From: a virus
Lineage: Duplodnaviria; Heunggongvirae; Uroviricota; Caudoviricetes
Direction: 5' to 3' (one strand)
DNA: 55,951 nucleotides
IMG/VR virus record: IMGVR_UViG_2690316248_000012
Location: 1 to 55,951 of that record
This document shows, in pieces, positions 1 to 55,951 of the stretch (its first letter is position 1; each line of letters begins with the position of its first letter). A program made the translations under genes and the position numbers. A model generated the notes under the pieces. It saw only the letters and a program-made list of their open reading frames with translations, was not told the DNA's origin and did no database searches.

Positions 1-258
1 ATGCAAACCGTTATTTTTGGTCGTCCGGGTTGCCCTTACTGTGTGCGTGCAAAAGATCTGGCTGAGAAATTGAGCAATGAACGCGATGATTTCCAGTATC
101 AGTATGTAGATATTCGTGCGGAAGGGATCACTAAAGAAGATCTACAACAAAAGGCAGGTAAACCCGTAGAAACCGTGCCGCAGATTTTTGTCGATCAGCA
201 ACATATCGGCGGCTATACCGATTTTGCTGCATGGGCGAAAGAGAATCTGGACGCCTGA
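1..258 (+). CDS. grxA: glutaredoxin 1
   Basis: 85 aa with CPYC active-site motif; full-length match from memory to E. coli GrxA. Confidence 0.9.
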   Translation: MQTVIFGRPGCPYCVRAKDLAEKLSNERDDFQYQYVDIRAEGITKEDLQQKAGKPVETVPQIFVDQQHIGGYTDFAAWAKENLDA

Positions 259-267
259 TCGTCTGAC

Positions 268-295
268 AAGCCCTCGCGTTGAGGGCTTTATTGAT
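268..295. terminator. GC-rich hairpin plus T-tract between convergent grxA and ybjM
   Basis: gccctcgcgttgagggc stem-loop followed by a T-rich run; bidirectional position. Confidence 0.5.
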
Positions 296-665
296 TTTTT
301 CTGTGCTGTGGTTTAAACAAACTACTGATAAATAAGAAACACAATGCCCCCAGCGCACACCAGAACACCGCACTTAATAACCATGCCAGCTCTTGCCAGA
401 ATGAGCGCGTCGGTGAAAAAAACAGCCGCATAATGAGCATCGAACAGGGTGCCGCCAGCATTGCGCCAAACAGAGGTTTCAGGACTTCTCTACGATGTGA
501 AAAGAAGCTGGCAACTGCACCAGGAAGAATGAAAAATAGCAAACCGATTTCAGGATGCCCGGCAGCCCGAAAAGCGCCTTTCATGTGCGTCGCCAGAAAA
601 AGACACACCACAATGAAGAGGACAAAACAGCAGATTGCCCCCGCCCAACGTTGTTTATGTTTCAC
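288..665 (-). CDS. ybjM: inner membrane protein YbjM
   Basis: 125 aa hydrophobic protein; conserved grxA-ybjM-ybjL neighbourhood of E. coli. Confidence 0.8.
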   Translation of the reverse strand: MKHKQRWAGAICCFVLFIVVCLFLATHMKGAFRAAGHPEIGLLFFILPGAVASFFSHRREVLKPLFGAMLAAPCSMLIMRLFFSPTRSFWQELAWLLSAVFWCALGALCFLFISSLFKPQHRKNQ

Positions 666-934
666 TCGTTCCTCCTGACACTGCGTCTATCGAACACATT
701 TTTCGCCAGTGTGGCGTTCAGTAAGATAAAGCCGCTTCGCATTCCATGCTAATATAGGCCAACGCAATTCATATAGCCGTTGATACCTAATGTGATTACA
801 CTAGTAAAATATATTGTTACTTTACTATCTTTTAGGTGCGCTGAATGAATCTGCGCCCTGAATTCTGGTAAAAAACATTATCGTAAATTACCATTTCTTT
901 CAACAGCTTACTAGTAAACAAGAAGTTAGCCTCC

Positions 935-2620
935 GTGAATATAAACGTCGCCGAATTGTTAAATGGGAATTACATTCTGTTATTATTTGTGGTCCTCGCG
1001 CTTGGGCTATGTCTCGGGAAATTACGACTTGGTTCGATCCAACTGGGTAATTCCATTGGCGTTTTAGTCGTATCGCTGTTATTAGGCCAACAACATTTCA
1101 GCATTAACACCGACGCGCTTAATCTTGGCTTTATGCTGTTTATTTTCTGCGTCGGGGTCGAAGCCGGACCGAACTTTTTTTCCATTTTTTTTCGCGATGG
1201 GAAAAATTACCTAATGTTAGCACTGGTGATGGTTGGCAGTGCGCTGGTGATCGCCTTAGGGTTAGGTAAGCTGTTTGGCTGGGATATTGGCCTGACGGCC
1301 GGTATGTTAGCTGGCTCTATGACGTCGACACCGGTTCTGGTCGGTGCTGGCGATACACTGCGTCATTCCGGCATGGAAAGCAGGCAGCTCTCACTGGCAC
1401 TGGATAATCTGAGCCTCGGGTATGCCTTAACCTATTTAATCGGTCTGGTGAGTTTGATTGTTGGTGCGCGTTACTTGCCGAAATTGCAGCATCAGGACTT
1501 ACAGACCAGCGCCCAGCAAATCGCCCGCGAACGTGGCCTGGACACTGATGCCAACCGTAAGGTTTATTTACCGGTGATCCGCGCCTACCGCGTCGGCCCG
1601 GAGCTGGTGGCCTGGACCGACGGCAAAAATCTGCGTGAACTGGGTATTTATCGACAAACTGGCTGCTACATTGAACGTATTCGACGTAACGGGATTCTGG
1701 CGAATCCAGACGGTGATGCTGTGCTACAAATGGGCGATGAAATAGCGTTGGTAGGCTATCCCGACGCCCACGCACGACTCGATCCCAGCTTCCGTAACGG
1801 CAAAGAAGTTTTCGATCGTGACCTTCTCGACATGCGTATCGTCACTGAAGAAGTGGTCGTTAAAAACCATAACGCCGTGGGCAAACGTCTCGCACAACTG
1901 AAGTTGACCGATCACGGTTGCTTCCTTAACCGCGTCATTCGTAGCCAGATTGAGATGCCGATAGATGACAACGTCGTGCTTAACAAAGGTGACGTTTTAC
2001 AAGTCAGCGGCGATGCCCGTCGCGTAAAAACCATCGCCGATCGCATCGGCTTTATCTCGATTCACAGCCAGGTCACTGACTTGCTGGCATTCTGCGCCTT
2101 CTTTGTTATTGGGCTGATGATCGGGATGATCACCTTCCAGTTCAGCACATTCAGTTTCGGCATGGGGAACGCTGCCGGGTTGTTATTCGCCGGAATTATG
2201 CTGGGATTTATGCGCGCTAACCACCCGACCTTCGGTTACATTCCGCAGGGTGCATTAAGCATGGTGAAAGAGTTCGGCTTAATGGTGTTTATGGCAGGCG
2301 TTGGTCTGAGCGCCGGTAGCGGTATTAATAACGGCCTAGGCGCGATTGGCGGTCAGATGTTGATTGCCGGATTGATTGTCAGTCTTGTGCCAGTGGTTAT
2401 CTGTTTCTTGTTCGGTGCTTATGTATTGCGAATGAACCGCGCACTGTTGTTCGGCGCAATGATGGGCGCACGCACCTGCGCGCCGGCAATGGAGATCATC
2501 AGTGATACAGCTCGCAGTAACATCCCGGCGCTGGGCTATGCGGGCACCTATGCAATCGCCAACGTCCTGCTGACGCTGGCAGGGACAATCATCGTCATGG
2601 TATGGCCAGGATTAGGATAA
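935..2620 (+). CDS. ybjL: putative transporter YbjL (two membrane domains flanking TrkA-C/RCK_C-like domains)
   Basis: 561 aa, GTG start, membrane-cytoplasmic-membrane architecture; matches E. coli YbjL from memory. Confidence 0.85.
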
Positions 2621-2732
2621 AACTGAAGTTGCCCTGAAAATGAAATTTTTTTGCACAACCGCAGAACTTTTCCGCAGGGCATCAGTCTTAATTAGTGCCA
2701 CTGCTTTTCTTTGATGTCCCCATTTTGTGGAG

Positions 2733-2776
2733 CCCATCAACCCCGCCATTTCGGTTCAAGGTTGATGGGTTTTTTG
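2733..2776. terminator. rho-independent terminator-like hairpin at chromosome/prophage junction
   Basis: cccatcaacc ... ggttgatggg stem followed by tttttt; lies between ybjL stop and ogr. Confidence 0.5.
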
Positions 2777-2855
2777 TTGCCTGAAATTTAAGATGTTTAA
2801 AATCATGATGTTAGAAGCACTGTTTTTTAACGATGGCGACAAAATGGCGGCAGCG

Positions 2856-3107
2856 TCAAAGAGAGAGCGCCACCTGTCCTGATTTCATTGGATGCGGCTG
2901 AACTGGATTAGACTCTTTTGGTGTTGCAATCGAACGAACAAAAGTTTCATGGGTAACAAAAGTATGGCTGCAGTTAATGTTCTGGCACTGGTTATAACGC
3001 TCTTTGGTCAATGAAGATACCTGAAAACTGCTGCGAGTATGGGCGGCACTTCCACACAGTGGGCAAATCATCATTTTTCGAGTTCTCCCCATTTTTGCTA
3101 AATTCAC
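2856..3107 (-). CDS. ogr: Ogr/Delta-family zinc-finger late transcription activator
   Basis: 83 aa with CPLCGSAAH...CQNINCSHTF four-Cys pattern as in P2 Ogr; terminal position next to D as in P2. Confidence 0.8.
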   Translation of the reverse strand: MNLAKMGRTRKMMICPLCGSAAHTRSSFQVSSLTKERYNQCQNINCSHTFVTHETFVRSIATPKESNPVQPHPMKSGQVALSL

Positions 3108-3164
3108 AACAATGATACCGTATTATTCCATTTTGCAAACTTAAAAGTTCTCCATTGCGAAGAA

Positions 3165-4265
3165 TCATTCCATTTCGAAATCATCAATCCTCACTTCAAG
3201 CTCCAGACTGGTCGTAAAACCGTTATCCGGGCTGACGGTATGTGTCAGAGTCGTAATGGTCCATTCCGCATCATCTATCGGCTGTTTAAAACCACTGACC
3301 TTCACAGGCATTTCCGTGTAGAGATCTGCCCGCCCTTCCGCCAGTTGTAGCGAGAATGACGCAACGCCACGTTGCAGGCGTTCCCACTGCATTTTCGCTG
3401 CCCGTTCGGCGTTACTCCGATTGGCATAGGTGCGATTGAGTACCAGCACGTTTTCATCCGTACCCACCAGGTAATCACCCTGCTTCACTTCCGGCTCTTT
3501 CTTCTGCTTCTTAGTTCTGCGCTTACGCTTCACCGTGGTGCTTTCTTTCTTCGCAGGTTCGCGGGTATGCAACCAGCTGGCAATGACGCCCGTGTAGGCT
3601 CCGCGATCTGCCAGGGTAAAGCGGTGACTGTCGCCGTCCTTGCGTGTGATAGTGATCACTGGCAGTGGTTTACCAGTGGCGCTTTTGCCCTGCCCCTGCC
3701 GGATGAATAACAGATTGCCATTTTTCACCGACGCGATGGCACCGTACTGTCGCGCCAGCCGCATCAGAAAACTGCCGTCACTCTCATTAGTCTGGTCTAT
3801 ATGCTCCACGGGCTTATCCGACAGGTCTTTACCCAGTGCCATCTTCAGCTTGTGACGCGCGGCTATTTCCTTAACCACTTCCCCGATGGTGGTGTTATGC
3901 CACGATTTTTCACGGCGGGTATTCAGGGTTTCCCGAAAATCAGCACTTCGCGCCCGGATAGTCAGGCGGTCCGGTGCGCCAGTGTGTTCAATCTCGTCCA
4001 CCGTGAATGCCCCTTTCGGGAAAAGCGGCTGCCCCTTCCAGCCCAGCGCCAGCGTAATGACCGCACCACGGCGCGGCAGCACGATTTTTCCGTCAGCGTC
4101 GTCCAGCTCCAGATCAAGCTGGTCCGCTTCAAAGCCCCGGTTATCCGTCAGCGTAAGCCCCATCAGGCGGTTGTCCAGCACAGTGGTGATATCCTTGCCT
4201 GCAATACTGATGCTGAATGCCGGAGTTTTGTTGCTTTTGTTAAGCAGTTCAGAGCTGAAATTCAC
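3165..4265 (-). CDS. D: P2 gpD-like tail protein (late control D)
   Basis: 366 aa; position after U and before ogr; a paralogous gpD-like protein occurs at 50662-51834. Confidence 0.8.
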   Translation of the reverse strand: MNFSSELLNKSNKTPAFSISIAGKDITTVLDNRLMGLTLTDNRGFEADQLDLELDDADGKIVLPRRGAVITLALGWKGQPLFPKGAFTVDEIEHTGAPDRLTIRARSADFRETLNTRREKSWHNTTIGEVVKEIAARHKLKMALGKDLSDKPVEHIDQTNESDGSFLMRLARQYGAIASVKNGNLLFIRQGQGKSATGKPLPVITITRKDGDSHRFTLADRGAYTGVIASWLHTREPAKKESTTVKRKRRTKKQKKEPEVKQGDYLVGTDENVLVLNRTYANRSNAERAAKMQWERLQRGVASFSLQLAEGRADLYTEMPVKVSGFKQPIDDAEWTITTLTHTVSPDNGFTTSLELEVRIDDFEME

Positions 4266-4747
4266 GACAGCAGCCCTCCAACCGTTTTACTGATATCGCT
4301 TAAAGCAGACGTTGCCGTGTCCTGCAGATTATTCAGTTGAGTACTGAGATCACCGAACATATCGGACAGGGATTCATCCACCCGTTTTAGCGACAGGGTG
4401 AACTCAATCCGGCGCGGCATACCGTCGCGGAAAAACTCCGTTTTAGTCTGATTCAGTCCCTCAATCACATACATGCCGTAAATCGTGCCGCTTCCTTCAA
4501 TCAGGGGCCATGCTTTCCCCTGTTCTGCCATCTGCTCCAGTGCCAGTAACGACAGCCTGCCGCCTGTTATCTCCGGCATAAGAACACCGGAAAGCGTCAG
4601 CATGTCGTTTTCCGGTCCCAGAAACTGCGTGGACGGACGACGGTTTACCCTGCTGTTTGCCGCATGTCGCCAGCTGCGTTGATACTGCAGCTCCTGATAC
4701 GGCACGGTGCGCAGCATAAACACGTACAATCCCAGCACCATCATCAT
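4262..4747 (-). CDS. U: P2 gpU-like tail protein
   Basis: 161 aa; start overlaps the tape-measure stop; P2 gene order T-U-D. Confidence 0.8.
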   Translation of the reverse strand: MMMVLGLYVFMLRTVPYQELQYQRSWRHAANSRVNRRPSTQFLGPENDMLTLSGVLMPEITGGRLSLLALEQMAEQGKAWPLIEGSGTIYGMYVIEGLNQTKTEFFRDGMPRRIEFTLSLKRVDESLSDMFGDLSTQLNNLQDTATSALSDISKTVGGLLS

Positions 4748-7700
4748 GCGTCGTATCCCCCCTGATCGCTGTAGTTACTCCTGGCTTTTGCCTTCAGCCT
4801 GCGTTCACGTTCATCAAGCTGACGGGCCACCTCCCGCGCAATATCCTGCGCACTTTGTCCTGGCTGCGTCTGAATGATGATCTGCGTCGGTGCCTCAATC
4901 CGTTGAACGGGCGGCACAGTGGCTGCACGACTCACCATCGCTTCGCCGCCTTTCGCGGGAAGTGCCAAAGGATGTAACGGTGGAAGCTCTGCAGGCGCGG
5001 CAGCAACGCCCATCATTCCGGCAACAACAGCAGCCAGTGCAGCGGTATTTTTCCGGCTGGTCACATTTGCCGGGCCGTTAACAATTTCCGGCCCGTTTTC
5101 ACCGACGATGCCAAACTGCCCGCGCGGGATATAGCCGCCGCTGTCATACATCCCCGCAAAGCCATATCCCCATGACGGAAAACCACCCGATGGCATCATC
5201 ACTTTGCCGTCTGCATTCACCGTCGCAGGTTGCTGACGCGTCACGCGTTCCGGCAGTTTTGCCTTTGCGGCCTCTTTACTGACAATGCCGAGTTTTTCCA
5301 GCAACCAGGATACGCCGGATTTCAGGGAGTCCAGCGGATGCATGACCATATTCAGTCCTTCCGCCAGTGCCTCCCCGAATCGTTGCCCCATTGCCGCTGC
5401 GCTCTGCAGTTCAGCAGAGGTCGACTTAACGGGCGTCAGCAGATCAGTAAACCAGCCCCACAACGCCTGCACTTTGTCGCCAATCCACTGGAACACAGGC
5501 TTAAGTGGTTCGAATGCGGCACTGACGGGACCAGCCGCTGCTTTGAATCCTTCCACCACGCCACCGAGAAATGCGGTGATGGGTTGCCAGTATTTCCAGA
5601 CAACCAGTGCCACACCCGCCAGTGCTGTAACCACAAGACCTATTGGACTAAGCAGAGCACCTAACAGACCAGATACGGCATACAGGGCAACGCGCAACAT
5701 CGCCAGTGGACCAGATGCCAGTACTCGCAGCACCGCGCCTGCGGCGGTCAGTCCACCGCGTAGTGCTGCCAGTGGATTCATAAACATCACAGCAACCGCA
5801 CGTAAACCGGATAATCCAGACCGCAACAGTGCAACCGGCGCACCTGCTACAGTTTTCAGGACATTTCCCGTCAGTGATGCCGTGCGGCGCAAAGACGACA
5901 ACGGCGCAGTAAGTAAACCCGCGGCGTTGCCCGATGAAGCAAGCCCGCGTCGCAGCTGTGCCAGTGGTGCGCCAGCCAGCCAGGACAACGCGCTGCTGGT
6001 TCGAGTTACTGCTGCCGTAACGGAAGGTAACGTTTTGATACCCAGCACAGAGAATCCCAGACGGATCACTGCCAGCGGCCCCAGCACTGCAGCCAGCGCT
6101 ACCGCTAAGGTGCCGAGGCCTACGGTAACCGCAGCCACCACAGCGGCTACTTTCATCAGTGTGCCTGTCAGTCCCGGGTTAGCTTCCACCCAGCGGCGCA
6201 ACGCCCCCGTGATGCTTTTCACCGTGTACAGAATATCCATCAGCGGCTGGCGCAGCGTCTCGCCCAGGCTGCTGAAGGTGTTCTGCGCTCCGGTTTTGAT
6301 CAGCAACCACTGCGCAGAAAGTGAGTCCTTGTTAATGTCGGATTCTTTCTGCATGGAAGCGAGCGCATCATTGCCCGCTGTCAGTTTTAGCTGGCGCTGC
6401 AGTTCCGGAAGGTTGTTTGCCAGTTTCGCCGCGTCATCACCAAACTCTTTACCAAACAACATGGTCATGGCAGACAGACGCTTGTCCTGCGGCAGTGCGT
6501 TCACCTTCTCCAGCACACGCTGGATAGTTCCCATCGCATCCTTCGTCATCTGCTTTTCAATCACTTCAGGATTGAGTTTCAGCAGATTCATCCCTTCAAA
6601 GAAACTCTTGCTTTGCATGGTGGCAATGGACAATTCACGCACCATCGCGTTTGCTGCACTGGCTGCAACCTCCGGCGCAGCGCCCAGTGTCAGAAAGGTG
6701 GAACCCAGTGCCGCCGCTTTACGATAATCCAGACGGTCAGCCACACCGCCCAGACGTTGCATCACATCAATGATGTCCGCCCCTTTCGACATGGCGTTAT
6801 CATCCAGATAGTTCAGTGCATCGCCGAGCTGTTCAATATTGCGGGTAGGTATTTTGTAGAGCTGGGCGATTTTCCCCAGACTTTCTGACAGTTCATCCGC
6901 TGGCAGCTCAAAGGCTGTTGCCGCCTTTGCTGCCGTACTGGCGAAGGCCAGCAGGTCACGTTTCTGGTCTTCCCAGCTGTCGTCAGGGTTTGCGACGTTC
7001 ATGCGCGCACCACCTTCAACCAGTGCAGCGAAGTCCACCGCACCGTTTTCCATCGGCAACTGTTCGCTGGCAGCCTTGATGGCATCCTGCATTTCATAAA
7101 AACGTACAGTGCGGTTGCCATTATCGTCACGCAGACCATTGACCTGCTTTGCCACACCTTTCATGGCATCTTCCATGCTGGTATAGCTTTTTACTGCCGC
7201 CATCACTGGCGCACCCATTGCCAGCCCTGCAGCCGTGGTAGTGGCTCCGGCTCCTGCGATGCGATCGCGCACTTCAAGCCGTCTTGAGTATTGTTCTCTG
7301 GCAGCGTTCATCCGTGCCTGTTGTTCACCCAGACGTTTAAGTGCTTTTTGCTGACCCTCCAGTGCCTGCCTTGTTTCTTCAGCATTTTTCTTAAGTTCTC
7401 GCTGGGCACTACTGAGTTGTCTGGTATCAATCCCTGATTCTTTAAGTGCCTGACGTTGTCTTTGGACCGCCCCCAACAAGCCGTTATAGGTCTGCTGAAG
7501 TTCCTGTACTCGTGTTTTGGCCTGACTGAATAACTTTGCCTGCGCGGCGGTTGGCCTGTTAGTGGCAGCAAATTGTGTGGCGAGTTTTGCCGCCTCTTCG
7601 CGGGCTGCGTTCAGGTTGTTGGCTGTTATGGCTAGTTGCGAGCGCGTCTTGCGAAATTCATCAATTCTGCCAGCCTGCTTATTCAGTTCTTTGAGGCTGT

Positions 7701-7821
7701 TTCGGGTATTCTGAATTGCGCCAGCCAGCTCTTTCGAACTGGCCTGTGCAGCACGGAATGGGCGGGTGAGTTTGTCAACCGCATTAAGAATGACCTGCAG
7801 GCGCAGGTTATTATCACTCAT
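4744..7821 (-). CDS. T: tail tape measure protein (gpT-like)
   Basis: 1025 aa, coiled-coil-rich N-terminus, Ala/Gly-rich hydrophobic middle; follows E/E'. Confidence 0.85.
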   Translation of the reverse strand: MSDNNLRLQVILNAVDKLTRPFRAAQASSKELAGAIQNTRNSLKELNKQAGRIDEFRKTRSQLAITANNLNAAREEAAKLATQFAATNRPTAAQAKLFSQAKTRVQELQQTYNGLLGAVQRQRQALKESGIDTRQLSSAQRELKKNAEETRQALEGQQKALKRLGEQQARMNAAREQYSRRLEVRDRIAGAGATTTAAGLAMGAPVMAAVKSYTSMEDAMKGVAKQVNGLRDDNGNRTVRFYEMQDAIKAASEQLPMENGAVDFAALVEGGARMNVANPDDSWEDQKRDLLAFASTAAKAATAFELPADELSESLGKIAQLYKIPTRNIEQLGDALNYLDDNAMSKGADIIDVMQRLGGVADRLDYRKAAALGSTFLTLGAAPEVAASAANAMVRELSIATMQSKSFFEGMNLLKLNPEVIEKQMTKDAMGTIQRVLEKVNALPQDKRLSAMTMLFGKEFGDDAAKLANNLPELQRQLKLTAGNDALASMQKESDINKDSLSAQWLLIKTGAQNTFSSLGETLRQPLMDILYTVKSITGALRRWVEANPGLTGTLMKVAAVVAAVTVGLGTLAVALAAVLGPLAVIRLGFSVLGIKTLPSVTAAVTRTSSALSWLAGAPLAQLRRGLASSGNAAGLLTAPLSSLRRTASLTGNVLKTVAGAPVALLRSGLSGLRAVAVMFMNPLAALRGGLTAAGAVLRVLASGPLAMLRVALYAVSGLLGALLSPIGLVVTALAGVALVVWKYWQPITAFLGGVVEGFKAAAGPVSAAFEPLKPVFQWIGDKVQALWGWFTDLLTPVKSTSAELQSAAAMGQRFGEALAEGLNMVMHPLDSLKSGVSWLLEKLGIVSKEAAKAKLPERVTRQQPATVNADGKVMMPSGGFPSWGYGFAGMYDSGGYIPRGQFGIVGENGPEIVNGPANVTSRKNTAALAAVVAGMMGVAAAPAELPPLHPLALPAKGGEAMVSRAATVPPVQRIEAPTQIIIQTQPGQSAQDIAREVARQLDERERRLKAKARSNYSDQGGYDA

Positions 7822-8250
7822 CGTTGGCCCCGCTTCTCTGAATCGCTTTATACCGCCATTCCAGCACTTCGGTCAGCGCCATAACGTCAGTAACGGATGG
7901 CGGCCAGTGAAAGATGGTGGCGATATCAGCCACCAGATCGTCAACCGTCAGGCTGTCGGTAAACCGGCAAGCACCGACTTCTTCAACAAAAAAGTGACAA
8001 CCTCAACCGACATGGCAGTGAGATCTGCCGGGTCCATCTCTGCAATTTCCTGTGCAGTCAGTGCCGGACTGGAGATGCGGGGGATCACGGTCATCATCGC
8101 GTTCACATCCATATCCATAATGGCCTGCAGGCGTGTACCGCGCAGCGCACCGGACTGCGGTTTACGCAGCACAATTTCGGTAATTTCTGTTTTACCGCGC
8201 TTGATAGGGGTATCCAGTTGAATGGTCTTTTCAGTCTGCTTATCGCTCAT
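7814..8250 (-). CDS. gpE+E' frameshift product (programmed -1 frameshift at TTTTTTG)
   Basis: Hand translation: -1 slip at the T6G heptamer (plus coords about 7987-7993) opens a frame running to a TGA at 7814-7816, overlapping the T start codon; classic P2 E/E' arrangement. Confidence 0.6.
7948..8250 (-). CDS. E: tail assembly chaperone gpE
   Basis: 100 aa ORF immediately upstream of the tape measure gene; contains a TTTTTTG slippery site near its 3' end. Confidence 0.75.
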   Translation of the reverse strand: MSDKQTEKTIQLDTPIKRGKTEITEIVLRKPQSGALRGTRLQAIMDMDVNAMMTVIPRISSPALTAQEIAEMDPADLTAMSVEVVTFLLKKSVLAGLPTA

Positions 8251-8304
8251 TTTGTTGTCCTGTAAATTGGGTTCTGGCGCGGCATTCCGCGCCGTTCAGA
8301 TACA

Positions 8305-8820
8305 TCAGAGGCCGAGAGCGTTGCGGTGCGCTTCCATCAGGTCCACACCGTCCACAATTTCCACCATGTTGATAAGGTCCACTTCATAGAGCACCTCACC
8401 ATTGATGGTCAGCTTCGCGTAGCTGTTGGTACTGGTCACTTTGGTGGTGTTGCTTTCGCCCGTCTTCCACTCACCGGAATCCACTTCTTTGTGACGTCCA
8501 CGCACCACAAGCTCCACGGCCTGCACTTCCCCGGTATCGTCACGCTGGATAGAGCCGGTAAAGCGCAACTGGATGCCATCCACCGTGGCTTTGCCTATCT
8601 GCTTAAACAGCAGCAGTTCAGTACCACCAATGGAAAATTCTGTGTCCAGCGCACTGTCATCAAGCCCCAGATCCACATCCACTGCCCCCGGCATTCCGCC
8701 GCCGCGATACTTCTCATATTTGCGGGTGAATTTCGGCAGCGTCAGCGACTCAACGATCCCCTGCCAGTTGTTCCCGTCGTTAAACAGGTTCAGGTGTTTT
8801 AATTTGCGTGGTAAAGCCAT
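8305..8820 (-). CDS. FII: tail tube protein (gpFII-like)
   Basis: 171 aa; directly downstream of sheath gene as in P2. Confidence 0.8.
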   Translation of the reverse strand: MALPRKLKHLNLFNDGNNWQGIVESLTLPKFTRKYEKYRGGGMPGAVDVDLGLDDSALDTEFSIGGTELLLFKQIGKATVDGIQLRFTGSIQRDDTGEVQAVELVVRGRHKEVDSGEWKTGESNTTKVTSTNSYAKLTINGEVLYEVDLINMVEIVDGVDLMEAHRNALGL

Positions 8821-8829
8821 GTTGTCCCC

Positions 8830-10002
8830 TTACGCGCTGACCTGGCTGGCGAAATTCACCAGGTACTGATCGGTGATGCGCTGACGCAACATCAGGTTTT
8901 CAAGTGGCGGCACTGGCGTGTAGTCGTAGTCGATGGTGAGTTTTCCGGCTTTCAGAGTGTCTTTGTCGTTCACCGACTCATCCAGCCAGCAATCACCACC
9001 AATGAGATACCCCTGACTGACCAGGCTGCGCATTTTGGCGCGGATGCCCTCGATAATGTCGCGCGCCAGCGACGGGTTCAGCGGTTTGTCCACTGCCCAC
9101 ATGTGCGCTTCTGCCATTGTGTCCGTCAGCACCTGCGCCGTGCGGGTGTAGTTTTCGAAGGCAAAGAGCGGGTCATCACTCAGGCAGCGGGAACCCCAGA
9201 AGCGAAAACCGTCTTTGCGGATAAGGGTGGTGACGTCGTTCTGGTTCAGCAGTCCCGCATCGCTTGCCGGGTCCTGCAGATCCCAGAACACATCAGCAGA
9301 AATTCCGGTGACACCGTTAACGCCTACGTTGGACAGGCTTTTGTGCCATCCGGTCTGCTCGTCAATTTTGGCGCGCAGACCAAGCGCACGGGCGGTGGCA
9401 TAAGCCGTTGCTTCGGCATTCAGCACCGTGTCCCAGCCAGTAAAGTCGGGCCAGATCAGCATTCCTTCACGCTGACTGAAGTTTTCACGGTAAGTGATTG
9501 CTTCCTGCACCGTCTTGCAACCATACGCTGACAGGTAAGCAAATCCACGCAGGCTTTGCGCCACGCTCAGCAACTCAGTAGCTACCGCCTTCGTGTCGTG
9601 ACCTGGCACGCCGAGAATGCGCGGTTTAACGCCGAGCTGTGACTGGGCAGATAACAGGGCTTTCATGCCTGTTTTTTTACCTTCAGCAGTCACTGCGCCG
9701 ATGATATTGGTCGTGGTTTCTTCTTCCGTTTCACCCTGCGGCACACGCACAACAACGGTCACGGGTTTTGCCTGGTCAGCGATGGCATCCAGCGAACGGG
9801 CCAGCGTACCGGACTCGCCCGCTTTACCGCTGGCAGTCAGCACATCAGTGATCAGCACGGGTTTATTAAGAGGAAACATTTTTGCATCGGCATCATCGCC
9901 CGTGCAGACCATACCCACGATGGCGGTGCTCACCGTGGTAATGGATCGGGTGCCTTCGTTGACTTCAACAACGCGCACTCCGTGGTGGTAATCCTGAGCC
10001 AT
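8830..10002 (-). CDS. FI: contractile tail sheath protein (gpFI-like)
   Basis: 390 aa; size and position match P2 FI. Confidence 0.85.
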
Positions 10003-10078
10003 AGTGGCGAACCTCCTGATTGGATTAGGCTTCGCCCTATGTTGAAGTGATTGTGCCTGACAAACAGCTAAGCGCAGT

Positions 10079-10096
10079 TGTACCGTTATTCACACA
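10079..10096. promoter_or_regulatory. TGT-N12-ACA element upstream of FI (candidate Ogr-dependent late promoter box)
   Basis: tgt accgttattcac aca read directly; centred about 85 bp upstream of the FI start codon; P2 late promoters carry this dyad near -55. Confidence 0.4.
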
Positions 10097-10144
10097 AAAT
10101 GACGGTATTTGTCTGCTTTCAGGGATAATCAAAATAAAGCTGAT

Positions 10145-10717
10145 TCAGGGAGATTCATTGCTCTTATTTGCCGGAAATTTTCTATAAATGGTAGAAACGC
10201 CTACATCAAAAATCAGTGCAATACGCTGTCTTGATTCTCCGGCCTCGAGTAAACGCCCAATCTGTGCCCACTGTTCGGTAGTCAACTTAGGACGGCGTCC
10301 ACCTACTCTGCCTTTAGCACGAGCTGCAGCCAGCCCTGCCCTGGTACGTTCAACTATCAGTTCGCGTTCCATTTCAGCCAGGGCACCCATGACATGAAAA
10401 AAGAAACTGCCCATTGGGGTACTGGTATCAATACTGTCAGTCAGACTTCGGAAATTCACGCCGCGCTGGCGCAACTCTTCTATCAGCGTAACAAGATGCC
10501 GCATACTGCGCCCCAACCTGTCCAGCTTCCAGACAACCAGTGTGTCACCTGCCGATAGTGTCCTGAGCAGTTTTTTAAGCCCCGGTCTGTCGGACTTAGT
10601 GCCACTGATTTTGTCCTCAAAAATCCGCTCACATCCCGCGCAGTTCAGCGCACTACGTTGCAAATCGGTGTTCTGGTCATTTGTTGACACGCGTACATAG
10701 CCAATAAGCATGATCAT
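10145..10717 (-). CDS. serine DNA invertase (Gin/Pin/Hin/Cin family)
   Basis: 190 aa; N-terminal GYVRVSTNDQ catalytic serine motif, C-terminal HTH; adjacent to the invertible segment. Confidence 0.9.
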   Translation of the reverse strand: MIMLIGYVRVSTNDQNTDLQRSALNCAGCERIFEDKISGTKSDRPGLKKLLRTLSAGDTLVVWKLDRLGRSMRHLVTLIEELRQRGVNFRSLTDSIDTSTPMGSFFFHVMGALAEMERELIVERTRAGLAAARAKGRVGGRRPKLTTEQWAQIGRLLEAGESRQRIALIFDVGVSTIYRKFPANKSNESP

Positions 10718-10797
10718 CTCCTTGAATAAAAACCGGGGATGATGCCAGTTAGTCGTAATCGCTGCATTTTCTTAAACGTTGGTTTAGGAGAAGGCTC

Positions 10798-11194
10798 TGC
10801 ATTACCCGTAGGTGTGCCTGTTCCGTGGCCTTCAGTCACACCGCCAACAGGCTGGCTGAAATGCAACGGTGCAGCTTTTTCTGCCGAAGAGTATCCGGAA
10901 CTGGCAAAAGTTTATCCGACAAATAAATTGCCAGATTTACGCGGCGAATTCATTCGTGGGTGGGATGATGGAAGAGGAATTGATTCAGGACGGACTCTCC
11001 TGTCTGCTCAGGACGGGAGCATTGAGGCACACGGCCATGATTACAATGGGGTCATCTATACTTCTAGCGGTCCTTCCTGGGCTAATACGACGGATGCGGG
11101 ACACCGGGCATATTCGGGATTTACATCATCATATGGCGGAAGCGAAACCCGTCCACGAAATATTGCATTTAACTATATCGTAAGGGCTGCATAA
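10798..11194 (+). CDS. alternative tail-fibre C-terminal variable segment (no own start; expressed only after inversion)
   Basis: Frame reads GLGEGSALPVGVPVPWP...NIAFNYIVRAA, homologous to the C-terminus of the fibre at 54497-55951; begins at the crossover site. Confidence 0.6.
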
Positions 11195-11796
11195 TGGATA
11201 ACGCCGTATTAAATAGCGAGATTATTGCCACGAAGGCGGGGAATATTACCGTCTATAACTATGATGGTAAAACTCGGGAATATATTTCTACTTCAAATGA
11301 ATATCTTGCCATTGGTGTCGGTATCCCTGCATATTCCTGTTTAGATTCACCAGTTACATGTAAAGCTGGTTATGCAATCTGCCGTTCTGCAGATTTTAAC
11401 TCATGGGAATATGTGCCAGACCATCGCGGTGAAATCGTTTTTAGCACCGAAACAGGAGAATCAAAAGAAATCACAGCACCAGGTGATTACCCTGAAAATA
11501 CAACCACTATCGCCCCGTTAACGCCATACGATGAATGGGATGGTGAGAAATGGGTGACAGATACTGAGGCACAGCATAGCGCCACACTAGACGCGGCAGA
11601 AGCACAGCGTCAGTCACTGATTGATACTGCAATGGCTTCCATTAGTCTGATTCAACTGAAATTGCAGGCCGGGCGGAAGCTGACGCAGACAGAAAACACC
11701 CGACTTAACGCTGTGCTGGATTACATTGATGCGGTGACGGCAACAGATACCAGCACAGCGCCGGACGTCATCTGGCCTGAACTGCCGGAGGCGTAG
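11194..11796 (+). CDS. tail fibre assembly protein (alternative-orientation chaperone)
   Basis: 200 aa; C-terminal TATDTSTAPDVIWPELPE motif shared with the opposed chaperone; position after the variable fibre segment. Confidence 0.7.
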   Translation: MDNAVLNSEIIATKAGNITVYNYDGKTREYISTSNEYLAIGVGIPAYSCLDSPVTCKAGYAICRSADFNSWEYVPDHRGEIVFSTETGESKEITAPGDYPENTTTIAPLTPYDEWDGEKWVTDTEAQHSATLDAAEAQRQSLIDTAMASISLIQLKLQAGRKLTQTENTRLNAVLDYIDAVTATDTSTAPDVIWPELPEA

Positions 11797-12211
11797 GCCA
11801 TTCAATATCTGGAGCACTGGAGGTATCAACCAGTTCCAGTGCGTCCAGATAATCCAGCCACAAATTATATTGCGCCAGTTCCTCACCTTTCAGGCGACCA
11901 ATCGCTGCTTTACCAGGCCATTGCTTACTGTATATGTATTCGTTGACCTGATTAATCAATTGCTGCTTTTCCAGTTCGGCTGCGGCAATTTGTTCCTCAT
12001 GAGTTGGCGGTGGAATTTCCCCCCAGGTGGGAAGGCCATCATCACCCGCGATGCGTACTTTCCCTTGCAACGTTCTGTCTTCAATAAATTCCAGGTAAGT
12101 GTCATATGTCACTTCGACAATATCAGCAAGTTCCCATCCGGCCTGTTCATATTTCGCCACATCATTTTTAGCGAAAAAACTATTATTTGAGGCGCTATAA
12201 ACCATTTCCAT
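11768..12211 (-). CDS. G: tail fibre assembly protein (gpG-like)
   Basis: 147 aa directly downstream of H; C-terminal LVDTSSAPDIEWPTPP motif. Confidence 0.75.
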   Translation of the reverse strand: MEMVYSASNNSFFAKNDVAKYEQAGWELADIVEVTYDTYLEFIEDRTLQGKVRIAGDDGLPTWGEIPPPTHEEQIAAAELEKQQLINQVNEYIYSKQWPGKAAIGRLKGEELAQYNLWLDYLDALELVDTSSAPDIEWPTPPAVQAR

Positions 12212-12212
12212 A

Positions 12213-13619
12213 TTAATACCCTACTGCAATATAAAAAACTGATTCACCAGCGTCCTGAGCACCTGTCCCCGGAATTCCAGACCAGGCTTTGTTAATGAAT
12301 GCAAAACTGGTATTACTCAGATCAGATGCTCTGTACATCGGGCTGAACATCCAGTAGTTGGCTCCATATGTTTGTCCGAAAACAATGCCATAGCACTGAT
12401 TTGTAAATGGCGTAGAAAATAATTTTCCACCATTACCAGCGATAGCACCGAATCGCATCTGGAATCCATTAGGGAAATTAACGCCACCCGATGCGGAAGA
12501 CCAGAAAGACATATCCGGTATCTGATTATCTCCTGTGCCCACATCCCTTTTCGCCGCTTCTCCTAAACCAAGGTATGCGAGAAGACCAGCAACATCCTTT
12601 CCACTCAAATTAGTCAGCGTATTGTCCAGCGGTTGTTTACCTGCTAGCGCATTAAGCATTGTCGTGGCAAAGTTCGGGTCATTCCCCAGCGCCGCCGCCA
12701 GTTCGTTCAATGTATCCAGTGCCGCAGGTGCAGACCCCACCATTGCTGCAATCGCCGATTTCACAAAAGCCGTAGTGGCAATCTGTGTATTGTTAACCGA
12801 CTGTGCGGCAGTAGGGGCTGTTGGCGTTCCGGTGAGTGCCGGACTCGACAGCGGCGCTTTCAGTGCCAGCGCATTGTTAATGGTGGTACTGAATTTCGGA
12901 TCATTGTTAATGGCTGCGGCTATTTCTTTTAGCGTGTCCAGCGTGGCTGGCGCACCATTAATAAGGGCCGTCAGTGCCGCCTGAACAAACGCGGTGGTCG
13001 CAAGTTGCGTGGTATTATTCCCCGCCGCTGGCGTCGGCGCTTTGGGGGTTCCGGTAAATATCGGGCTGGCTTTTGGCGCATACTGTGAATGTGGGTCCGC
13101 TGCGGCAAGGTGTTTTGCCATTTGGTCATCCACATACACCTTCAGCTCCAGTGCCTTATCATCCACATACTTGCGAGTTGCCAGTACTACAGCAGGGTCG
13201 ATTTTCAGGGTGATATTGTCCGTACTGCTGGTAATCAGCACCATGCGCACGGTCTGGGTACGCCCGCTGCCTTCAGCCAGTTGCGGCTTATAGCTTTCCG
13301 GGCAGTTTCCCACGGCAATCAATACCCCGGACTCATCAAACAGGCCCACTTCACGTATCCACCAACCACCCTCATTTTCAGGGATCACCTGTTCAGCAAT
13401 AATCTGGCTGCTGTTCTGCGGGTCGATATAGAGCATATTCAGCGCAGCCCGGCGTTTCTCATTTACCAATGCTGTCTGCTTGGCGTCCGGCGTTGGCAAT
13501 GTTCCGCCGCCATCGCCGACCGCCATATGGGTAATTTTTAAAGGCACACCGAGCGCGGCGGCGCTGGCGAGTTTCGCCGCGCCAATATCCGTCAGCAGGG
13601 TATAAAATTTTGTGCTCAT
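12213..13619 (-). CDS. H: tail fibre protein (gpH-like), C-terminus encoded within the invertible segment
   Basis: 468 aa; repeated TQLATTAFV / TPKAPT motifs; crossover sequence falls near codon 348 (YLGLGE). Confidence 0.8.
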   Translation of the reverse strand: MSTKFYTLLTDIGAAKLASAAALGVPLKITHMAVGDGGGTLPTPDAKQTALVNEKRRAALNMLYIDPQNSSQIIAEQVIPENEGGWWIREVGLFDESGVLIAVGNCPESYKPQLAEGSGRTQTVRMVLITSSTDNITLKIDPAVVLATRKYVDDKALELKVYVDDQMAKHLAAADPHSQYAPKASPIFTGTPKAPTPAAGNNTTQLATTAFVQAALTALINGAPATLDTLKEIAAAINNDPKFSTTINNALALKAPLSSPALTGTPTAPTAAQSVNNTQIATTAFVKSAIAAMVGSAPAALDTLNELAAALGNDPNFATTMLNALAGKQPLDNTLTNLSGKDVAGLLAYLGLGEAAKRDVGTGDNQIPDMSFWSSASGGVNFPNGFQMRFGAIAGNGGKLFSTPFTNQCYGIVFGQTYGANYWMFSPMYRASDLSNTSFAFINKAWSGIPGTGAQDAGESVFYIAVGY

Positions 13620-14221
13620 GGATTCACTCTCATTGTGTCAATAACATGGACCGCTCCGCCTTCATGCGCGGTGCCGCCGGAAATAATTGTTTCGTTGATA
13701 TACGGATAGATCGTGATTTCTTCGCCAAGATAGCTGGCAGCTCCCACCCAATGCGGGCCGCTGGTCTGCAGGTTGATGGACATGCCGATCATGTGACGGC
13801 TACATGGTTTGGCATCGCTTATCAGTCGCTCAAGTTCCAGATAGGTATCTTCAGTGATGCCCTGGTCCTGCACGCCGATATCCAGACGAAACGTGCCCGG
13901 AGTCTCTCCGGTCTGCCACCACTCAATAATGCGGATCAGAAAGCCGAACGGCTCCACCACCCGCCGCACGGCACTGGTGGTCCCTTTATGCTGATGAATA
14001 TAAAAAGCATCCTTCACCACCTGGCGCTTGACGCTTTCTGTCCAGCCCTCGTCCCAGCGATCCACAGAGAACGCCCAGGCGAGATAAGGCAGGAAACTGA
14101 CCGGACAGGTTGCCGGATTCCACAAGTCACGCAGCGGCACCTGCAGATCAGAAATCCCGCTACAGGTCTGCGCCAGTCGGCGCTCCAGTGAAGTTGAACC
14201 CAGTGGCAGCAGACTATTCAT
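13616..14221 (-). CDS. I: baseplate protein gpI-like
   Basis: 201 aa; position between J and H. Confidence 0.75.
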   Translation of the reverse strand: MNSLLPLGSTSLERRLAQTCSGISDLQVPLRDLWNPATCPVSFLPYLAWAFSVDRWDEGWTESVKRQVVKDAFYIHQHKGTTSAVRRVVEPFGFLIRIIEWWQTGETPGTFRLDIGVQDQGITEDTYLELERLISDAKPCSRHMIGMSINLQTSGPHWVGAASYLGEEITIYPYINETIISGGTAHEGGAVHVIDTMRVNP

Positions 14222-15122
14222 CCGTTCCTCCGTTGGTTACGCTCCACTGCGTACATGATGCGGCCTGTGTTTTGTTCAGGACCACATCAGCCAGCGGTGA
14301 AGCCAGCTCCACACGTTGAACCCCCTCAACATGCAGCGCGGCAAAAATGGCACTACGGCGAATATCCCGACCAAGCCGCGTCTGACTGGCGATGTACTTC
14401 TGCAGGCTGGCTTTTGCCGCTGCCATTACCGGCTCCGCTTCCGGTCCCGGATAGAGAAAAATGGTGGCTTCCACACGGTACGGGATGATTTCTGCGCTGC
14501 GAACCGTCAGACGGTCAGCCACCGGGCGGACGTTCTCACTGTTCAGGGCTTTCTCCACCACATCCAGCAAGTCTTTTTCTGCTGTTCCGTCGCCTTCACG
14601 GCTCAGGACAGTAAGCACCACCTCTGCAGGAGCCGGACTGGTTGCACTGGCATCCGCCACCCGACCGTCGGCGCTTCGGGCATGAAATTCATAAGCTGCA
14701 GTTGGTCCCGCAACTGAAAGCCCCTCAAAGGCTGCAGGCACACGCAGGCGTAACGCTTCATCGCTTTCCATCACTGCTGCAACGGGCGGCACAGCGTCAT
14801 TATCAGCAGGTGTCACCGTCAGGCGTTTCACGTTGTAGTTGGCAGCGAGCTGGTCAAGATCGCCGCCCATCGCGTAAGCCACCATCACCGCCTGCGCGGC
14901 TTCGTTAATGCGTTGGCGCAGAAGCAACTCACGGTAAGTATTCTCCTGCAACAATTTGGTGACGGGTTCAGATTCCAGTTCCAGCGTGCGGATCACTGCT
15001 TCCTGCTCATCTTTCGGATGAAGCGCCACAAATTCTGCCTTGCGTTCGGTAAGCAGCGTCTCAAAGTCCGGCACATCCACAATCTGCGGCGCAGGCAACT
15101 GCGAAAGGTCAATCACTGCCAT
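14214..15122 (-). CDS. J: baseplate protein gpJ-like
   Basis: ORF track gives 315 aa; start trimmed to the MAVIDLSQLP methionine (about 302 aa, P2 gpJ size). Confidence 0.75.
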   Translation of the reverse strand: MAVIDLSQLPAPQIVDVPDFETLLTERKAEFVALHPKDEQEAVIRTLELESEPVTKLLQENTYRELLLRQRINEAAQAVMVAYAMGGDLDQLAANYNVKRLTVTPADNDAVPPVAAVMESDEALRLRVPAAFEGLSVAGPTAAYEFHARSADGRVADASATSPAPAEVVLTVLSREGDGTAEKDLLDVVEKALNSENVRPVADRLTVRSAEIIPYRVEATIFLYPGPEAEPVMAAAKASLQKYIASQTRLGRDIRRSAIFAALHVEGVQRVELASPLADVVLNKTQAASCTQWSVTNGGTDE

Positions 15123-15468
15123 TCTCTGCTCCTGTCGATACGGAAAGGGACACAGGTACACCGTTATTCCGCCGCCCGGTCAGCTCCACCACCATAGAAC
15201 CGTCAAAGTTGCTGTTGATGGTGATGGAATCCAGCGTCAGCCGTGGCTCCCAGCGACTCAGCGCCACATACACTGCCGACATGACCTGCAGGCGTAACGC
15301 CGGATTTTGTGGCTGGTCTATCAGTGCCGACAGCAGGGAACCATATTCCCGGCGGGCAATGCGGCTACCCTGCGGTGTCAGCAGAATGTCCCGCACCGAC
15401 TGGCGCAGATGGTCAATATCAGTAATAGCTTTGCCGCTGGTATTGTTCATCCCGCTATAAAGCGTCAT
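15109..15468 (-). CDS. W: baseplate wedge protein gpW-like (GPW/gp25 family)
   Basis: 119 aa; position between V and J. Confidence 0.75.
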   Translation of the reverse strand: MTLYSGMNNTSGKAITDIDHLRQSVRDILLTPQGSRIARREYGSLLSALIDQPQNPALRLQVMSAVYVALSRWEPRLTLDSITINSNFDGSMVVELTGRRNNGVPVSLSVSTGAENGSD

Positions 15469-16043
15469 ACCGGGCCTCCGGTTGTGTCGCCGCCTTTCAG
15501 GACGCCAGTATGCTGATGTGCATCAACCACAATTCCGTTAGAACTCATTGCACCGCCGCCCTGGGTAACACCACCATTGATCACTACTTCGCTGTTAATA
15601 CGCGTGCGGTCAGCCTCCAGCACAAACTCTCTGGTTTTCAGGGTGATGTTGTCAGCAGCCTCAATGACCATGGATTTGATGCCCCTGACATACCAGCGCC
15701 CGGTGGCTGGTTCGTATTCAAACCAGCCACCGTCAGGATGTTCTGTCACGCAGGCTTCCGCCGACGTCGACGGTGGTGCGAACTGATTCGAATAGACAGC
15801 GGGCAGCGCAAAGGCGGTTTCCAGATTTCCTCCCAGACTCAGCAGCACCACCTGCTCACCTTCCGATGGTCGCCACCATGTGCGGGCATTACCCGCGCGC
15901 AGCGTCAGCCAGTTAATCCAGTTGGTTTCAAGGTCGCCCGTTTTCACCCGACAAAGCCAGTTTTCCTTGTCCACTTCAGTGACTACCCCTGTGCGGATCA
16001 GGTTGGTGATAAGGCGCATGATTTCTGTGAGTTGTGTATTCAT
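15465..16043 (-). CDS. V: baseplate spike/assembly protein gpV-like
   Basis: Start trimmed to MNTQLTEIMRL; alignable by eye to P2 gpV; paralogous to 51831-52427. Confidence 0.8.
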   Translation of the reverse strand: MNTQLTEIMRLITNLIRTGVVTEVDKENWLCRVKTGDLETNWINWLTLRAGNARTWWRPSEGEQVVLLSLGGNLETAFALPAVYSNQFAPPSTSAEACVTEHPDGGWFEYEPATGRWYVRGIKSMVIEAADNITLKTREFVLEADRTRINSEVVINGGVTQGGGAMSSNGIVVDAHQHTGVLKGGDTTGGPV

Positions 16044-16090
16044 AAGATTATTTTTCCATGCTTTACACAACCTCTTCAAACAGCTTATTT

Positions 16091-16108
16091 TGTATAAAAG
16101 AAGATACA
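16091..16108. promoter_or_regulatory. TGT-N12-ACA element upstream of V (candidate Ogr-dependent late promoter box)
   Basis: tgt ataaaagaagat aca read directly; about 50-65 bp upstream of the V start codon; spacing to ATG is shorter than expected. Confidence 0.3.
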
Positions 16109-16136
16109 ATTTTCTTTGAAAAGAAATAAACCCTCT

Positions 16137-16185
16137 GGTTAGAGGTTAGAGGTTAGAGGTTAGAGGTTAGAGGTTAGAGGTTAGT
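16137..16185. repeat. tandem heptanucleotide repeat (GGTTAGA) x6 plus one imperfect unit
   Basis: ggttaga repeated head-to-tail from 16137; lies between the Old-like gene stop and the V promoter region. Confidence 0.9.
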
Positions 16186-16218
16186 AGAATATCGCAGGGT
16201 TTCCCCTGCGACCATTTA

Positions 16219-18177
16219 TCAATTAAACTTTACAGGTTTATCACTTATAAAAAAATTTTCAATTTTGGCAATCCACTCTGGCCTTTTCCGCTCATTTCGC
16301 TCACAGATTGAAATATATTCCTTTGAAAAATCAAACTTAATTCCTTCACGGTCAAAAAAAGCATCAAGCGTTTTTTTGTTCTTGGGTGACAAATCCATCG
16401 CAGCAAACGATGAATGTCTTTCATCTATCATAACATTACTATTAGGCAGCAATGCCTGAAGCTCAGGAAAACGTGAAGAAAATGATGTTAAAGCCTCTAT
16501 AAACGATACAGGATTAAGACAATCCTCTATTTCTGTTGCAGGAGAAACTGGATTGGAAGAAATATCAACCAACTTCACTGAATCACCTACACTAACAATT
16601 CGCTTACAAACAACATGCGGCATAACTGGGGTATCATATGACACCAACTCTGAATCTGTATCGGTTAGTAAGAACACTTTTCCTTTGAGGTCTTTTTTGA
16701 ACTCTTCATAAGAAGCTTCTAAATGCTTAAATATTTTTTTAACTTCACTAGCTCCCCCTACAGGCACAATCCTTAGCCTTTTATTTTCTACCAAGTCCTT
16801 TAGATAATGCGAAAGATATATTTTTTCTGTAGTACCCTCACAAATCAACCAATTGTAAGGTTTCTCAGCCAAACAGCTAGATATTATGGATTGTATAAGG
16901 TCATTTACACTTTTTATTTTTATATCAAATGGCATACCCGGGGAAGAGGTTTTTACTTTCTTCCTGACTTCTTCTCTATAACTGGCAAGATCATATAATT
17001 CAAAATGATGAGTTGAATCTGTTTTAAGGATAGTTGTGGTACATCCATTTTCGACGGTTGGAAGATAGCCATACCAATGTGAAGTAAATATTAATTGTTC
17101 ACATATACCACTAATAGAATAGAGCTTTTCAAATTGTTCAAAACATGCAGACATATGAAGAGAACATTCTGGCTCATCAATTCCAATAATCAGATTATCG
17201 CCATTTTCTCTATGATTGGTAAGAAACCCATATGCAATATCCATTATTGCACGTTGCTTCTCCCCTGAACTTAGCGAGCTAATTTCAATCCAACCTGAAT
17301 TCTGCTTTTTATTTAATTTCCTAACTTTGAAGAATGCTTCGATAATCAAATTATAAACATCTTTCTTTTTTAATCGCGATTGTCTCTCGCCAGATGTTCT
17401 ATAACCATATTCTTCAAGCTCCTCTTCAACACCATCCAGAAATTTGGCAAGCCCTGTATTGATTTGACTTATGGTTCTATCAGATATTCTATCTTTAATT
17501 ATCTGCTCTAAAGACTCACCCATCAACTTTTGTACTTCACTTGTTTCTAGCTTCGTAAACGATTCAGAGTCTATATCCTTTGGAATATATATATATTCAT
17601 ACTTATGGCGGACATGATGTAATAAATACCCAAAGTGCTTACTAAGCAACTCGCTCGAAACTTTATTATCGGGATTATCAACCTCCAAAAGTCGACATAA
17701 ACTCTTCCCATTAAGAATCGAAATACTTACATCACCATCTTTCTCGACACCCAGAGGGATCAAAAAATAATCTTGGAGATTTAAATTTCTTTTTAATTTG
17801 TTAATATGTTCAAAAAACGTATTAATTATATTTCGTGTTGTTGGCGTCAATGTAACATCAGCATTACTATTGCTATATTCTAATACTAATTGCGTTAAGA
17901 TTTCAGCTTTAGCATGATGATCTTCATGTAATTCCTCTCGCTTTATAAGATATAAAGGAACAATATGTGGAGAAGGTCTGTCACTGGAGGTTCTTTTAAA
18001 TGAAGAATTAATATTCCATGGTTTGTTATTAATAAACGAATCTAAAGCCTCAAGAACAGAACTTTTGCCAATTCCATTGTTACCAACAATTCCACAAAAC
18101 TGACTTCCAGAAGATAACGGTATGTAATGATTTCCGTTGTATGTTTTAAAATACCTTAAAAAAATCCCTACTATCAT
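16219..18177 (-). CDS. old: OLD-family overcoming-lysogenization-defect nuclease (ABC-type ATPase + TOPRIM), P2 Old-like
   Basis: 652 aa; Walker A GNNGIGKSS, signature LSSGEKQ, Walker B IGIDEPECSLH, H-loop FTSHW, TOPRIM Glu in LICEGTTE and DxD in LLTDTDSE; same motif order as P2 Old; AT-rich gene. Confidence 0.8.
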   Translation of the reverse strand: MIVGIFLRYFKTYNGNHYIPLSSGSQFCGIVGNNGIGKSSVLEALDSFINNKPWNINSSFKRTSSDRPSPHIVPLYLIKREELHEDHHAKAEILTQLVLEYSNSNADVTLTPTTRNIINTFFEHINKLKRNLNLQDYFLIPLGVEKDGDVSISILNGKSLCRLLEVDNPDNKVSSELLSKHFGYLLHHVRHKYEYIYIPKDIDSESFTKLETSEVQKLMGESLEQIIKDRISDRTISQINTGLAKFLDGVEEELEEYGYRTSGERQSRLKKKDVYNLIIEAFFKVRKLNKKQNSGWIEISSLSSGEKQRAIMDIAYGFLTNHRENGDNLIIGIDEPECSLHMSACFEQFEKLYSISGICEQLIFTSHWYGYLPTVENGCTTTILKTDSTHHFELYDLASYREEVRKKVKTSSPGMPFDIKIKSVNDLIQSIISSCLAEKPYNWLICEGTTEKIYLSHYLKDLVENKRLRIVPVGGASEVKKIFKHLEASYEEFKKDLKGKVFLLTDTDSELVSYDTPVMPHVVCKRIVSVGDSVKLVDISSNPVSPATEIEDCLNPVSFIEALTSFSSRFPELQALLPNSNVMIDERHSSFAAMDLSPKNKKTLDAFFDREGIKFDFSKEYISICERNERKRPEWIAKIENFFISDKPVKFN

Positions 18178-18322
18178 AAAATTAGCTCCATTAGTGAGGT
18201 GAAGACATTAAAGTACAACAAGATTAATCTCAAAAAAAGAGCTTTATAGTATATTCAAGCAAGGTATCTTATGTAGAACGATAAAGTCTCCCTCCACTAA
18301 TTCTCTTAACCCACTATTTACT

Positions 18323-18760
18323 TTAGCGTTTTAAGTAAACACCCAAGTTCAAGTTACTAATATCCTTAGTAAATCCTAAAAGCCTTCTCTCAGGGTACTG
18401 TACTTTTAAACCTCTTCGACTAACACGGTCACGCAGTCCATAGTGGTGTACACAGGCGATGCGCTGGACTTTTCCATCAAAATACACGCAGGCATAATCC
18501 GCTGTGGCGGCAGTTTTCAGGTATTTATTAGTGCGCAATTTGGCGAACATCTGGCGTTTGATGCGCCCCTTCTTACTGCGGGCTGCTACCCGGCGCGGCT
18601 CAAAGCCGCTGCCATCAGGGTTAAGCTGCAGCCTGATATTCTTCTGCTGATTGCGGCGCAACTCCTGCGCCAGTTCCCGCATCATACGCTGGCGTGTGGC
18701 AGGCTCCAGATTCGCCAGCAAGGCCGCCAGCCACTCATCCACCTTCTGCAGTTCAGCCAC
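18323..18760 (-). CDS. S: tail completion protein gpS-like
   Basis: 145 aa; position after R and before V as in P2. Confidence 0.65.
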   Translation of the reverse strand: MAELQKVDEWLAALLANLEPATRQRMMRELAQELRRNQQKNIRLQLNPDGSGFEPRRVAARSKKGRIKRQMFAKLRTNKYLKTAATADYACVYFDGKVQRIACVHHYGLRDRVSRRGLKVQYPERRLLGFTKDISNLNLGVYLKR

Positions 18761-19184
18761 GTTTCACCGTCCACATTTCTTCAGGTTCATCAGGTTCCGC
18801 TATAGCTTCAACGCTCGACACACTGCCGTCAGTGCTGACCAGCACACGCTCCGTCAGTTGCAGGTTAAGGCTGATATCACAGACATCGTTGCGCAGAATA
18901 TCCACCTCAAAGGTGAATAACTTTTCCCGTAACGCCGGATTATTGATGGCATCGGGCTGGTTATCCCGCAGCCACAGCAAAACCGGGGCCATCAGCAGAT
19001 TCTGGTCGCCGCTGAAATCCTCAATCACCACGTTCAGGGTGTAGCGGTACTCCCATGACATGGAGCTGGCCCCCGTGGCAACCAGCGAACCGTTATCCAC
19101 AAACAGATGCAGTTTGTCCGGGTTATTGCGGACATAAGGCACCGCCTTATTGAGGGCGTGGCGCAGGGATTGTGGTTTGTTCAC
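18753..19184 (-). CDS. R: tail completion protein gpR-like
   Basis: KPQSLRHALNKAV aligns with the P2 gpR N-terminus; start set to the GTG before it (ORF track start 19205). Confidence 0.65.
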   Translation of the reverse strand: MNKPQSLRHALNKAVPYVRNNPDKLHLFVDNGSLVATGASSMSWEYRYTLNVVIEDFSGDQNLLMAPVLLWLRDNQPDAINNPALREKLFTFEVDILRNDVCDISLNLQLTERVLVSTDGSVSSVEAIAEPDEPEEMWTVKRG

Positions 19185-19437
19185 TGTTTCGCTCCTGACA
19201 CGCAATAATCATGTCCACTTTGTCTGCACAGACCGCCCAGGCGGCCTCCGTTTCATCCAACAACGCGTTCAGATCACCGTTAATGCGCGGCGCTGCCTGA
19301 TCCAGCCGACACGGCGTCACTCGCGGACAACCACTGACGGTAAGCTGCACCTCCGGTGAGCGTGGGGCGTTCCCGCAGCCGGATAATGTCAGCAGGCAAA
19401 GGAGTATCAGCCCAGCGGCGTAAATCCTCGTTCTCAC
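19147..19437 (-). CDS. lysC: o-spanin (LysC/Rz1-like outer-membrane lipoprotein)
   Basis: 96 aa; signal peptide with lipobox LTLSGC; overlaps the lysB 3' end in another frame. Confidence 0.75.
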   Translation of the reverse strand: MRTRIYAAGLILLCLLTLSGCGNAPRSPEVQLTVSGCPRVTPCRLDQAAPRINGDLNALLDETEAAWAVCADKVDMIIACQERNSEQTTIPAPRPQ

Positions 19438-19708
19438 GTTTCAGTTCCTCAATCCGGTGTTGTCGTTGTCTCAGCAGTGCGCTGGTCTGTTCTGCGTCGG
19501 CATAGAGCCGCGCCTGCTCCCGGTTGTTGGTTTCAGCCAGAATGGACAGGCTGATAAGCTGGCTGTTGCTCTTTGCCAGTGCCTGGCTTTTGCTCTGCAG
19601 CTCGTCTGCCTGCGTGCTAATGGTCTGGCTGGCATCAGCCAGCCGCCACGTCTGCCAGCCCAGCGCCGCCAGTAATAACGCCAGCACAACCAGCAGCAAC
19701 CGGTTCAT
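19280..19708 (-). CDS. lysB: i-spanin (LysB/Rz-like)
   Basis: 142 aa; N-terminal transmembrane anchor then coiled coil; o-spanin gene overlaps in another frame. Confidence 0.75.
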   Translation of the reverse strand: MNRLLLVVLALLLAALGWQTWRLADASQTISTQADELQSKSQALAKSNSQLISLSILAETNNREQARLYADAEQTSALLRQRQHRIEELKRENEDLRRWADTPLPADIIRLRERPTLTGGAAYRQWLSASDAVSAGSGSAAH

Positions 19709-20001
19709 GCTGCTACCTGTTGCGCCATCTGATTACGGGTGATCCAGAAGGCAATAACGGTCAGTAGATAAAACACCAGGGTAATAGCCCACCCCGTCCA
19801 GGCGAGACTTACAACAATCAGCAATCGCATCACCCAACTGGTAAATACGTTTTCTTTTCGGGTAATTGTCTTCAGCAAAGATGCCCTTAACTCCTGCCAG
19901 AGCGGTCCATTCTTAATTAACGCAGCCAGTGCTACCGGAATTACCGCCCATGTCAGCAAACAGGCTACCCAAACGCCGGACGCTGCCAGTTGATCAGACA
20001 T
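19705..20001 (-). CDS. LysA-like/holin-like small membrane protein
   Basis: 98 aa with two to three hydrophobic helices; immediately upstream of the spanins; shorter than P2 LysA. Confidence 0.5.
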   Translation of the reverse strand: MSDQLAASGVWVACLLTWAVIPVALAALIKNGPLWQELRASLLKTITRKENVFTSWVMRLLIVVSLAWTGWAITLVFYLLTVIAFWITRNQMAQQVAA

Positions 20002-20351
20002 GAGATAAATGAAGGGGGATCCGTGAGATAAATAACGAATTGGAGTGGGTTAACATGGGTTCTGGTGAACAGAACTGAAATTCTTTTCCGCTATACGATA
20101 GATAAGTCGGGCATTGAAATCATCCTTCCTGGCAACTTAGAATCGAGTTTGCTGAAACATGACCCGCAACAAAAAGGATGATTCCAATGACTACTCAAAA
20201 CAATAAGCATGATAGCCTGGATTACTCAGAAAAGCCCAAAAGCAAGCACATCGTGACGTTCGAGCGCGATTCCGGTAGAAAAGGAGAATCGTCTTCCTCT
20301 GCCAATAAAACCACTATGCCGGCAGCCCCTGCCCCAGGGAAAAAATAAACA

Positions 20352-20986
20352 TCATTCATCGTTCGTTGCACGAACGCGCCTGATCTCCACTCTGGCAATC
20401 TGATCTGCTGGAATATAGGTTGCCAGAGCTCCCCAATACTTATCAACCACGCCTTTATACTCTTCCCATTCGTTACTGCCTGAAGGGCTGCTGTGCGTGA
20501 CGTAAAGAACCATATCGCCTTTATTCCCCAGGGTAAACGGACCGTTAGGCCACTCTTCAAAATTCCCTGGCAGCCGTGACATCATACCGGAACCATCGCG
20601 AAGAATCACTCTGACCTCGGTAACGCTGAAGCCTGTTTGATCAAACATTGCCTGCCATGCTGAGCTGGTATCGTCAGACCATGAAATATCATTATTCCAC
20701 AGTAATCTGTACATCCATTTGCGACCGTACCTGCGCCACCACGCACCGCATGTAACGGCACACAGAAGTGCTGGTGGTGTTGCCAGCCAGGCATTCAGAC
20801 CTGCCCACATAACAGCCTGGTAAGCCATCATTGCCGTCAGGCCAAAAATCAGCGAAGAAAAAGTCACCTCAATGGGCTTGTGGTGATCCTTCAGTCCCAC
20901 ATTCGCAATAAAATACCCAATATAGCCACTGGTCAGGGTCACCAGTGTTGCCCATGGCAGATTTAACAACGAAACGTCAAACATAT
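20352..20986 (-). CDS. membrane protein of unknown function (N-terminal transmembrane helices, C-terminal soluble domain)
   Basis: Start trimmed to MFDVSLL with GGAG 7 nt upstream (ORF track start 21062); no recognisable catalytic motif. Confidence 0.5.
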
Positions 20987-21098
20987 TTTCTCCCTGTATC
21001 CTGAATACTACAGAGAGAGCATAAAAAAAGCACGGTAAGGGGTCTACCGTGCTTTTATACAATAAGGGGATTTTTGAAAGGACTTTAACAAGCAGGAA

Positions 21099-21497
21099 TT
21101 ATCTGGATTTGTTAACGTCTCTCGTCTCCTCCGGCAGATCTTCATCAAATAACCTGCCCTGCATCCGATCCAGTTCTTCTTTTCTGACCCGCTTAACCAC
21201 GCTGTAGACCCACTGAAGCGAAACACCAAACTTGCGGGCCAGTTCATGGTGGTTACGTCCGTTAAACTCCCTGAATATTTCCCGGTCGCGCTGACTGACC
21301 TTCCATACCATGCCCATCGGGAAATAAACGTTTTGCCCGCCCCAGACCTGCATCATGCGGTTCGCGACGGCCTGACCAATCTGGTCGGCAATTGCGGGCT
21401 CAATATCAATAATCTCGCGAACGGTCTCAGAGGTATGCTGTGCCAGTTCCACCAGGAGTTCCGGCCCTTTACTTCGAAACTGATTCAGGTCGCTCAT
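21099..21497 (-). CDS. mor: Mor/C-family transcriptional activator
   Basis: 132 aa; follows gemA as in Mu; C-terminal HTH region (HELARKFGVSLQWVYSVV). Confidence 0.7.
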   Translation of the reverse strand: MSDLNQFRSKGPELLVELAQHTSETVREIIDIEPAIADQIGQAVANRMMQVWGGQNVYFPMGMVWKVSQRDREIFREFNGRNHHELARKFGVSLQWVYSVVKRVRKEELDRMQGRLFDEDLPEETRDVNKSR

Positions 21498-21918
21498 GTT
21501 TTACTCCTGCAGCTCTGCGCTGCCACTTCTTCAGTTTCTCAATAACACTGCTTGCCTGTTCAGTACTGAGCCAGCGCAGAGCGCTGATGTCCGTTTCCCG
21601 CTTGATCCACCGCGCTAATGCATTTTCTGAACGGTCACGAACAATGCCGGCAGCAGCCATTTCAAGCCATAGTGCACGGATTTTCCTGGACTGCGGATGG
21701 TTATCCAGCGGTAAACCGGAGCTGGCTTTTCCGGCAGGCTTAACGCGAAAGCCTTTCTTTTTCATGGACTCAAGCACGCAGTTTAGTTGTGTGATATCCA
21801 TTACTTTGGTTGAGGCCTTACCAGTCAGCCCCTGTAACACCTGGCGGTAGGTGTCTTCATCCATACCCAGTTCATTACGGGCAATATGGATAAGCTGAAT
21901 CAGTCGTTTTTTCTGCAT
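21469..21918 (-). CDS. gemA: GemA-like regulatory protein (Mu gp16 family)
   Basis: 149 aa; position immediately upstream of mor; basic C-terminal region. Confidence 0.6.
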   Translation of the reverse strand: MQKKRLIQLIHIARNELGMDEDTYRQVLQGLTGKASTKVMDITQLNCVLESMKKKGFRVKPAGKASSGLPLDNHPQSRKIRALWLEMAAAGIVRDRSENALARWIKRETDISALRWLSTEQASSVIEKLKKWQRRAAGVKHERPESVSK

Positions 21919-21919
21919 A

Positions 21920-22144
21920 TCAGCCCCGCTTTTTCAGTCTGCCAGCAGCAATGTCAGTTGCAGCCGGCAGGGTCACAGGCCAGAACAGTATGACAGCTGT
22001 CATATACAGGATGTAATACGCGGTGTCATAGTGGTTACCGAAGCCCAGTGCATAATGAAGCCGGGCACTGCATAATCCTGCATATGTGTACCAGAAAAGA
22101 AAACAGGCAATAGTTTCAGCCATTATATTTTTTCTCCAGTTCAA
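21920..22144 (-). CDS. small membrane protein, unknown function
   Basis: 74 aa, two hydrophobic helices; part of early accessory block. Confidence 0.4.
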   Translation of the reverse strand: MNWRKNIMAETIACFLFWYTYAGLCSARLHYALGFGNHYDTAYYILYMTAVILFWPVTLPAATDIAAGRLKKRG

Positions 22145-22526
22145 TATTTTTCAGGTCATTTTCCGCAAACAGGATTGCTGTTCTGGCACTCCGCAATCGT
22201 GCTTTCGCATTTTTTTCTTCACGTTCAAGGCCAGCGACAGATTCACGAAGAGCTTCTCGCTTTTTATGAAGACGATTAATTTCATGCACGATATTTTCAG
22301 CATTACGGGCACGGTCAAGGATAAATTCAAATGGATCCAGTACAGCCCCGCACAGTGAACAGGTCAGCGTCCGGTTGATTTCAGAGACTGTTGTCCGGGC
22401 ATGCCGGCACAGGTTTTGTTCGTTATTCTTTCGTTCAGAAATAACCACGTTCAGCAGTTTTTTGGCTTCTGCATCAGGAGCTGGCTGAAGCAAATGAATA
22501 ATGTTATCGCTGTCGTTATCCATTAT
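22116..22526 (-). CDS. hypothetical protein with Cys-rich segment and coiled coil
   Basis: Start trimmed to MDNDSDN; CRHARTTVSEINRTLTCSLCG segment then heptad-rich C-terminus. Confidence 0.4.
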   Translation of the reverse strand: MMDNDSDNIIHLLQPAPDAEAKKLLNVVISERKNNEQNLCRHARTTVSEINRTLTCSLCGAVLDPFEFILDRARNAENIVHEINRLHKKREALRESVAGLEREEKNAKARLRSARTAILFAENDLKNIELEKKYNG

Positions 22527-23241
22527 ATGCCTCCAGTTTCTGTTGTTCCTGCCCACTGACCGGTCGGTGCAGTCTGACGTTCTGCCCTTCTCGAAACCCC
22601 GCATAGCGCGAGGCGTCGCCATTGCGGCTTCTTCCCGGTTTACGCGCCCTGGTGGTTTGCGTCTGCGGGTATTTATGTTCCAGCCACTGCTGCATCAGTT
22701 CACGCTCATCATCGGTCAGGGCAAAGGACTGTATTTCACTGATAACGGCCAGCACCCAGCCTTCGGCAAACTGGTCTCCACGGCTGGTGCGGGTGGCGGT
22801 TTTTATTCTTTTGTTCTGTGCACTGATATACTGCTGACGCGCCTTTTTCAGCTGACGGGCCAGCACTTCCCAGGTGTATGCAGCCAGTGCCGCACGTTCC
22901 CGGTTGCCGTAGAACCCCACAGACGGATGCGTGCCGGGGTGAATGATGGAGTTAACACCAAATACCTCGCGGATGATGTTCATCAGGCCCAGCATGTAGC
23001 GCGGTGGACGGAGACTGCCTGTCGGCCAGTAGTGACTGATGGTTTCATCAATATCACTCATAGCAATGTCGGAATGTGTGATGCCGTGAACATCCATCAG
23101 TTTACGGGCTCGGCGCAGTGCCAGAGCGGCCTCGTGCGGGTTGCCGGATGCGGCCAGCGCCAGCAACTTTTTCAGTTTCTCAATGTGTTTATTCTGGTCT
23201 GTCATTGTTCTGTATCTCCGGTATTTTTCTGCCGTTTCCAT
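22516..23241 (-). CDS. hypothetical early protein (possibly DUF2786-like N-terminus)
   Basis: 241 aa; KLKKLLALAASGNPHEAALALRRARKLM helix pair; early accessory region. Confidence 0.4.
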   Translation of the reverse strand: METAEKYRRYRTMTDQNKHIEKLKKLLALAASGNPHEAALALRRARKLMDVHGITHSDIAMSDIDETISHYWPTGSLRPPRYMLGLMNIIREVFGVNSIIHPGTHPSVGFYGNRERAALAAYTWEVLARQLKKARQQYISAQNKRIKTATRTSRGDQFAEGWVLAVISEIQSFALTDDERELMQQWLEHKYPQTQTTRARKPGRSRNGDASRYAGFREGQNVRLHRPVSGQEQQKLEAYNG

Positions 23242-23417
23242 GCCCGGACAGCGTCGGACAGCTCTTTCAGGCTGTATGCTGCTTTAAGCTTTTCCCATAA
23301 CCACTGTGTTGTTATGTGCATCAGCAGGGCAGCCAGGGCTGCCCCCGCACTGAGGCATGTCGCCAGGCCAGTAAGAATCAGTATCCATGCGGTGATTTCC
23401 CTGAGTATGTCAGCCAT
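23202..23417 (-). CDS. small membrane protein
   Basis: 71 aa with one long hydrophobic helix. Confidence 0.35.
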   Translation of the reverse strand: MADILREITAWILILTGLATCLSAGAALAALLMHITTQWLWEKLKAAYSLKELSDAVRAWKRQKNTGDTEQ

Positions 23418-23431
23418 TGAATGCCTCCCGG

Positions 23432-23728
23432 TTACTCGTTCGTGTAAATCACGCCCAGTCGTGCAGCCAGACGTTCCAGTTTTTTCTGTTTGTGGAAGTC
23501 AATCAGCCGGTCCATCCCCTGAAGGCGCAATTGCTCTGTCATGATTTCCACGTCTGCCAGCTCTGCCGCGAGGTCGCTTTCGCTGCCCTGTCCGTTCAGA
23601 TTGCGGGCAGCACTGGCCGCCAGTTCAGCGGCCTCTTCTGTCAGTTTCAGGGCCTGTGCGTCCGGCCCGAAACGCTGCAGGGCCAGACGGTAGAGGGCGG
23701 TGCGGGTGAGTATGGTGTTCCGTGTCAT
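23432..23728 (-). CDS. hypothetical protein
   Basis: 98 aa, helical; tightly packed in early operon. Confidence 0.4.
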   Translation of the reverse strand: MTRNTILTRTALYRLALQRFGPDAQALKLTEEAAELAASAARNLNGQGSESDLAAELADVEIMTEQLRLQGMDRLIDFHKQKKLERLAARLGVIYTNE

Positions 23729-23737
23729 GCCGCGCCC

Positions 23738-24010
23738 TCAGTGCTTCCGGCTGACGGTGATGTGCAGGCCGCCTTCTGCAGTGGTTTCCATCCGGTACGG
23801 CACCTCATGCGCTGCCGTGTGGGTTAGTGTGTTCACCAGTACCTGCAGGGCAGCCGCCTTTCCGTTGGTCGCCACAATGGCTTGAGCGGTCATGCTGATT
23901 AGCGCCGTCAGGACGTGCTTCACATCGGTGAGGTCGCGGCATTCACACTCGTTGACATAGTGTTCAACAAGGGTTCGGGTGCGCTGTCGTGCTTCCTGTG
24001 GGGTAATCAT
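23738..24010 (-). CDS. hypothetical protein
   Basis: 90 aa; start overlaps upstream gene stop. Confidence 0.4.
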   Translation of the reverse strand: MITPQEARQRTRTLVEHYVNECECRDLTDVKHVLTALISMTAQAIVATNGKAAALQVLVNTLTHTAAHEVPYRMETTAEGGLHITVSRKH

Positions 24011-24201
24011 TGCGAGTCCTCCCTGTCAGGGCGGGAGAATTCCATGACGGGCACGTCTGCCGAAAAATGCTGGCTGCAGTACGGGCAGACCAGGGTGACG
24101 CGTACCGCAGGGATGTGGTATTTACCGGACATCACGGCGATGGCGCTGTGAAAACGCAGGGCTGTTATATCCCTCTCGCACTGAATACATTTAAATATCA
24201 T
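24007..24201 (-). CDS. small zinc-ribbon-like protein
   Basis: 64 aa with CxxC ... CPYC cysteine pairs. Confidence 0.4.
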   Translation of the reverse strand: MIFKCIQCERDITALRFHSAIAVMSGKYHIPAVRVTLVCPYCSQHFSADVPVMEFSRPDREDSQ

Positions 24202-24298
24202 GATTTAATTCTCCTCTGTTTCCGGCGTGCAGAAGCCCGCGGCGCTGACGTCGGAATAAAAAAGAAAATGTTTTTATTAAATAATTAACGTGGTGTGT

Positions 24299-24829
24299 TT
24301 ACTGCACATCCTGCTCAAAAGGAATTATTGAAAAATCCTCAATGTCGCTTTTAATGGAAATACCGGGAATATTTTTCACGGCCTCTTTTTCATTCAGGAT
24401 AGCGTCTTTATTTATTTCCTCTTTTACACGAATAAAGCGCTCAAGCCCCAGACGTCTCAGTAATTCAATAACATTATCCGCCCCACGGATACTGACTGAT
24501 GGCGGACGGTTTCGCCACTGCACCTCGCCGGTGGTGAGGTTAGCGAACTTCACCTTCCCGTTGCCGGTCAGTTCATCACGGTGTGCCTCACACCATGTCT
24601 GAATACCGGACTGCAGTTCGGCCATGCGTTTTTTCAGGCTCTCGGTGAGCGGGGCATAACGTGCGGTGATATCGCCAATGGCGTCATTCATTTCTGTTTC
24701 AGCCCTGACCAGTTCACGTTGTGCGTCACCGAGTAGTCTGATTCCCTCAATGACCTCTTCACGTGTCCCCGGCACCCAGAGTGCTGCTGCGGCCTTGATA
24801 CGTTTTGCACCTTTTGTACTTTTTGCCAT
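24299..24829 (-). CDS. gam: host-nuclease inhibitor Gam (Mu Gam family, DNA-end binding)
   Basis: 176 aa; strongly alignable by eye to Mu Gam (ETEMNDAI, WCEAHRDELT, RPPSVSIRG, GIEDFSIIPFEQ). Confidence 0.9.
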   Translation of the reverse strand: MAKSTKGAKRIKAAAALWVPGTREEVIEGIRLLGDAQRELVRAETEMNDAIGDITARYAPLTESLKKRMAELQSGIQTWCEAHRDELTGNGKVKFANLTTGEVQWRNRPPSVSIRGADNVIELLRRLGLERFIRVKEEINKDAILNEKEAVKNIPGISIKSDIEDFSIIPFEQDVQ

Positions 24830-24856
24830 TTTTTATGATTTCTCCAGTTGTGCTGA

Positions 24857-25126
24857 TTACCACAAAGATTCCGGCCACACGACGCGACAGCCGTGCAGTT
24901 CGAAAACGCCCTGACGGAAATATCCCCTGTGGTCATGTCCGGTATACAGATAACAGGCCTTTCCCTGCTCAAGCATGCGCATGCAATGCGCACTCCGGGA
25001 AACGCGGATGACAGGTTTGTTACCCCTGATGGTGATGCTTTGTACATCCGTGTTCGTCGCCTTAAGCGCCATAATGGCTGACTGCACTTTGCTGATTTGC
25101 TGGTTGATACCTGTGGTGGATTTCAT
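24857..25126 (-). CDS. hypothetical protein at the Mu kil position
   Basis: 89 aa between B and gam. Confidence 0.35.
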   Translation of the reverse strand: MKSTTGINQQISKVQSAIMALKATNTDVQSITIRGNKPVIRVSRSAHCMRMLEQGKACYLYTGHDHRGYFRQGVFELHGCRVVWPESLW

Positions 25127-25128
25127 TA

Positions 25129-26322
25129 TTAAACCCCTTTGACAACGTCAGCGTTGACCTGTGGAACCCCGATTTCAGCGGCCAGATTCATGGCGGCTAT
25201 TACCAGGTTACTGACGGCCAGCGGATACAGCAGGCTGACCATATTTTTACGGTGACTTCCCGGATTGCTCAGGCGGGCACGTATGGCATCCACTGCACCG
25301 GCGTCCATAATGTCCGTCAGCTGTTTACCGGCCCGTTGCAGTTTGAACGTCAGAAATTCTTCAAGGTTATTGTCCAGAGGCAGAAGTTCGACCACCTCAC
25401 AGCGCTGAACGACTTCACGGACTTCCATATTGCGTTCAGACAGTTTTGTCGCCAGTTCCGGCTGGCCAATCAGCACGATGGACAGCAGTTTTTTGAAACC
25501 GGACTCCAGCTCAAAAAAGCGTTTGAGGTGTTTCAGTGTCGGAATGGGCAGACTGTGGGCCTCCTCAATCACCAGAACGTGGCTGAACCCCGCCTGGCTG
25601 CTGTCTTTCAGGACGCGATGCAACTGGCGAAAGCGGGCGTCCTGACTGCGTCTGATGCTTTCCAGTGGTGCGATGGTACTGATAATGGCTTCGGCAATCG
25701 CTGCTGCCTTCAGGGTTTTCCCTTTCACATCGTTGTCTTCCATAGCGATGATGTATGGCTCGATAACAATTACCGGCGCATTCTCGCGGTTGATACGTTC
25801 AGTCAGGTCGCGGCGCAGCGTGGATTTACCCGCACCGGACTCACCGATGACGGCCATAAACCCACCATGACGGGCTGTCTGGTACAACGCCTCACGCACG
25901 TAGCGAATGTCCGGGGTGGTGAACACATCATCAGAACCCTGCATGGCTTCATCGGCGAACGGGTCACGGAAAAGACCAAACGCTTTTTTGGTTGCTGGAA
26001 ATAACACCTGTTTTTTGAGTAACATATTCTCTTCCTCACTGAGGCTCGTTTTATCTGTGGTACCCGCTGTACGGGGCGTGGCTGCGCCCTGTACAGCATC
26101 AAAACTCTTCGTTGTATCAATCCCCTGACTTTCCAGCCAGGACGCAAGACGCCGGCGCACTTCTCCGGGGCTGGTGCGGGGCCACGCGTTATGATTCACA
26201 ATCTGGGCCAGCGTGGCCTCAGAAACATCGACAGCTCTCGCCACCACCGCCTGTGGAATACGGGCCTCTTTCAGTTGCTGCTTCAGTACCAGCATGTTTC
26301 CCTCCTCAGTTGCCGTTAACAA
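25129..26322 (-). CDS. transposition ATPase (MuB/TniB-like AAA+ protein)
   Basis: 397 aa; Walker A GESGAGKST, Walker B VLVIEEAHSL; N-terminal HTH; directly downstream of the transposase. Confidence 0.8.
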   Translation of the reverse strand: MLTATEEGNMLVLKQQLKEARIPQAVVARAVDVSEATLAQIVNHNAWPRTSPGEVRRRLASWLESQGIDTTKSFDAVQGAATPRTAGTTDKTSLSEEENMLLKKQVLFPATKKAFGLFRDPFADEAMQGSDDVFTTPDIRYVREALYQTARHGGFMAVIGESGAGKSTLRRDLTERINRENAPVIVIEPYIIAMEDNDVKGKTLKAAAIAEAIISTIAPLESIRRSQDARFRQLHRVLKDSSQAGFSHVLVIEEAHSLPIPTLKHLKRFFELESGFKKLLSIVLIGQPELATKLSERNMEVREVVQRCEVVELLPLDNNLEEFLTFKLQRAGKQLTDIMDAGAVDAIRARLSNPGSHRKNMVSLLYPLAVSNLVIAAMNLAAEIGVPQVNADVVKGV

Positions 26323-28075
26323 TGCTGATAACGCTGCTGCGGGCCGGTGTGGTCAGCGTGGCCATGACTTCATCCAGTGCGGCTTCCGGTACGCCGTCCG
26401 GGTACTGTGCCGTTAACTGGCGGTAATGTTCCGGCGTCCAGGTAAGGCCGTCGGTGCTGAACTTATCGCGCAGGGCTTTCGCGGCCTCCACATGAGTCAT
26501 GGGACGTTGTTCAGTGCGCGGCCCGCGTACGTCAGAGGCCTGACCACGCTTCGGCATATAGGCCGGAAGTGTGGTGTCGTCGATATGTTTATACGGGTCA
26601 AGCCGCCCGCCGAACGGCAGCGCCTTCGCCTTGCGTGCGGCGGCTGCATCTGCGGCGTTGTCTGTACCGGTAACCAGCGCTTCGGTTTCTTTTGCCGCCA
26701 TCTGTGCCGGGGTTTCCGGCAGGGCTTTGTAACTTTCGCCAAATACCGCCGCGCCTTCAGCAAAGCCAAACTCGTTCTTTCTGACCTCTTCGACCAGGAA
26801 GAACGTCTCGTGGCCGTCCTCACCAGTCAGAACCACCTGTGCCACATCGCTGCGCCATGGGTTACGGGTAATCATCAGTTTTTCACCAACCAGTACGCCC
26901 GGTACCGTTGATACGTCAAATTCAGTGCCCCGGAACGAGACACGAAGTTTTGGCGTGACTTTGCGGAGTTCTGGTGCCGCCACAGCCAGTTCACGACATA
27001 CCTTAACGGAAGGCGCTTTTTTCAGCTGCTCAGCAGTAATCTTCAGCCAGATATCCGTGCGGGTTTTACCGTGGCGGCTGTGAACAGCCGTGGCGTTAAA
27101 GTGGCTGCGCCATTTCGCGGCCAGCGCGTTGAGTTCTTCCAGACTGTGAACCGGCCGGAACTTCAGACCCGGCTCCAGCTTGCGTTCGATAATGTCACGC
27201 GCCTTTTCCACCTGTCCGGTGGCGCGGGCGTTATGCGGCTTGTGCGCTATCAGGTCGATGCCCAGTGAGCGGCACATGTTTTTCGTCATACCCGCGGTGT
27301 TTGCCGAGCCGGGGTCGAGATAGAGTATTTTCGGCACGCCGTGCAGCACGTCTGCGCCGCCACGCTCCTGCATGGCGTTGATAAGCACAGAACACAGGTT
27401 CTCACCTGATTCCGCGCCCGTCACATACTCAACGTAAATCCAGCCGCTGGCATGGTCGGTAATCTCGTAACTCCACACGCGGTCACTGGCGATACGGGCA
27501 AGGTTAGCGGGCTTGTTCTTGTAGAACTTCGCGCTGTCCATCACCTGCAGCCCTTTATGTCCATTGCTCAGGTAGTAAAGCGTGCAGAGTGAGGCGTCAA
27601 TCTGCCAGACATGATTGGGATGCAGACTGGCCACTTCGGTATGTGGTGCAGGGGCATCCAGTTGTTCCGGGTGCAGGCCATAGTTACGCAGAGCACGGCT
27701 GATGGCATCTTCAGACAACGGGAAAAACTCACCGGTGGTTTCATCTGTTCTGCCTGCGGTGATAAAGCCGTTAGCCCGCAGGGTTTCCACTGCATCTGCG
27801 ATGGAATAGAGACGCTTACCGTTCTTGCGGGTGGCCTCACGCAGTGTGGCAGATATCAGCGCGGCTTCGTCGCGGGTCAGGGCGCTGCGCCCGGCATCGG
27901 CGCGTTTTTTGCGTTTATCAGTCACAGATACCTCCTTCAGCCTGCGCAGCAGAGTGGCGCGGGACATGCCAAGTTCAGCACAGGCAGCGTCGTATATTGC
28001 ACCGCGTTTACCATGCCCCGCGTCACGTGCCGCGCGGGCTGTTTCAACCAGTTTTTCAGTCAGTGCCGGGGTCAT
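26306..28075 (-). CDS. DDE transposase (Mu A-like, integrase-core fold)
   Basis: 589 aa; N-terminal HTH, catalytic core with HVWQIDAS and YLDPGSAN motifs; upstream of the AAA+ partner. Confidence 0.8.
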   Translation of the reverse strand: MTPALTEKLVETARAARDAGHGKRGAIYDAACAELGMSRATLLRRLKEVSVTDKRKKRADAGRSALTRDEAALISATLREATRKNGKRLYSIADAVETLRANGFITAGRTDETTGEFFPLSEDAISRALRNYGLHPEQLDAPAPHTEVASLHPNHVWQIDASLCTLYYLSNGHKGLQVMDSAKFYKNKPANLARIASDRVWSYEITDHASGWIYVEYVTGAESGENLCSVLINAMQERGGADVLHGVPKILYLDPGSANTAGMTKNMCRSLGIDLIAHKPHNARATGQVEKARDIIERKLEPGLKFRPVHSLEELNALAAKWRSHFNATAVHSRHGKTRTDIWLKITAEQLKKAPSVKVCRELAVAAPELRKVTPKLRVSFRGTEFDVSTVPGVLVGEKLMITRNPWRSDVAQVVLTGEDGHETFFLVEEVRKNEFGFAEGAAVFGESYKALPETPAQMAAKETEALVTGTDNAADAAAARKAKALPFGGRLDPYKHIDDTTLPAYMPKRGQASDVRGPRTEQRPMTHVEAAKALRDKFSTDGLTWTPEHYRQLTAQYPDGVPEAALDEVMATLTTPARSSVISIVNGN

Positions 28076-28090
28076 AGCTTGTCTTCCCTG

Positions 28091-28408
28091 TTATCCGATT
28101 CTGGCGGCAATTTTTCTGGCGAGGTCGCACAGTGTTTCGCCATCGCAGGTTTTCACCACGGTATTTACCGGTTGCGGTGCAACTACCGGGCGTAATGCTG
28201 ACTGATTCTGCAGACGTCTTATCTGCTGCATCAGCATCACCTCCATCGTCAGTACAAACGGGTGCGTCTCCTGTGCGGGTACGCAGATTTCACCGGAAGG
28301 GGTCACCACGCGGAAACCCTGCACCATCTCCGGCAGCAGATTACACAGTGCGTGCCCCAGTGCCTCCGGGCTGTCCATCAGGGTATTTTGTGTGTTATTC
28401 GTATTCAT
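28091..28408 (-). CDS. hypothetical protein
   Basis: 105 aa, immediately upstream of transposase. Confidence 0.4.
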   Translation of the reverse strand: MNTNNTQNTLMDSPEALGHALCNLLPEMVQGFRVVTPSGEICVPAQETHPFVLTMEVMLMQQIRRLQNQSALRPVVAPQPVNTVVKTCDGETLCDLARKIAARIG

Positions 28409-29328
28409 TACTGCATATCCTCCGGTCGGTTGATTTCAGGTTCCGGTTCGGTCAGCCAGGCGGGGGCATCGTTACCCGATGGAGCGGCCTCAAGGTCAAA
28501 CGTCTCACGTAATGCATGAACACTGCGTTCAATCTGGCAGACCAGACCGGCCATGAAATCTCTGGGGGTATCGATCATGTTTTTGGTGCAGTATTCACAC
28601 AGGGTCTCAAAAACACTGGACAGCCGGACGGCGATAGCCGATTCGGCCTCAACCGCTAATGCCGTCACTTCCGCCCGCAATTTTTTCAGTTCTTCGTCTG
28701 GCGGCGGAGGTTGCAGGCGCGATTTCTTCTCCAGTTTTGTGGCCAGTTCGTTGATTTTTTCGTCCTTTCCGGCAAGCACCTGTTGCTGAGCTGCGTTGGT
28801 TTCGCGCGCTTCACGCAGGGCGGCCTTCAGTTCGCGGCTGGTCATGCGATCAATATCATCAAGCGTTGCACCGGCGACGGTTCCACCATCAGCTAATGCG
28901 TCGAGTTCTTCGTCATCCAGAACCATCAGTTCATATAACTTGGTTTTTCCCAAAACGCTCAGCGCTGAGCGTTTTGGCTGTTCATCTCCATTGCCGAGAA
29001 ATTTCACGCTGGCCTGCATCATGCGACGAGCTACCTGTGGTGCTAATCCGAGGTCGTTTTCCAGAATATTTGTGAAATCACCATGCGGTTCATTTTCTTT
29101 TAAGATGATCAGCCGCTTACCCGCTTCCAACATAGATTCAGCACTCTGCGCCATATAAAAACGTGCTTCGTGAACGATGCGTTCACGTTCATAAGGCAGT
29201 CCATCACCAAACTGCTGCATGATCTCCATGCGATGCTGTGTCATGGCATTCAGGCTGACGTTGAGATCATCCGACAGCGGTACATCGGCGTTCAGTTCAG
29301 TGTTAATCGGTGATTTGGTACGTCCCAT
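28408..29328 (-). CDS. hypothetical protein (possibly DUF3102-like)
   Basis: 306 aa, acidic, coiled-coil centre; between ner and transposase. Confidence 0.4.
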   Translation of the reverse strand: MGRTKSPINTELNADVPLSDDLNVSLNAMTQHRMEIMQQFGDGLPYERERIVHEARFYMAQSAESMLEAGKRLIILKENEPHGDFTNILENDLGLAPQVARRMMQASVKFLGNGDEQPKRSALSVLGKTKLYELMVLDDEELDALADGGTVAGATLDDIDRMTSRELKAALREARETNAAQQQVLAGKDEKINELATKLEKKSRLQPPPPDEELKKLRAEVTALAVEAESAIAVRLSSVFETLCEYCTKNMIDTPRDFMAGLVCQIERSVHALRETFDLEAAPSGNDAPAWLTEPEPEINRPEDMQ

Positions 29329-29338
29329 TGATTACTCC

Positions 29339-29653
29339 TTACAAACGACTACCTGAAATGACACGTTGGTTAATTTCGTTAATACGATCCTGTGCACGTG
29401 CCATCTCGTTACTGTGGGCCATGGCGATCTGCAGTAACTGGATGCCCGGTGCAAAACGTCCGTTCTCCAGTTTCAGAGCCAGCCCTTCTTCAATGAGGGT
29501 GTTGAGTGCCCGGTTGATGTTTGCCGGTGACTCGTGCAGTGCTGTCGCCAGTTCACCGTTAGAAATACCGTTCAGGGCATGACCGCGCAGCGCTTTGAGT
29601 ACCCGGAGGATGCGACTGCCGGAGCTTGAAACATTCGTCTTACTCATCTGCAT
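29339..29653 (-). CDS. winged-helix DNA-binding protein (MarR/IclR-like HTH)
   Basis: 104 aa; ILRVLKAL...GELATALHESPANINRALNTL helix-turn-helix. Confidence 0.45.
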   Translation of the reverse strand: MQMSKTNVSSSGSRILRVLKALRGHALNGISNGELATALHESPANINRALNTLIEEGLALKLENGRFAPGIQLLQIAMAHSNEMARAQDRINEINQRVISGSRL

Positions 29654-29699
29654 ACCTCTTTTGCGATATGTGATAACCTTTTACAAAGACTCAAAATAT

Positions 29700-29888
29700 T
29701 TAGGCCGCCTGAGCTGTTGATTTCAGTCCCAACTTCACGGCGATTTCATGGGATTTACCGTAACGGGCTTTGGTCTGCCCGTTGAGAACGCGGTATACCT
29801 CATTGCGGTTGTAGCCGTTTTCTTCTGCCCAGCGGGTGAAAGTGATCCCGCGCTGGCGGAAGAGAGCTTTGACTTGTTCTGCAGTCAT
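29700..29888 (-). CDS. ner: Ner-like/Cro-like small DNA-binding protein
   Basis: 62 aa; first gene of the early operon, divergent from the repressor. Confidence 0.6.
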   Translation of the reverse strand: MTAEQVKALFRQRGITFTRWAEENGYNRNEVYRVLNGQTKARYGKSHEIAVKLGLKSTAQAA

Positions 29889-29940
29889 CGTTGTCTCCTT
29901 TGTTGATGCAATGATGTTTGCCTTATATGTGTTAGATTAT

Positions 29941-29958
29941 TGCTCATAATTATGAGCA
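29941..29958. promoter_or_regulatory. 18-bp perfect palindrome in the c/ner divergent promoter region (candidate operator)
   Basis: tgctcataattatgagca is self-complementary; half-site tatgagca recurs at the c start codon (29981-29988). Confidence 0.6.
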
Positions 29959-29981
29959 TATCAAGATAGAGATTCACTTTT

Positions 29982-30338
29982 ATGAGCAAAGATATAGGAG
30001 AGCGCGTTATTTCTGTGAGGAAGAAAGCAGGGTTGAACCAGAGAGAATTTGCAGCTCGTTTAGGTATTTCTAATGGTGGTATCAGTCAGATTGAAAATGG
30101 AAAGGCGATGCCTGGAGGGGAGTTTCTGTTAAAGATGCATCAAGAGTTTAATGTTGATGTAAATTGGTTGCTCACTGGAATGAGCACAGATGGTATGACT
30201 AGAAACCAGAATCAAATTTCCCCAGAAAAACAAAAACTAATAGATACTTTTGACGACATGACACCAGACCAACAACGCTCATTTCTTGAGATTGGGCGAT
30301 TCTATACTCAGCCAAAACCAGGAAAAATCGCAGGCTGA
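29982..30338 (+). CDS. XRE-family HTH repressor (phage c repressor-like)
   Basis: 118 aa; N-terminal HTH QREFAARLGISNGGISQIENG; divergent from ner. Confidence 0.75.
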   Translation: MSKDIGERVISVRKKAGLNQREFAARLGISNGGISQIENGKAMPGGEFLLKMHQEFNVDVNWLLTGMSTDGMTRNQNQISPEKQKLIDTFDDMTPDQQRSFLEIGRFYTQPKPGKIAG

Positions 30339-30423
30339 TACTGACCCGGACACAAAGGACAGGTGGTTGATCTGGATGCTTTCAGAAAACATCGCCAGTG
30401 ACATAGTGGAAGTTGTTTGGTTT

Positions 30424-30452
30424 ACCGGAAAGCATTGTGCTTTCCGGTTTTG
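30424..30452. terminator. hairpin plus T-tract between convergent c and dam genes
   Basis: accggaaagc attgtgc tttccggt followed by tttgttt. Confidence 0.5.
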
Positions 30453-30454
30453 TT

Positions 30455-31219
30455 TCAGAAGTTGCAGATTAGCAGTTCACGGCGCGGCGTGGGTTTACCC
30501 GCCAGACTGTAGTTGATATTCACTGTCTGTATGTTCAGTCCAGTGAACACCTCGCGCATCTGCGGGATGTCGTTCACCGAAATTATCATTTTTCCTCTGA
30601 TGCACCGGGCCAGCTCTGCCAGCCGCGAGTAGTTCCCTTCAGGAAAATCCACACCATAGCCTTCCGTACCCAGGTACGGTGGGTCGCAGTAGAACAGCGT
30701 GTGCGGACGATCATAACGCTCAATGCACTGTTGCCAGTCCATGTGTTCTATGACTGTTCTGGAAAGCCGCAGGTGTGCCGCTGACAGTTCTTCTTCAATA
30801 CGTAGCAGGTTGAAGCGTGGCGGGGATGTGGTGGAGGTACCGAAGCTGTGCTCTGCCACCTTGCCGCCAAACGCCTGCTTCTGAAGGTAGTAGAACCGTG
30901 CCGCACGCTGGATATCCGTCAGTGTTTCTTCCGGGGTGATCTGCAGCCATTTGTAGATCTGACGGCTGACCAGCGCCCATTTGAACTGGCGGACAAATTC
31001 TTCCAGGTGATGCTTTACCACCCGGTACAGATTCACCAGTTCACCGTTGATATCATTGATGACTTCGATCTTGCCGGGTGTCTTAAGAAAATAGAGCGCT
31101 GCTGCCCCACAAAACGGCTCCACATAACATTCATGCGCCGGAAACAGCGGCAGAATGTGTTTTGCAAGGCGGCGTTTGCCACCAATCCATGGAACGATGG
31201 GTAATGTCTGCATTTTCAT
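30455..31219 (-). CDS. dam: DNA adenine methyltransferase (Dam-like, D12 class N6-adenine MTase)
   Basis: 254 aa; FCGAAA AdoMet motif near N-terminus and DPPY catalytic motif. Confidence 0.85.
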   Translation of the reverse strand: MKMQTLPIVPWIGGKRRLAKHILPLFPAHECYVEPFCGAAALYFLKTPGKIEVINDINGELVNLYRVVKHHLEEFVRQFKWALVSRQIYKWLQITPEETLTDIQRAARFYYLQKQAFGGKVAEHSFGTSTTSPPRFNLLRIEEELSAAHLRLSRTVIEHMDWQQCIERYDRPHTLFYCDPPYLGTEGYGVDFPEGNYSRLAELARCIRGKMIISVNDIPQMREVFTGLNIQTVNINYSLAGKPTPRRELLICNF

Positions 31220-31410
31220 AATCTGTAAGCCTTTTACAATTATTAAAAATATGGCAGGCTAGTCTGGTCTCGCGAGACTGACTGAACCTCGGTCGGCTCA
31301 CAGCCACTTCTGTGGGACGATGGCCAGCCCGGTGGGTCCGAAGCACCGGGCTGGTCGTTCTTTCATGATGCGGCAGGGATAGTGGGATTTCTGTTAATGT
31401 GGTTTAGGGA

Positions 31411-31626
31411 TTATCCGGGGCGATTTTCTGACCTTATCCGGTCCAGGGCATAAGTAATACCTTCTGCAAAAACAGAAGTATCAAACTGCTTTTGTATTCC
31501 CTGAAAATGAAAAGCGGCACGACAGACACTCAGTTCTCCGCGATGTAACCGGATAATATCTTCCAGAACATTGTTCACTGCTTCAGCACGGCGCTGATGT
31601 TCTGTTAACGTTAATCGGGGATTCAT
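31411..31626 (-). CDS. hypothetical small protein
   Basis: 71 aa; between P-loop gene and dam. Confidence 0.35.
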   Translation of the reverse strand: MNPRLTLTEHQRRAEAVNNVLEDIIRLHRGELSVCRAAFHFQGIQKQFDTSVFAEGITYALDRIRSENRPG

Positions 31627-31679
31627 GATGCACTCCTTAAATGATGATTTTTATGTACTCACCGGCAAAATATTCTGCG

Positions 31680-32423
31680 CTACGTGTTTGATGAACGTAA
31701 GTGAGGTTTATCTGCTGTCTGCATAATCCCGATAGCCAGTGCGAGGGGCAGTAATTCCGGGGAAACTCTTTCAAACAGCGACTCCCATTCTCCTCTCGCC
31801 ATCACTCTGTCCAGCCCGCCCCCCAGTTGCATTTCAGCAATCTTCCTGATTTCCCGGAACAACGCCTCTTTGATCTCTTCATGCTCAGCTTTATTTTCCG
31901 GTGTCAGAATGTATTCGTCGAAGAACCGGGGAGGCTGGTTAACGGGGATTGTGTTCACCGGGATGTGTTCCTGCTTCCCGTACTTCGGGGCCGAAAAACA
32001 TTCTGTTGGCTGACCGGTGAGTTTACGTAACTCCTTCATGAGCAGTTCCTGATCGTAAACTGTCATCAGTGCCGCAATGGTGGCATGCAGTGCATCGGGC
32101 AGTATCCAGGGTTGCCGGCCCGCGGGGCATATAACATCCAGCAGCTCATTCGTCCGACAGATACGCTCCTCGCCGTATGACAACAGGCCCTGTCCCGTGT
32201 ATTCCTCCAGCCTGATCACTGTGCCAGCCCGTGGCTTCTGCCAGGTCGTCAGATCATCGCCACTCATACGGCGCTCATTCTCCACGTCAGCAGCATCGAC
32301 AATGACGCTGTTTCCGAGTTCCTGTTTCACCATCTCTTCTATCCGCGCCAGTACGTAACTTTTACCGCTGCCCACAGGACCGGACACAGTGACAGTGATG
32401 ACCGGATTCAGTGTGTGCGTCAT
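31680..32423 (-). CDS. P-loop NTPase of unknown function
   Basis: 247 aa; Walker A GPVGSGKS near N-terminus; no further family recognised by eye. Confidence 0.5.
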   Translation of the reverse strand: MTHTLNPVITVTVSGPVGSGKSYVLARIEEMVKQELGNSVIVDAADVENERRMSGDDLTTWQKPRAGTVIRLEEYTGQGLLSYGEERICRTNELLDVICPAGRQPWILPDALHATIAALMTVYDQELLMKELRKLTGQPTECFSAPKYGKQEHIPVNTIPVNQPPRFFDEYILTPENKAEHEEIKEALFREIRKIAEMQLGGGLDRVMARGEWESLFERVSPELLPLALAIGIMQTADKPHLRSSNT

Positions 32424-32555
32424 ATCGTATTCTCCTCTGTGAATAATTCATCGTTTATTCTGCGCATCCCGTATCCCCGGCTCTCTTAACGCGCTTTAAA
32501 ATCCTTCGCGCCCCGTATTTGTGATGCTGTCTCCACTACACAAGGAGACATCTTT

Positions 32556-32906
32556 ATGAAAAAACTCACCTCCCTTATCGCAGACGTACAAAAAACCCGC
32601 CTGCGTGGCTGGCTTGTTGCCGCCGTACTGCTGCTCCTCATCATCGCGCTGGTCTCACCCCAGCAGTTGCCGGTGGTGGTGTACAAGCTCTCTCTCATCT
32701 CCCTCGCCGCCGTGCTCGGCTACTGGCTGGACCGCTCACTCTTCCCGAAGGCCCGTCCGGGGCAGTACCTGAAGCATGACGAGCGCCTCATGGCTGAGGG
32801 GCGCTGGCCCGTACAGACCGGCCTTCACCTGGTGTTTTCTGCTGCGTTAATCCGCCGTGCACTGATTGTTGCAGCTGTCTGTCTGGCTGTTGCGATGGGG
32901 CTTTAA
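32556..32906 (+). CDS. holin-like membrane protein
   Basis: 116 aa, three hydrophobic helices; first gene of the late operon, upstream of endolysin. Confidence 0.5.
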   Translation: MKKLTSLIADVQKTRLRGWLVAAVLLLLIIALVSPQQLPVVVYKLSLISLAAVLGYWLDRSLFPKARPGQYLKHDERLMAEGRWPVQTGLHLVFSAALIRRALIVAAVCLAVAMGL

Positions 32907-32908
32907 TC

Positions 32909-33643
32909 ATGAACTGGCCACAGAGCACCTGGATTGTATGCATGTCCCTGAAACTGGCTTTCGAAGCCTTTCTGGTCTTCATCAGAACCGAACGCCTGTC
33001 AGTCCGCGCCGGGACCTTTCTGGTTCATATGGCATGGGTATTCTTTGTCGCAATGTTGCTCTGGTGTGGCGGCTTCTTCAGTCAGGCCCGCGCAGCGCAG
33101 CCTCCGCAGGCTGCGCTGCAGTATCGCGATGATGTGATCCGTAATGCCCGGCTTGAATGGGGGCTGTCTGCGCCGGTGGCCGATTTCGCCGCGCAACTGC
33201 ATCAGGAAAGCGGCTGGCGGACTGATGCGGTCTCGCCGGTGGGCGCTCAGGGGCTGGCGCAGTTTATGCCCGCCACCGCTGACTGGATAAGCCAGTTGAT
33301 GCCGGCGTTGAGCAGTCGTGAGCCGTTTAATCCGGCATGGGCCATCCGGGCGCTGGTCAGCTATGACCGCTGGCTGTGGCAGCGCATCAGCGCCGCCAGT
33401 GACTGCGAGCGTATGGCCATGACACTGTCGGGCTATAACGGTGGTCTGGGTTGGGTACAACGGGACAGGCGGCTCGCATCACAGAAAGGTCTGGACAGCA
33501 CCCGCTGGTTCGGACATGTCGCCACGGTGAATGCCGGACGCAATGCTGCCAGCTGGCGGGAGAACCGCCATTATCCGCAGCGCATCCTGCACGAACTGGC
33601 CCCCCGTTATCTGACATGGGGGGGCGGCAGCTGTGTGGACTAA
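32909..33643 (+). CDS. endolysin, lytic transglycosylase (SLT domain), with N-terminal hydrophobic segment
   Basis: LHQESGWRTDAVSPVGAQGLAQFMPATA catalytic Glu-Ser motif; true start may be internal. Confidence 0.75.
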   Translation: MNWPQSTWIVCMSLKLAFEAFLVFIRTERLSVRAGTFLVHMAWVFFVAMLLWCGGFFSQARAAQPPQAALQYRDDVIRNARLEWGLSAPVADFAAQLHQESGWRTDAVSPVGAQGLAQFMPATADWISQLMPALSSREPFNPAWAIRALVSYDRWLWQRISAASDCERMAMTLSGYNGGLGWVQRDRRLASQKGLDSTRWFGHVATVNAGRNAASWRENRHYPQRILHELAPRYLTWGGGSCVD

Positions 33644-34286
33644 CCTGCTAAAAAATCTGCCGTGGCGCAGTCTGCTGCTGGCAGTGCTCATAAATGCTTT
33701 TCTGATTGGACTTTATTACCTGGGCTACAAAAGCGGGCATGAAAACGCCACGCGCGACGGCGATAAGGCGATCAGTGAGTTGCAGTCAGCATTCGACACA
33801 TACAAAACGGAGCAGGCAATGCTTGAGAACGCTGCATTGCGAGCATGGGCAAAACGGTATCAGGAGCAGGTGGCCGCTGGGCAGCAGGCTGAGGCCGGTT
33901 ATCTTGAGCAGATTGCTCAACTGGAGAGTCAGAACAAACAACTACAGGGGCAAATTAACGATGTCACACAGCGCTGGATTGATGAAAAAGGTAAGAGCCA
34001 TCCCATTGAGTGCGTGTTTACTCGCGGTTTCGTGCGCCAGTACAACGCCGCACTCGGATACGACAACGCATCCGTCGACACCGGTCATTCAGACTCAGTT
34101 GCCGCCGCTGGCACCGGCACTGGCGCAGCGACCGGGCAACCTGAAACCGCTGACGCCCGGTTACGCAATTCGGGTGTCTCCCAGCTTGACGTCCTTGCCA
34201 ACATCATCGACAACGCAGGGCAATGTCGTCGCTGGCGAAACCAGATAAACGCGCTACTGGATGAACGGGAAGGATTACAGAAATGA
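33633..34286 (+). CDS. i-spanin (Rz-like)
   Basis: 217 aa; N-terminal transmembrane helix and coiled coil; embedded lipoprotein ORF in +1 frame. Confidence 0.6.
   Translation: MWTNLLKNLPWRSLLLAVLINAFLIGLYYLGYKSGHENATRDGDKAISELQSAFDTYKTEQAMLENAALRAWAKRYQEQVAAGQQAEAGYLEQIAQLESQNKQLQGQINDVTQRWIDEKGKSHPIECVFTRGFVRQYNAALGYDNASVDTGHSDSVAAAGTGTGAATGQPETADARLRNSGVSQLDVLANIIDNAGQCRRWRNQINALLDEREGLQK
33982..34248 (+). CDS. o-spanin (Rz1-like lipoprotein) embedded in the i-spanin gene
   Basis: MKKVRAIPLSACLLAVSCAS signal/lipobox then Pro-rich region; ATG at 33982. Confidence 0.55.
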   Translation: MKKVRAIPLSACLLAVSCASTTPHSDTTTHPSTPVIQTQLPPLAPALAQRPGNLKPLTPGYAIRVSPSLTSLPTSSTTQGNVVAGETR

Positions 34287-34609
34287 CACTGCAGGTTGAA
34301 TTCTGGACGGTGGTGAGTTTTTTGCTCACCTTCATGGGGTTTGTGGGAGGGCTCGCCAAATGGTTGTTCAGTAAAACAGAAGAACGCCAGGCGGCACGAT
34401 TCGCCTCCCTTGAGCAGGCCCTGCAACAGTCCGCCTCCAACTGGGGCGAACTGGAAAAAGAATTTATGCGATTTAAAGCGGATTTACCGCTGAATTATGT
34501 CCGTCGCGAGGATTATATCCGTGGCCAGACAGTCATCGAGGCCAAACTGGACGCGCTCTACAACAAACTGGAAGTGGTACAGCAGTACCGCAATACCGGA
34601 GGTCAATAA
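34283..34609 (+). CDS. hypothetical membrane protein
   Basis: 108 aa, N-terminal hydrophobic helix. Confidence 0.4.
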   Translation: MTLQVEFWTVVSFLLTFMGFVGGLAKWLFSKTEERQAARFASLEQALQQSASNWGELEKEFMRFKADLPLNYVRREDYIRGQTVIEAKLDALYNKLEVVQQYRNTGGQ

Positions 34610-34920
34610 TGGTCGATATTACCCGGGTACGCCGCGAATCCCTGCGCTGGAGTCTGCTGGTTGCCCTGAACAAAACCCGCCCTTATACCGCCAGCGAGAC
34701 GCTGCTGCTGGAAGTGTCCCGCGCCATCTACCCGGACACCACGCAACTGGAGCTGCGCCGTGAGCTTGATTACCTGGCAGATCGCAAGATGGTGGAACTG
34801 GAGAAGAGGCCTTCCGGTGACTGGTTTGCCGATCTGAGTCGCCTTGGTGTGGATATTGTGGAATACACCGTGGAATGCGGCCCCGGTATTGCCCGCCCGG
34901 AAAAATACTGGAGTGAGTGA
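34609..34920 (+). CDS. hypothetical protein (Mu gp26 position)
   Basis: 103 aa preceding the small terminase-like gene. Confidence 0.4.
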   Translation: MVDITRVRRESLRWSLLVALNKTRPYTASETLLLEVSRAIYPDTTQLELRRELDYLADRKMVELEKRPSGDWFADLSRLGVDIVEYTVECGPGIARPEKYWSE

Positions 34921-34922
34921 TT

Positions 34923-35465
34923 ATGGGACGTCGCAGCAGCATTGATTCTCTGCCGAAGGAGGTCCGTCGCTGGCTTGAGCGGGCACTGACGGAGAATAAT
35001 TTCACCGGCTATGCAGAGCTTGAAAGTCTGTTGAAGGAAAAGGGGTACAGCATCACCCGCTCTTCCCTGCAGCGGTTTGGCTACAAAATGGAGCAGCAAC
35101 TGGCCCGGGTGCGGGCGGCAACCGAGGCAGCGCGTCTGCTTGCCCGGGAGGCCGGAGACGATCCTGATGACCGTTCAGCCGGGCTGATAACCCTCGTCCA
35201 GACCGAAATGACGGATATCCTGATGCGCCTGCAGGAGTCGCGGGAAAACGACGATCCCTTCGCCCGGGCAAAACTGCTGGCAACGGCTTCAAAAAATATA
35301 GCCACACTGACCCGCGCCTCGGTCAACCTCAAGCGCTATCAGGCAGAAGTCAGAGAGAGGGTTGAACGTGCTGCCGCTGCCGCCGAGAAAATTGCCCGTA
35401 AGGGCGGGCTCTCTGCGGAAGCCGTACAGGCACTGCGCCGGGAAATTCTGGGGGTGGTATCATGA
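34923..35465 (+). CDS. terminase small subunit-like DNA-binding protein (Mu gp27-like)
   Basis: Start set to the ATG at 34923 (ORF track begins at a GTG at 34917); directly upstream of the large terminase. Confidence 0.55.
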   Translation: MGRRSSIDSLPKEVRRWLERALTENNFTGYAELESLLKEKGYSITRSSLQRFGYKMEQQLARVRAATEAARLLAREAGDDPDDRSAGLITLVQTEMTDILMRLQESRENDDPFARAKLLATASKNIATLTRASVNLKRYQAEVRERVERAAAAAEKIARKGGLSAEAVQALRREILGVVS

Positions 35466-36985
35466 CGGAGCTGCCGCCGCACATTCCTGACACCGCGAGT
35501 TATAAGGCCCCTCCCGTTCTGTTGCCCTACCAGCAGCGCTGGGTGGCAGATGCCTCTCCGCTTAAGGTGATAGAAAAGAGCCGTCGTACCGGTATTACAT
35601 GGGCTGAGGCATCCGATAACGTACTGACCGCCGCCTCTTCTGCGCCAGCAGGCGGGATGAATGTGTATTACATCGCTTATAACCAGGACATGACCGTCGA
35701 ATACATTCAGGCGTGTGCGATGTGGGCACGGGCATTCAACTATGCGGCCAGTGAAATTGAAGAAGGATTCTGGGAAGAGGACGACGACGACAAACACATC
35801 AGGACTTACACCATCAAATTTCCTGACTCCGGCTTTCGTATTGTTGCGCTCTCCAGCCGCCCGTCTAACCTGCGTGGCCGTCAGGGTATTATTGTTATCG
35901 ACGAAGCGGCGTTCCATGAGCAACTGGACGAACTGCTGAAAGCGGCGCTGGCGATGCTTATCTGGGGGGGAAAGGTACGCGTTATCTCCACCCATGACGG
36001 TGACGACAATCCGTTCAATACGCTTATCGGGGATATCCGTGCCGGACGTCAGGGAGGCAGCGTACATCGCATCACTTTCCGGGAAGCCGTATCTGAAGGG
36101 CTGTTCCGGCGCGTTTGTCTGCGCACCGGGAAGGAATGGTCGGAGGCATCCGAGCAGGCCTGGATGGCGTCGGTGTACAAATTCTACGGTGCCGGTGCAT
36201 CCGAAGAGCTTGACTGTATTCCGGCCAACGGTGGCGGTGCCTGGCTGTCCCGAGCCCTGATAGAGTCCCGCATGTCCGCTGATACGCCGGTATTGCGTCT
36301 GACCTGCAAGGAAGGTTATGAACTGCTGTCTGATGAGGTTCGCTTCCGCGAGACGCAGGACTGGCTTGATGAGCATCTGAAACCATTACTGGAGGCGCTC
36401 CCCGCTGGTGCCCGCTCTTTTCTGGGGCGTGACTTTGGCCGTAGCGGGGATTTGTCGGTGGACTACCCGTTGTTGCAGGAGAAGAACCTGATACGACGCG
36501 TGCCATTCGTACTGGAGTTGCGTAACGTGCCGTTCAGGCAGCAGGAGCAAATCACCTGGTATCTGATGGATGGCCTGCCCGGTCTGCTGGGTGCAGCGTT
36601 TGATGCCCGTGGTAATGGTGCCTATCTGGCTGAATACGCCATGCAGCGCTACGGCTCCGGCCGGGTTCAGCAGGTGATGCCAACCGAAGGCTGGTACCGG
36701 GAGCATATGCCTCCGGTCAAAGCTGCACTGGAAGACGGTAACCTGGTGGACTTACCAAAGGATGAAGACACACTGGATGACCTGCGGGCCGTTCAGGTGG
36801 TGAACGGTGTCCCCCGCGTGCCGGAGCAACGCTCAAAAGCAAAGGCTGATGGTGGTAAACGTCACGGGGATTCAGCCATCGCACTGGCGCTGGCGTATTT
36901 CGCCAGCCGTGAAATTAACAAAGGGCCGGTGAAGGCAAGCTCACGACGTCGTCGTCAGGCGGCCCGTATGCTGGAGGGATTCTGA
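35462..36985 (+). CDS. terminase large subunit (Mu gp28-like)
   Basis: 507 aa; Walker-B-like IVIDEAAF; position before portal. Confidence 0.75.
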   Translation: MTELPPHIPDTASYKAPPVLLPYQQRWVADASPLKVIEKSRRTGITWAEASDNVLTAASSAPAGGMNVYYIAYNQDMTVEYIQACAMWARAFNYAASEIEEGFWEEDDDDKHIRTYTIKFPDSGFRIVALSSRPSNLRGRQGIIVIDEAAFHEQLDELLKAALAMLIWGGKVRVISTHDGDDNPFNTLIGDIRAGRQGGSVHRITFREAVSEGLFRRVCLRTGKEWSEASEQAWMASVYKFYGAGASEELDCIPANGGGAWLSRALIESRMSADTPVLRLTCKEGYELLSDEVRFRETQDWLDEHLKPLLEALPAGARSFLGRDFGRSGDLSVDYPLLQEKNLIRRVPFVLELRNVPFRQQEQITWYLMDGLPGLLGAAFDARGNGAYLAEYAMQRYGSGRVQQVMPTEGWYREHMPPVKAALEDGNLVDLPKDEDTLDDLRAVQVVNGVPRVPEQRSKAKADGGKRHGDSAIALALAYFASREINKGPVKASSRRRRQAARMLEGF

Positions 36986-38481
36986 TGGCAAAAGGTATCT
37001 GGGTTTCACCCGATGAGTTCGTGGCGTTTGCCGAACCCAAAAAGTCACTGACCGCGCAGATTGCCTCCCGCAGCCGCGCCATCGACTTTTACGCTCTGGG
37101 AATGTACCTGCCCAACCCTGATCCCATTCTCAAGGCTCAGGGACGGGATATCCGTATCTACCGCGAACTGCGCACCGACCCGCTGGTCGGGGGCTGTATC
37201 CGCAGACGTAAAGCAGCGGTCAAATCGCTGGAACGTGGACTGGAGCGCGGTCACGCTTCTGCCCGGGTCTTCCGTTTCATCCGCGACATGCTCGACGATC
37301 TGGATCTGTCCCGCATCATCGGTGAGATGAGCGATGCCGTGCTCTACGGGTATCAGCCCTGTGAAATCATGTGGGGCCGTTCGGTCAGGGCGTGGACGGT
37401 GACGGATATTGTCGGCAAACCGCCTGAGTGGTTTCAGTTTGATACGGACAACTGCCTGCGCTTCCGGGCTCGTGATGCGGGTGTGGAGGGTGAGCTGCTG
37501 TCACCGTCAAAATTCGTGGTGCCGGCACAGGATGCCTCGTATGACAATCCTTACGGTTTCCCGGACCTGTCCATGTGCTTCTGGCCGGTCGCCTTCAAGA
37601 AAGGCGGGATGAAATTCTGGCTCCGCTTTGCCGAAAAGTTTGGCTCCCCCTGGGTCATCGGTAAGCACCCGAGGGGTGCAAATGATGCAGAGATTGAAAA
37701 ACTGCTGGACTCCATGGAGCAGATGGTGGAGGACGCGGTGGCCGCCATCCCTGATGACAGCAGCATCGAACTCAAAGCAGCGGATGGCAAGGCGGACAGC
37801 AGCGAGGTATTCCGCGAGCTGATCACACTGTCACGCAGTGAGATCTCCATTGCATTACTCGGTCAGAATCAGACCACGGAAGCGAACAGTAACAAGGCCT
37901 CTGCACAGGCCGGGCTGGAGGTGACGGCTGATATCCGCGATGCGGATGCGGACATCATTCAGGCGGCAGTGAATCAGGTCATAAGAACGGTGGTCACCCT
38001 GAACTTCGGCGATGTGCCGTGTCCGGTCTGGGCCATGTGGGAACAGGAGGCCATTGATGACACCCGTGCCACCCGCGATGAAAAACTCACCCGGGCGGGT
38101 CTGCGTCTGACCCCGCAATACTTCAAGCGTGAGTACCAGCTGCAGGACGGCGATATTGACGAGACACCACCGTCAGAATGCGAGAAGAACATGCTGCCGC
38201 TGTCATTTGCCGAGGCGATTGATGCCGATATTCAGGCTCAGCAGCAGCTTGACGACGCGCTGGACATTCTGATGAACGGAGGTGTGTTAAATGGCACGCT
38301 GGAACCCGTCCTGGCACCTCTGTTCAGACGGGTCGAAAACGGGGTTAACCCGTCTGAGCTGCTGGGCGAACTGGCGGAGCTCTACCCTCAGATGAACACG
38401 GACGATCTGCAGGAGCGGCTGGCCCGCATTCTCTTTGTGGCAAATATCTGGGGGCATCTGCATGAGCGTGACAACGGCTGA
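36985..38481 (+). CDS. portal protein (Mu gp29-like)
   Basis: 498 aa following the terminase. Confidence 0.7.
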   Translation: MAKGIWVSPDEFVAFAEPKKSLTAQIASRSRAIDFYALGMYLPNPDPILKAQGRDIRIYRELRTDPLVGGCIRRRKAAVKSLERGLERGHASARVFRFIRDMLDDLDLSRIIGEMSDAVLYGYQPCEIMWGRSVRAWTVTDIVGKPPEWFQFDTDNCLRFRARDAGVEGELLSPSKFVVPAQDASYDNPYGFPDLSMCFWPVAFKKGGMKFWLRFAEKFGSPWVIGKHPRGANDAEIEKLLDSMEQMVEDAVAAIPDDSSIELKAADGKADSSEVFRELITLSRSEISIALLGQNQTTEANSNKASAQAGLEVTADIRDADADIIQAAVNQVIRTVVTLNFGDVPCPVWAMWEQEAIDDTRATRDEKLTRAGLRLTPQYFKREYQLQDGDIDETPPSECEKNMLPLSFAEAIDADIQAQQQLDDALDILMNGGVLNGTLEPVLAPLFRRVENGVNPSELLGELAELYPQMNTDDLQERLARILFVANIWGHLHERDNG

Positions 38482-39283
38482 ACTGGCGTACTGCATGACG
38501 CTTCCCCCGAAGCGGGCAGTCAGCTACCTGAAGTCCAAAGGGTATCAGATTACCTGGGACCAGGAAGAAATGTGGCAGGAAGCCCATGCCCGCGCCTTTA
38601 CCGTCGCTAAAGTGACCCGCCTGGATATTCTGGAAGATATTCGCGGGACACTGCAGCAGGCTGTTGATGAAGGAAAAACCGATCGCTGGTTCCGGCAGGA
38701 GCTGGAGCCGGCGCTGAAGCGCAGGGGATGGTGGGGACCGCGTGACACGACTGACCCGGTAACGGGTGAGCCGGTCACCATTCAGCAGGGCAGTCCGTGG
38801 CGGCTCGATACCATCTTTCGCACCAATATGTCCGTACTCTACAGCGCCGGTCGTTGGGCGGAGCAGATGGAAAACGTCGACGACAGGCCGTACTGGATGT
38901 ATACCGGCATCAACGACAGCCATACCCGCAGGAGCCATCTGGCGCTGCATGGTCTGGTGCTGCGCTGGGATGACCCGTTCTGGCAGGCATTTTACCCGCC
39001 GAACGGCTGGCGCTGCCGCTGTAGTGTAATTGCCCTGAGTGCGGCGGATGTACGTGCCCGTGGCCTGAAGGTTATCAGCTCCGGCTCTGCCATGGGCCAG
39101 GAACTGAAACTGGTCTCAGAGAAAACCGGCGAAATGCGGAACGTGGCCACCTTTAATACCGGCACCACGAAGGTGACCACCGACGTCGGCTGGTCTTATG
39201 CACCGGGGGCAGCATACCGTCCCGACCTGGCCCGCTATCAGGGTACGCTTCAGACACTGGCACAACAGGAACTGAGAGGATAA
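38462..39283 (+). CDS. head morphogenesis protein (Mu F / SPP1 gp7 family)
   Basis: FYPPNGWRCRCSV motif characteristic of the family. Confidence 0.8.
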   Translation: MSVTTAELAYCMTLPPKRAVSYLKSKGYQITWDQEEMWQEAHARAFTVAKVTRLDILEDIRGTLQQAVDEGKTDRWFRQELEPALKRRGWWGPRDTTDPVTGEPVTIQQGSPWRLDTIFRTNMSVLYSAGRWAEQMENVDDRPYWMYTGINDSHTRRSHLALHGLVLRWDDPFWQAFYPPNGWRCRCSVIALSAADVRARGLKVISSGSAMGQELKLVSEKTGEMRNVATFNTGTTKVTTDVGWSYAPGAAYRPDLARYQGTLQTLAQQELRG

Positions 39284-39285
39284 CA

Positions 39286-39744
39286 ATGGCTTCCGATAAC
39301 CTGGTCAGTATCACCATTAATGATAAATCCCTGCGCCGGAGCCTCCGTGCGCTGGATCTTGCTGCCACAGACCTGGAGCCCGCGATGCGCAAAATCGCCG
39401 GAACCCTGCTGGCGGAAACACAGTTTAACTTTCTTGATGAGGGGCGTCCGGGGTGGATGCCCTCGCTGGCAGCGGAAGAACGTGACGGGCAGACACTGCA
39501 GGATACCGGGCGTCTGATGGGGTCAGTATCAACCGACCATGACGACCGGCAGGCTGTTGTGGGGACCAACGTTGTTTACGGTGCCATTCACCAGTTCGGG
39601 GGTAAAACGGGGCGTAATGAGTCTGTTGAACTTCCGGCCCGCCCGTTCCTGCCGGTGACGGGGGATGGAGAACTACAGCCTGAAGTGGTAATCCCCATCC
39701 TCGATACCATTGTCCGCCATCTTGAATCAGCGGCCCGTCGCTGA
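39286..39744 (+). CDS. virion morphogenesis protein (Mu G-like)
   Basis: 152 aa, position after F. Confidence 0.55.
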   Translation: MASDNLVSITINDKSLRRSLRALDLAATDLEPAMRKIAGTLLAETQFNFLDEGRPGWMPSLAAEERDGQTLQDTGRLMGSVSTDHDDRQAVVGTNVVYGAIHQFGGKTGRNESVELPARPFLPVTGDGELQPEVVIPILDTIVRHLESAARR

Positions 39745-39958
39745 GTTTTCTCTCTTCAGGCGGGTGATTTATCATTGCCAGCGAATGAGGGGCTGTATTA
39801 CCTTTATAAAGGCTTTACAGCCTCTGTTTTATAACCGCCTCCGGTTCACCGCATTGCTTTCCCTGTCCTTCTCCCCTGATGTTTTCTAAAGCAGATTAAA
39901 ATCGCCGGGCCTGCATTTCTCACAAACTGTCTCCGACAACATAACGCGGGACAGCAAA

Positions 39959-41074
39959 ATGTCAGCCATTCACATTTTTAAAGCCGGTACTCATACCGAT
40001 ATGCACGGCAAAAAACTGCCGTTCACGCCAGACGATCTTGCCGCCTGCGTGAAAGCCTATGACCCGTCCGTCCATGAAGCACCACTCGTGATTGGTCATC
40101 CCAGAACGGAAGACCCGGCGTGGGGCTGGGTGAAAGCCCTGTCGCTCAGCGGCGTCGATCTGATGGCAGAGCCTGCCCAGCTGGACCCGCAGTTTGCTGA
40201 GATGGTCACCGACGGACGATTCAAAAAAGTGTCCGCCTCTTTCTACCTCCCGGATTCACCGTCCAATCCGAAGCCCGGCGTGCTCTACCTTCGCCATGTG
40301 GGCTTTCTCGGGGCACAGCCACCTTCCGTCAAGGGGCTGAAACAGGTGTCCTTCAGTGAGCAGGAAGAAGGTGTGGTGGAGTTCGCCGACTGGCAGGCCA
40401 TCACGAATGCCTCCCTGTGGGGAAAGCTGCGCGATTTTCTGATCGCCCGCTTCAGTCTGGACGAGGCAGAAAAAGTCCTGCCGGAATGGCAGCTCAACAG
40501 TCTGCGCGAAGAGGCGTACCGCGACACACTGTCGCAGGATGCAGCAGGTGCACAATTCAGTGAGACAGGCCCGGGGCCGTCTTCCGCAAGTAACGAGGAA
40601 TCATCGATGACAAAAGAAGAGATTGAAGCCCTTCAGGAGGAGAACCGCCGCCTGAAGCAGCAGGCTGCTGATCGCGATGCGCGTGATGCACAGGTCAGAC
40701 AGGAGCAACTGCATAAGGACAATGTGGCCTTTGCAGAAAAACTGGTCGCAGAGGGCCGTCTGGCTCCCCGCGCCTCCTCCGTGGTGGTTGCCCTGCTGGA
40801 TGCCGTCGCCGGTGGCGACAAGCCGGTGGAGTTTGCTGAGGGGGAAAGCCGCACACCGCTGGCCACCGCCTTTCGTTCATTGCTCTCCGACGGGGAGCCG
40901 GTGATGAATTTCGCCGAACAGGCCACAAAAGAGCGTGTCGGCGACACGGTGAAGGTGGATGTGGCAGAGTTTGCGGAAGCCGATCCTGAGCGTCTGGCCC
41001 TGCATCAGAAAGCAGTGGCCCTGTCCAAAAAAGAAGGCATCAGCTATGAGGCTGCTGTCGCACGCTGCCTGTAA
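39959..41074 (+). CDS. head maturation protease/scaffold (Mu I-like)
   Basis: 371 aa with coiled-coil C-terminus; precedes the major capsid gene; 214-bp gap upstream. Confidence 0.6.
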   Translation: MSAIHIFKAGTHTDMHGKKLPFTPDDLAACVKAYDPSVHEAPLVIGHPRTEDPAWGWVKALSLSGVDLMAEPAQLDPQFAEMVTDGRFKKVSASFYLPDSPSNPKPGVLYLRHVGFLGAQPPSVKGLKQVSFSEQEEGVVEFADWQAITNASLWGKLRDFLIARFSLDEAEKVLPEWQLNSLREEAYRDTLSQDAAGAQFSETGPGPSSASNEESSMTKEEIEALQEENRRLKQQAADRDARDAQVRQEQLHKDNVAFAEKLVAEGRLAPRASSVVVALLDAVAGGDKPVEFAEGESRTPLATAFRSLLSDGEPVMNFAEQATKERVGDTVKVDVAEFAEADPERLALHQKAVALSKKEGISYEAAVARCL

Positions 41075-41088
41075 TTTAAGGAGAGAGC

Positions 41089-42042
41089 ATGTCTGATTAC
41101 TTAAAAGGTAAACGTGTCGTTGATCCGGTACTGACCAGTATCGCCCGTGGCTATAAAAATGCCGCATTCATCGGCGAACGTATTTTCCCCGTCGTGCTGA
41201 CGGACAAGGAAGGCGTGCGTGTACCGACCTTCGGGAAAACCGCCTTTGTGGAATATGACACCGAGCGTGCCGTCGGGGCGGACAGCAATGTTCTGGTCCG
41301 TGAAAAAACAGGCACGCTGGACCTGGTGCTGGGTGAACACGATCTGGCTGCGCCGGTGGACTATCGCGAGCAGGCGGAGTCCATGTTTAACGAAGAGAGC
41401 AAGGCCATCCGTCGCGCCACGAATGGCGTGAACCTGCGCCGTGAACTTATCGCTGCCCGTCTGGCTCAGGATGAAAAGGTCTACCGTACCGGGCACGTCA
41501 AAAAACTGACAGCCAGTGATCGCTGGGCCGGTGGTAAGGGGGACCCCATCGGGGTGATTGAAGCCGGTATGGAAGCGGTCCGTACGGCCACGGGGCTGCG
41601 TCCTAACCTGATGACCATGGGGGCCGGCGTGATGGCGCTGCTGAAGTTCCACCCGGCGATTCAGGCCGCCATCGGAGCCAACGAACGCAAGCGCATCACC
41701 ACAGAAATCCTGCAGGACCTCTTTCAGATCGAAGAGATCGTCATCGGTGCCCCAGTCTCCCTGCCGTCCATGAAAGCGGCAATGGATAAGAACAGCGTGC
41801 CGGCGGATATCTGGGGAGACAATCTGATGCTGCACTATGTCGGCAAACCGCAGCCGGGGGCGGACAGCGCGGACGAGAACGAGCCGTCCTTCGGCTACAC
41901 CCTGCGTCGTAAGGGGATGCCTGTTGCCGACAAATACGACGGAGCCGGTGGCAAGGTGAAGTACTGCCGTTATACCGATATCTACAAAGTCGCCGTGGTT
42001 GGTGGCGATGCCGGGTATCTCATTACCGGTATCAGTAAATAA
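41089..42042 (+). CDS. major capsid protein (Mu T-like)
   Basis: 317 aa following protease/scaffold. Confidence 0.7.
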   Translation: MSDYLKGKRVVDPVLTSIARGYKNAAFIGERIFPVVLTDKEGVRVPTFGKTAFVEYDTERAVGADSNVLVREKTGTLDLVLGEHDLAAPVDYREQAESMFNEESKAIRRATNGVNLRRELIAARLAQDEKVYRTGHVKKLTASDRWAGGKGDPIGVIEAGMEAVRTATGLRPNLMTMGAGVMALLKFHPAIQAAIGANERKRITTEILQDLFQIEEIVIGAPVSLPSMKAAMDKNSVPADIWGDNLMLHYVGKPQPGADSADENEPSFGYTLRRKGMPVADKYDGAGGKVKYCRYTDIYKVAVVGGDAGYLITGISK

Positions 42043-42051
42043 GGAGGCGTT

Positions 42052-42390
42052 ATGGGAACCACTCAGCAGGTCATTCTGATCACAACCGTAACGGCAGGGG
42101 CAGCACTGGCACAGCAGCGTTTTGTCGGGGCAGATAATACCCCCTGTAAAGCCGGTGCCGCAGCGCTCGGGGTTGCCGAAGTGGATGCTGTTACCGGCGA
42201 CAGCACGCCGGTGAGCGTTCTGGGCATTATTGCTGTCGAGGCCGGGGCCGCTGTCAGCCGTGGTGTGGCTGTTCAGTCAGATGCTCAGGCCAGAGCCGTG
42301 CCGCAGTCCGGCGACGGTAAATCCTGTGGTATTGCACTTGATGAAGCCGGGGGTGAAGGCGACGTCATTCGTATCCTGCGCGGGGTGTGA
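42052..42390 (+). CDS. head-associated protein (decoration/DUF2190-like)
   Basis: 112 aa, Ala/Gly/Val-rich. Confidence 0.45.
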   Translation: MGTTQQVILITTVTAGAALAQQRFVGADNTPCKAGAAALGVAEVDAVTGDSTPVSVLGIIAVEAGAAVSRGVAVQSDAQARAVPQSGDGKSCGIALDEAGGEGDVIRILRGV

Positions 42391-42391
42391 C

Positions 42392-42838
42392 ATGTACTGC
42401 ACCCTGGAGGATTTGCTTGCGCAGGTGCCGGAGCGGACGCTTATCGAGCTCACCAGTGAAGAGATGGACTTCGACTCACCTGCAACAGTGAATACCCGTG
42501 TGGTGGACAGCTGTATCCGCTATGCCGACGAGCTGATTGATGCCCATCTGCGCGGACGCTATATCCTGCCACTGGCAGAGATACCGACTGTTCTGCGGGA
42601 CATTGCCATCACGCTGGTCCGTTACCGGCTCTACGCCCGCCGCCCGGAAGGTGACCTCCCGGATACGGTGAAGGATGACCACAAAGAAGCGCTGCGGCAA
42701 CTCAGGGAGTTACGTGATAACAGGCTCACGCTGGGGCTGCCGTCCACTCAGAAAGATGTGCCTGAGCCTGGCGAGTTTCGTGTACGCAGTCGCCCGGCTA
42801 CTTTCGGCGGTCGTGACGGTTTACTGGAGAAATACTGA
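42392..42838 (+). CDS. head-tail connector-like protein (Mu gp36 position)
   Basis: Start trimmed to MYCTLEDLL right after the upstream stop. Confidence 0.5.
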   Translation: MYCTLEDLLAQVPERTLIELTSEEMDFDSPATVNTRVVDSCIRYADELIDAHLRGRYILPLAEIPTVLRDIAITLVRYRLYARRPEGDLPDTVKDDHKEALRQLRELRDNRLTLGLPSTQKDVPEPGEFRVRSRPATFGGRDGLLEKY

Positions 42839-43302
42839 TGAACGTTCTGCCCGTCCTTGATGCGGTACTGGCCCGGTTACGCGAGAAGCTGCCGCAACTG
42901 CAGGTGGAGTACTTCCCGGAGAAACCGGCTGAATATCGCCTGAACCATCCGGTTGGCGCGTTGCTGTTGAGCTATGCCGGTTCGCGCTTTGACAGGCCGG
43001 ATGATACCGGTGCGGTGATCCAGTCTCAGACTATCCAGCTCTGCGTCACGGTGGTCTTCCGCCAGCTCAACGGTAAAAAAGGGGCGATTAATGTCCTGGA
43101 TGCTGTCCGCCGCATTCTCGGTGGCCACACCCCGCCCGGCTGCCGCCGCCGTATCTGGCTGACCCGCGAGGTGTTTATCGGTGAAGTCAGGGGGCTGTGG
43201 CAGTACGCCCTCGACTTCGCGACTGAAAGCGTCTTTATCGAAGACAGCGATTTACCGTCCGGCCCGCTGTTAACCGAAGTGAACTATGAGGAAAGCGAGT
43301 GA
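42838..43302 (+). CDS. head-tail joining protein (hypothetical)
   Basis: 154 aa in the head-tail connector block. Confidence 0.45.
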   Translation: MNVLPVLDAVLARLREKLPQLQVEYFPEKPAEYRLNHPVGALLLSYAGSRFDRPDDTGAVIQSQTIQLCVTVVFRQLNGKKGAINVLDAVRRILGGHTPPGCRRRIWLTREVFIGEVRGLWQYALDFATESVFIEDSDLPSGPLLTEVNYEESE

Positions 43303-43553
43303 TGAAAGAATACCGCTATTCCGGCCCGGCCAGCGGCGTCACGCTGTCGGACGGAACCGAAATCCTGCTCTGGCCGGGGAAGACGGTTTCCCTGCCGGAG
43401 GAGCATGACTACGTGAAGGTACTGGTGGCGCTGAAACATCTGACGCCGGTACCTGAAGAGACTAAACCCGCCGGCACACCGGCTGTGCAGTCACCAAAGC
43501 GCAGAAGCAGCAGTGACAGCGAAGTGAAAACGGAGGACACCCATGGCAGCTAA
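43299..43553 (+). CDS. hypothetical protein
   Basis: 84 aa preceding the sheath gene. Confidence 0.4.
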   Translation: MMKEYRYSGPASGVTLSDGTEILLWPGKTVSLPEEHDYVKVLVALKHLTPVPEETKPAGTPAVQSPKRRSSSDSEVKTEDTHGS

Positions 43554-44970
43554 CTATCTGCATGGTCCCGAAACCATTGAGGTGGAAAACGGTGCCCGCC
43601 CGGTTAAAACGGTGAAATCTGCCGTTATTGGCCTGATTGGTACCGCCCCGATGGGGGATGTCAATACGCTGGTACAGTGCCTGTCTGAGAAAGACGCAGC
43701 GGCATTTGGCAGCCAGTTCACCGGCTTTACCATTCCGCAGGCGCTGGATGCGATTTATGACCATGGTGCAGGCACCGTTCTGGTCATTAACGTCCTCGAC
43801 CCGGCGAAACATAAAACGGCGATCGAGGATGAGGTGGTTACCTTTGACAAATCGACAGGGCAGGCCAGACTGGCGCATCCGGTTGTCGCTAATGTGGTGG
43901 TGAAAAACAGTGAAGGCAGCACCACCCACACGGCGAACACGGACTACCGTGTTGATGCGCAGGCGGGTGTGCTCACGAACCTGGGCAAGGCTATTGAGGC
44001 CGGTGGCAGCGTGAAGGTGAGCTATGAGTACGCGGACCCGTCGAAGGTGACTGCGGCGGACATCATCGGCGGGGTGAACAGCGCCGGAAACCGAACCGGC
44101 ATGAAGCTGCTTAACGACAGCTTCAACCTGTACGGCTATTTCGCCAAAATTCTGATTGCGCCGGTGTTCTGCACCCAGAAGAGTGTCGCAGTTGAGCTTA
44201 TCGCCATGGCAGAGAAGCTGGGCGCGGTAACCTACATTGATGCGCCTGTCGGTACCACCTTTGCACAGGCTCTGGCAGGTCGTGGCCCGGAAGGCACCAT
44301 CAACTTCAATACCAGCTCCGACCGCGTCCGTCTGTGCTATCCGCATGTGAAGGTATATGACCCGGTGACAAACACAGAGCGTCTGGAGCCGCTCAGCCAG
44401 CGTGCAGCAGGTCTGCGTGCCAGAGTCGATCTGGACAAGGGCTACTGGTGGTCATCCTCCAATCAGGAGATTCTGGGGATCACCGGCGTGGAGCGCCAGC
44501 TGTCCGCGATGATTGATGACCCGCAGAGTGAGGTGAACCTGCTTAACGAACAGGGGATCACCACGGTATTCAGCAGTTACGGCAGCGGCCTTCGTCTGTG
44601 GGGTAACCGGACGGCAGCATGGCCAACGGTCACCCATATGCGTAACTTTGAGAACGTTCGCCGCACCGGTGATGTGATCAACGAGTCCATTCGTTATTTC
44701 AGCCAGCAGTACATCGACATGCCGATTACTCAGGCGCTGATTGATGCACTGACGGAGTCGGTCAACGCCTACGGTCGCAAAATGACTGGTGATGGTGCGG
44801 TACTGGGCTTCCGTTGCTGGTTTGATCCGGCCCGCAATCCGGAGACGGAGCTGGCCGCCGGGCACCTGTTGCTGAGCTACAAATATACGCCACCACCGCC
44901 GCTGGAGCGACTGACGTTTGAGACTGAGATCACCTCGGAATACCTGTTAACCCTGAAAGGGGGCAACTGA
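43543..44970 (+). CDS. contractile tail sheath protein (Mu L-like)
   Basis: 475 aa followed by the tube gene. Confidence 0.8.
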   Translation: MAANYLHGPETIEVENGARPVKTVKSAVIGLIGTAPMGDVNTLVQCLSEKDAAAFGSQFTGFTIPQALDAIYDHGAGTVLVINVLDPAKHKTAIEDEVVTFDKSTGQARLAHPVVANVVVKNSEGSTTHTANTDYRVDAQAGVLTNLGKAIEAGGSVKVSYEYADPSKVTAADIIGGVNSAGNRTGMKLLNDSFNLYGYFAKILIAPVFCTQKSVAVELIAMAEKLGAVTYIDAPVGTTFAQALAGRGPEGTINFNTSSDRVRLCYPHVKVYDPVTNTERLEPLSQRAAGLRARVDLDKGYWWSSSNQEILGITGVERQLSAMIDDPQSEVNLLNEQGITTVFSSYGSGLRLWGNRTAAWPTVTHMRNFENVRRTGDVINESIRYFSQQYIDMPITQALIDALTESVNAYGRKMTGDGAVLGFRCWFDPARNPETELAAGHLLLSYKYTPPPPLERLTFETEITSEYLLTLKGGN

Positions 44971-45491
44971 TGTCAAAGATTGAGATAAACCGCATCACGA
45001 ATGCCAACATCTATCTGGATGGTACTAACCTGCTGGGACGGGCTGAGGAAGTCAAACTCCCCGATGTCTCCATGATTATGCAGGAACACAAGGCGCTGGG
45101 GATGGTGGGTAAGGTGGAACTCCCGGCTGGTTTTGACAAGCTGGAAGGCGAAATCAAATGGAACAGCTTTTACCGCGATGCGATGCTGTCTGCCGCGAAC
45201 CCGTACAGGTCGCTGGCACTGCAGTGTCGTTCCAGCGTCCAGCGCTACAGCTCGCAGGGGCTGATTGACGAAATCCCGCTGGTCACCTTCCTGACGATTA
45301 TGTTCAAGAAGAACCCGCTGGGGACGTTCAAACAGCACGAGAACGCCGAGTTCTCCAGTAGCTTCACCTGCACGTATATCAGACAGGTACTGGATGGTGA
45401 AGAGCTGCTGCAACTGGACTATCTGGCCAACATCTTCCGGGTCGGCGGTGTTGATCAACTGACTGACTACCGTATCAATATCGGGGGCTGA
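44970..45491 (+). CDS. tail tube protein (Mu M-like)
   Basis: 173 aa directly after the sheath gene. Confidence 0.75.
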   Translation: MSKIEINRITNANIYLDGTNLLGRAEEVKLPDVSMIMQEHKALGMVGKVELPAGFDKLEGEIKWNSFYRDAMLSAANPYRSLALQCRSSVQRYSSQGLIDEIPLVTFLTIMFKKNPLGTFKQHENAEFSSSFTCTYIRQVLDGEELLQLDYLANIFRVGGVDQLTDYRINIGG

Positions 45492-45493
45492 CG

Positions 45494-45775
45494 GTGAGTG
45501 TTGAACTGACGGATAAAGGAGGACGATGTGCGGCACTGGGCATGTCAAATGGTACGTGGTTTACCCTCCTTGATATTCCGGGGGTGGAAACCCTTTTTAA
45601 TACCCGTAAAACCAATGACCCGATTGACTGCACACGTTCAAAGGCCCGCAAACTGGCGGATTTGATTGAAGCATGGGAGCCTCCCGACCACTGGTTCTCC
45701 GGCATCGGCAAATCTGAGGGAAAGACGCTTCTCATCGCTTTCCTGCGTAACTGCAAGGGGTTTCGCACTTGCTGA
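45494..45775 (+). CDS. hypothetical tail-region protein
   Basis: 93 aa between tube and chaperone. Confidence 0.4.
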   Translation: MSVELTDKGGRCAALGMSNGTWFTLLDIPGVETLFNTRKTNDPIDCTRSKARKLADLIEAWEPPDHWFSGIGKSEGKTLLIAFLRNCKGFRTC

Positions 45776-45872
45776 CATCACAGGGGCTCCGGCCCCTTCT
45801 TCTTAATCTCCTTTAATATCCGTCACGCGCTTCTCCCGACATACTGCCCTGAACTTACACAGGAGCACAATC

Positions 45873-46208
45873 ATGTCACAGACCCCATCCGATACTTTTA
45901 AATTGTCTTATCCCTTCACCACTGCTGCAGGCACCAGAATTGAGCTGGTTGAACTGAAACGCCTGACGGTAAAAGACCTGAAGCAGGTGCGCAAAATCAG
46001 CAAAAACCCGGCAGACTGGGACGAACCGCTGATTGCCCGCAGTACTGGTCTTCTCCCGGAAGATCTCGACAATATGGATCTGGCTGATTACCTGCAGTTA
46101 CAGAAACGATTTCAGCTCATCACGGGGATGGGTGAGAGCAACCAGGGCGCTGACGCAGGCGCAGGGGCTGCTGGCGAGATGGTTCCGGTTTCAGCCGGGG
46201 GAGATTGA
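45873..46208 (+). CDS. tail assembly chaperone (tape-measure chaperone)
   Basis: 111 aa immediately upstream of the tape measure gene; overlapping ORF in another frame at its 3' end. Confidence 0.55.
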   Translation: MSQTPSDTFKLSYPFTTAAGTRIELVELKRLTVKDLKQVRKISKNPADWDEPLIARSTGLLPEDLDNMDLADYLQLQKRFQLITGMGESNQGADAGAGAAGEMVPVSAGGD

Positions 46209-46290
46209 TGCCCTCGATACTGACGATCTGGAGATGTGGCTGGAGCAGGCTGAAGAGCAAATCAAAAGCGAGTACGGCGACAAATCATAG
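46033..46290 (+). CDS. possible frameshift extension of the tail assembly chaperone
   Basis: +1 frame relative to 45873-46208; only its last ~30 codons look protein-like; overlap includes a ccggggg run. Confidence 0.3.
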   Translation: MPAVLVFSRKISTIWIWLITCSYRNDFSSSRGWVRATRALTQAQGLLARWFRFQPGEIDALDTDDLEMWLEQAEEQIKSEYGDKS

Positions 46291-46365
46291 TACAGACAGC
46301 CGCCAGTAGCGGCTGTTCTGCGTTATCCCCTCACGTCTTTTCACCTTCCCCGGAGGTTAACCACT

Positions 46366-49300
46366 ATGTCGGGACAGTTTTCAGTCGGCGTTGTTATCGG
46401 CGGGATGATTGGCAGCACATTCCGTTCTGCAATGAGCGGTACCCGCCGTGCGCTTGATTCCCTGAGCGATACCTCACGCCGCCTGCAGGAACGTCAGAAC
46501 GCTTTAACCCGTGCAACAGAACGTTATGGTCAACTGGGTTCTTCCCGGATGCAGCATCTCAACAGCGAGCTGCTGCGGGTAAGCCGCACCATGGAGCAAA
46601 TTGAGCGCCAGCAGCGCCGTCTGTCAGCGGCATCCGCTACCAGTGATGCGCTGAAAGCTAACCGCATGGCGCTGTATGGTCAGGGGATTGAAGCGTATGG
46701 CATGGCACAGACTGTTTATCATACGGTTTCCCCTGCCGTTCAGCAGTCCATGTCTTTTCAGGACAAAATGATTGATATGTCGATCACCGCAAAATATGAC
46801 AATAAAACGCGGGATGCACTTGCCGGACAGATAAAAGGCTGGGCGCTTAAATACAATCAGTATCAGGATGAGCTGCAGGAGGCGGTGGGTTCACTCATCA
46901 GCGACAATATTGATAATGTGTCAGATATCGGTTTTCTGATGCCGGATATTGCCCGCGCGGCAACGGCAACACGCACGTCTGCTCAGGACTGGGCAAAAGT
47001 GGCCGCAGTCTGGCAAAACTCCCTGAAAGGTGCGGCCAGAGATTTTGGTGCCGTTCAGAATATTATGGCTTATGCCGGTGACCAGGGGTCATTTGAAATC
47101 CCGGATCAGGTCAAGTGGATGCAGTCCCTGGCCCCAATGATGGCGGGTCTTGCCAGTGGAAAAGAGGCTGTTGCTGAAATCGGGGCCAGTCTCCAGATAG
47201 CAAAAATCGGTGCAGGTTCCACCGACGAAGCAGCCAATAATTTTAAAAACTTTCTTACCAAAATTTTTGCCCGCGATACTCAGAAACAGTTTGCTGATCT
47301 GGGTATTGATTTGCAGGGATCTATTGCGAGTTATAAAGCTGCGGGGATCTCTCCGATTGAAGGGATGTTGAGTGTTATAGAACGTTACCTCAATGCCAAA
47401 AGCCCCGAAGCGCTGGCCGGCTTCAAATCAGCCATGAAAATAAAGAATGATACGGCAAGAGATGAGGCACTTCAGGCTCTGGCGAAAAACTTTGGTCTGG
47501 GCGATATGTTCGCGGATATGCAGGTCATGGCATTTATCCGCCCGATGCTGGCCAACATGGACAGATATCGAGAGATCCGTGCCGGTGCTCTCAGGGCTGC
47601 GGATAACGATTTGCTTGCCAGTGCTTATGATCAGCGGCTGAAATCTCCCCTTGAAGCCACTAAAACACTTATGGTCAGCAGTCGCGATCTGGCAATTACG
47701 CTGGGCGATCAATTAGCTCCATCTTTTATTTCTCTGACTCAGGAACTGCTCCCACTCATTCAGGGGACAAAACACTGGGTAGCGACTCACCCGCAATTTG
47801 TCAGTGGGGCTTTTAAGCTCATCAGTGCGCTCCTTGCGATTAAGATAGCGACTATTGGTCTCAAACTGGGGCTGAATCTCCTTATTTCCCCCTTTGTGAA
47901 CGTCTGGAAAACTACTGTTTTACTCCGGACCAACTGGCATCGACTGACTACCGCACTCGGAGAAGGTGGCAAATTACGCTGGCTTGTCACTGGATTCAGC
48001 CGACTGACCAGCGGAGGACTGAAACTCAGCAAAGTTCTGGCGGGCAGCCTCGTTCGCGGTTTTATGAGCGCTGCACGTGCCGTTCTCTGGATTGGGCGAG
48101 CGCTGATGATGAATCCCATCGGTCTCGTTATCACCGCTGTCGCGACAGCAGCTTACCTTATCTACCGCAACTGGGGGGCTGTCAGTGGTTGGTTTAAACA
48201 GCGCTGGGCTGACATTCAGGAAGCCTTTAACGGCGGCATTGTGGGAATTGGTAAGTTGCTGATTAACTGGTCGCCGGCAGGCCTGCTCTATAAAGCCTTT
48301 GCGGCTGCGCTGAAATATTTCGGCGTTGCTCTGCCGGCAAAGTTCACCGACTTCGGTGGCCATCTTATCGACGGTCTGATTAACGGTATCAAAAGCAAAT
48401 GGGGGTCGCTCAAATCCAGTGTAACCGGAATGGGTGACAGCATCAGTAGCTGGTTTAAACAGCGCTGGGCTGACATTCAGGAAGCCTTTAACGGCGGCAT
48501 TGTGGGAATTGGTAAGTTGCTGATTAACTGGTCGCCGGCAGGCCTGCTCTATAAAGCCTTTGCGGCTGCGCTGAAATATTTCGGCGTTGCTCTGCCGGCA
48601 AAGTTCACCGACTTCGGTGGCCATCTTATCGACGGTCTGATTAACGGTATCAAAAACAAATGGGGGTCGCTCAAATCCAGTGTAACCGGAATGGGTGACA
48701 GCATCAGTAGCTGGTTTAAACAGTGCTGGGCTGACATTCAGGAAGCCTTTAACGGCGGTATCGCGGGAACTGGTAAGCTGCTGATTAACTGGTCGCCGGC
48801 AGGTCTGCTCTATAAAGCCTTTGCAGCTGCGCTGAAATATCTTGGTGTTGATCTGCCGGCAAAGTTCACCGACTTCGGTGGCCATCTTGTCGACGGTCTG
48901 ATTAACGGTATCAAAAACAAATGGGAGTCGCTCAAATCCAGTGTAACCGGAATGGGTGACAGCATCAGTGGCTGGTTCAGCGAAAAGCTGGGCATTCATT
49001 CGCCGAGCCGCGTGTTTATGGGCTTTGGTGACAATATCGCGCAGGGGGCCGCCATTGGCCTGCAGCGGACCACTCCGCTTGCAGCTCTGGCCGGGCAGCG
49101 AATGGCCAGTGAACTGCTCCCCAGAATGCCCGTGAGCATTCAGGGGCCAGAAATACGGGATAACACTTCAGGTGTTCGCTTCAGTATGCCGTTGCCCGAT
49201 ATCAATGGGTTTATGTCGTCTGCTAAAAATGCGATCGGAGCCGTAATCAATAGTTTGTCTTCCATGCCCGTTATTCCGCTCTCCACCCGGGCATCGATTT

Positions 49301-49578
49301 TACCAGGGCAACGTCTGGCAAATGAGATGACACCGGATGTTCCCCGTATCCCCTCGCCTGAAATCCTGGCTGCCGGATATTCAGGCCGTGGTGCAGCTGC
49401 AACCGGCGGTGGAACGTCTGGTGGTATCCAGGTCAGCTTTAATCCTCAGTTTTTCCTCAATGGCAGGGAAACCACAGCGCCTGCAGGACTGACTGGTGCC
49501 CTGAATATGAGTCTGCATGAGCTGGAAAAAATGCTGGAGCGTCTGCTGGCTCAGAAACAACGTAAGGAGTACCGCTGA
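46366..49578 (+). CDS. tail tape measure protein with three tandem 87-aa repeats
   Basis: 1070 aa; coiled-coil N-terminus; triplicated SGWFKQRWADIQEAFNGG... unit. Confidence 0.85.
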   Translation: MSGQFSVGVVIGGMIGSTFRSAMSGTRRALDSLSDTSRRLQERQNALTRATERYGQLGSSRMQHLNSELLRVSRTMEQIERQQRRLSAASATSDALKANRMALYGQGIEAYGMAQTVYHTVSPAVQQSMSFQDKMIDMSITAKYDNKTRDALAGQIKGWALKYNQYQDELQEAVGSLISDNIDNVSDIGFLMPDIARAATATRTSAQDWAKVAAVWQNSLKGAARDFGAVQNIMAYAGDQGSFEIPDQVKWMQSLAPMMAGLASGKEAVAEIGASLQIAKIGAGSTDEAANNFKNFLTKIFARDTQKQFADLGIDLQGSIASYKAAGISPIEGMLSVIERYLNAKSPEALAGFKSAMKIKNDTARDEALQALAKNFGLGDMFADMQVMAFIRPMLANMDRYREIRAGALRAADNDLLASAYDQRLKSPLEATKTLMVSSRDLAITLGDQLAPSFISLTQELLPLIQGTKHWVATHPQFVSGAFKLISALLAIKIATIGLKLGLNLLISPFVNVWKTTVLLRTNWHRLTTALGEGGKLRWLVTGFSRLTSGGLKLSKVLAGSLVRGFMSAARAVLWIGRALMMNPIGLVITAVATAAYLIYRNWGAVSGWFKQRWADIQEAFNGGIVGIGKLLINWSPAGLLYKAFAAALKYFGVALPAKFTDFGGHLIDGLINGIKSKWGSLKSSVTGMGDSISSWFKQRWADIQEAFNGGIVGIGKLLINWSPAGLLYKAFAAALKYFGVALPAKFTDFGGHLIDGLINGIKNKWGSLKSSVTGMGDSISSWFKQCWADIQEAFNGGIAGTGKLLINWSPAGLLYKAFAAALKYLGVDLPAKFTDFGGHLVDGLINGIKNKWESLKSSVTGMGDSISGWFSEKLGIHSPSRVFMGFGDNIAQGAAIGLQRTTPLAALAGQRMASELLPRMPVSIQGPEIRDNTSGVRFSMPLPDINGFMSSAKNAIGAVINSLSSMPVIPLSTRASILPGQRLANEMTPDVPRIPSPEILAAGYSGRGAAATGGGTSGGIQVSFNPQFFLNGRETTAPAGLTGALNMSLHELEKMLERLLAQKQRKEYR
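48181..48963. repeat. three near-identical tandem copies of a 261-bp unit inside the tape measure gene
   Basis: Unit boundaries at about 48181, 48442 and 48703; antisense ORFs at 48288, 48549 and 48810 confirm the 261-nt period. Confidence 0.85.
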
Positions 49579-50462
49579 TGTTTGCCGTACTGGGTGATAT
49601 TGAGTTTGAGCTGATTACCTACTGGGACGGCTTCGAGGCCACGTTCGGCGTCGATTATGCGGAGCATGCCCGCATCGGGGGTAAGCCTGGCCTGCAGTTC
49701 GTCGGCGACAGGCTGGACGAAATCCAGATAACTCTGGTTTTCCATCAGCATTATTGTGTACCCGATGTGGAGCTGGCGAGACTGCGAACAGCCATGAAAG
49801 CCCATCAGGCACTGGCGCTGGTCTTCGGCAACGGTGACTATCGCGGCTGGTTCGTGATTACCGATGTGACTGCAACCAGCGAGCAGACTGACAGTACCGG
49901 CAACGTGCTGGCTGTCAGTGCCACCGTGTCTCTCCGGGAATACACCGGTGACCCGAAAAATCCTCTGCAACCACCGGCAATACGCACGAAGCTCCCGGGT
50001 GTCGGGGCGGTCTCCGGTGCCATTCCTTCACCTTCCGGGGTGGCGCAGTTCATCCGCAACGGCGTCAACTATGCGAAACAGGCGCAGTCTGTACTCCAGA
50101 CCACTATCAGCGCCGTTCGGGTGACACAGAAAATGAAGGATAACCCCGTTGTCGCACTGACCCGTGTGCCGGGGCTGATGAGCGGACTGGGTAATATCTC
50201 CGGGGCTCTGGGGAAAAGTGTTCCGGCGTTTAACGCACTCTCTGAATCCATGCCCGATGCCATCAGTCTGGCCAGAACAGCCAGCGAAGCAGCCACGTAT
50301 GTACAGCAGGCACAGTCTGCGCTGAGTGGTGTGGACAAAAGAAATATTGCAGGTGCTCTGGATACCGTTTCCGGGCAGCTTAACGCCGTCGGAACAGCAT
50401 TCAACCGCATGTCTCCGGGATTAAGTGCAATGGCCGCCAGAATACTGACGAGGAGTGTGTGA
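49578..50462 (+). CDS. tail protein (gpU-like N-terminus; Mu N position)
   Basis: 294 aa; start overlaps tape measure stop; N-terminus resembles the gpU-like protein at 4262-4747. Confidence 0.5.
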   Translation: MFAVLGDIEFELITYWDGFEATFGVDYAEHARIGGKPGLQFVGDRLDEIQITLVFHQHYCVPDVELARLRTAMKAHQALALVFGNGDYRGWFVITDVTATSEQTDSTGNVLAVSATVSLREYTGDPKNPLQPPAIRTKLPGVGAVSGAIPSPSGVAQFIRNGVNYAKQAQSVLQTTISAVRVTQKMKDNPVVALTRVPGLMSGLGNISGALGKSVPAFNALSESMPDAISLARTASEAATYVQQAQSALSGVDKRNIAGALDTVSGQLNAVGTAFNRMSPGLSAMAARILTRSV

Positions 50463-50674
50463 TGTTTCTTGAACATGTTACCCGTGACGGAGAGCGCTGG
50501 GATTCGCTGGCATGGCAGTACTACGGTGACCCGCTGGGCTATCCCCGGATTATTGCCGCCAATCCGCACGTGGCCATCACGCCGGTGCTGCCCTCCGGGC
50601 TGTTGTTACTGATCCCGGTGATTGAGGCTGAAGAAGCCCGTACAGAAGAGGATATTGCCCCATGGCTGAGATAA
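50459..50674 (+). CDS. tail protein X-like (P2 gpX family)
   Basis: 71 aa; WQYYGDP...IIAANP...VLP pattern matches P2 gpX by eye. Confidence 0.55.
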   Translation: MMFLEHVTRDGERWDSLAWQYYGDPLGYPRIIAANPHVAITPVLPSGLLLLIPVIEAEEARTEEDIAPWLR

Positions 50675-51834
50675 ACAGCACTGCGCAAGTCACATCAGCG
50701 TTAACCGGCGTCAGCGATGTGCTGACACCGGTGTTCACTCTGTGGTATCTGCAGAAAAACATCACCTCTGATATCGCGCCTTATGTCACCCGTGTGACCT
50801 GGAGCGATAACATCAAAAATGAGTCCGATACCATTGAGGTGGAGCTGGACGACACCGATGGCCGCTGGCTGGATAAGTGGTATCCGGGCAAGGGTGACAC
50901 GCTGACGCTGAAAATGGGCTATCAGGACGAGAAGCTGCTGTCCTGCGGTACGTTCTCTATAGACGAGATCGAAGTGAGTTCGCCCGCTTCCGTTGTTTCT
51001 ATCCGTGGGGTGGCCACCTCGGTTAACAGTGCCCTGCGGACTAAAACCAGTCGTGGTTTTGAGAACACCACGCTGGCAGCTGTTGCGGGGCGGATTGCCA
51101 GAAAGCACCGGCTGAAACTGGTGGGCAGCATTGAGTCCATCAGAATCGACCGGGTGACCCAGTATGCTGAAACCGACGTGGGTTTTCTGCGCCGGCTGGC
51201 CAGCGAGTATGGTTATGCAGTGAAAGTGGTCAGTGACCAGCTGATTTTTTCTCATCTGGCCACACTGCGCAGTCAGGAGCCGGTCAGGCAGTTAAAACCG
51301 CAGGATGTGGCCCGCTTTTCCCTGCGTGACACCATCAACCGGGTCTATAAATCTGCAAAGGTAAAACACCAGAAAAGCAGCAGTAAAAAACTGATCGTCT
51401 ACGAAGCTGATGGTGGTACCCGTGAAAGCGACAAAAAGCTCAAAGGTGGTAAGGTTACCAGCGCTGACTCACTTAAAGTTAACAGCCGCGTCAGCGACCC
51501 GGACAGTGCCCGGATTAAAGCGGATTCAGCACTGGCCAGACATAACGAATACCAGCAGAACGGCTCCCTGACGCTGACGGGAACACCTCAACTGACAGCA
51601 GGCAACAAAATTGAACTGGTGGGTTTTGGGCAGTTATCCGGGCCATGGCTCATAACCACTGCCCGCCATGCGTTTGACCGTAACAGCGGCTACACCACAG
51701 AGCTGGAAGTGGCACGGGGGCCGATCACACAGGGCAAGGCGAAGAAAGGTAAAAAAATCGGCAAAACCCGGATGCTGACCATCTATAAACCGGACGGCAG
51801 CACGTCCACAGTAATAAGAGAGAAGAAAAAATGA
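50662..51834 (+). CDS. gpD-like tail protein (Mu P position)
   Basis: 390 aa; paralogous to the P2-like D at 3165-4265. Confidence 0.7.
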   Translation: MAEINSTAQVTSALTGVSDVLTPVFTLWYLQKNITSDIAPYVTRVTWSDNIKNESDTIEVELDDTDGRWLDKWYPGKGDTLTLKMGYQDEKLLSCGTFSIDEIEVSSPASVVSIRGVATSVNSALRTKTSRGFENTTLAAVAGRIARKHRLKLVGSIESIRIDRVTQYAETDVGFLRRLASEYGYAVKVVSDQLIFSHLATLRSQEPVRQLKPQDVARFSLRDTINRVYKSAKVKHQKSSSKKLIVYEADGGTRESDKKLKGGKVTSADSLKVNSRVSDPDSARIKADSALARHNEYQQNGSLTLTGTPQLTAGNKIELVGFGQLSGPWLITTARHAFDRNSGYTTELEVARGPITQGKAKKGKKIGKTRMLTIYKPDGSTSTVIREKKK

Positions 51835-52427
51835 CTGGTGTCACTCGTCAGGTCGGTACGGTCAGTGCCGTTGATGCCGACAGGGTTCAGGCCCGCGTTC
51901 GTCTGCCTGAATGCGATAACCTGCGCACAAACTGGCTTAACGTGCTGCAGCGCAATACCCAGGATAACAAAGATTACTGGCTCCCTGACGTGGGGGAGCA
52001 GGTTGAGGTGCTGCTCGATGCCAACGGCGAGGATGGTGTTATTCTGGGCGCGGTGTATTCAGACGTCGATAAACCACCGTTCAGTGACAAAAATATCCGG
52101 GGAACCCGGTTTGCTGATGGTGCAGAGTACAGCTACAACCGGAAGACGCACACTCTGATCATCCGGGGCGGCATTGAGCATATTGTCATTGAGTGTGGTG
52201 CTGATGTGGTATTGAAAACACAGAAAGCCACGATTGACGCACCGGAAACCGAACTTACCGGAGATCTGCGTGTCAGGGGTAAGCTGATTTACGAAGGAGG
52301 CATGGCGGGTTCTGGTGGTGAAGGTGTTACCGCGACCATCCATGGCAATATCGAGATTAAAGGGAATGCCCATGCCACGGGCAGTATGTTGTCTGATGGC
52401 GAAAACTCCAGCCACCACTCCCACTGA
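51831..52427 (+). CDS. baseplate spike/assembly protein (gpV-like)
   Basis: 198 aa; alignable by eye with 15465-16043. Confidence 0.7.
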   Translation: MTGVTRQVGTVSAVDADRVQARVRLPECDNLRTNWLNVLQRNTQDNKDYWLPDVGEQVEVLLDANGEDGVILGAVYSDVDKPPFSDKNIRGTRFADGAEYSYNRKTHTLIIRGGIEHIVIECGADVVLKTQKATIDAPETELTGDLRVRGKLIYEGGMAGSGGEGVTATIHGNIEIKGNAHATGSMLSDGENSSHHSH

Positions 52428-52481
52428 GCTTTTTAAACGCCTTTAATATCAGCGTTCCCGCACGGGGGCAATACTGCCCCC

Positions 52482-52829
52482 ATGAAAACAACCTCAGTAT
52501 TCTGGCAACCGACCCTGCAGGCTCCCGGCGAAATTGTCCGGGGGCTGGATGATATCCGGCAGGCGATTCAAATTATCCTGCGGACTCCCCGCGGCAGCGA
52601 CCCGCATCGCCCGGAGTTCGGCAGCAATCTGCATCTTTATATCGACTGGCCTGTAGACCGGGCCATTCCGCATGTGGTGCGCGAATCCGTCGATGCCATC
52701 CGACGCTGGGAGCCCCGCTGCCAGCTTATGTCAGTTAAACCCGCCGTCGACGGCGAACATCTTACGCTCCGGGTGAGCTGGAAAGGCTCAGACGGACAGA
52801 CCCGGACTCAGGAGTTGCTATGGCGCTGA
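52482..52829 (+). CDS. baseplate wedge protein (GPW/gp25-like)
   Basis: 115 aa; paralogous to 15109-15468. Confidence 0.7.
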   Translation: MKTTSVFWQPTLQAPGEIVRGLDDIRQAIQIILRTPRGSDPHRPEFGSNLHLYIDWPVDRAIPHVVRESVDAIRRWEPRCQLMSVKPAVDGEHLTLRVSWKGSDGQTRTQELLWR

Positions 52830-53923
52830 CAGAACCCGATTTTATTGAACGCGATGCCGACAAAATCACGGCAGAAATGATTGCGAAGTATGAAGCGGAT
52901 ACCGGCAAAACGCTGTACCCGGCACAGGCAGAACGTCTGCTGATTGATCTGTGGGCCTATCGCGAAATGCTGGTCAGGGTTGCGGTACAGGAGGCAGCAA
53001 AGCAGAATCTGGTCGCCTTTTCACGAGAGCCGATGATTGATTACCTCGGAGAACTGGTTGGTGTATACCGCCTTGCCGCGCAGCCTGCCACCACCACACT
53101 TCAGTTCTCTGTGGATGAGGCACTGACCATTGATGTGCTGATCCCGGCAGGCACCCGCGTCAGCGCTTCCGACAGCGTTATTTTTGCCACCGATACAGAT
53201 GTGGTACTGAAGGCCGGATTGCTGCTGGTCAATGTCACGTCCACCTGTACCGAACCCGGTACCGCTGGTAACGGCTGGCAACCTGCGCAGGTCAGTCAGT
53301 TACTCGATGAGATTGATAACGTCGACCTGCTGGTGAGCAATCTGACGGCCAGTTCCGGCGGTTCAGAACAGGAAGACGATGACAGGCTCCGGGAGCGTAT
53401 CAGGCTGGCCCCGGAGTCATTCACCAATGCCGGAAGCCGTGGCGCATACCGCTTTCATGCCATGCAGGCCCATCCCAACATTGTCGATGTTGCTGTGCTT
53501 TCCCCGGTTCCCGGGACCGTAGATCTGTATCCGCTGCTCAGTACCGGTCTGCCGGACGGCGGTGTTCTCACGCTGGTAGAGAGTTTCTGCTCTGATGAGA
53601 AAGTCAGGCCACTCACTGATACAGTGCGGGCTAAAACACCAGTGAAGGTGGATTACACCATTGAAGCCAGGATTACGATCTATCGTGATCAGGATGCCAG
53701 GTCTGTAAAAGATGCCGCTAACAGCGCCATACAGAACTGGGTGGCATCACGTGCCGCCACGCTGGGGCGTGATATTGTCCCCAGCCAGATTATCAGTGCA
53801 TTGTCCGTTTCCGGGGTGTACCAGGTTGAACTGGTGACACCGGCACTGAGGGTGGTGGCAGAAAACGAATGGGCAAACTGTACGGCGATCACACTTAACA
53901 TGAGTGGAGTGTCTGATGACTGA
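52820..53923 (+). CDS. baseplate protein J-like
   Basis: 367 aa following the gpW-like gene. Confidence 0.7.
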   Translation: MALTEPDFIERDADKITAEMIAKYEADTGKTLYPAQAERLLIDLWAYREMLVRVAVQEAAKQNLVAFSREPMIDYLGELVGVYRLAAQPATTTLQFSVDEALTIDVLIPAGTRVSASDSVIFATDTDVVLKAGLLLVNVTSTCTEPGTAGNGWQPAQVSQLLDEIDNVDLLVSNLTASSGGSEQEDDDRLRERIRLAPESFTNAGSRGAYRFHAMQAHPNIVDVAVLSPVPGTVDLYPLLSTGLPDGGVLTLVESFCSDEKVRPLTDTVRAKTPVKVDYTIEARITIYRDQDARSVKDAANSAIQNWVASRAATLGRDIVPSQIISALSVSGVYQVELVTPALRVVAENEWANCTAITLNMSGVSDD

Positions 53924-54494
53924 GCCATTACAACTCCCGCCACCGCTTGAGGGTGATATCAGTCTCAGGACGCTGGGAAGACTGGCAGGGCGGCTGGATA
54001 ACATCGACCTGAGCGTACTGATGGTCTTTCTCGTCGATATCGTCGACAGTTCTGCGCTGCCATGGCTGGGCGAGCAGTTCTCACTGTCTGGCGATGGCTG
54101 GGAGCTGGCGGAATCGGACGATGTTCGCCGCATGCTTATAAAAGCAGCCATCGAACTACACCGGTATAAAGGGACGCCGTGGTCAATCCGGGAAGTTATC
54201 CGCCGTTTTGGCTTTGGTGAAGTGGATCTGATTGAAGGCACAGGTCGTCTCAGTTACGACGGCAATCGCAGCTATAACGGACTGTTTGTTCATGGAGATG
54301 CAGCCGCCTGGGCGGTTTATCGCGTTATTCTGAAACAGCCCATTACTAACGATCAGGCCGCGATGCTGCGTCAGACGCTCGCTGCATTTGCACCGGCCCG
54401 CTGCCATCTGGCCAGCCTGGAGTATCAGTCTGTGGCCATTCGCTATAACAATACCGCCATCCATGATGGCAGTTATAACCACGGGAGCAGTTGA
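53904..54494 (+). CDS. baseplate/tail protein gpI-like
   Basis: 196 aa between J-like and the fibre gene. Confidence 0.6.
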   Translation: MECLMTEPLQLPPPLEGDISLRTLGRLAGRLDNIDLSVLMVFLVDIVDSSALPWLGEQFSLSGDGWELAESDDVRRMLIKAAIELHRYKGTPWSIREVIRRFGFGEVDLIEGTGRLSYDGNRSYNGLFVHGDAAAWAVYRVILKQPITNDQAAMLRQTLAAFAPARCHLASLEYQSVAIRYNNTAIHDGSYNHGSS

Positions 54495-54496
54495 TT

Positions 54497-55951
54497 ATGG
54501 GAAACCTGAATGAAACAGAAAAGTGGGAAGAAAAAATCTATCAACTGGAGACATCAGATCCGGTTCTGGGTGGTGCTGACGGGATATCAAATCGAGCCCC
54601 CCGGCAACTGGCAAACAGGACGAAATGGCTGAAGAAAAAAACGGAGGAAGCCGCACAGTCACTGGCTGAACACGTACGTTCCCGTAACCACCCGGACGCG
54701 ACACTGACAGCTAAGGGGTTCACCCAACTGAGCAGTGCCACCAACAGCACCTCTGAAACGCTGGCCGCCACACCAAAGGCCGTCAAGGCTGCATATGACC
54801 TAGCTGCCGGCAAGGCCCCCGTCAGCCACACTCACCCGTGGAGTCAGATAACGGGAGTGCCTGCTGCCTCGCTGACGGCAAAAGGCACCGTACAACTGAG
54901 CAGCGCCACGGACAGTCAATCAGAAACTGAGGCTGCCACGCCGAAGGCTGTGAAAATCGCGTATGATCTGGCCCGGGGAAAATACACAGCCCAGGATGCA
55001 ACAACGACCCGTAAAGGGATCGTACAACTGAGCAGTGCCACCAACAGCACCTCTGAAACGCTGGCCGCCACACCAAAGGCCGTCAAGGCTGCATATGACC
55101 TGGCTGCCGGCAAGGCCCCCGTCAGCCACACTCACCCGTGGAGTCAGATAACGGGAGTGCCTGCTGCCTCGCTGACGGCAAAAGGCACCATACAATTGAG
55201 CAGTGCCATCAACAGCACGTCTGAAATACTGGCCGCCACACCGAAAGCGGTCAAGGCTGCATACGATCTGGCAAACGGAAAACAACCGGCAGATGCCACG
55301 CTCACTGCTCTGGCAGGACTTGCCACTGCAGCAGATCGGTTGCCTTATTTTACCGGAGCAGACCGCGCAGCGCTGGCAACCCTTACAGCTATTGGTCGCG
55401 CTATTATCGCTAAGGGCAGTATAAAAGATGTCCTCAATTACCTTGGTTTAGGAGAAGGCTCGGCGCTACCCGTTGGTGTGCCTGTTCCGTGGCCCACCGC
55501 CACACCGCCAGCAGGCTGGTTAAAGTGCGACGGGCGCGCCTTTACAAAAGAACAATATCCTGTTCTGGCCAGAGTCTACCCGACCCTCCGTCTTCCCGAT
55601 TTACGCGGTGAGTTTATCCGTGGATGGGACGACGGGCGCAAAGTTGATACAGGACGTTCATTGCTAAGTGGTCAGGCTGCAACATTTATTCGTACAGCTT
55701 TGCAGGATTATTACGGTTACGATCTGAATACTAATGTCAAAGTAGGTATCGCTTTTGCTACTGCTGATTCTGTTATAACCGTTGGAAACCCAGCTAATCC
55801 TAAAGCAGGAAATAATAGCGATTATGTTCCTGCATCAGCAGATAACTCTATAACGGGTATTCAAAGGACAGCGGAGGATAATTTTACCGGGGCATGGATA
55901 TCAATGCGCCCCCGCAATGTTGCGTTTAATTACATCGTAAGGGCCGCATAA
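54497..55951 (+). CDS. tail fibre protein with internal repeats and crossover-site-containing C-terminus
   Basis: Repeated TAKGxxQLSSATNSTSET / ATPKAVKAAYDLA motifs; C-terminal GLGEGSALPVGVPVPWP...NVAFNYIVRAA matches the alternative fibre segment at 10798-11194. Confidence 0.8.
   Translation: MGNLNETEKWEEKIYQLETSDPVLGGADGISNRAPRQLANRTKWLKKKTEEAAQSLAEHVRSRNHPDATLTAKGFTQLSSATNSTSETLAATPKAVKAAYDLAAGKAPVSHTHPWSQITGVPAASLTAKGTVQLSSATDSQSETEAATPKAVKIAYDLARGKYTAQDATTTRKGIVQLSSATNSTSETLAATPKAVKAAYDLAAGKAPVSHTHPWSQITGVPAASLTAKGTIQLSSAINSTSEILAATPKAVKAAYDLANGKQPADATLTALAGLATAADRLPYFTGADRAALATLTAIGRAIIAKGSIKDVLNYLGLGEGSALPVGVPVPWPTATPPAGWLKCDGRAFTKEQYPVLARVYPTLRLPDLRGEFIRGWDDGRKVDTGRSLLSGQAATFIRTALQDYYGYDLNTNVKVGIAFATADSVITVGNPANPKAGNNSDYVPASADNSITGIQRTAEDNFTGAWISMRPRNVAFNYIVRAA
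54728..55190. repeat. two near-identical ~160-bp copies spaced 300 bp apart inside the tail fibre gene
   Basis: ctgagcagtgccaccaacagcacctctgaaacgctggccgccacaccaaaggccgtcaaggctgcatatgacct... at about 54728 and 55028. Confidence 0.8.
55443..55458. repeat. crossover-like site (ttggtttaggagaagg) inside the tail fibre gene
   Basis: Same core as the inverted repeats at 10779-10793 and 12558-12572. Confidence 0.6.

Follow-up and report, generated by a model that had tools for sequence, protein, structure and literature searches.

The stretch of DNA analysed here, referred to as the window, is 55,951 nucleotides long and contains a host gene followed by two phage elements (Table 1). At its left lies the host gene ybjL, which marks the place of a P2-like prophage in the chromosome and shows that the host is E. 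coli. The right arm of that prophage comes next and is followed, from 19991 to past 55951, by a transposable prophage of the BcepMu type. Late genes were called with Pfam and PHROGs.

Table 1. Features of the window, with strand and the evidence or remarks for each
Feature	Coordinates	Strand	Evidence or remarks
ybjL, host aspartate:alanine antiporter gene	935..2620	+	100% over 561 aa to E. coli AR_0085 ybjL
P2-like (Peduoviridae) prophage right arm	2856..19990	-	nucleotide identity; Pfam
P2-like contractile-tail set	3165-19205	-	Ogr, D, U, T, FII, FI, I, J, W, V, S, R
Truncated lysA, insertion target	19705..19990	-	97% to residues 33-125 of 500465-1 LysA homologue; Pfam LysA
Left end of BcepMu-type prophage	19991..20040	+	begins 5'-TG (TGATCAG...)
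Leftward early operon	20352..29888	-	Pfam, PHROGs; 98.9% nucleotide identity to PhiKM
Mor/C-family activator	21099-21497	-	Pfam
GemA	21469-21918	-	Pfam
Gam	24299-24829	-	Pfam
AAA_22 transposition ATPase	25129-26322	-	Pfam; 59% to BcepMu gp08
rve/Tn552-type transposase	26306-28075	-	Pfam rve; 68% to BcepMu gp09
Small Ner-like DNA-binding gene, first in early operon	29700-29888	-	
Lysogeny switch	29936..30338		promoter scan, Pfam; position as BcepMu genes 16/17
Sigma-70-like early promoter, leftward	29964-29936	-	TTGATA-17-AATAAT; promoter scan, 10/12 matches
CI-type repressor gene, divergent from early promoter	29982-30338	+	Pfam HTH_3, Phage_CI_repr
Variable accessory region, repressor to lysis genes	30455..32423	-	
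Dam-type adenine methylase	30455-31219	-	Pfam MethyltransfD12; PADLOC MTase_II, E = 6e-112
247-aa phrog_3787 protein	within 30455..32423	-	PHROGs
Candidate late-promoter motif, copy 1, upstream of lysis/packaging genes	32487..32503	+	contains -10-like TAAAAT
Lysis cassette, then DNA-packaging and head-assembly genes	32556..39744	+	synteny with BcepMu gp21-gp31
Holin	32556-32906	+	
SLT endolysin	32909-33643	+	
Rz-like spanin	33633-34286	+	
Mu gp27-like small terminase	34917-35465	+	
Large terminase	35462-36985	+	
Mu-type portal	36985-38481	+	
Mu F	38435-39283	+	
G	39286-39744	+	
Candidate late-promoter motif, copy 2, upstream of head protease gene	39887..39903	+	
Head protease to head-tail joining genes (DUF2190, gp36-like, gp37-like)	39959..43553	+	collinear with BcepMu gp32-gp38
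Head protease/scaffold	39959-41074	+	PHROGs head maturation protease
Major head protein	41089-42042	+	PHROGs
P2-related tail genes (sheath, tube, chaperone, tape measure, GpU-like, X, D, V)	43543..52427	+	Pfam
Sheath	43543-44970	+	76% to BcepMu
Tube	44970-45491	+	67% to BcepMu
Candidate late-promoter motif, copy 3, upstream of tail assembly chaperone and tape measure genes	45804..45820	+	
Tape measure	46366-49578	+	
GpU-like	49578-50462	+	
D	50662-51834	+	
V	51831-52427	+	
Candidate late-promoter motif, copy 4, V-W intergenic gap	52434..52450	+	
Baseplate W, J, I and tail fibre block	52482..55951	+	Pfam
W	52482-52829	+	
J	52820-53923	+	
I	53904-54494	+	
Tail fibre, cut by window end	54491 to beyond 55951	+	

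The P2-like arm reads ogr, D, U, T, E/E', FII, FI, an invertase with an invertible fibre segment, H, I, J, W and V, and then an OLD-like cargo gene, S, R, lysB and the 5'-truncated lysA. The order ogr-D-U-T-E-FII-FI / G-H-I-J-W-V / S-R-lysC-lysB-lysA, by which P2-like phages are recognised, was found across 2856-19990, and the Pfam matches include Ogr_Delta, GPD, GpU, tube, sheath, Tail_P2_I, Baseplate_J and Phage_base_V as well as GpR, Phage_tail_S and LysA. Positions 6500-19990 have ~95% nucleotide identity to Escherichia phages Cartapus (NC_070909) and 500465-1 (NC_049342), which have the order ogr-D-U-T-E-FII-FI-...-H-I-J-W-V-S-R-lysB-lysA in common with the window, and all gene lengths in the arm equal those of intact relatives. 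In contrast to these phages, the window has the right arm only, the insertion interrupts lysA at codon 32, and the OLD-like cargo gene between V and S is extra.

P2 homology stops at 19990, inside lysA, and a TG-initiated phage end runs from 19991. The truncated lysA lacks the first 32 of 125 codons, and the start of its open reading frame, at 20001, comes from the inserted phage end. This end bears two GAGATAAAT repeats (20002 and 20025) as candidate binding sites for the transposase. An identical end adjoins unrelated host DNA in E. coli STIN_95, where a complete 39.07-kb prophage splits gcl with the 6-bp duplication GTCAGG, and recurs in AR_0085 with the 6-bp target duplication AATAAT. Matches begin at window 19981-19991 in many genomes with differing flanking genes, and relatives are inserted at many different places, among them gcl, rstB, ptsP, fliC, fadM, gsp genes and a lambdoid prophage. 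The near-identical prophages have TG...CA termini; the window itself shows the left TG only. The 98-aa chimeric open reading frame at the junction has an exact match in an independent assembly of short reads (Logan ERR9839861; 32-kb contig; 2 samples). Neither this junction nor the predicted right one had a match in a one-genome-per-species collection, and no complete E. coli genome carries the 19990/19991 junction.

The transposase and early operon lie on the minus strand (~20.3-29.9 kb by Pfam) and the lysis, head and tail genes on the plus strand from 32556 (Pfam, PHROGs), just as the initial annotation had placed them. In the order of transcription, the early genes encode the Ner-like protein, an HTH protein, a DUF3102 protein, the transposase, the AAA_22 ATPase, Gam, a DUF2786 protein, GemA, the Mor/C-family activator and a phrog_12870 protein; the strand and order of transposase and ATPase match BcepMu gp09 and gp08. 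Among the late genes, the proteins from lysis cassette to G are 45-62% identical to BcepMu gp21-gp31 (Rz ~30%) with order conserved. Within the tape measure gene a 261-nt unit occurs three times in tandem (48182-48964). From ~55443 onward the tip of the fibre belongs to an invertible segment; relative to the STIN_95 prophage, window 55443-55951 is reversed, with 98% identity. In complete relatives, fibre-assembly genes and then a Resolvase-type invertase precede the right end.

The phage aligns at 98-99% identity with Escherichia phage PhiKM (PQ738613) over window 21139-55575 and with the STIN_95 prophage over 19991-55208. With PhiKM and the STIN_95 and AR_0085 prophages this nucleotide identity extends over nearly the whole element, with the same gene order and strands. 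The terminal sequences of the STIN_95 and AR_0085 prophages are those of the window phage; in PhiKM the leftmost 1.1 kb differs, with the variant end TGATTAGACTTGAG.... The remaining differences are small accessory-region indels (one relative to STIN_95 at ~31675), a variable tape measure repeat number, the insertion sites and, in STIN_95, the opposite orientation of the fibre segment.

More distantly, 33 window proteins are collinear with those of BcepMu (NC_005882), in the same order and on the same relative strands, at 30-76% identity. BcepMu is reportedly the phage of Summer et al. 2004. Like the window phage it has two divergent clusters with the lysogeny switch between them, a left end that starts with TG and adjoins a Mor/C-family gene, a Tn552/rve-type transposase with an ExeA-like ATPase, a holin/SLT endolysin/Rz cassette, Mu-like gp27-G head genes, and the P2-related tail order sheath, tube, T, U, X, D, V, W, J, I, H. 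The two differ in the accessory region (Dam methylase and phrog_3787 here, gp18-20 in BcepMu) and in the Gam and DUF2786 genes of the early operon here; the enterobacterial relatives have an invertible fibre segment and a right-end serine invertase, which BcepMu does not, and their right end has no homologue of acyltransferase gene 53.

The initial annotation took early and late genes of Mu-type genomes to be co-linear and the late module here to be inverted by rearrangement, a reading that references of the same divergent layout were to overturn. Co-linearity holds for Mu itself and fails for the BcepMu group, to which this prophage belongs: the divergent layout was found in all five relatives compared (BcepMu, PhiKM, Klebsiella phage KP12 and the STIN_95 and AR_0085 prophages). 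The two-cluster divergent organisation of BcepMu-like viruses was explicitly described by Lavigne et al. 2009 (PMC2771037), who define the group by regulators and transposase on the bottom strand and repressor, lysis, head and tail genes on the top strand. The window phage shows three features of this group: two divergent clusters (strand map, BcepMu collinearity), a Tn552/IS1604-type (rve) transposase, not MuA, with an adjoining AAA+ protein, and a P2-related tail cassette joined to Mu-like terminase, portal and F head genes (Pfam, synteny). The group is further characterised by TG...CA termini with short target duplications at effectively random sites, of which the window has the left TG end, and by virions that package random host DNA at both ends, as evidence of replicative transposition; a gene fragment resembling host DNA, located in the PhiKM record between the right end and the left end, is an indirect hint of the latter. 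The divergent arrangement is the native BcepMu-type design, without rearrangement; it has long been known and published, and the locus is ordinary in this respect.

The phage was also compared with Mu (NC_000929, Muvirus). Gam (62%), GemA, Mor/C, the large terminase (49%), portal, F and G are homologous; TG...CA ends and an invertible fibre segment with invertase are found in both Mu and the enterobacterial relatives, and the window phage probably replicates by transposition as Mu does. In contrast, all early, middle and late genes of Mu run rightward and co-linearly, its tail proteins are mostly unrelated in sequence to those here, and its target duplication is 5 bp, as against 6 bp in the near-identical prophages. 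No match to MuA or MuB was found among the transposition proteins. With early homologues on the opposite strand and no MuA/MuB homology, the phage falls outside Muvirus.

A motif, TAA-N6-TTAAWATC, was derived from three copies in the window, and the fourth (52434) was then found with the pattern. It occurs exactly four times, always on the plus strand and in gaps preceding late gene blocks; allowing at most one mismatch there are six matches against 0.95 expected, and all 100 shuffles gave fewer than six. In BcepMu a related motif lies at 11486, syntenic to the 32487 copy, with further syntenic copies at 18813 (matching 39887) and, between gp48 and gp49, at 30775 (matching 52434). A sigma-70 scan flagged no recognisable -35 at the 32487 motif. 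In Mu, four late promoters require a Mor/C-family activator, paralleled by the four copies here. We infer from these sequence patterns that the motifs are putative activator-dependent late promoters, probably dependent on Mor. In the layout of this phage the CI-type repressor gene faces the leftward early promoter, and the early operon reads leftward through transposase and ATPase, ending at the Mor/C-family activator beside the left end. The activator would then act in trans on the four rightward promoters, from which the lysis/packaging, head, tail and baseplate genes would be expressed; with activation in trans, early and late blocks would need no co-linearity.

The second contractile-tail set with paralogous D/V/W/J/I proteins, also noted in the initial annotation, is present in the P2-like arm. 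Two sets of D/V/W/J/I homologues exist because the BcepMu-type tail cassette is built from P2-related protein families. The tail paralogues of the two prophages are 23-38% identical in protein sequence, with the D/V/W/J/I pairs at 27-38%, so nothing was exchanged between the tail sets. Nucleotide similarity between the prophages is limited to the fibre tip (217 nt at 74% and 45 nt at 82%). The locus very probably consists of two independent E. coli myovirus prophages, the BcepMu-type phage, ~39 kb when complete, having transposed into lysA of the P2-like prophage, which sits at its usual site beside ybjL. AR_0085 offers an analogue: there the same phage interrupts a P2-like prophage at ybjL in its lysB/lysC region, and P2 lysis genes, head genes and integrase are located past the right end of the inserted phage. 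The P2-like prophage of AR_0085 retains capsid, terminase and portal (Q P O N M L), cos and int/C/cox/A/B, both P2 arms being intact; in the present genome this set is expected beyond the right edge of the window. With the boundary between P2 homology and inserted phage at 19990/19991, P2 head genes are expected past the phage's right end, ~3 kb past the window edge. The right end itself is predicted to read ...GCGCATCA, ~3.1 kb beyond the window, flanked by the 6-bp duplication GCCAGT, the lysA 5' end (first 92 nt) and then the P2 head genes. The count of one head module and two tail modules thus stands inside the window and probably not beyond it; a single head module is seen because the window ends where it does. 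Split by the insertion, the P2-like prophage would no longer be able to form phage.

Other histories were weighed against nested insertion. Relative to Mu, the Gam, GemA and Mor/C homologues do lie on the strand opposite terminase, portal, F and G, as they would if a lineage-specific rearrangement, possibly still flipping, had inverted the early or late block of a Mu-like prophage. This is very improbable, given the same layout in five relatives and in print (PMC2771037), and the Tn552/rve-type transposase without a MuA match, which means that a rearranged Mu is not what this phage represents. The early block, 20-32.5 kb, is flanked by no inverted repeat of at least 22 nt, and both serine invertases known here or in relatives act on fibre segments only. 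We give as little credence to the proposal that two superimposed prophages recombined, swapping tail or head segments into a one-head, two-tail chimera. Two prophages are indeed adjacent, as the initial annotation had suggested, their tail sets use the same Pfam families and their fibre tips have the 217-nt similarity; but one is nested in lysA of the other, and BcepMu alone, in Burkholderia, already has a P2-like tail cassette (PMC2771037). Over its full length each element is collinear with relatives of its own kind, up to the single base-precise boundary at 19990/19991, with no near-identical tract between the tail modules and no breakpoint inside the modules relative to each phage's relatives. 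The divergence of the tail paralogues speaks against exchange as well, and the fibre-tip similarity is that of the usual mosaic host-range cassette.

Two further possibilities concern the junction. Transposable phages, on the general biology of Mu, generate adjacent deletions, and the right flank lies outside the window, so the P2-like left arm could have been lost through deletion or rearrangement adjoining the transposable phage. The P2-like region would then be a true remnant, stripped of its head and early genes by the phage itself or by an adjacent deletion or inversion, and the genome really would have one head set and two tail sets. We regard this as unlikely, because the left junction is what a simple insertion would leave, the right-arm gene lengths match those of intact relatives, and the AR_0085 analogue keeps both P2 arms with a 6-bp duplication. 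A misjoin at ~19990 of two prophages located elsewhere in the genome is most improbable: prophage repeats frequently cause misassemblies and the junction is missing from complete E. coli genomes, but the break coincides exactly with the terminal TG of a transposable phage, as in genuine insertions, and the junction reading frame recurs in the independent Logan assembly.

The transposition genes of the BcepMu-type phage were found in 640 of 5426 complete E. coli genomes (~12%). Under the ICTV rule, members of a genus have a genome-wide nucleotide identity of 70% or more to the type species. Nucleotide similarity to BcepMu is low, 9.9 of 36 kb aligning at 68%, which leaves the phage outside Bcepmuvirus in the strict sense; PhiKM is nevertheless classed under that genus by NCBI.

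ORF listing and composition divided the window into host genes at the far left, a minus-strand gene block and a plus-strand gene block reaching the window end. One host ORF is 100% identical to E. coli ybjL, identifying the host as E. coli; a tRNA scan found no tRNA genes in the window. The gene content listed in the initial annotation, namely a Mu-like early operon, late lysis, head and tail genes and a further, P2-type set of contractile-tail genes, was borne out by profile searches. The tail paralogues of the two sets are genuine but distant relatives, with 23–38% protein identity.

Features of the window, with coordinates, strand, content and basis
Feature	Coordinates	Strand	Content	Basis
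Host gene ybjL	935–2620		561 aa	ORF listing, composition
Minus-strand gene block	~2.9–32.4 kb	−		ORF listing, composition
P2-like prophage right arm	2856–19990	−		
Second contractile-tail set	3.2–19.2 kb	−	Ogr, D, U, T, FII, FI, I, J, W, V, S, R	
P2-like serine invertase	10145–10717			
Inverted repeats bounding P2-like invertible fibre/fibre-assembly segment	10767–10793 and 12557–12583		27 nt	
P2-like fibre tip	10776–10992			
Cargo gene between P2 gpV and gpS	16219–18177	−	652 aa	
Early genes	~20.3–29.9 kb	−	rve-type transposase, AAA_22 ATPase, Gam, GemA, Mor-family activator	Profile searches
Mor/C-family activator gene	21099–21497			
Sigma-70-like promoter	29964–29936	leftward	TTGATA-17-AATAAT	
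CI-type repressor gene	29982–30338			
Accessory region, repressor to holin gene	30455–32423	−	Dam-type methylase, 247-aa protein (phrog_3787)	
Plus-strand gene block	32556–window end	+		ORF listing, composition
Lysis genes	plus-strand block	+	Holin, SLT endolysin, Rz-like spanin	Profile searches
Packaging and head genes		+	Mu gp27-like small terminase, large terminase, Mu-type portal, Mu F, G, head protease, major head protein	Profile searches
Tail genes		+	Sheath, tube, tape measure, GpU-like, D, V, W, J, I, fibre gene (interrupted by window end)	Profile searches
Exact copies of TAA-N6-TTAAWATC	32487, 39887, 45804, 52434	+	Intergenic	Motif search
Palindrome between gene G and head protease gene	39788–39825			
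Tandem repeats in tape measure gene	48182–48964		Three of 261 nt	
BcepMu-type fibre tip, part aligned with P2-like tip	55440–55656			
BcepMu-type fibre tip, part aligned with STIN_95 copy	55443–55951			

The late module had been read as inverted relative to the early operon. Early and late genes are indeed co-linear in Mu, whereas those of the window element diverge. However, the same divergent arrangement is common to Escherichia phage PhiKM, Klebsiella phage KP12 clone 2, the prophage of E. coli STIN_95 and the copy in E. coli AR_0085, and it is found in the reference phage BcepMu (NC_005882). According to the RefSeq record, the bottom strand of BcepMu carries genes 1–13, 15 and 16 (Mor/C, GemA, transposition ATPase, transposase and regulators), and the repressor (gene 17) lies on the top strand together with the genes for lysis, head and tail; Lavigne et al. 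2009 (PMC2771037) also describe a genome in two divergent clusters. By tblastn, 33 of 43 window ORFs match BcepMu at 30–76% identity, with order and relative orientation identical. The layout is therefore ancestral to the BcepMu phage group, and the inversion claim does not hold: divergent early and late genes in a “Mu-like” prophage are diagnostic of this group and no sign of rearrangement. KS10 (PMC2628397) is a different, more scrambled transposable phage, and the paper describing it notes that the right end of BcepMu is P2-like.

PhiKM, placed by NCBI under Bcepmuvirus, is 98.9% identical over window 21139–31000 and 98.4% over 35507–55575; the complete STIN_95 prophage gives a 98–99% match to 19991–55208, and the late region matches KP12 clone 2 at 86%. 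Homology of the window element to Mu is limited to Gam, GemA, C, large terminase, portal, F and G; Mu has no homologue of the element's transposition proteins, and the element is not a Muvirus. Of the features that define the BcepMu-like group, every one testable within the window was found in it: two divergent gene clusters, an rve-type transposase with an adjacent ATPase, and a P2-related tail cassette combined with Mu-like head genes. Its nucleotide identity to BcepMu itself would be too low for the 70% ICTV genus rule, since 9.9 of 36 kb align, at 68%, and an invertible fibre segment resembling that of Mu sets it apart from BcepMu. The PhiKM deposit, a “partial genome,” is a permuted record; between the phage right and left ends it contains a host-like gene fragment (20200–20575, annotated Fe2+ transporter permease), consistent with packaged or flanking host DNA assembled into the record.

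The second tail set belongs to a P2-like prophage. Window 6500–19990 shows ~95% identity to phages of the P2 type, among them Cartapus and 500465-1, and this similarity ends at 19990, within a lysA homologue (Pfam LysA) lacking the first 32 of its 125 codons and otherwise 97% identical. At 19991 begins the sequence TGATCAGACATGAGATAAATG..., which is also the prophage left end in STIN_95 and AR_0085. In STIN_95 the phage interrupts gcl, its right end reads ...GCGCATCA, and GTCAGG is duplicated on both sides. In AR_0085 a copy of this phage, oriented as in the window, interrupts lysB/lysC in a different P2-like prophage, also at ybjL, with a 6-bp target duplication, AATAAT (20700–20710 of L003 and 24350–24360 of L004, both AR_0085 sequence); past the right end of the inserted copy come the P2 lysozyme, holin, X, L, M, N, O, P, Q, replication genes and integrase. 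Many other E. coli genomes match the window from 19981–19991 onward beside unrelated genes (rstB, ptsP, flagellin, fadM), and an exact look-up of the gpJ protein gave ten further right-end contexts, all different. Such unrelated flanks are the signature of transposition into effectively random targets.

The left junction is confirmed, since the chimeric 98-aa ORF that spans it recurs, unchanged, in an independent Logan assembly. The complete element in STIN_95 is 39.07 kb long, so the right end in the source genome is expected near 59.06 kb, ~3.1 kb past the window edge, where it should take the form ...CGCGCGGCGCATCA; P2 head genes would follow, outside the window. Neither the predicted right junction (GGCGCATCAGCCAGTACCGGAAA) nor the known left junction had a match in a one-genome-per-species collection, of which the source genome is not a member. 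The P2-lysA/phage junction occurs in no complete E. coli genome, the best coverage of a 4-kb query being 66%, in AR_0085, which carries a different insertion. The nested insertion probably cripples the P2-like prophage: presumably, from the operon structure of P2, the P_O late operon is split by ~39 kb, and lysB, R and S are cut off from their promoter.

The initial annotation had also offered two superimposed prophages that had exchanged segments. Two prophages are present, so this part stands; but one is nested within the other, and nothing has been exchanged. Each element keeps its collinearity with its own relatives as far as one boundary, at 19990/19991, and in a nucleotide comparison of the P2 part with the transposable-phage part the similarity was confined to two stretches in the fibre-tip cassettes, of 217 nt (74%) and 45 nt (82%). 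An inversion fares no better, as no inverted repeats of at least 22 nt bracket the early block; besides the sites of the P2-like invertible fibre segment, which form the sole meaningful pair and lie beside the serine invertase, only short, imperfect chance pairs were found. Thus the observation is confirmed and its interpretation partly supported, with two prophages, one nested, and nothing inverted. A duplicated P2-type tail cassette alongside a BcepMu-type phage can simply mean a second prophage.

The window and AR_0085 insertions are independent events. They struck lysA and lysB/lysC, respectively, of distinct P2-like prophages that both occupy the ybjL site, and they share their orientation and lie ~760 bp apart in equivalent coordinates. 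This pair is either a coincidence or a hint of target preference. It is very improbable that the BcepMu-type phage favours the lysis operon of P2-like prophages already in the host as a target and so disables a competitor; chance is the likelier explanation because there are hundreds of independent insertions in E. coli and the window was picked for looking odd. Of 5426 complete E. coli genomes, 640 carry the transposition genes, at 709 places in all, making this a common prophage. Nested prophages are commonplace too, and one relative adjoins lambdoid tail genes. The finding is already known in kind and ordinary as an instance; its main value is the correction of the earlier reading.

The gene arrangement suggests how the divergent blocks might be regulated. 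The CI-type repressor gene faces the leftward sigma-70-like promoter. The early operon reads leftward through small DNA-binding proteins, transposase and ATPase, Gam and GemA, with the Mor/C-family activator as its last gene. From sequence common to the upstream regions of three late gene blocks we derived the motif TAA-N6-TTAAWATC, and a search returned exactly four copies, preceding the lysis, head, tail and baseplate gene blocks; the fourth, in the V-W gap, is independent of the three source copies. With up to one mismatch there were 6 matches, where 0.95 were expected; not one of 100 shuffles produced as many. The motif includes a −10-like TAAAAT or TAATAT, and a sigma-70 scan flagged no −35 partner at the first site. 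Related motifs stand in BcepMu at the syntenic positions of three copies (11486, 18813 and 30775), and the remaining position, upstream of gp41, shows a weaker likeness.

Mu late promoters depend on the C activator. By analogy, the four copies are candidate late promoters dependent on the Mor/C-family activator and switched on in trans, which would explain how early and late genes can point in opposite directions. This candidate late-promoter motif, conserved at syntenic positions in the E. coli and Burkholderia members of the group, is the only mildly useful by-product of the analysis; with it, the Mor regulon of these very common E. coli prophages would be easy to test. The palindrome (…CTTTATAAAGGCTTTAC…) between gene G and the head protease gene is conserved in BcepMu (~18740–18770) and could be a terminator or regulatory hairpin; in Mu, the corresponding G/I position holds the strong gyrase site (NC_000929, annotated at 17879).

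The accessory genes between repressor and holin gene are transcribed against the late genes, and the region shows an indel relative to STIN_95 near 31675. The 247-aa protein and a 210-aa accessory protein had no PADLOC or Pfam match and belong to PHROGs families of unknown function. The cargo gene of the P2-like prophage has low GC (~34%) and is absent from the P2-like relatives 500465-1 and AR_0085. Its product combines an AAA_15/AAA_21 ATPase with an OLD-like TOPRIM domain and scores best in PADLOC against AriA (1e-21) and Old (2e-11). The gene is probably anti-phage cargo, of the OLD family or PARIS-like, at a variable spot of P2.

The BcepMu-type fibre tip matches the STIN_95 copy (41253–41761 of that record) at 98% in reverse orientation. 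Enterobacterial members thus have an invertible host-range segment resembling the Mu G segment, which the window shows in the opposite state, whereas BcepMu reportedly has no invertible fibre system; the invertase of this prophage is located beyond the window. The P2-like prophage has its own serine invertase and invertible segment, and one of its fibre tips is 74% identical to the BcepMu-type tip. The tandem repeats of the tape measure gene are 93–100% identical, and the short-read Logan contig has an apparent break there. Tape measure proteins of relatives are 961, 983, 992 or 1070 aa long, indicating that repeat number varies, and presumably tail length with it.
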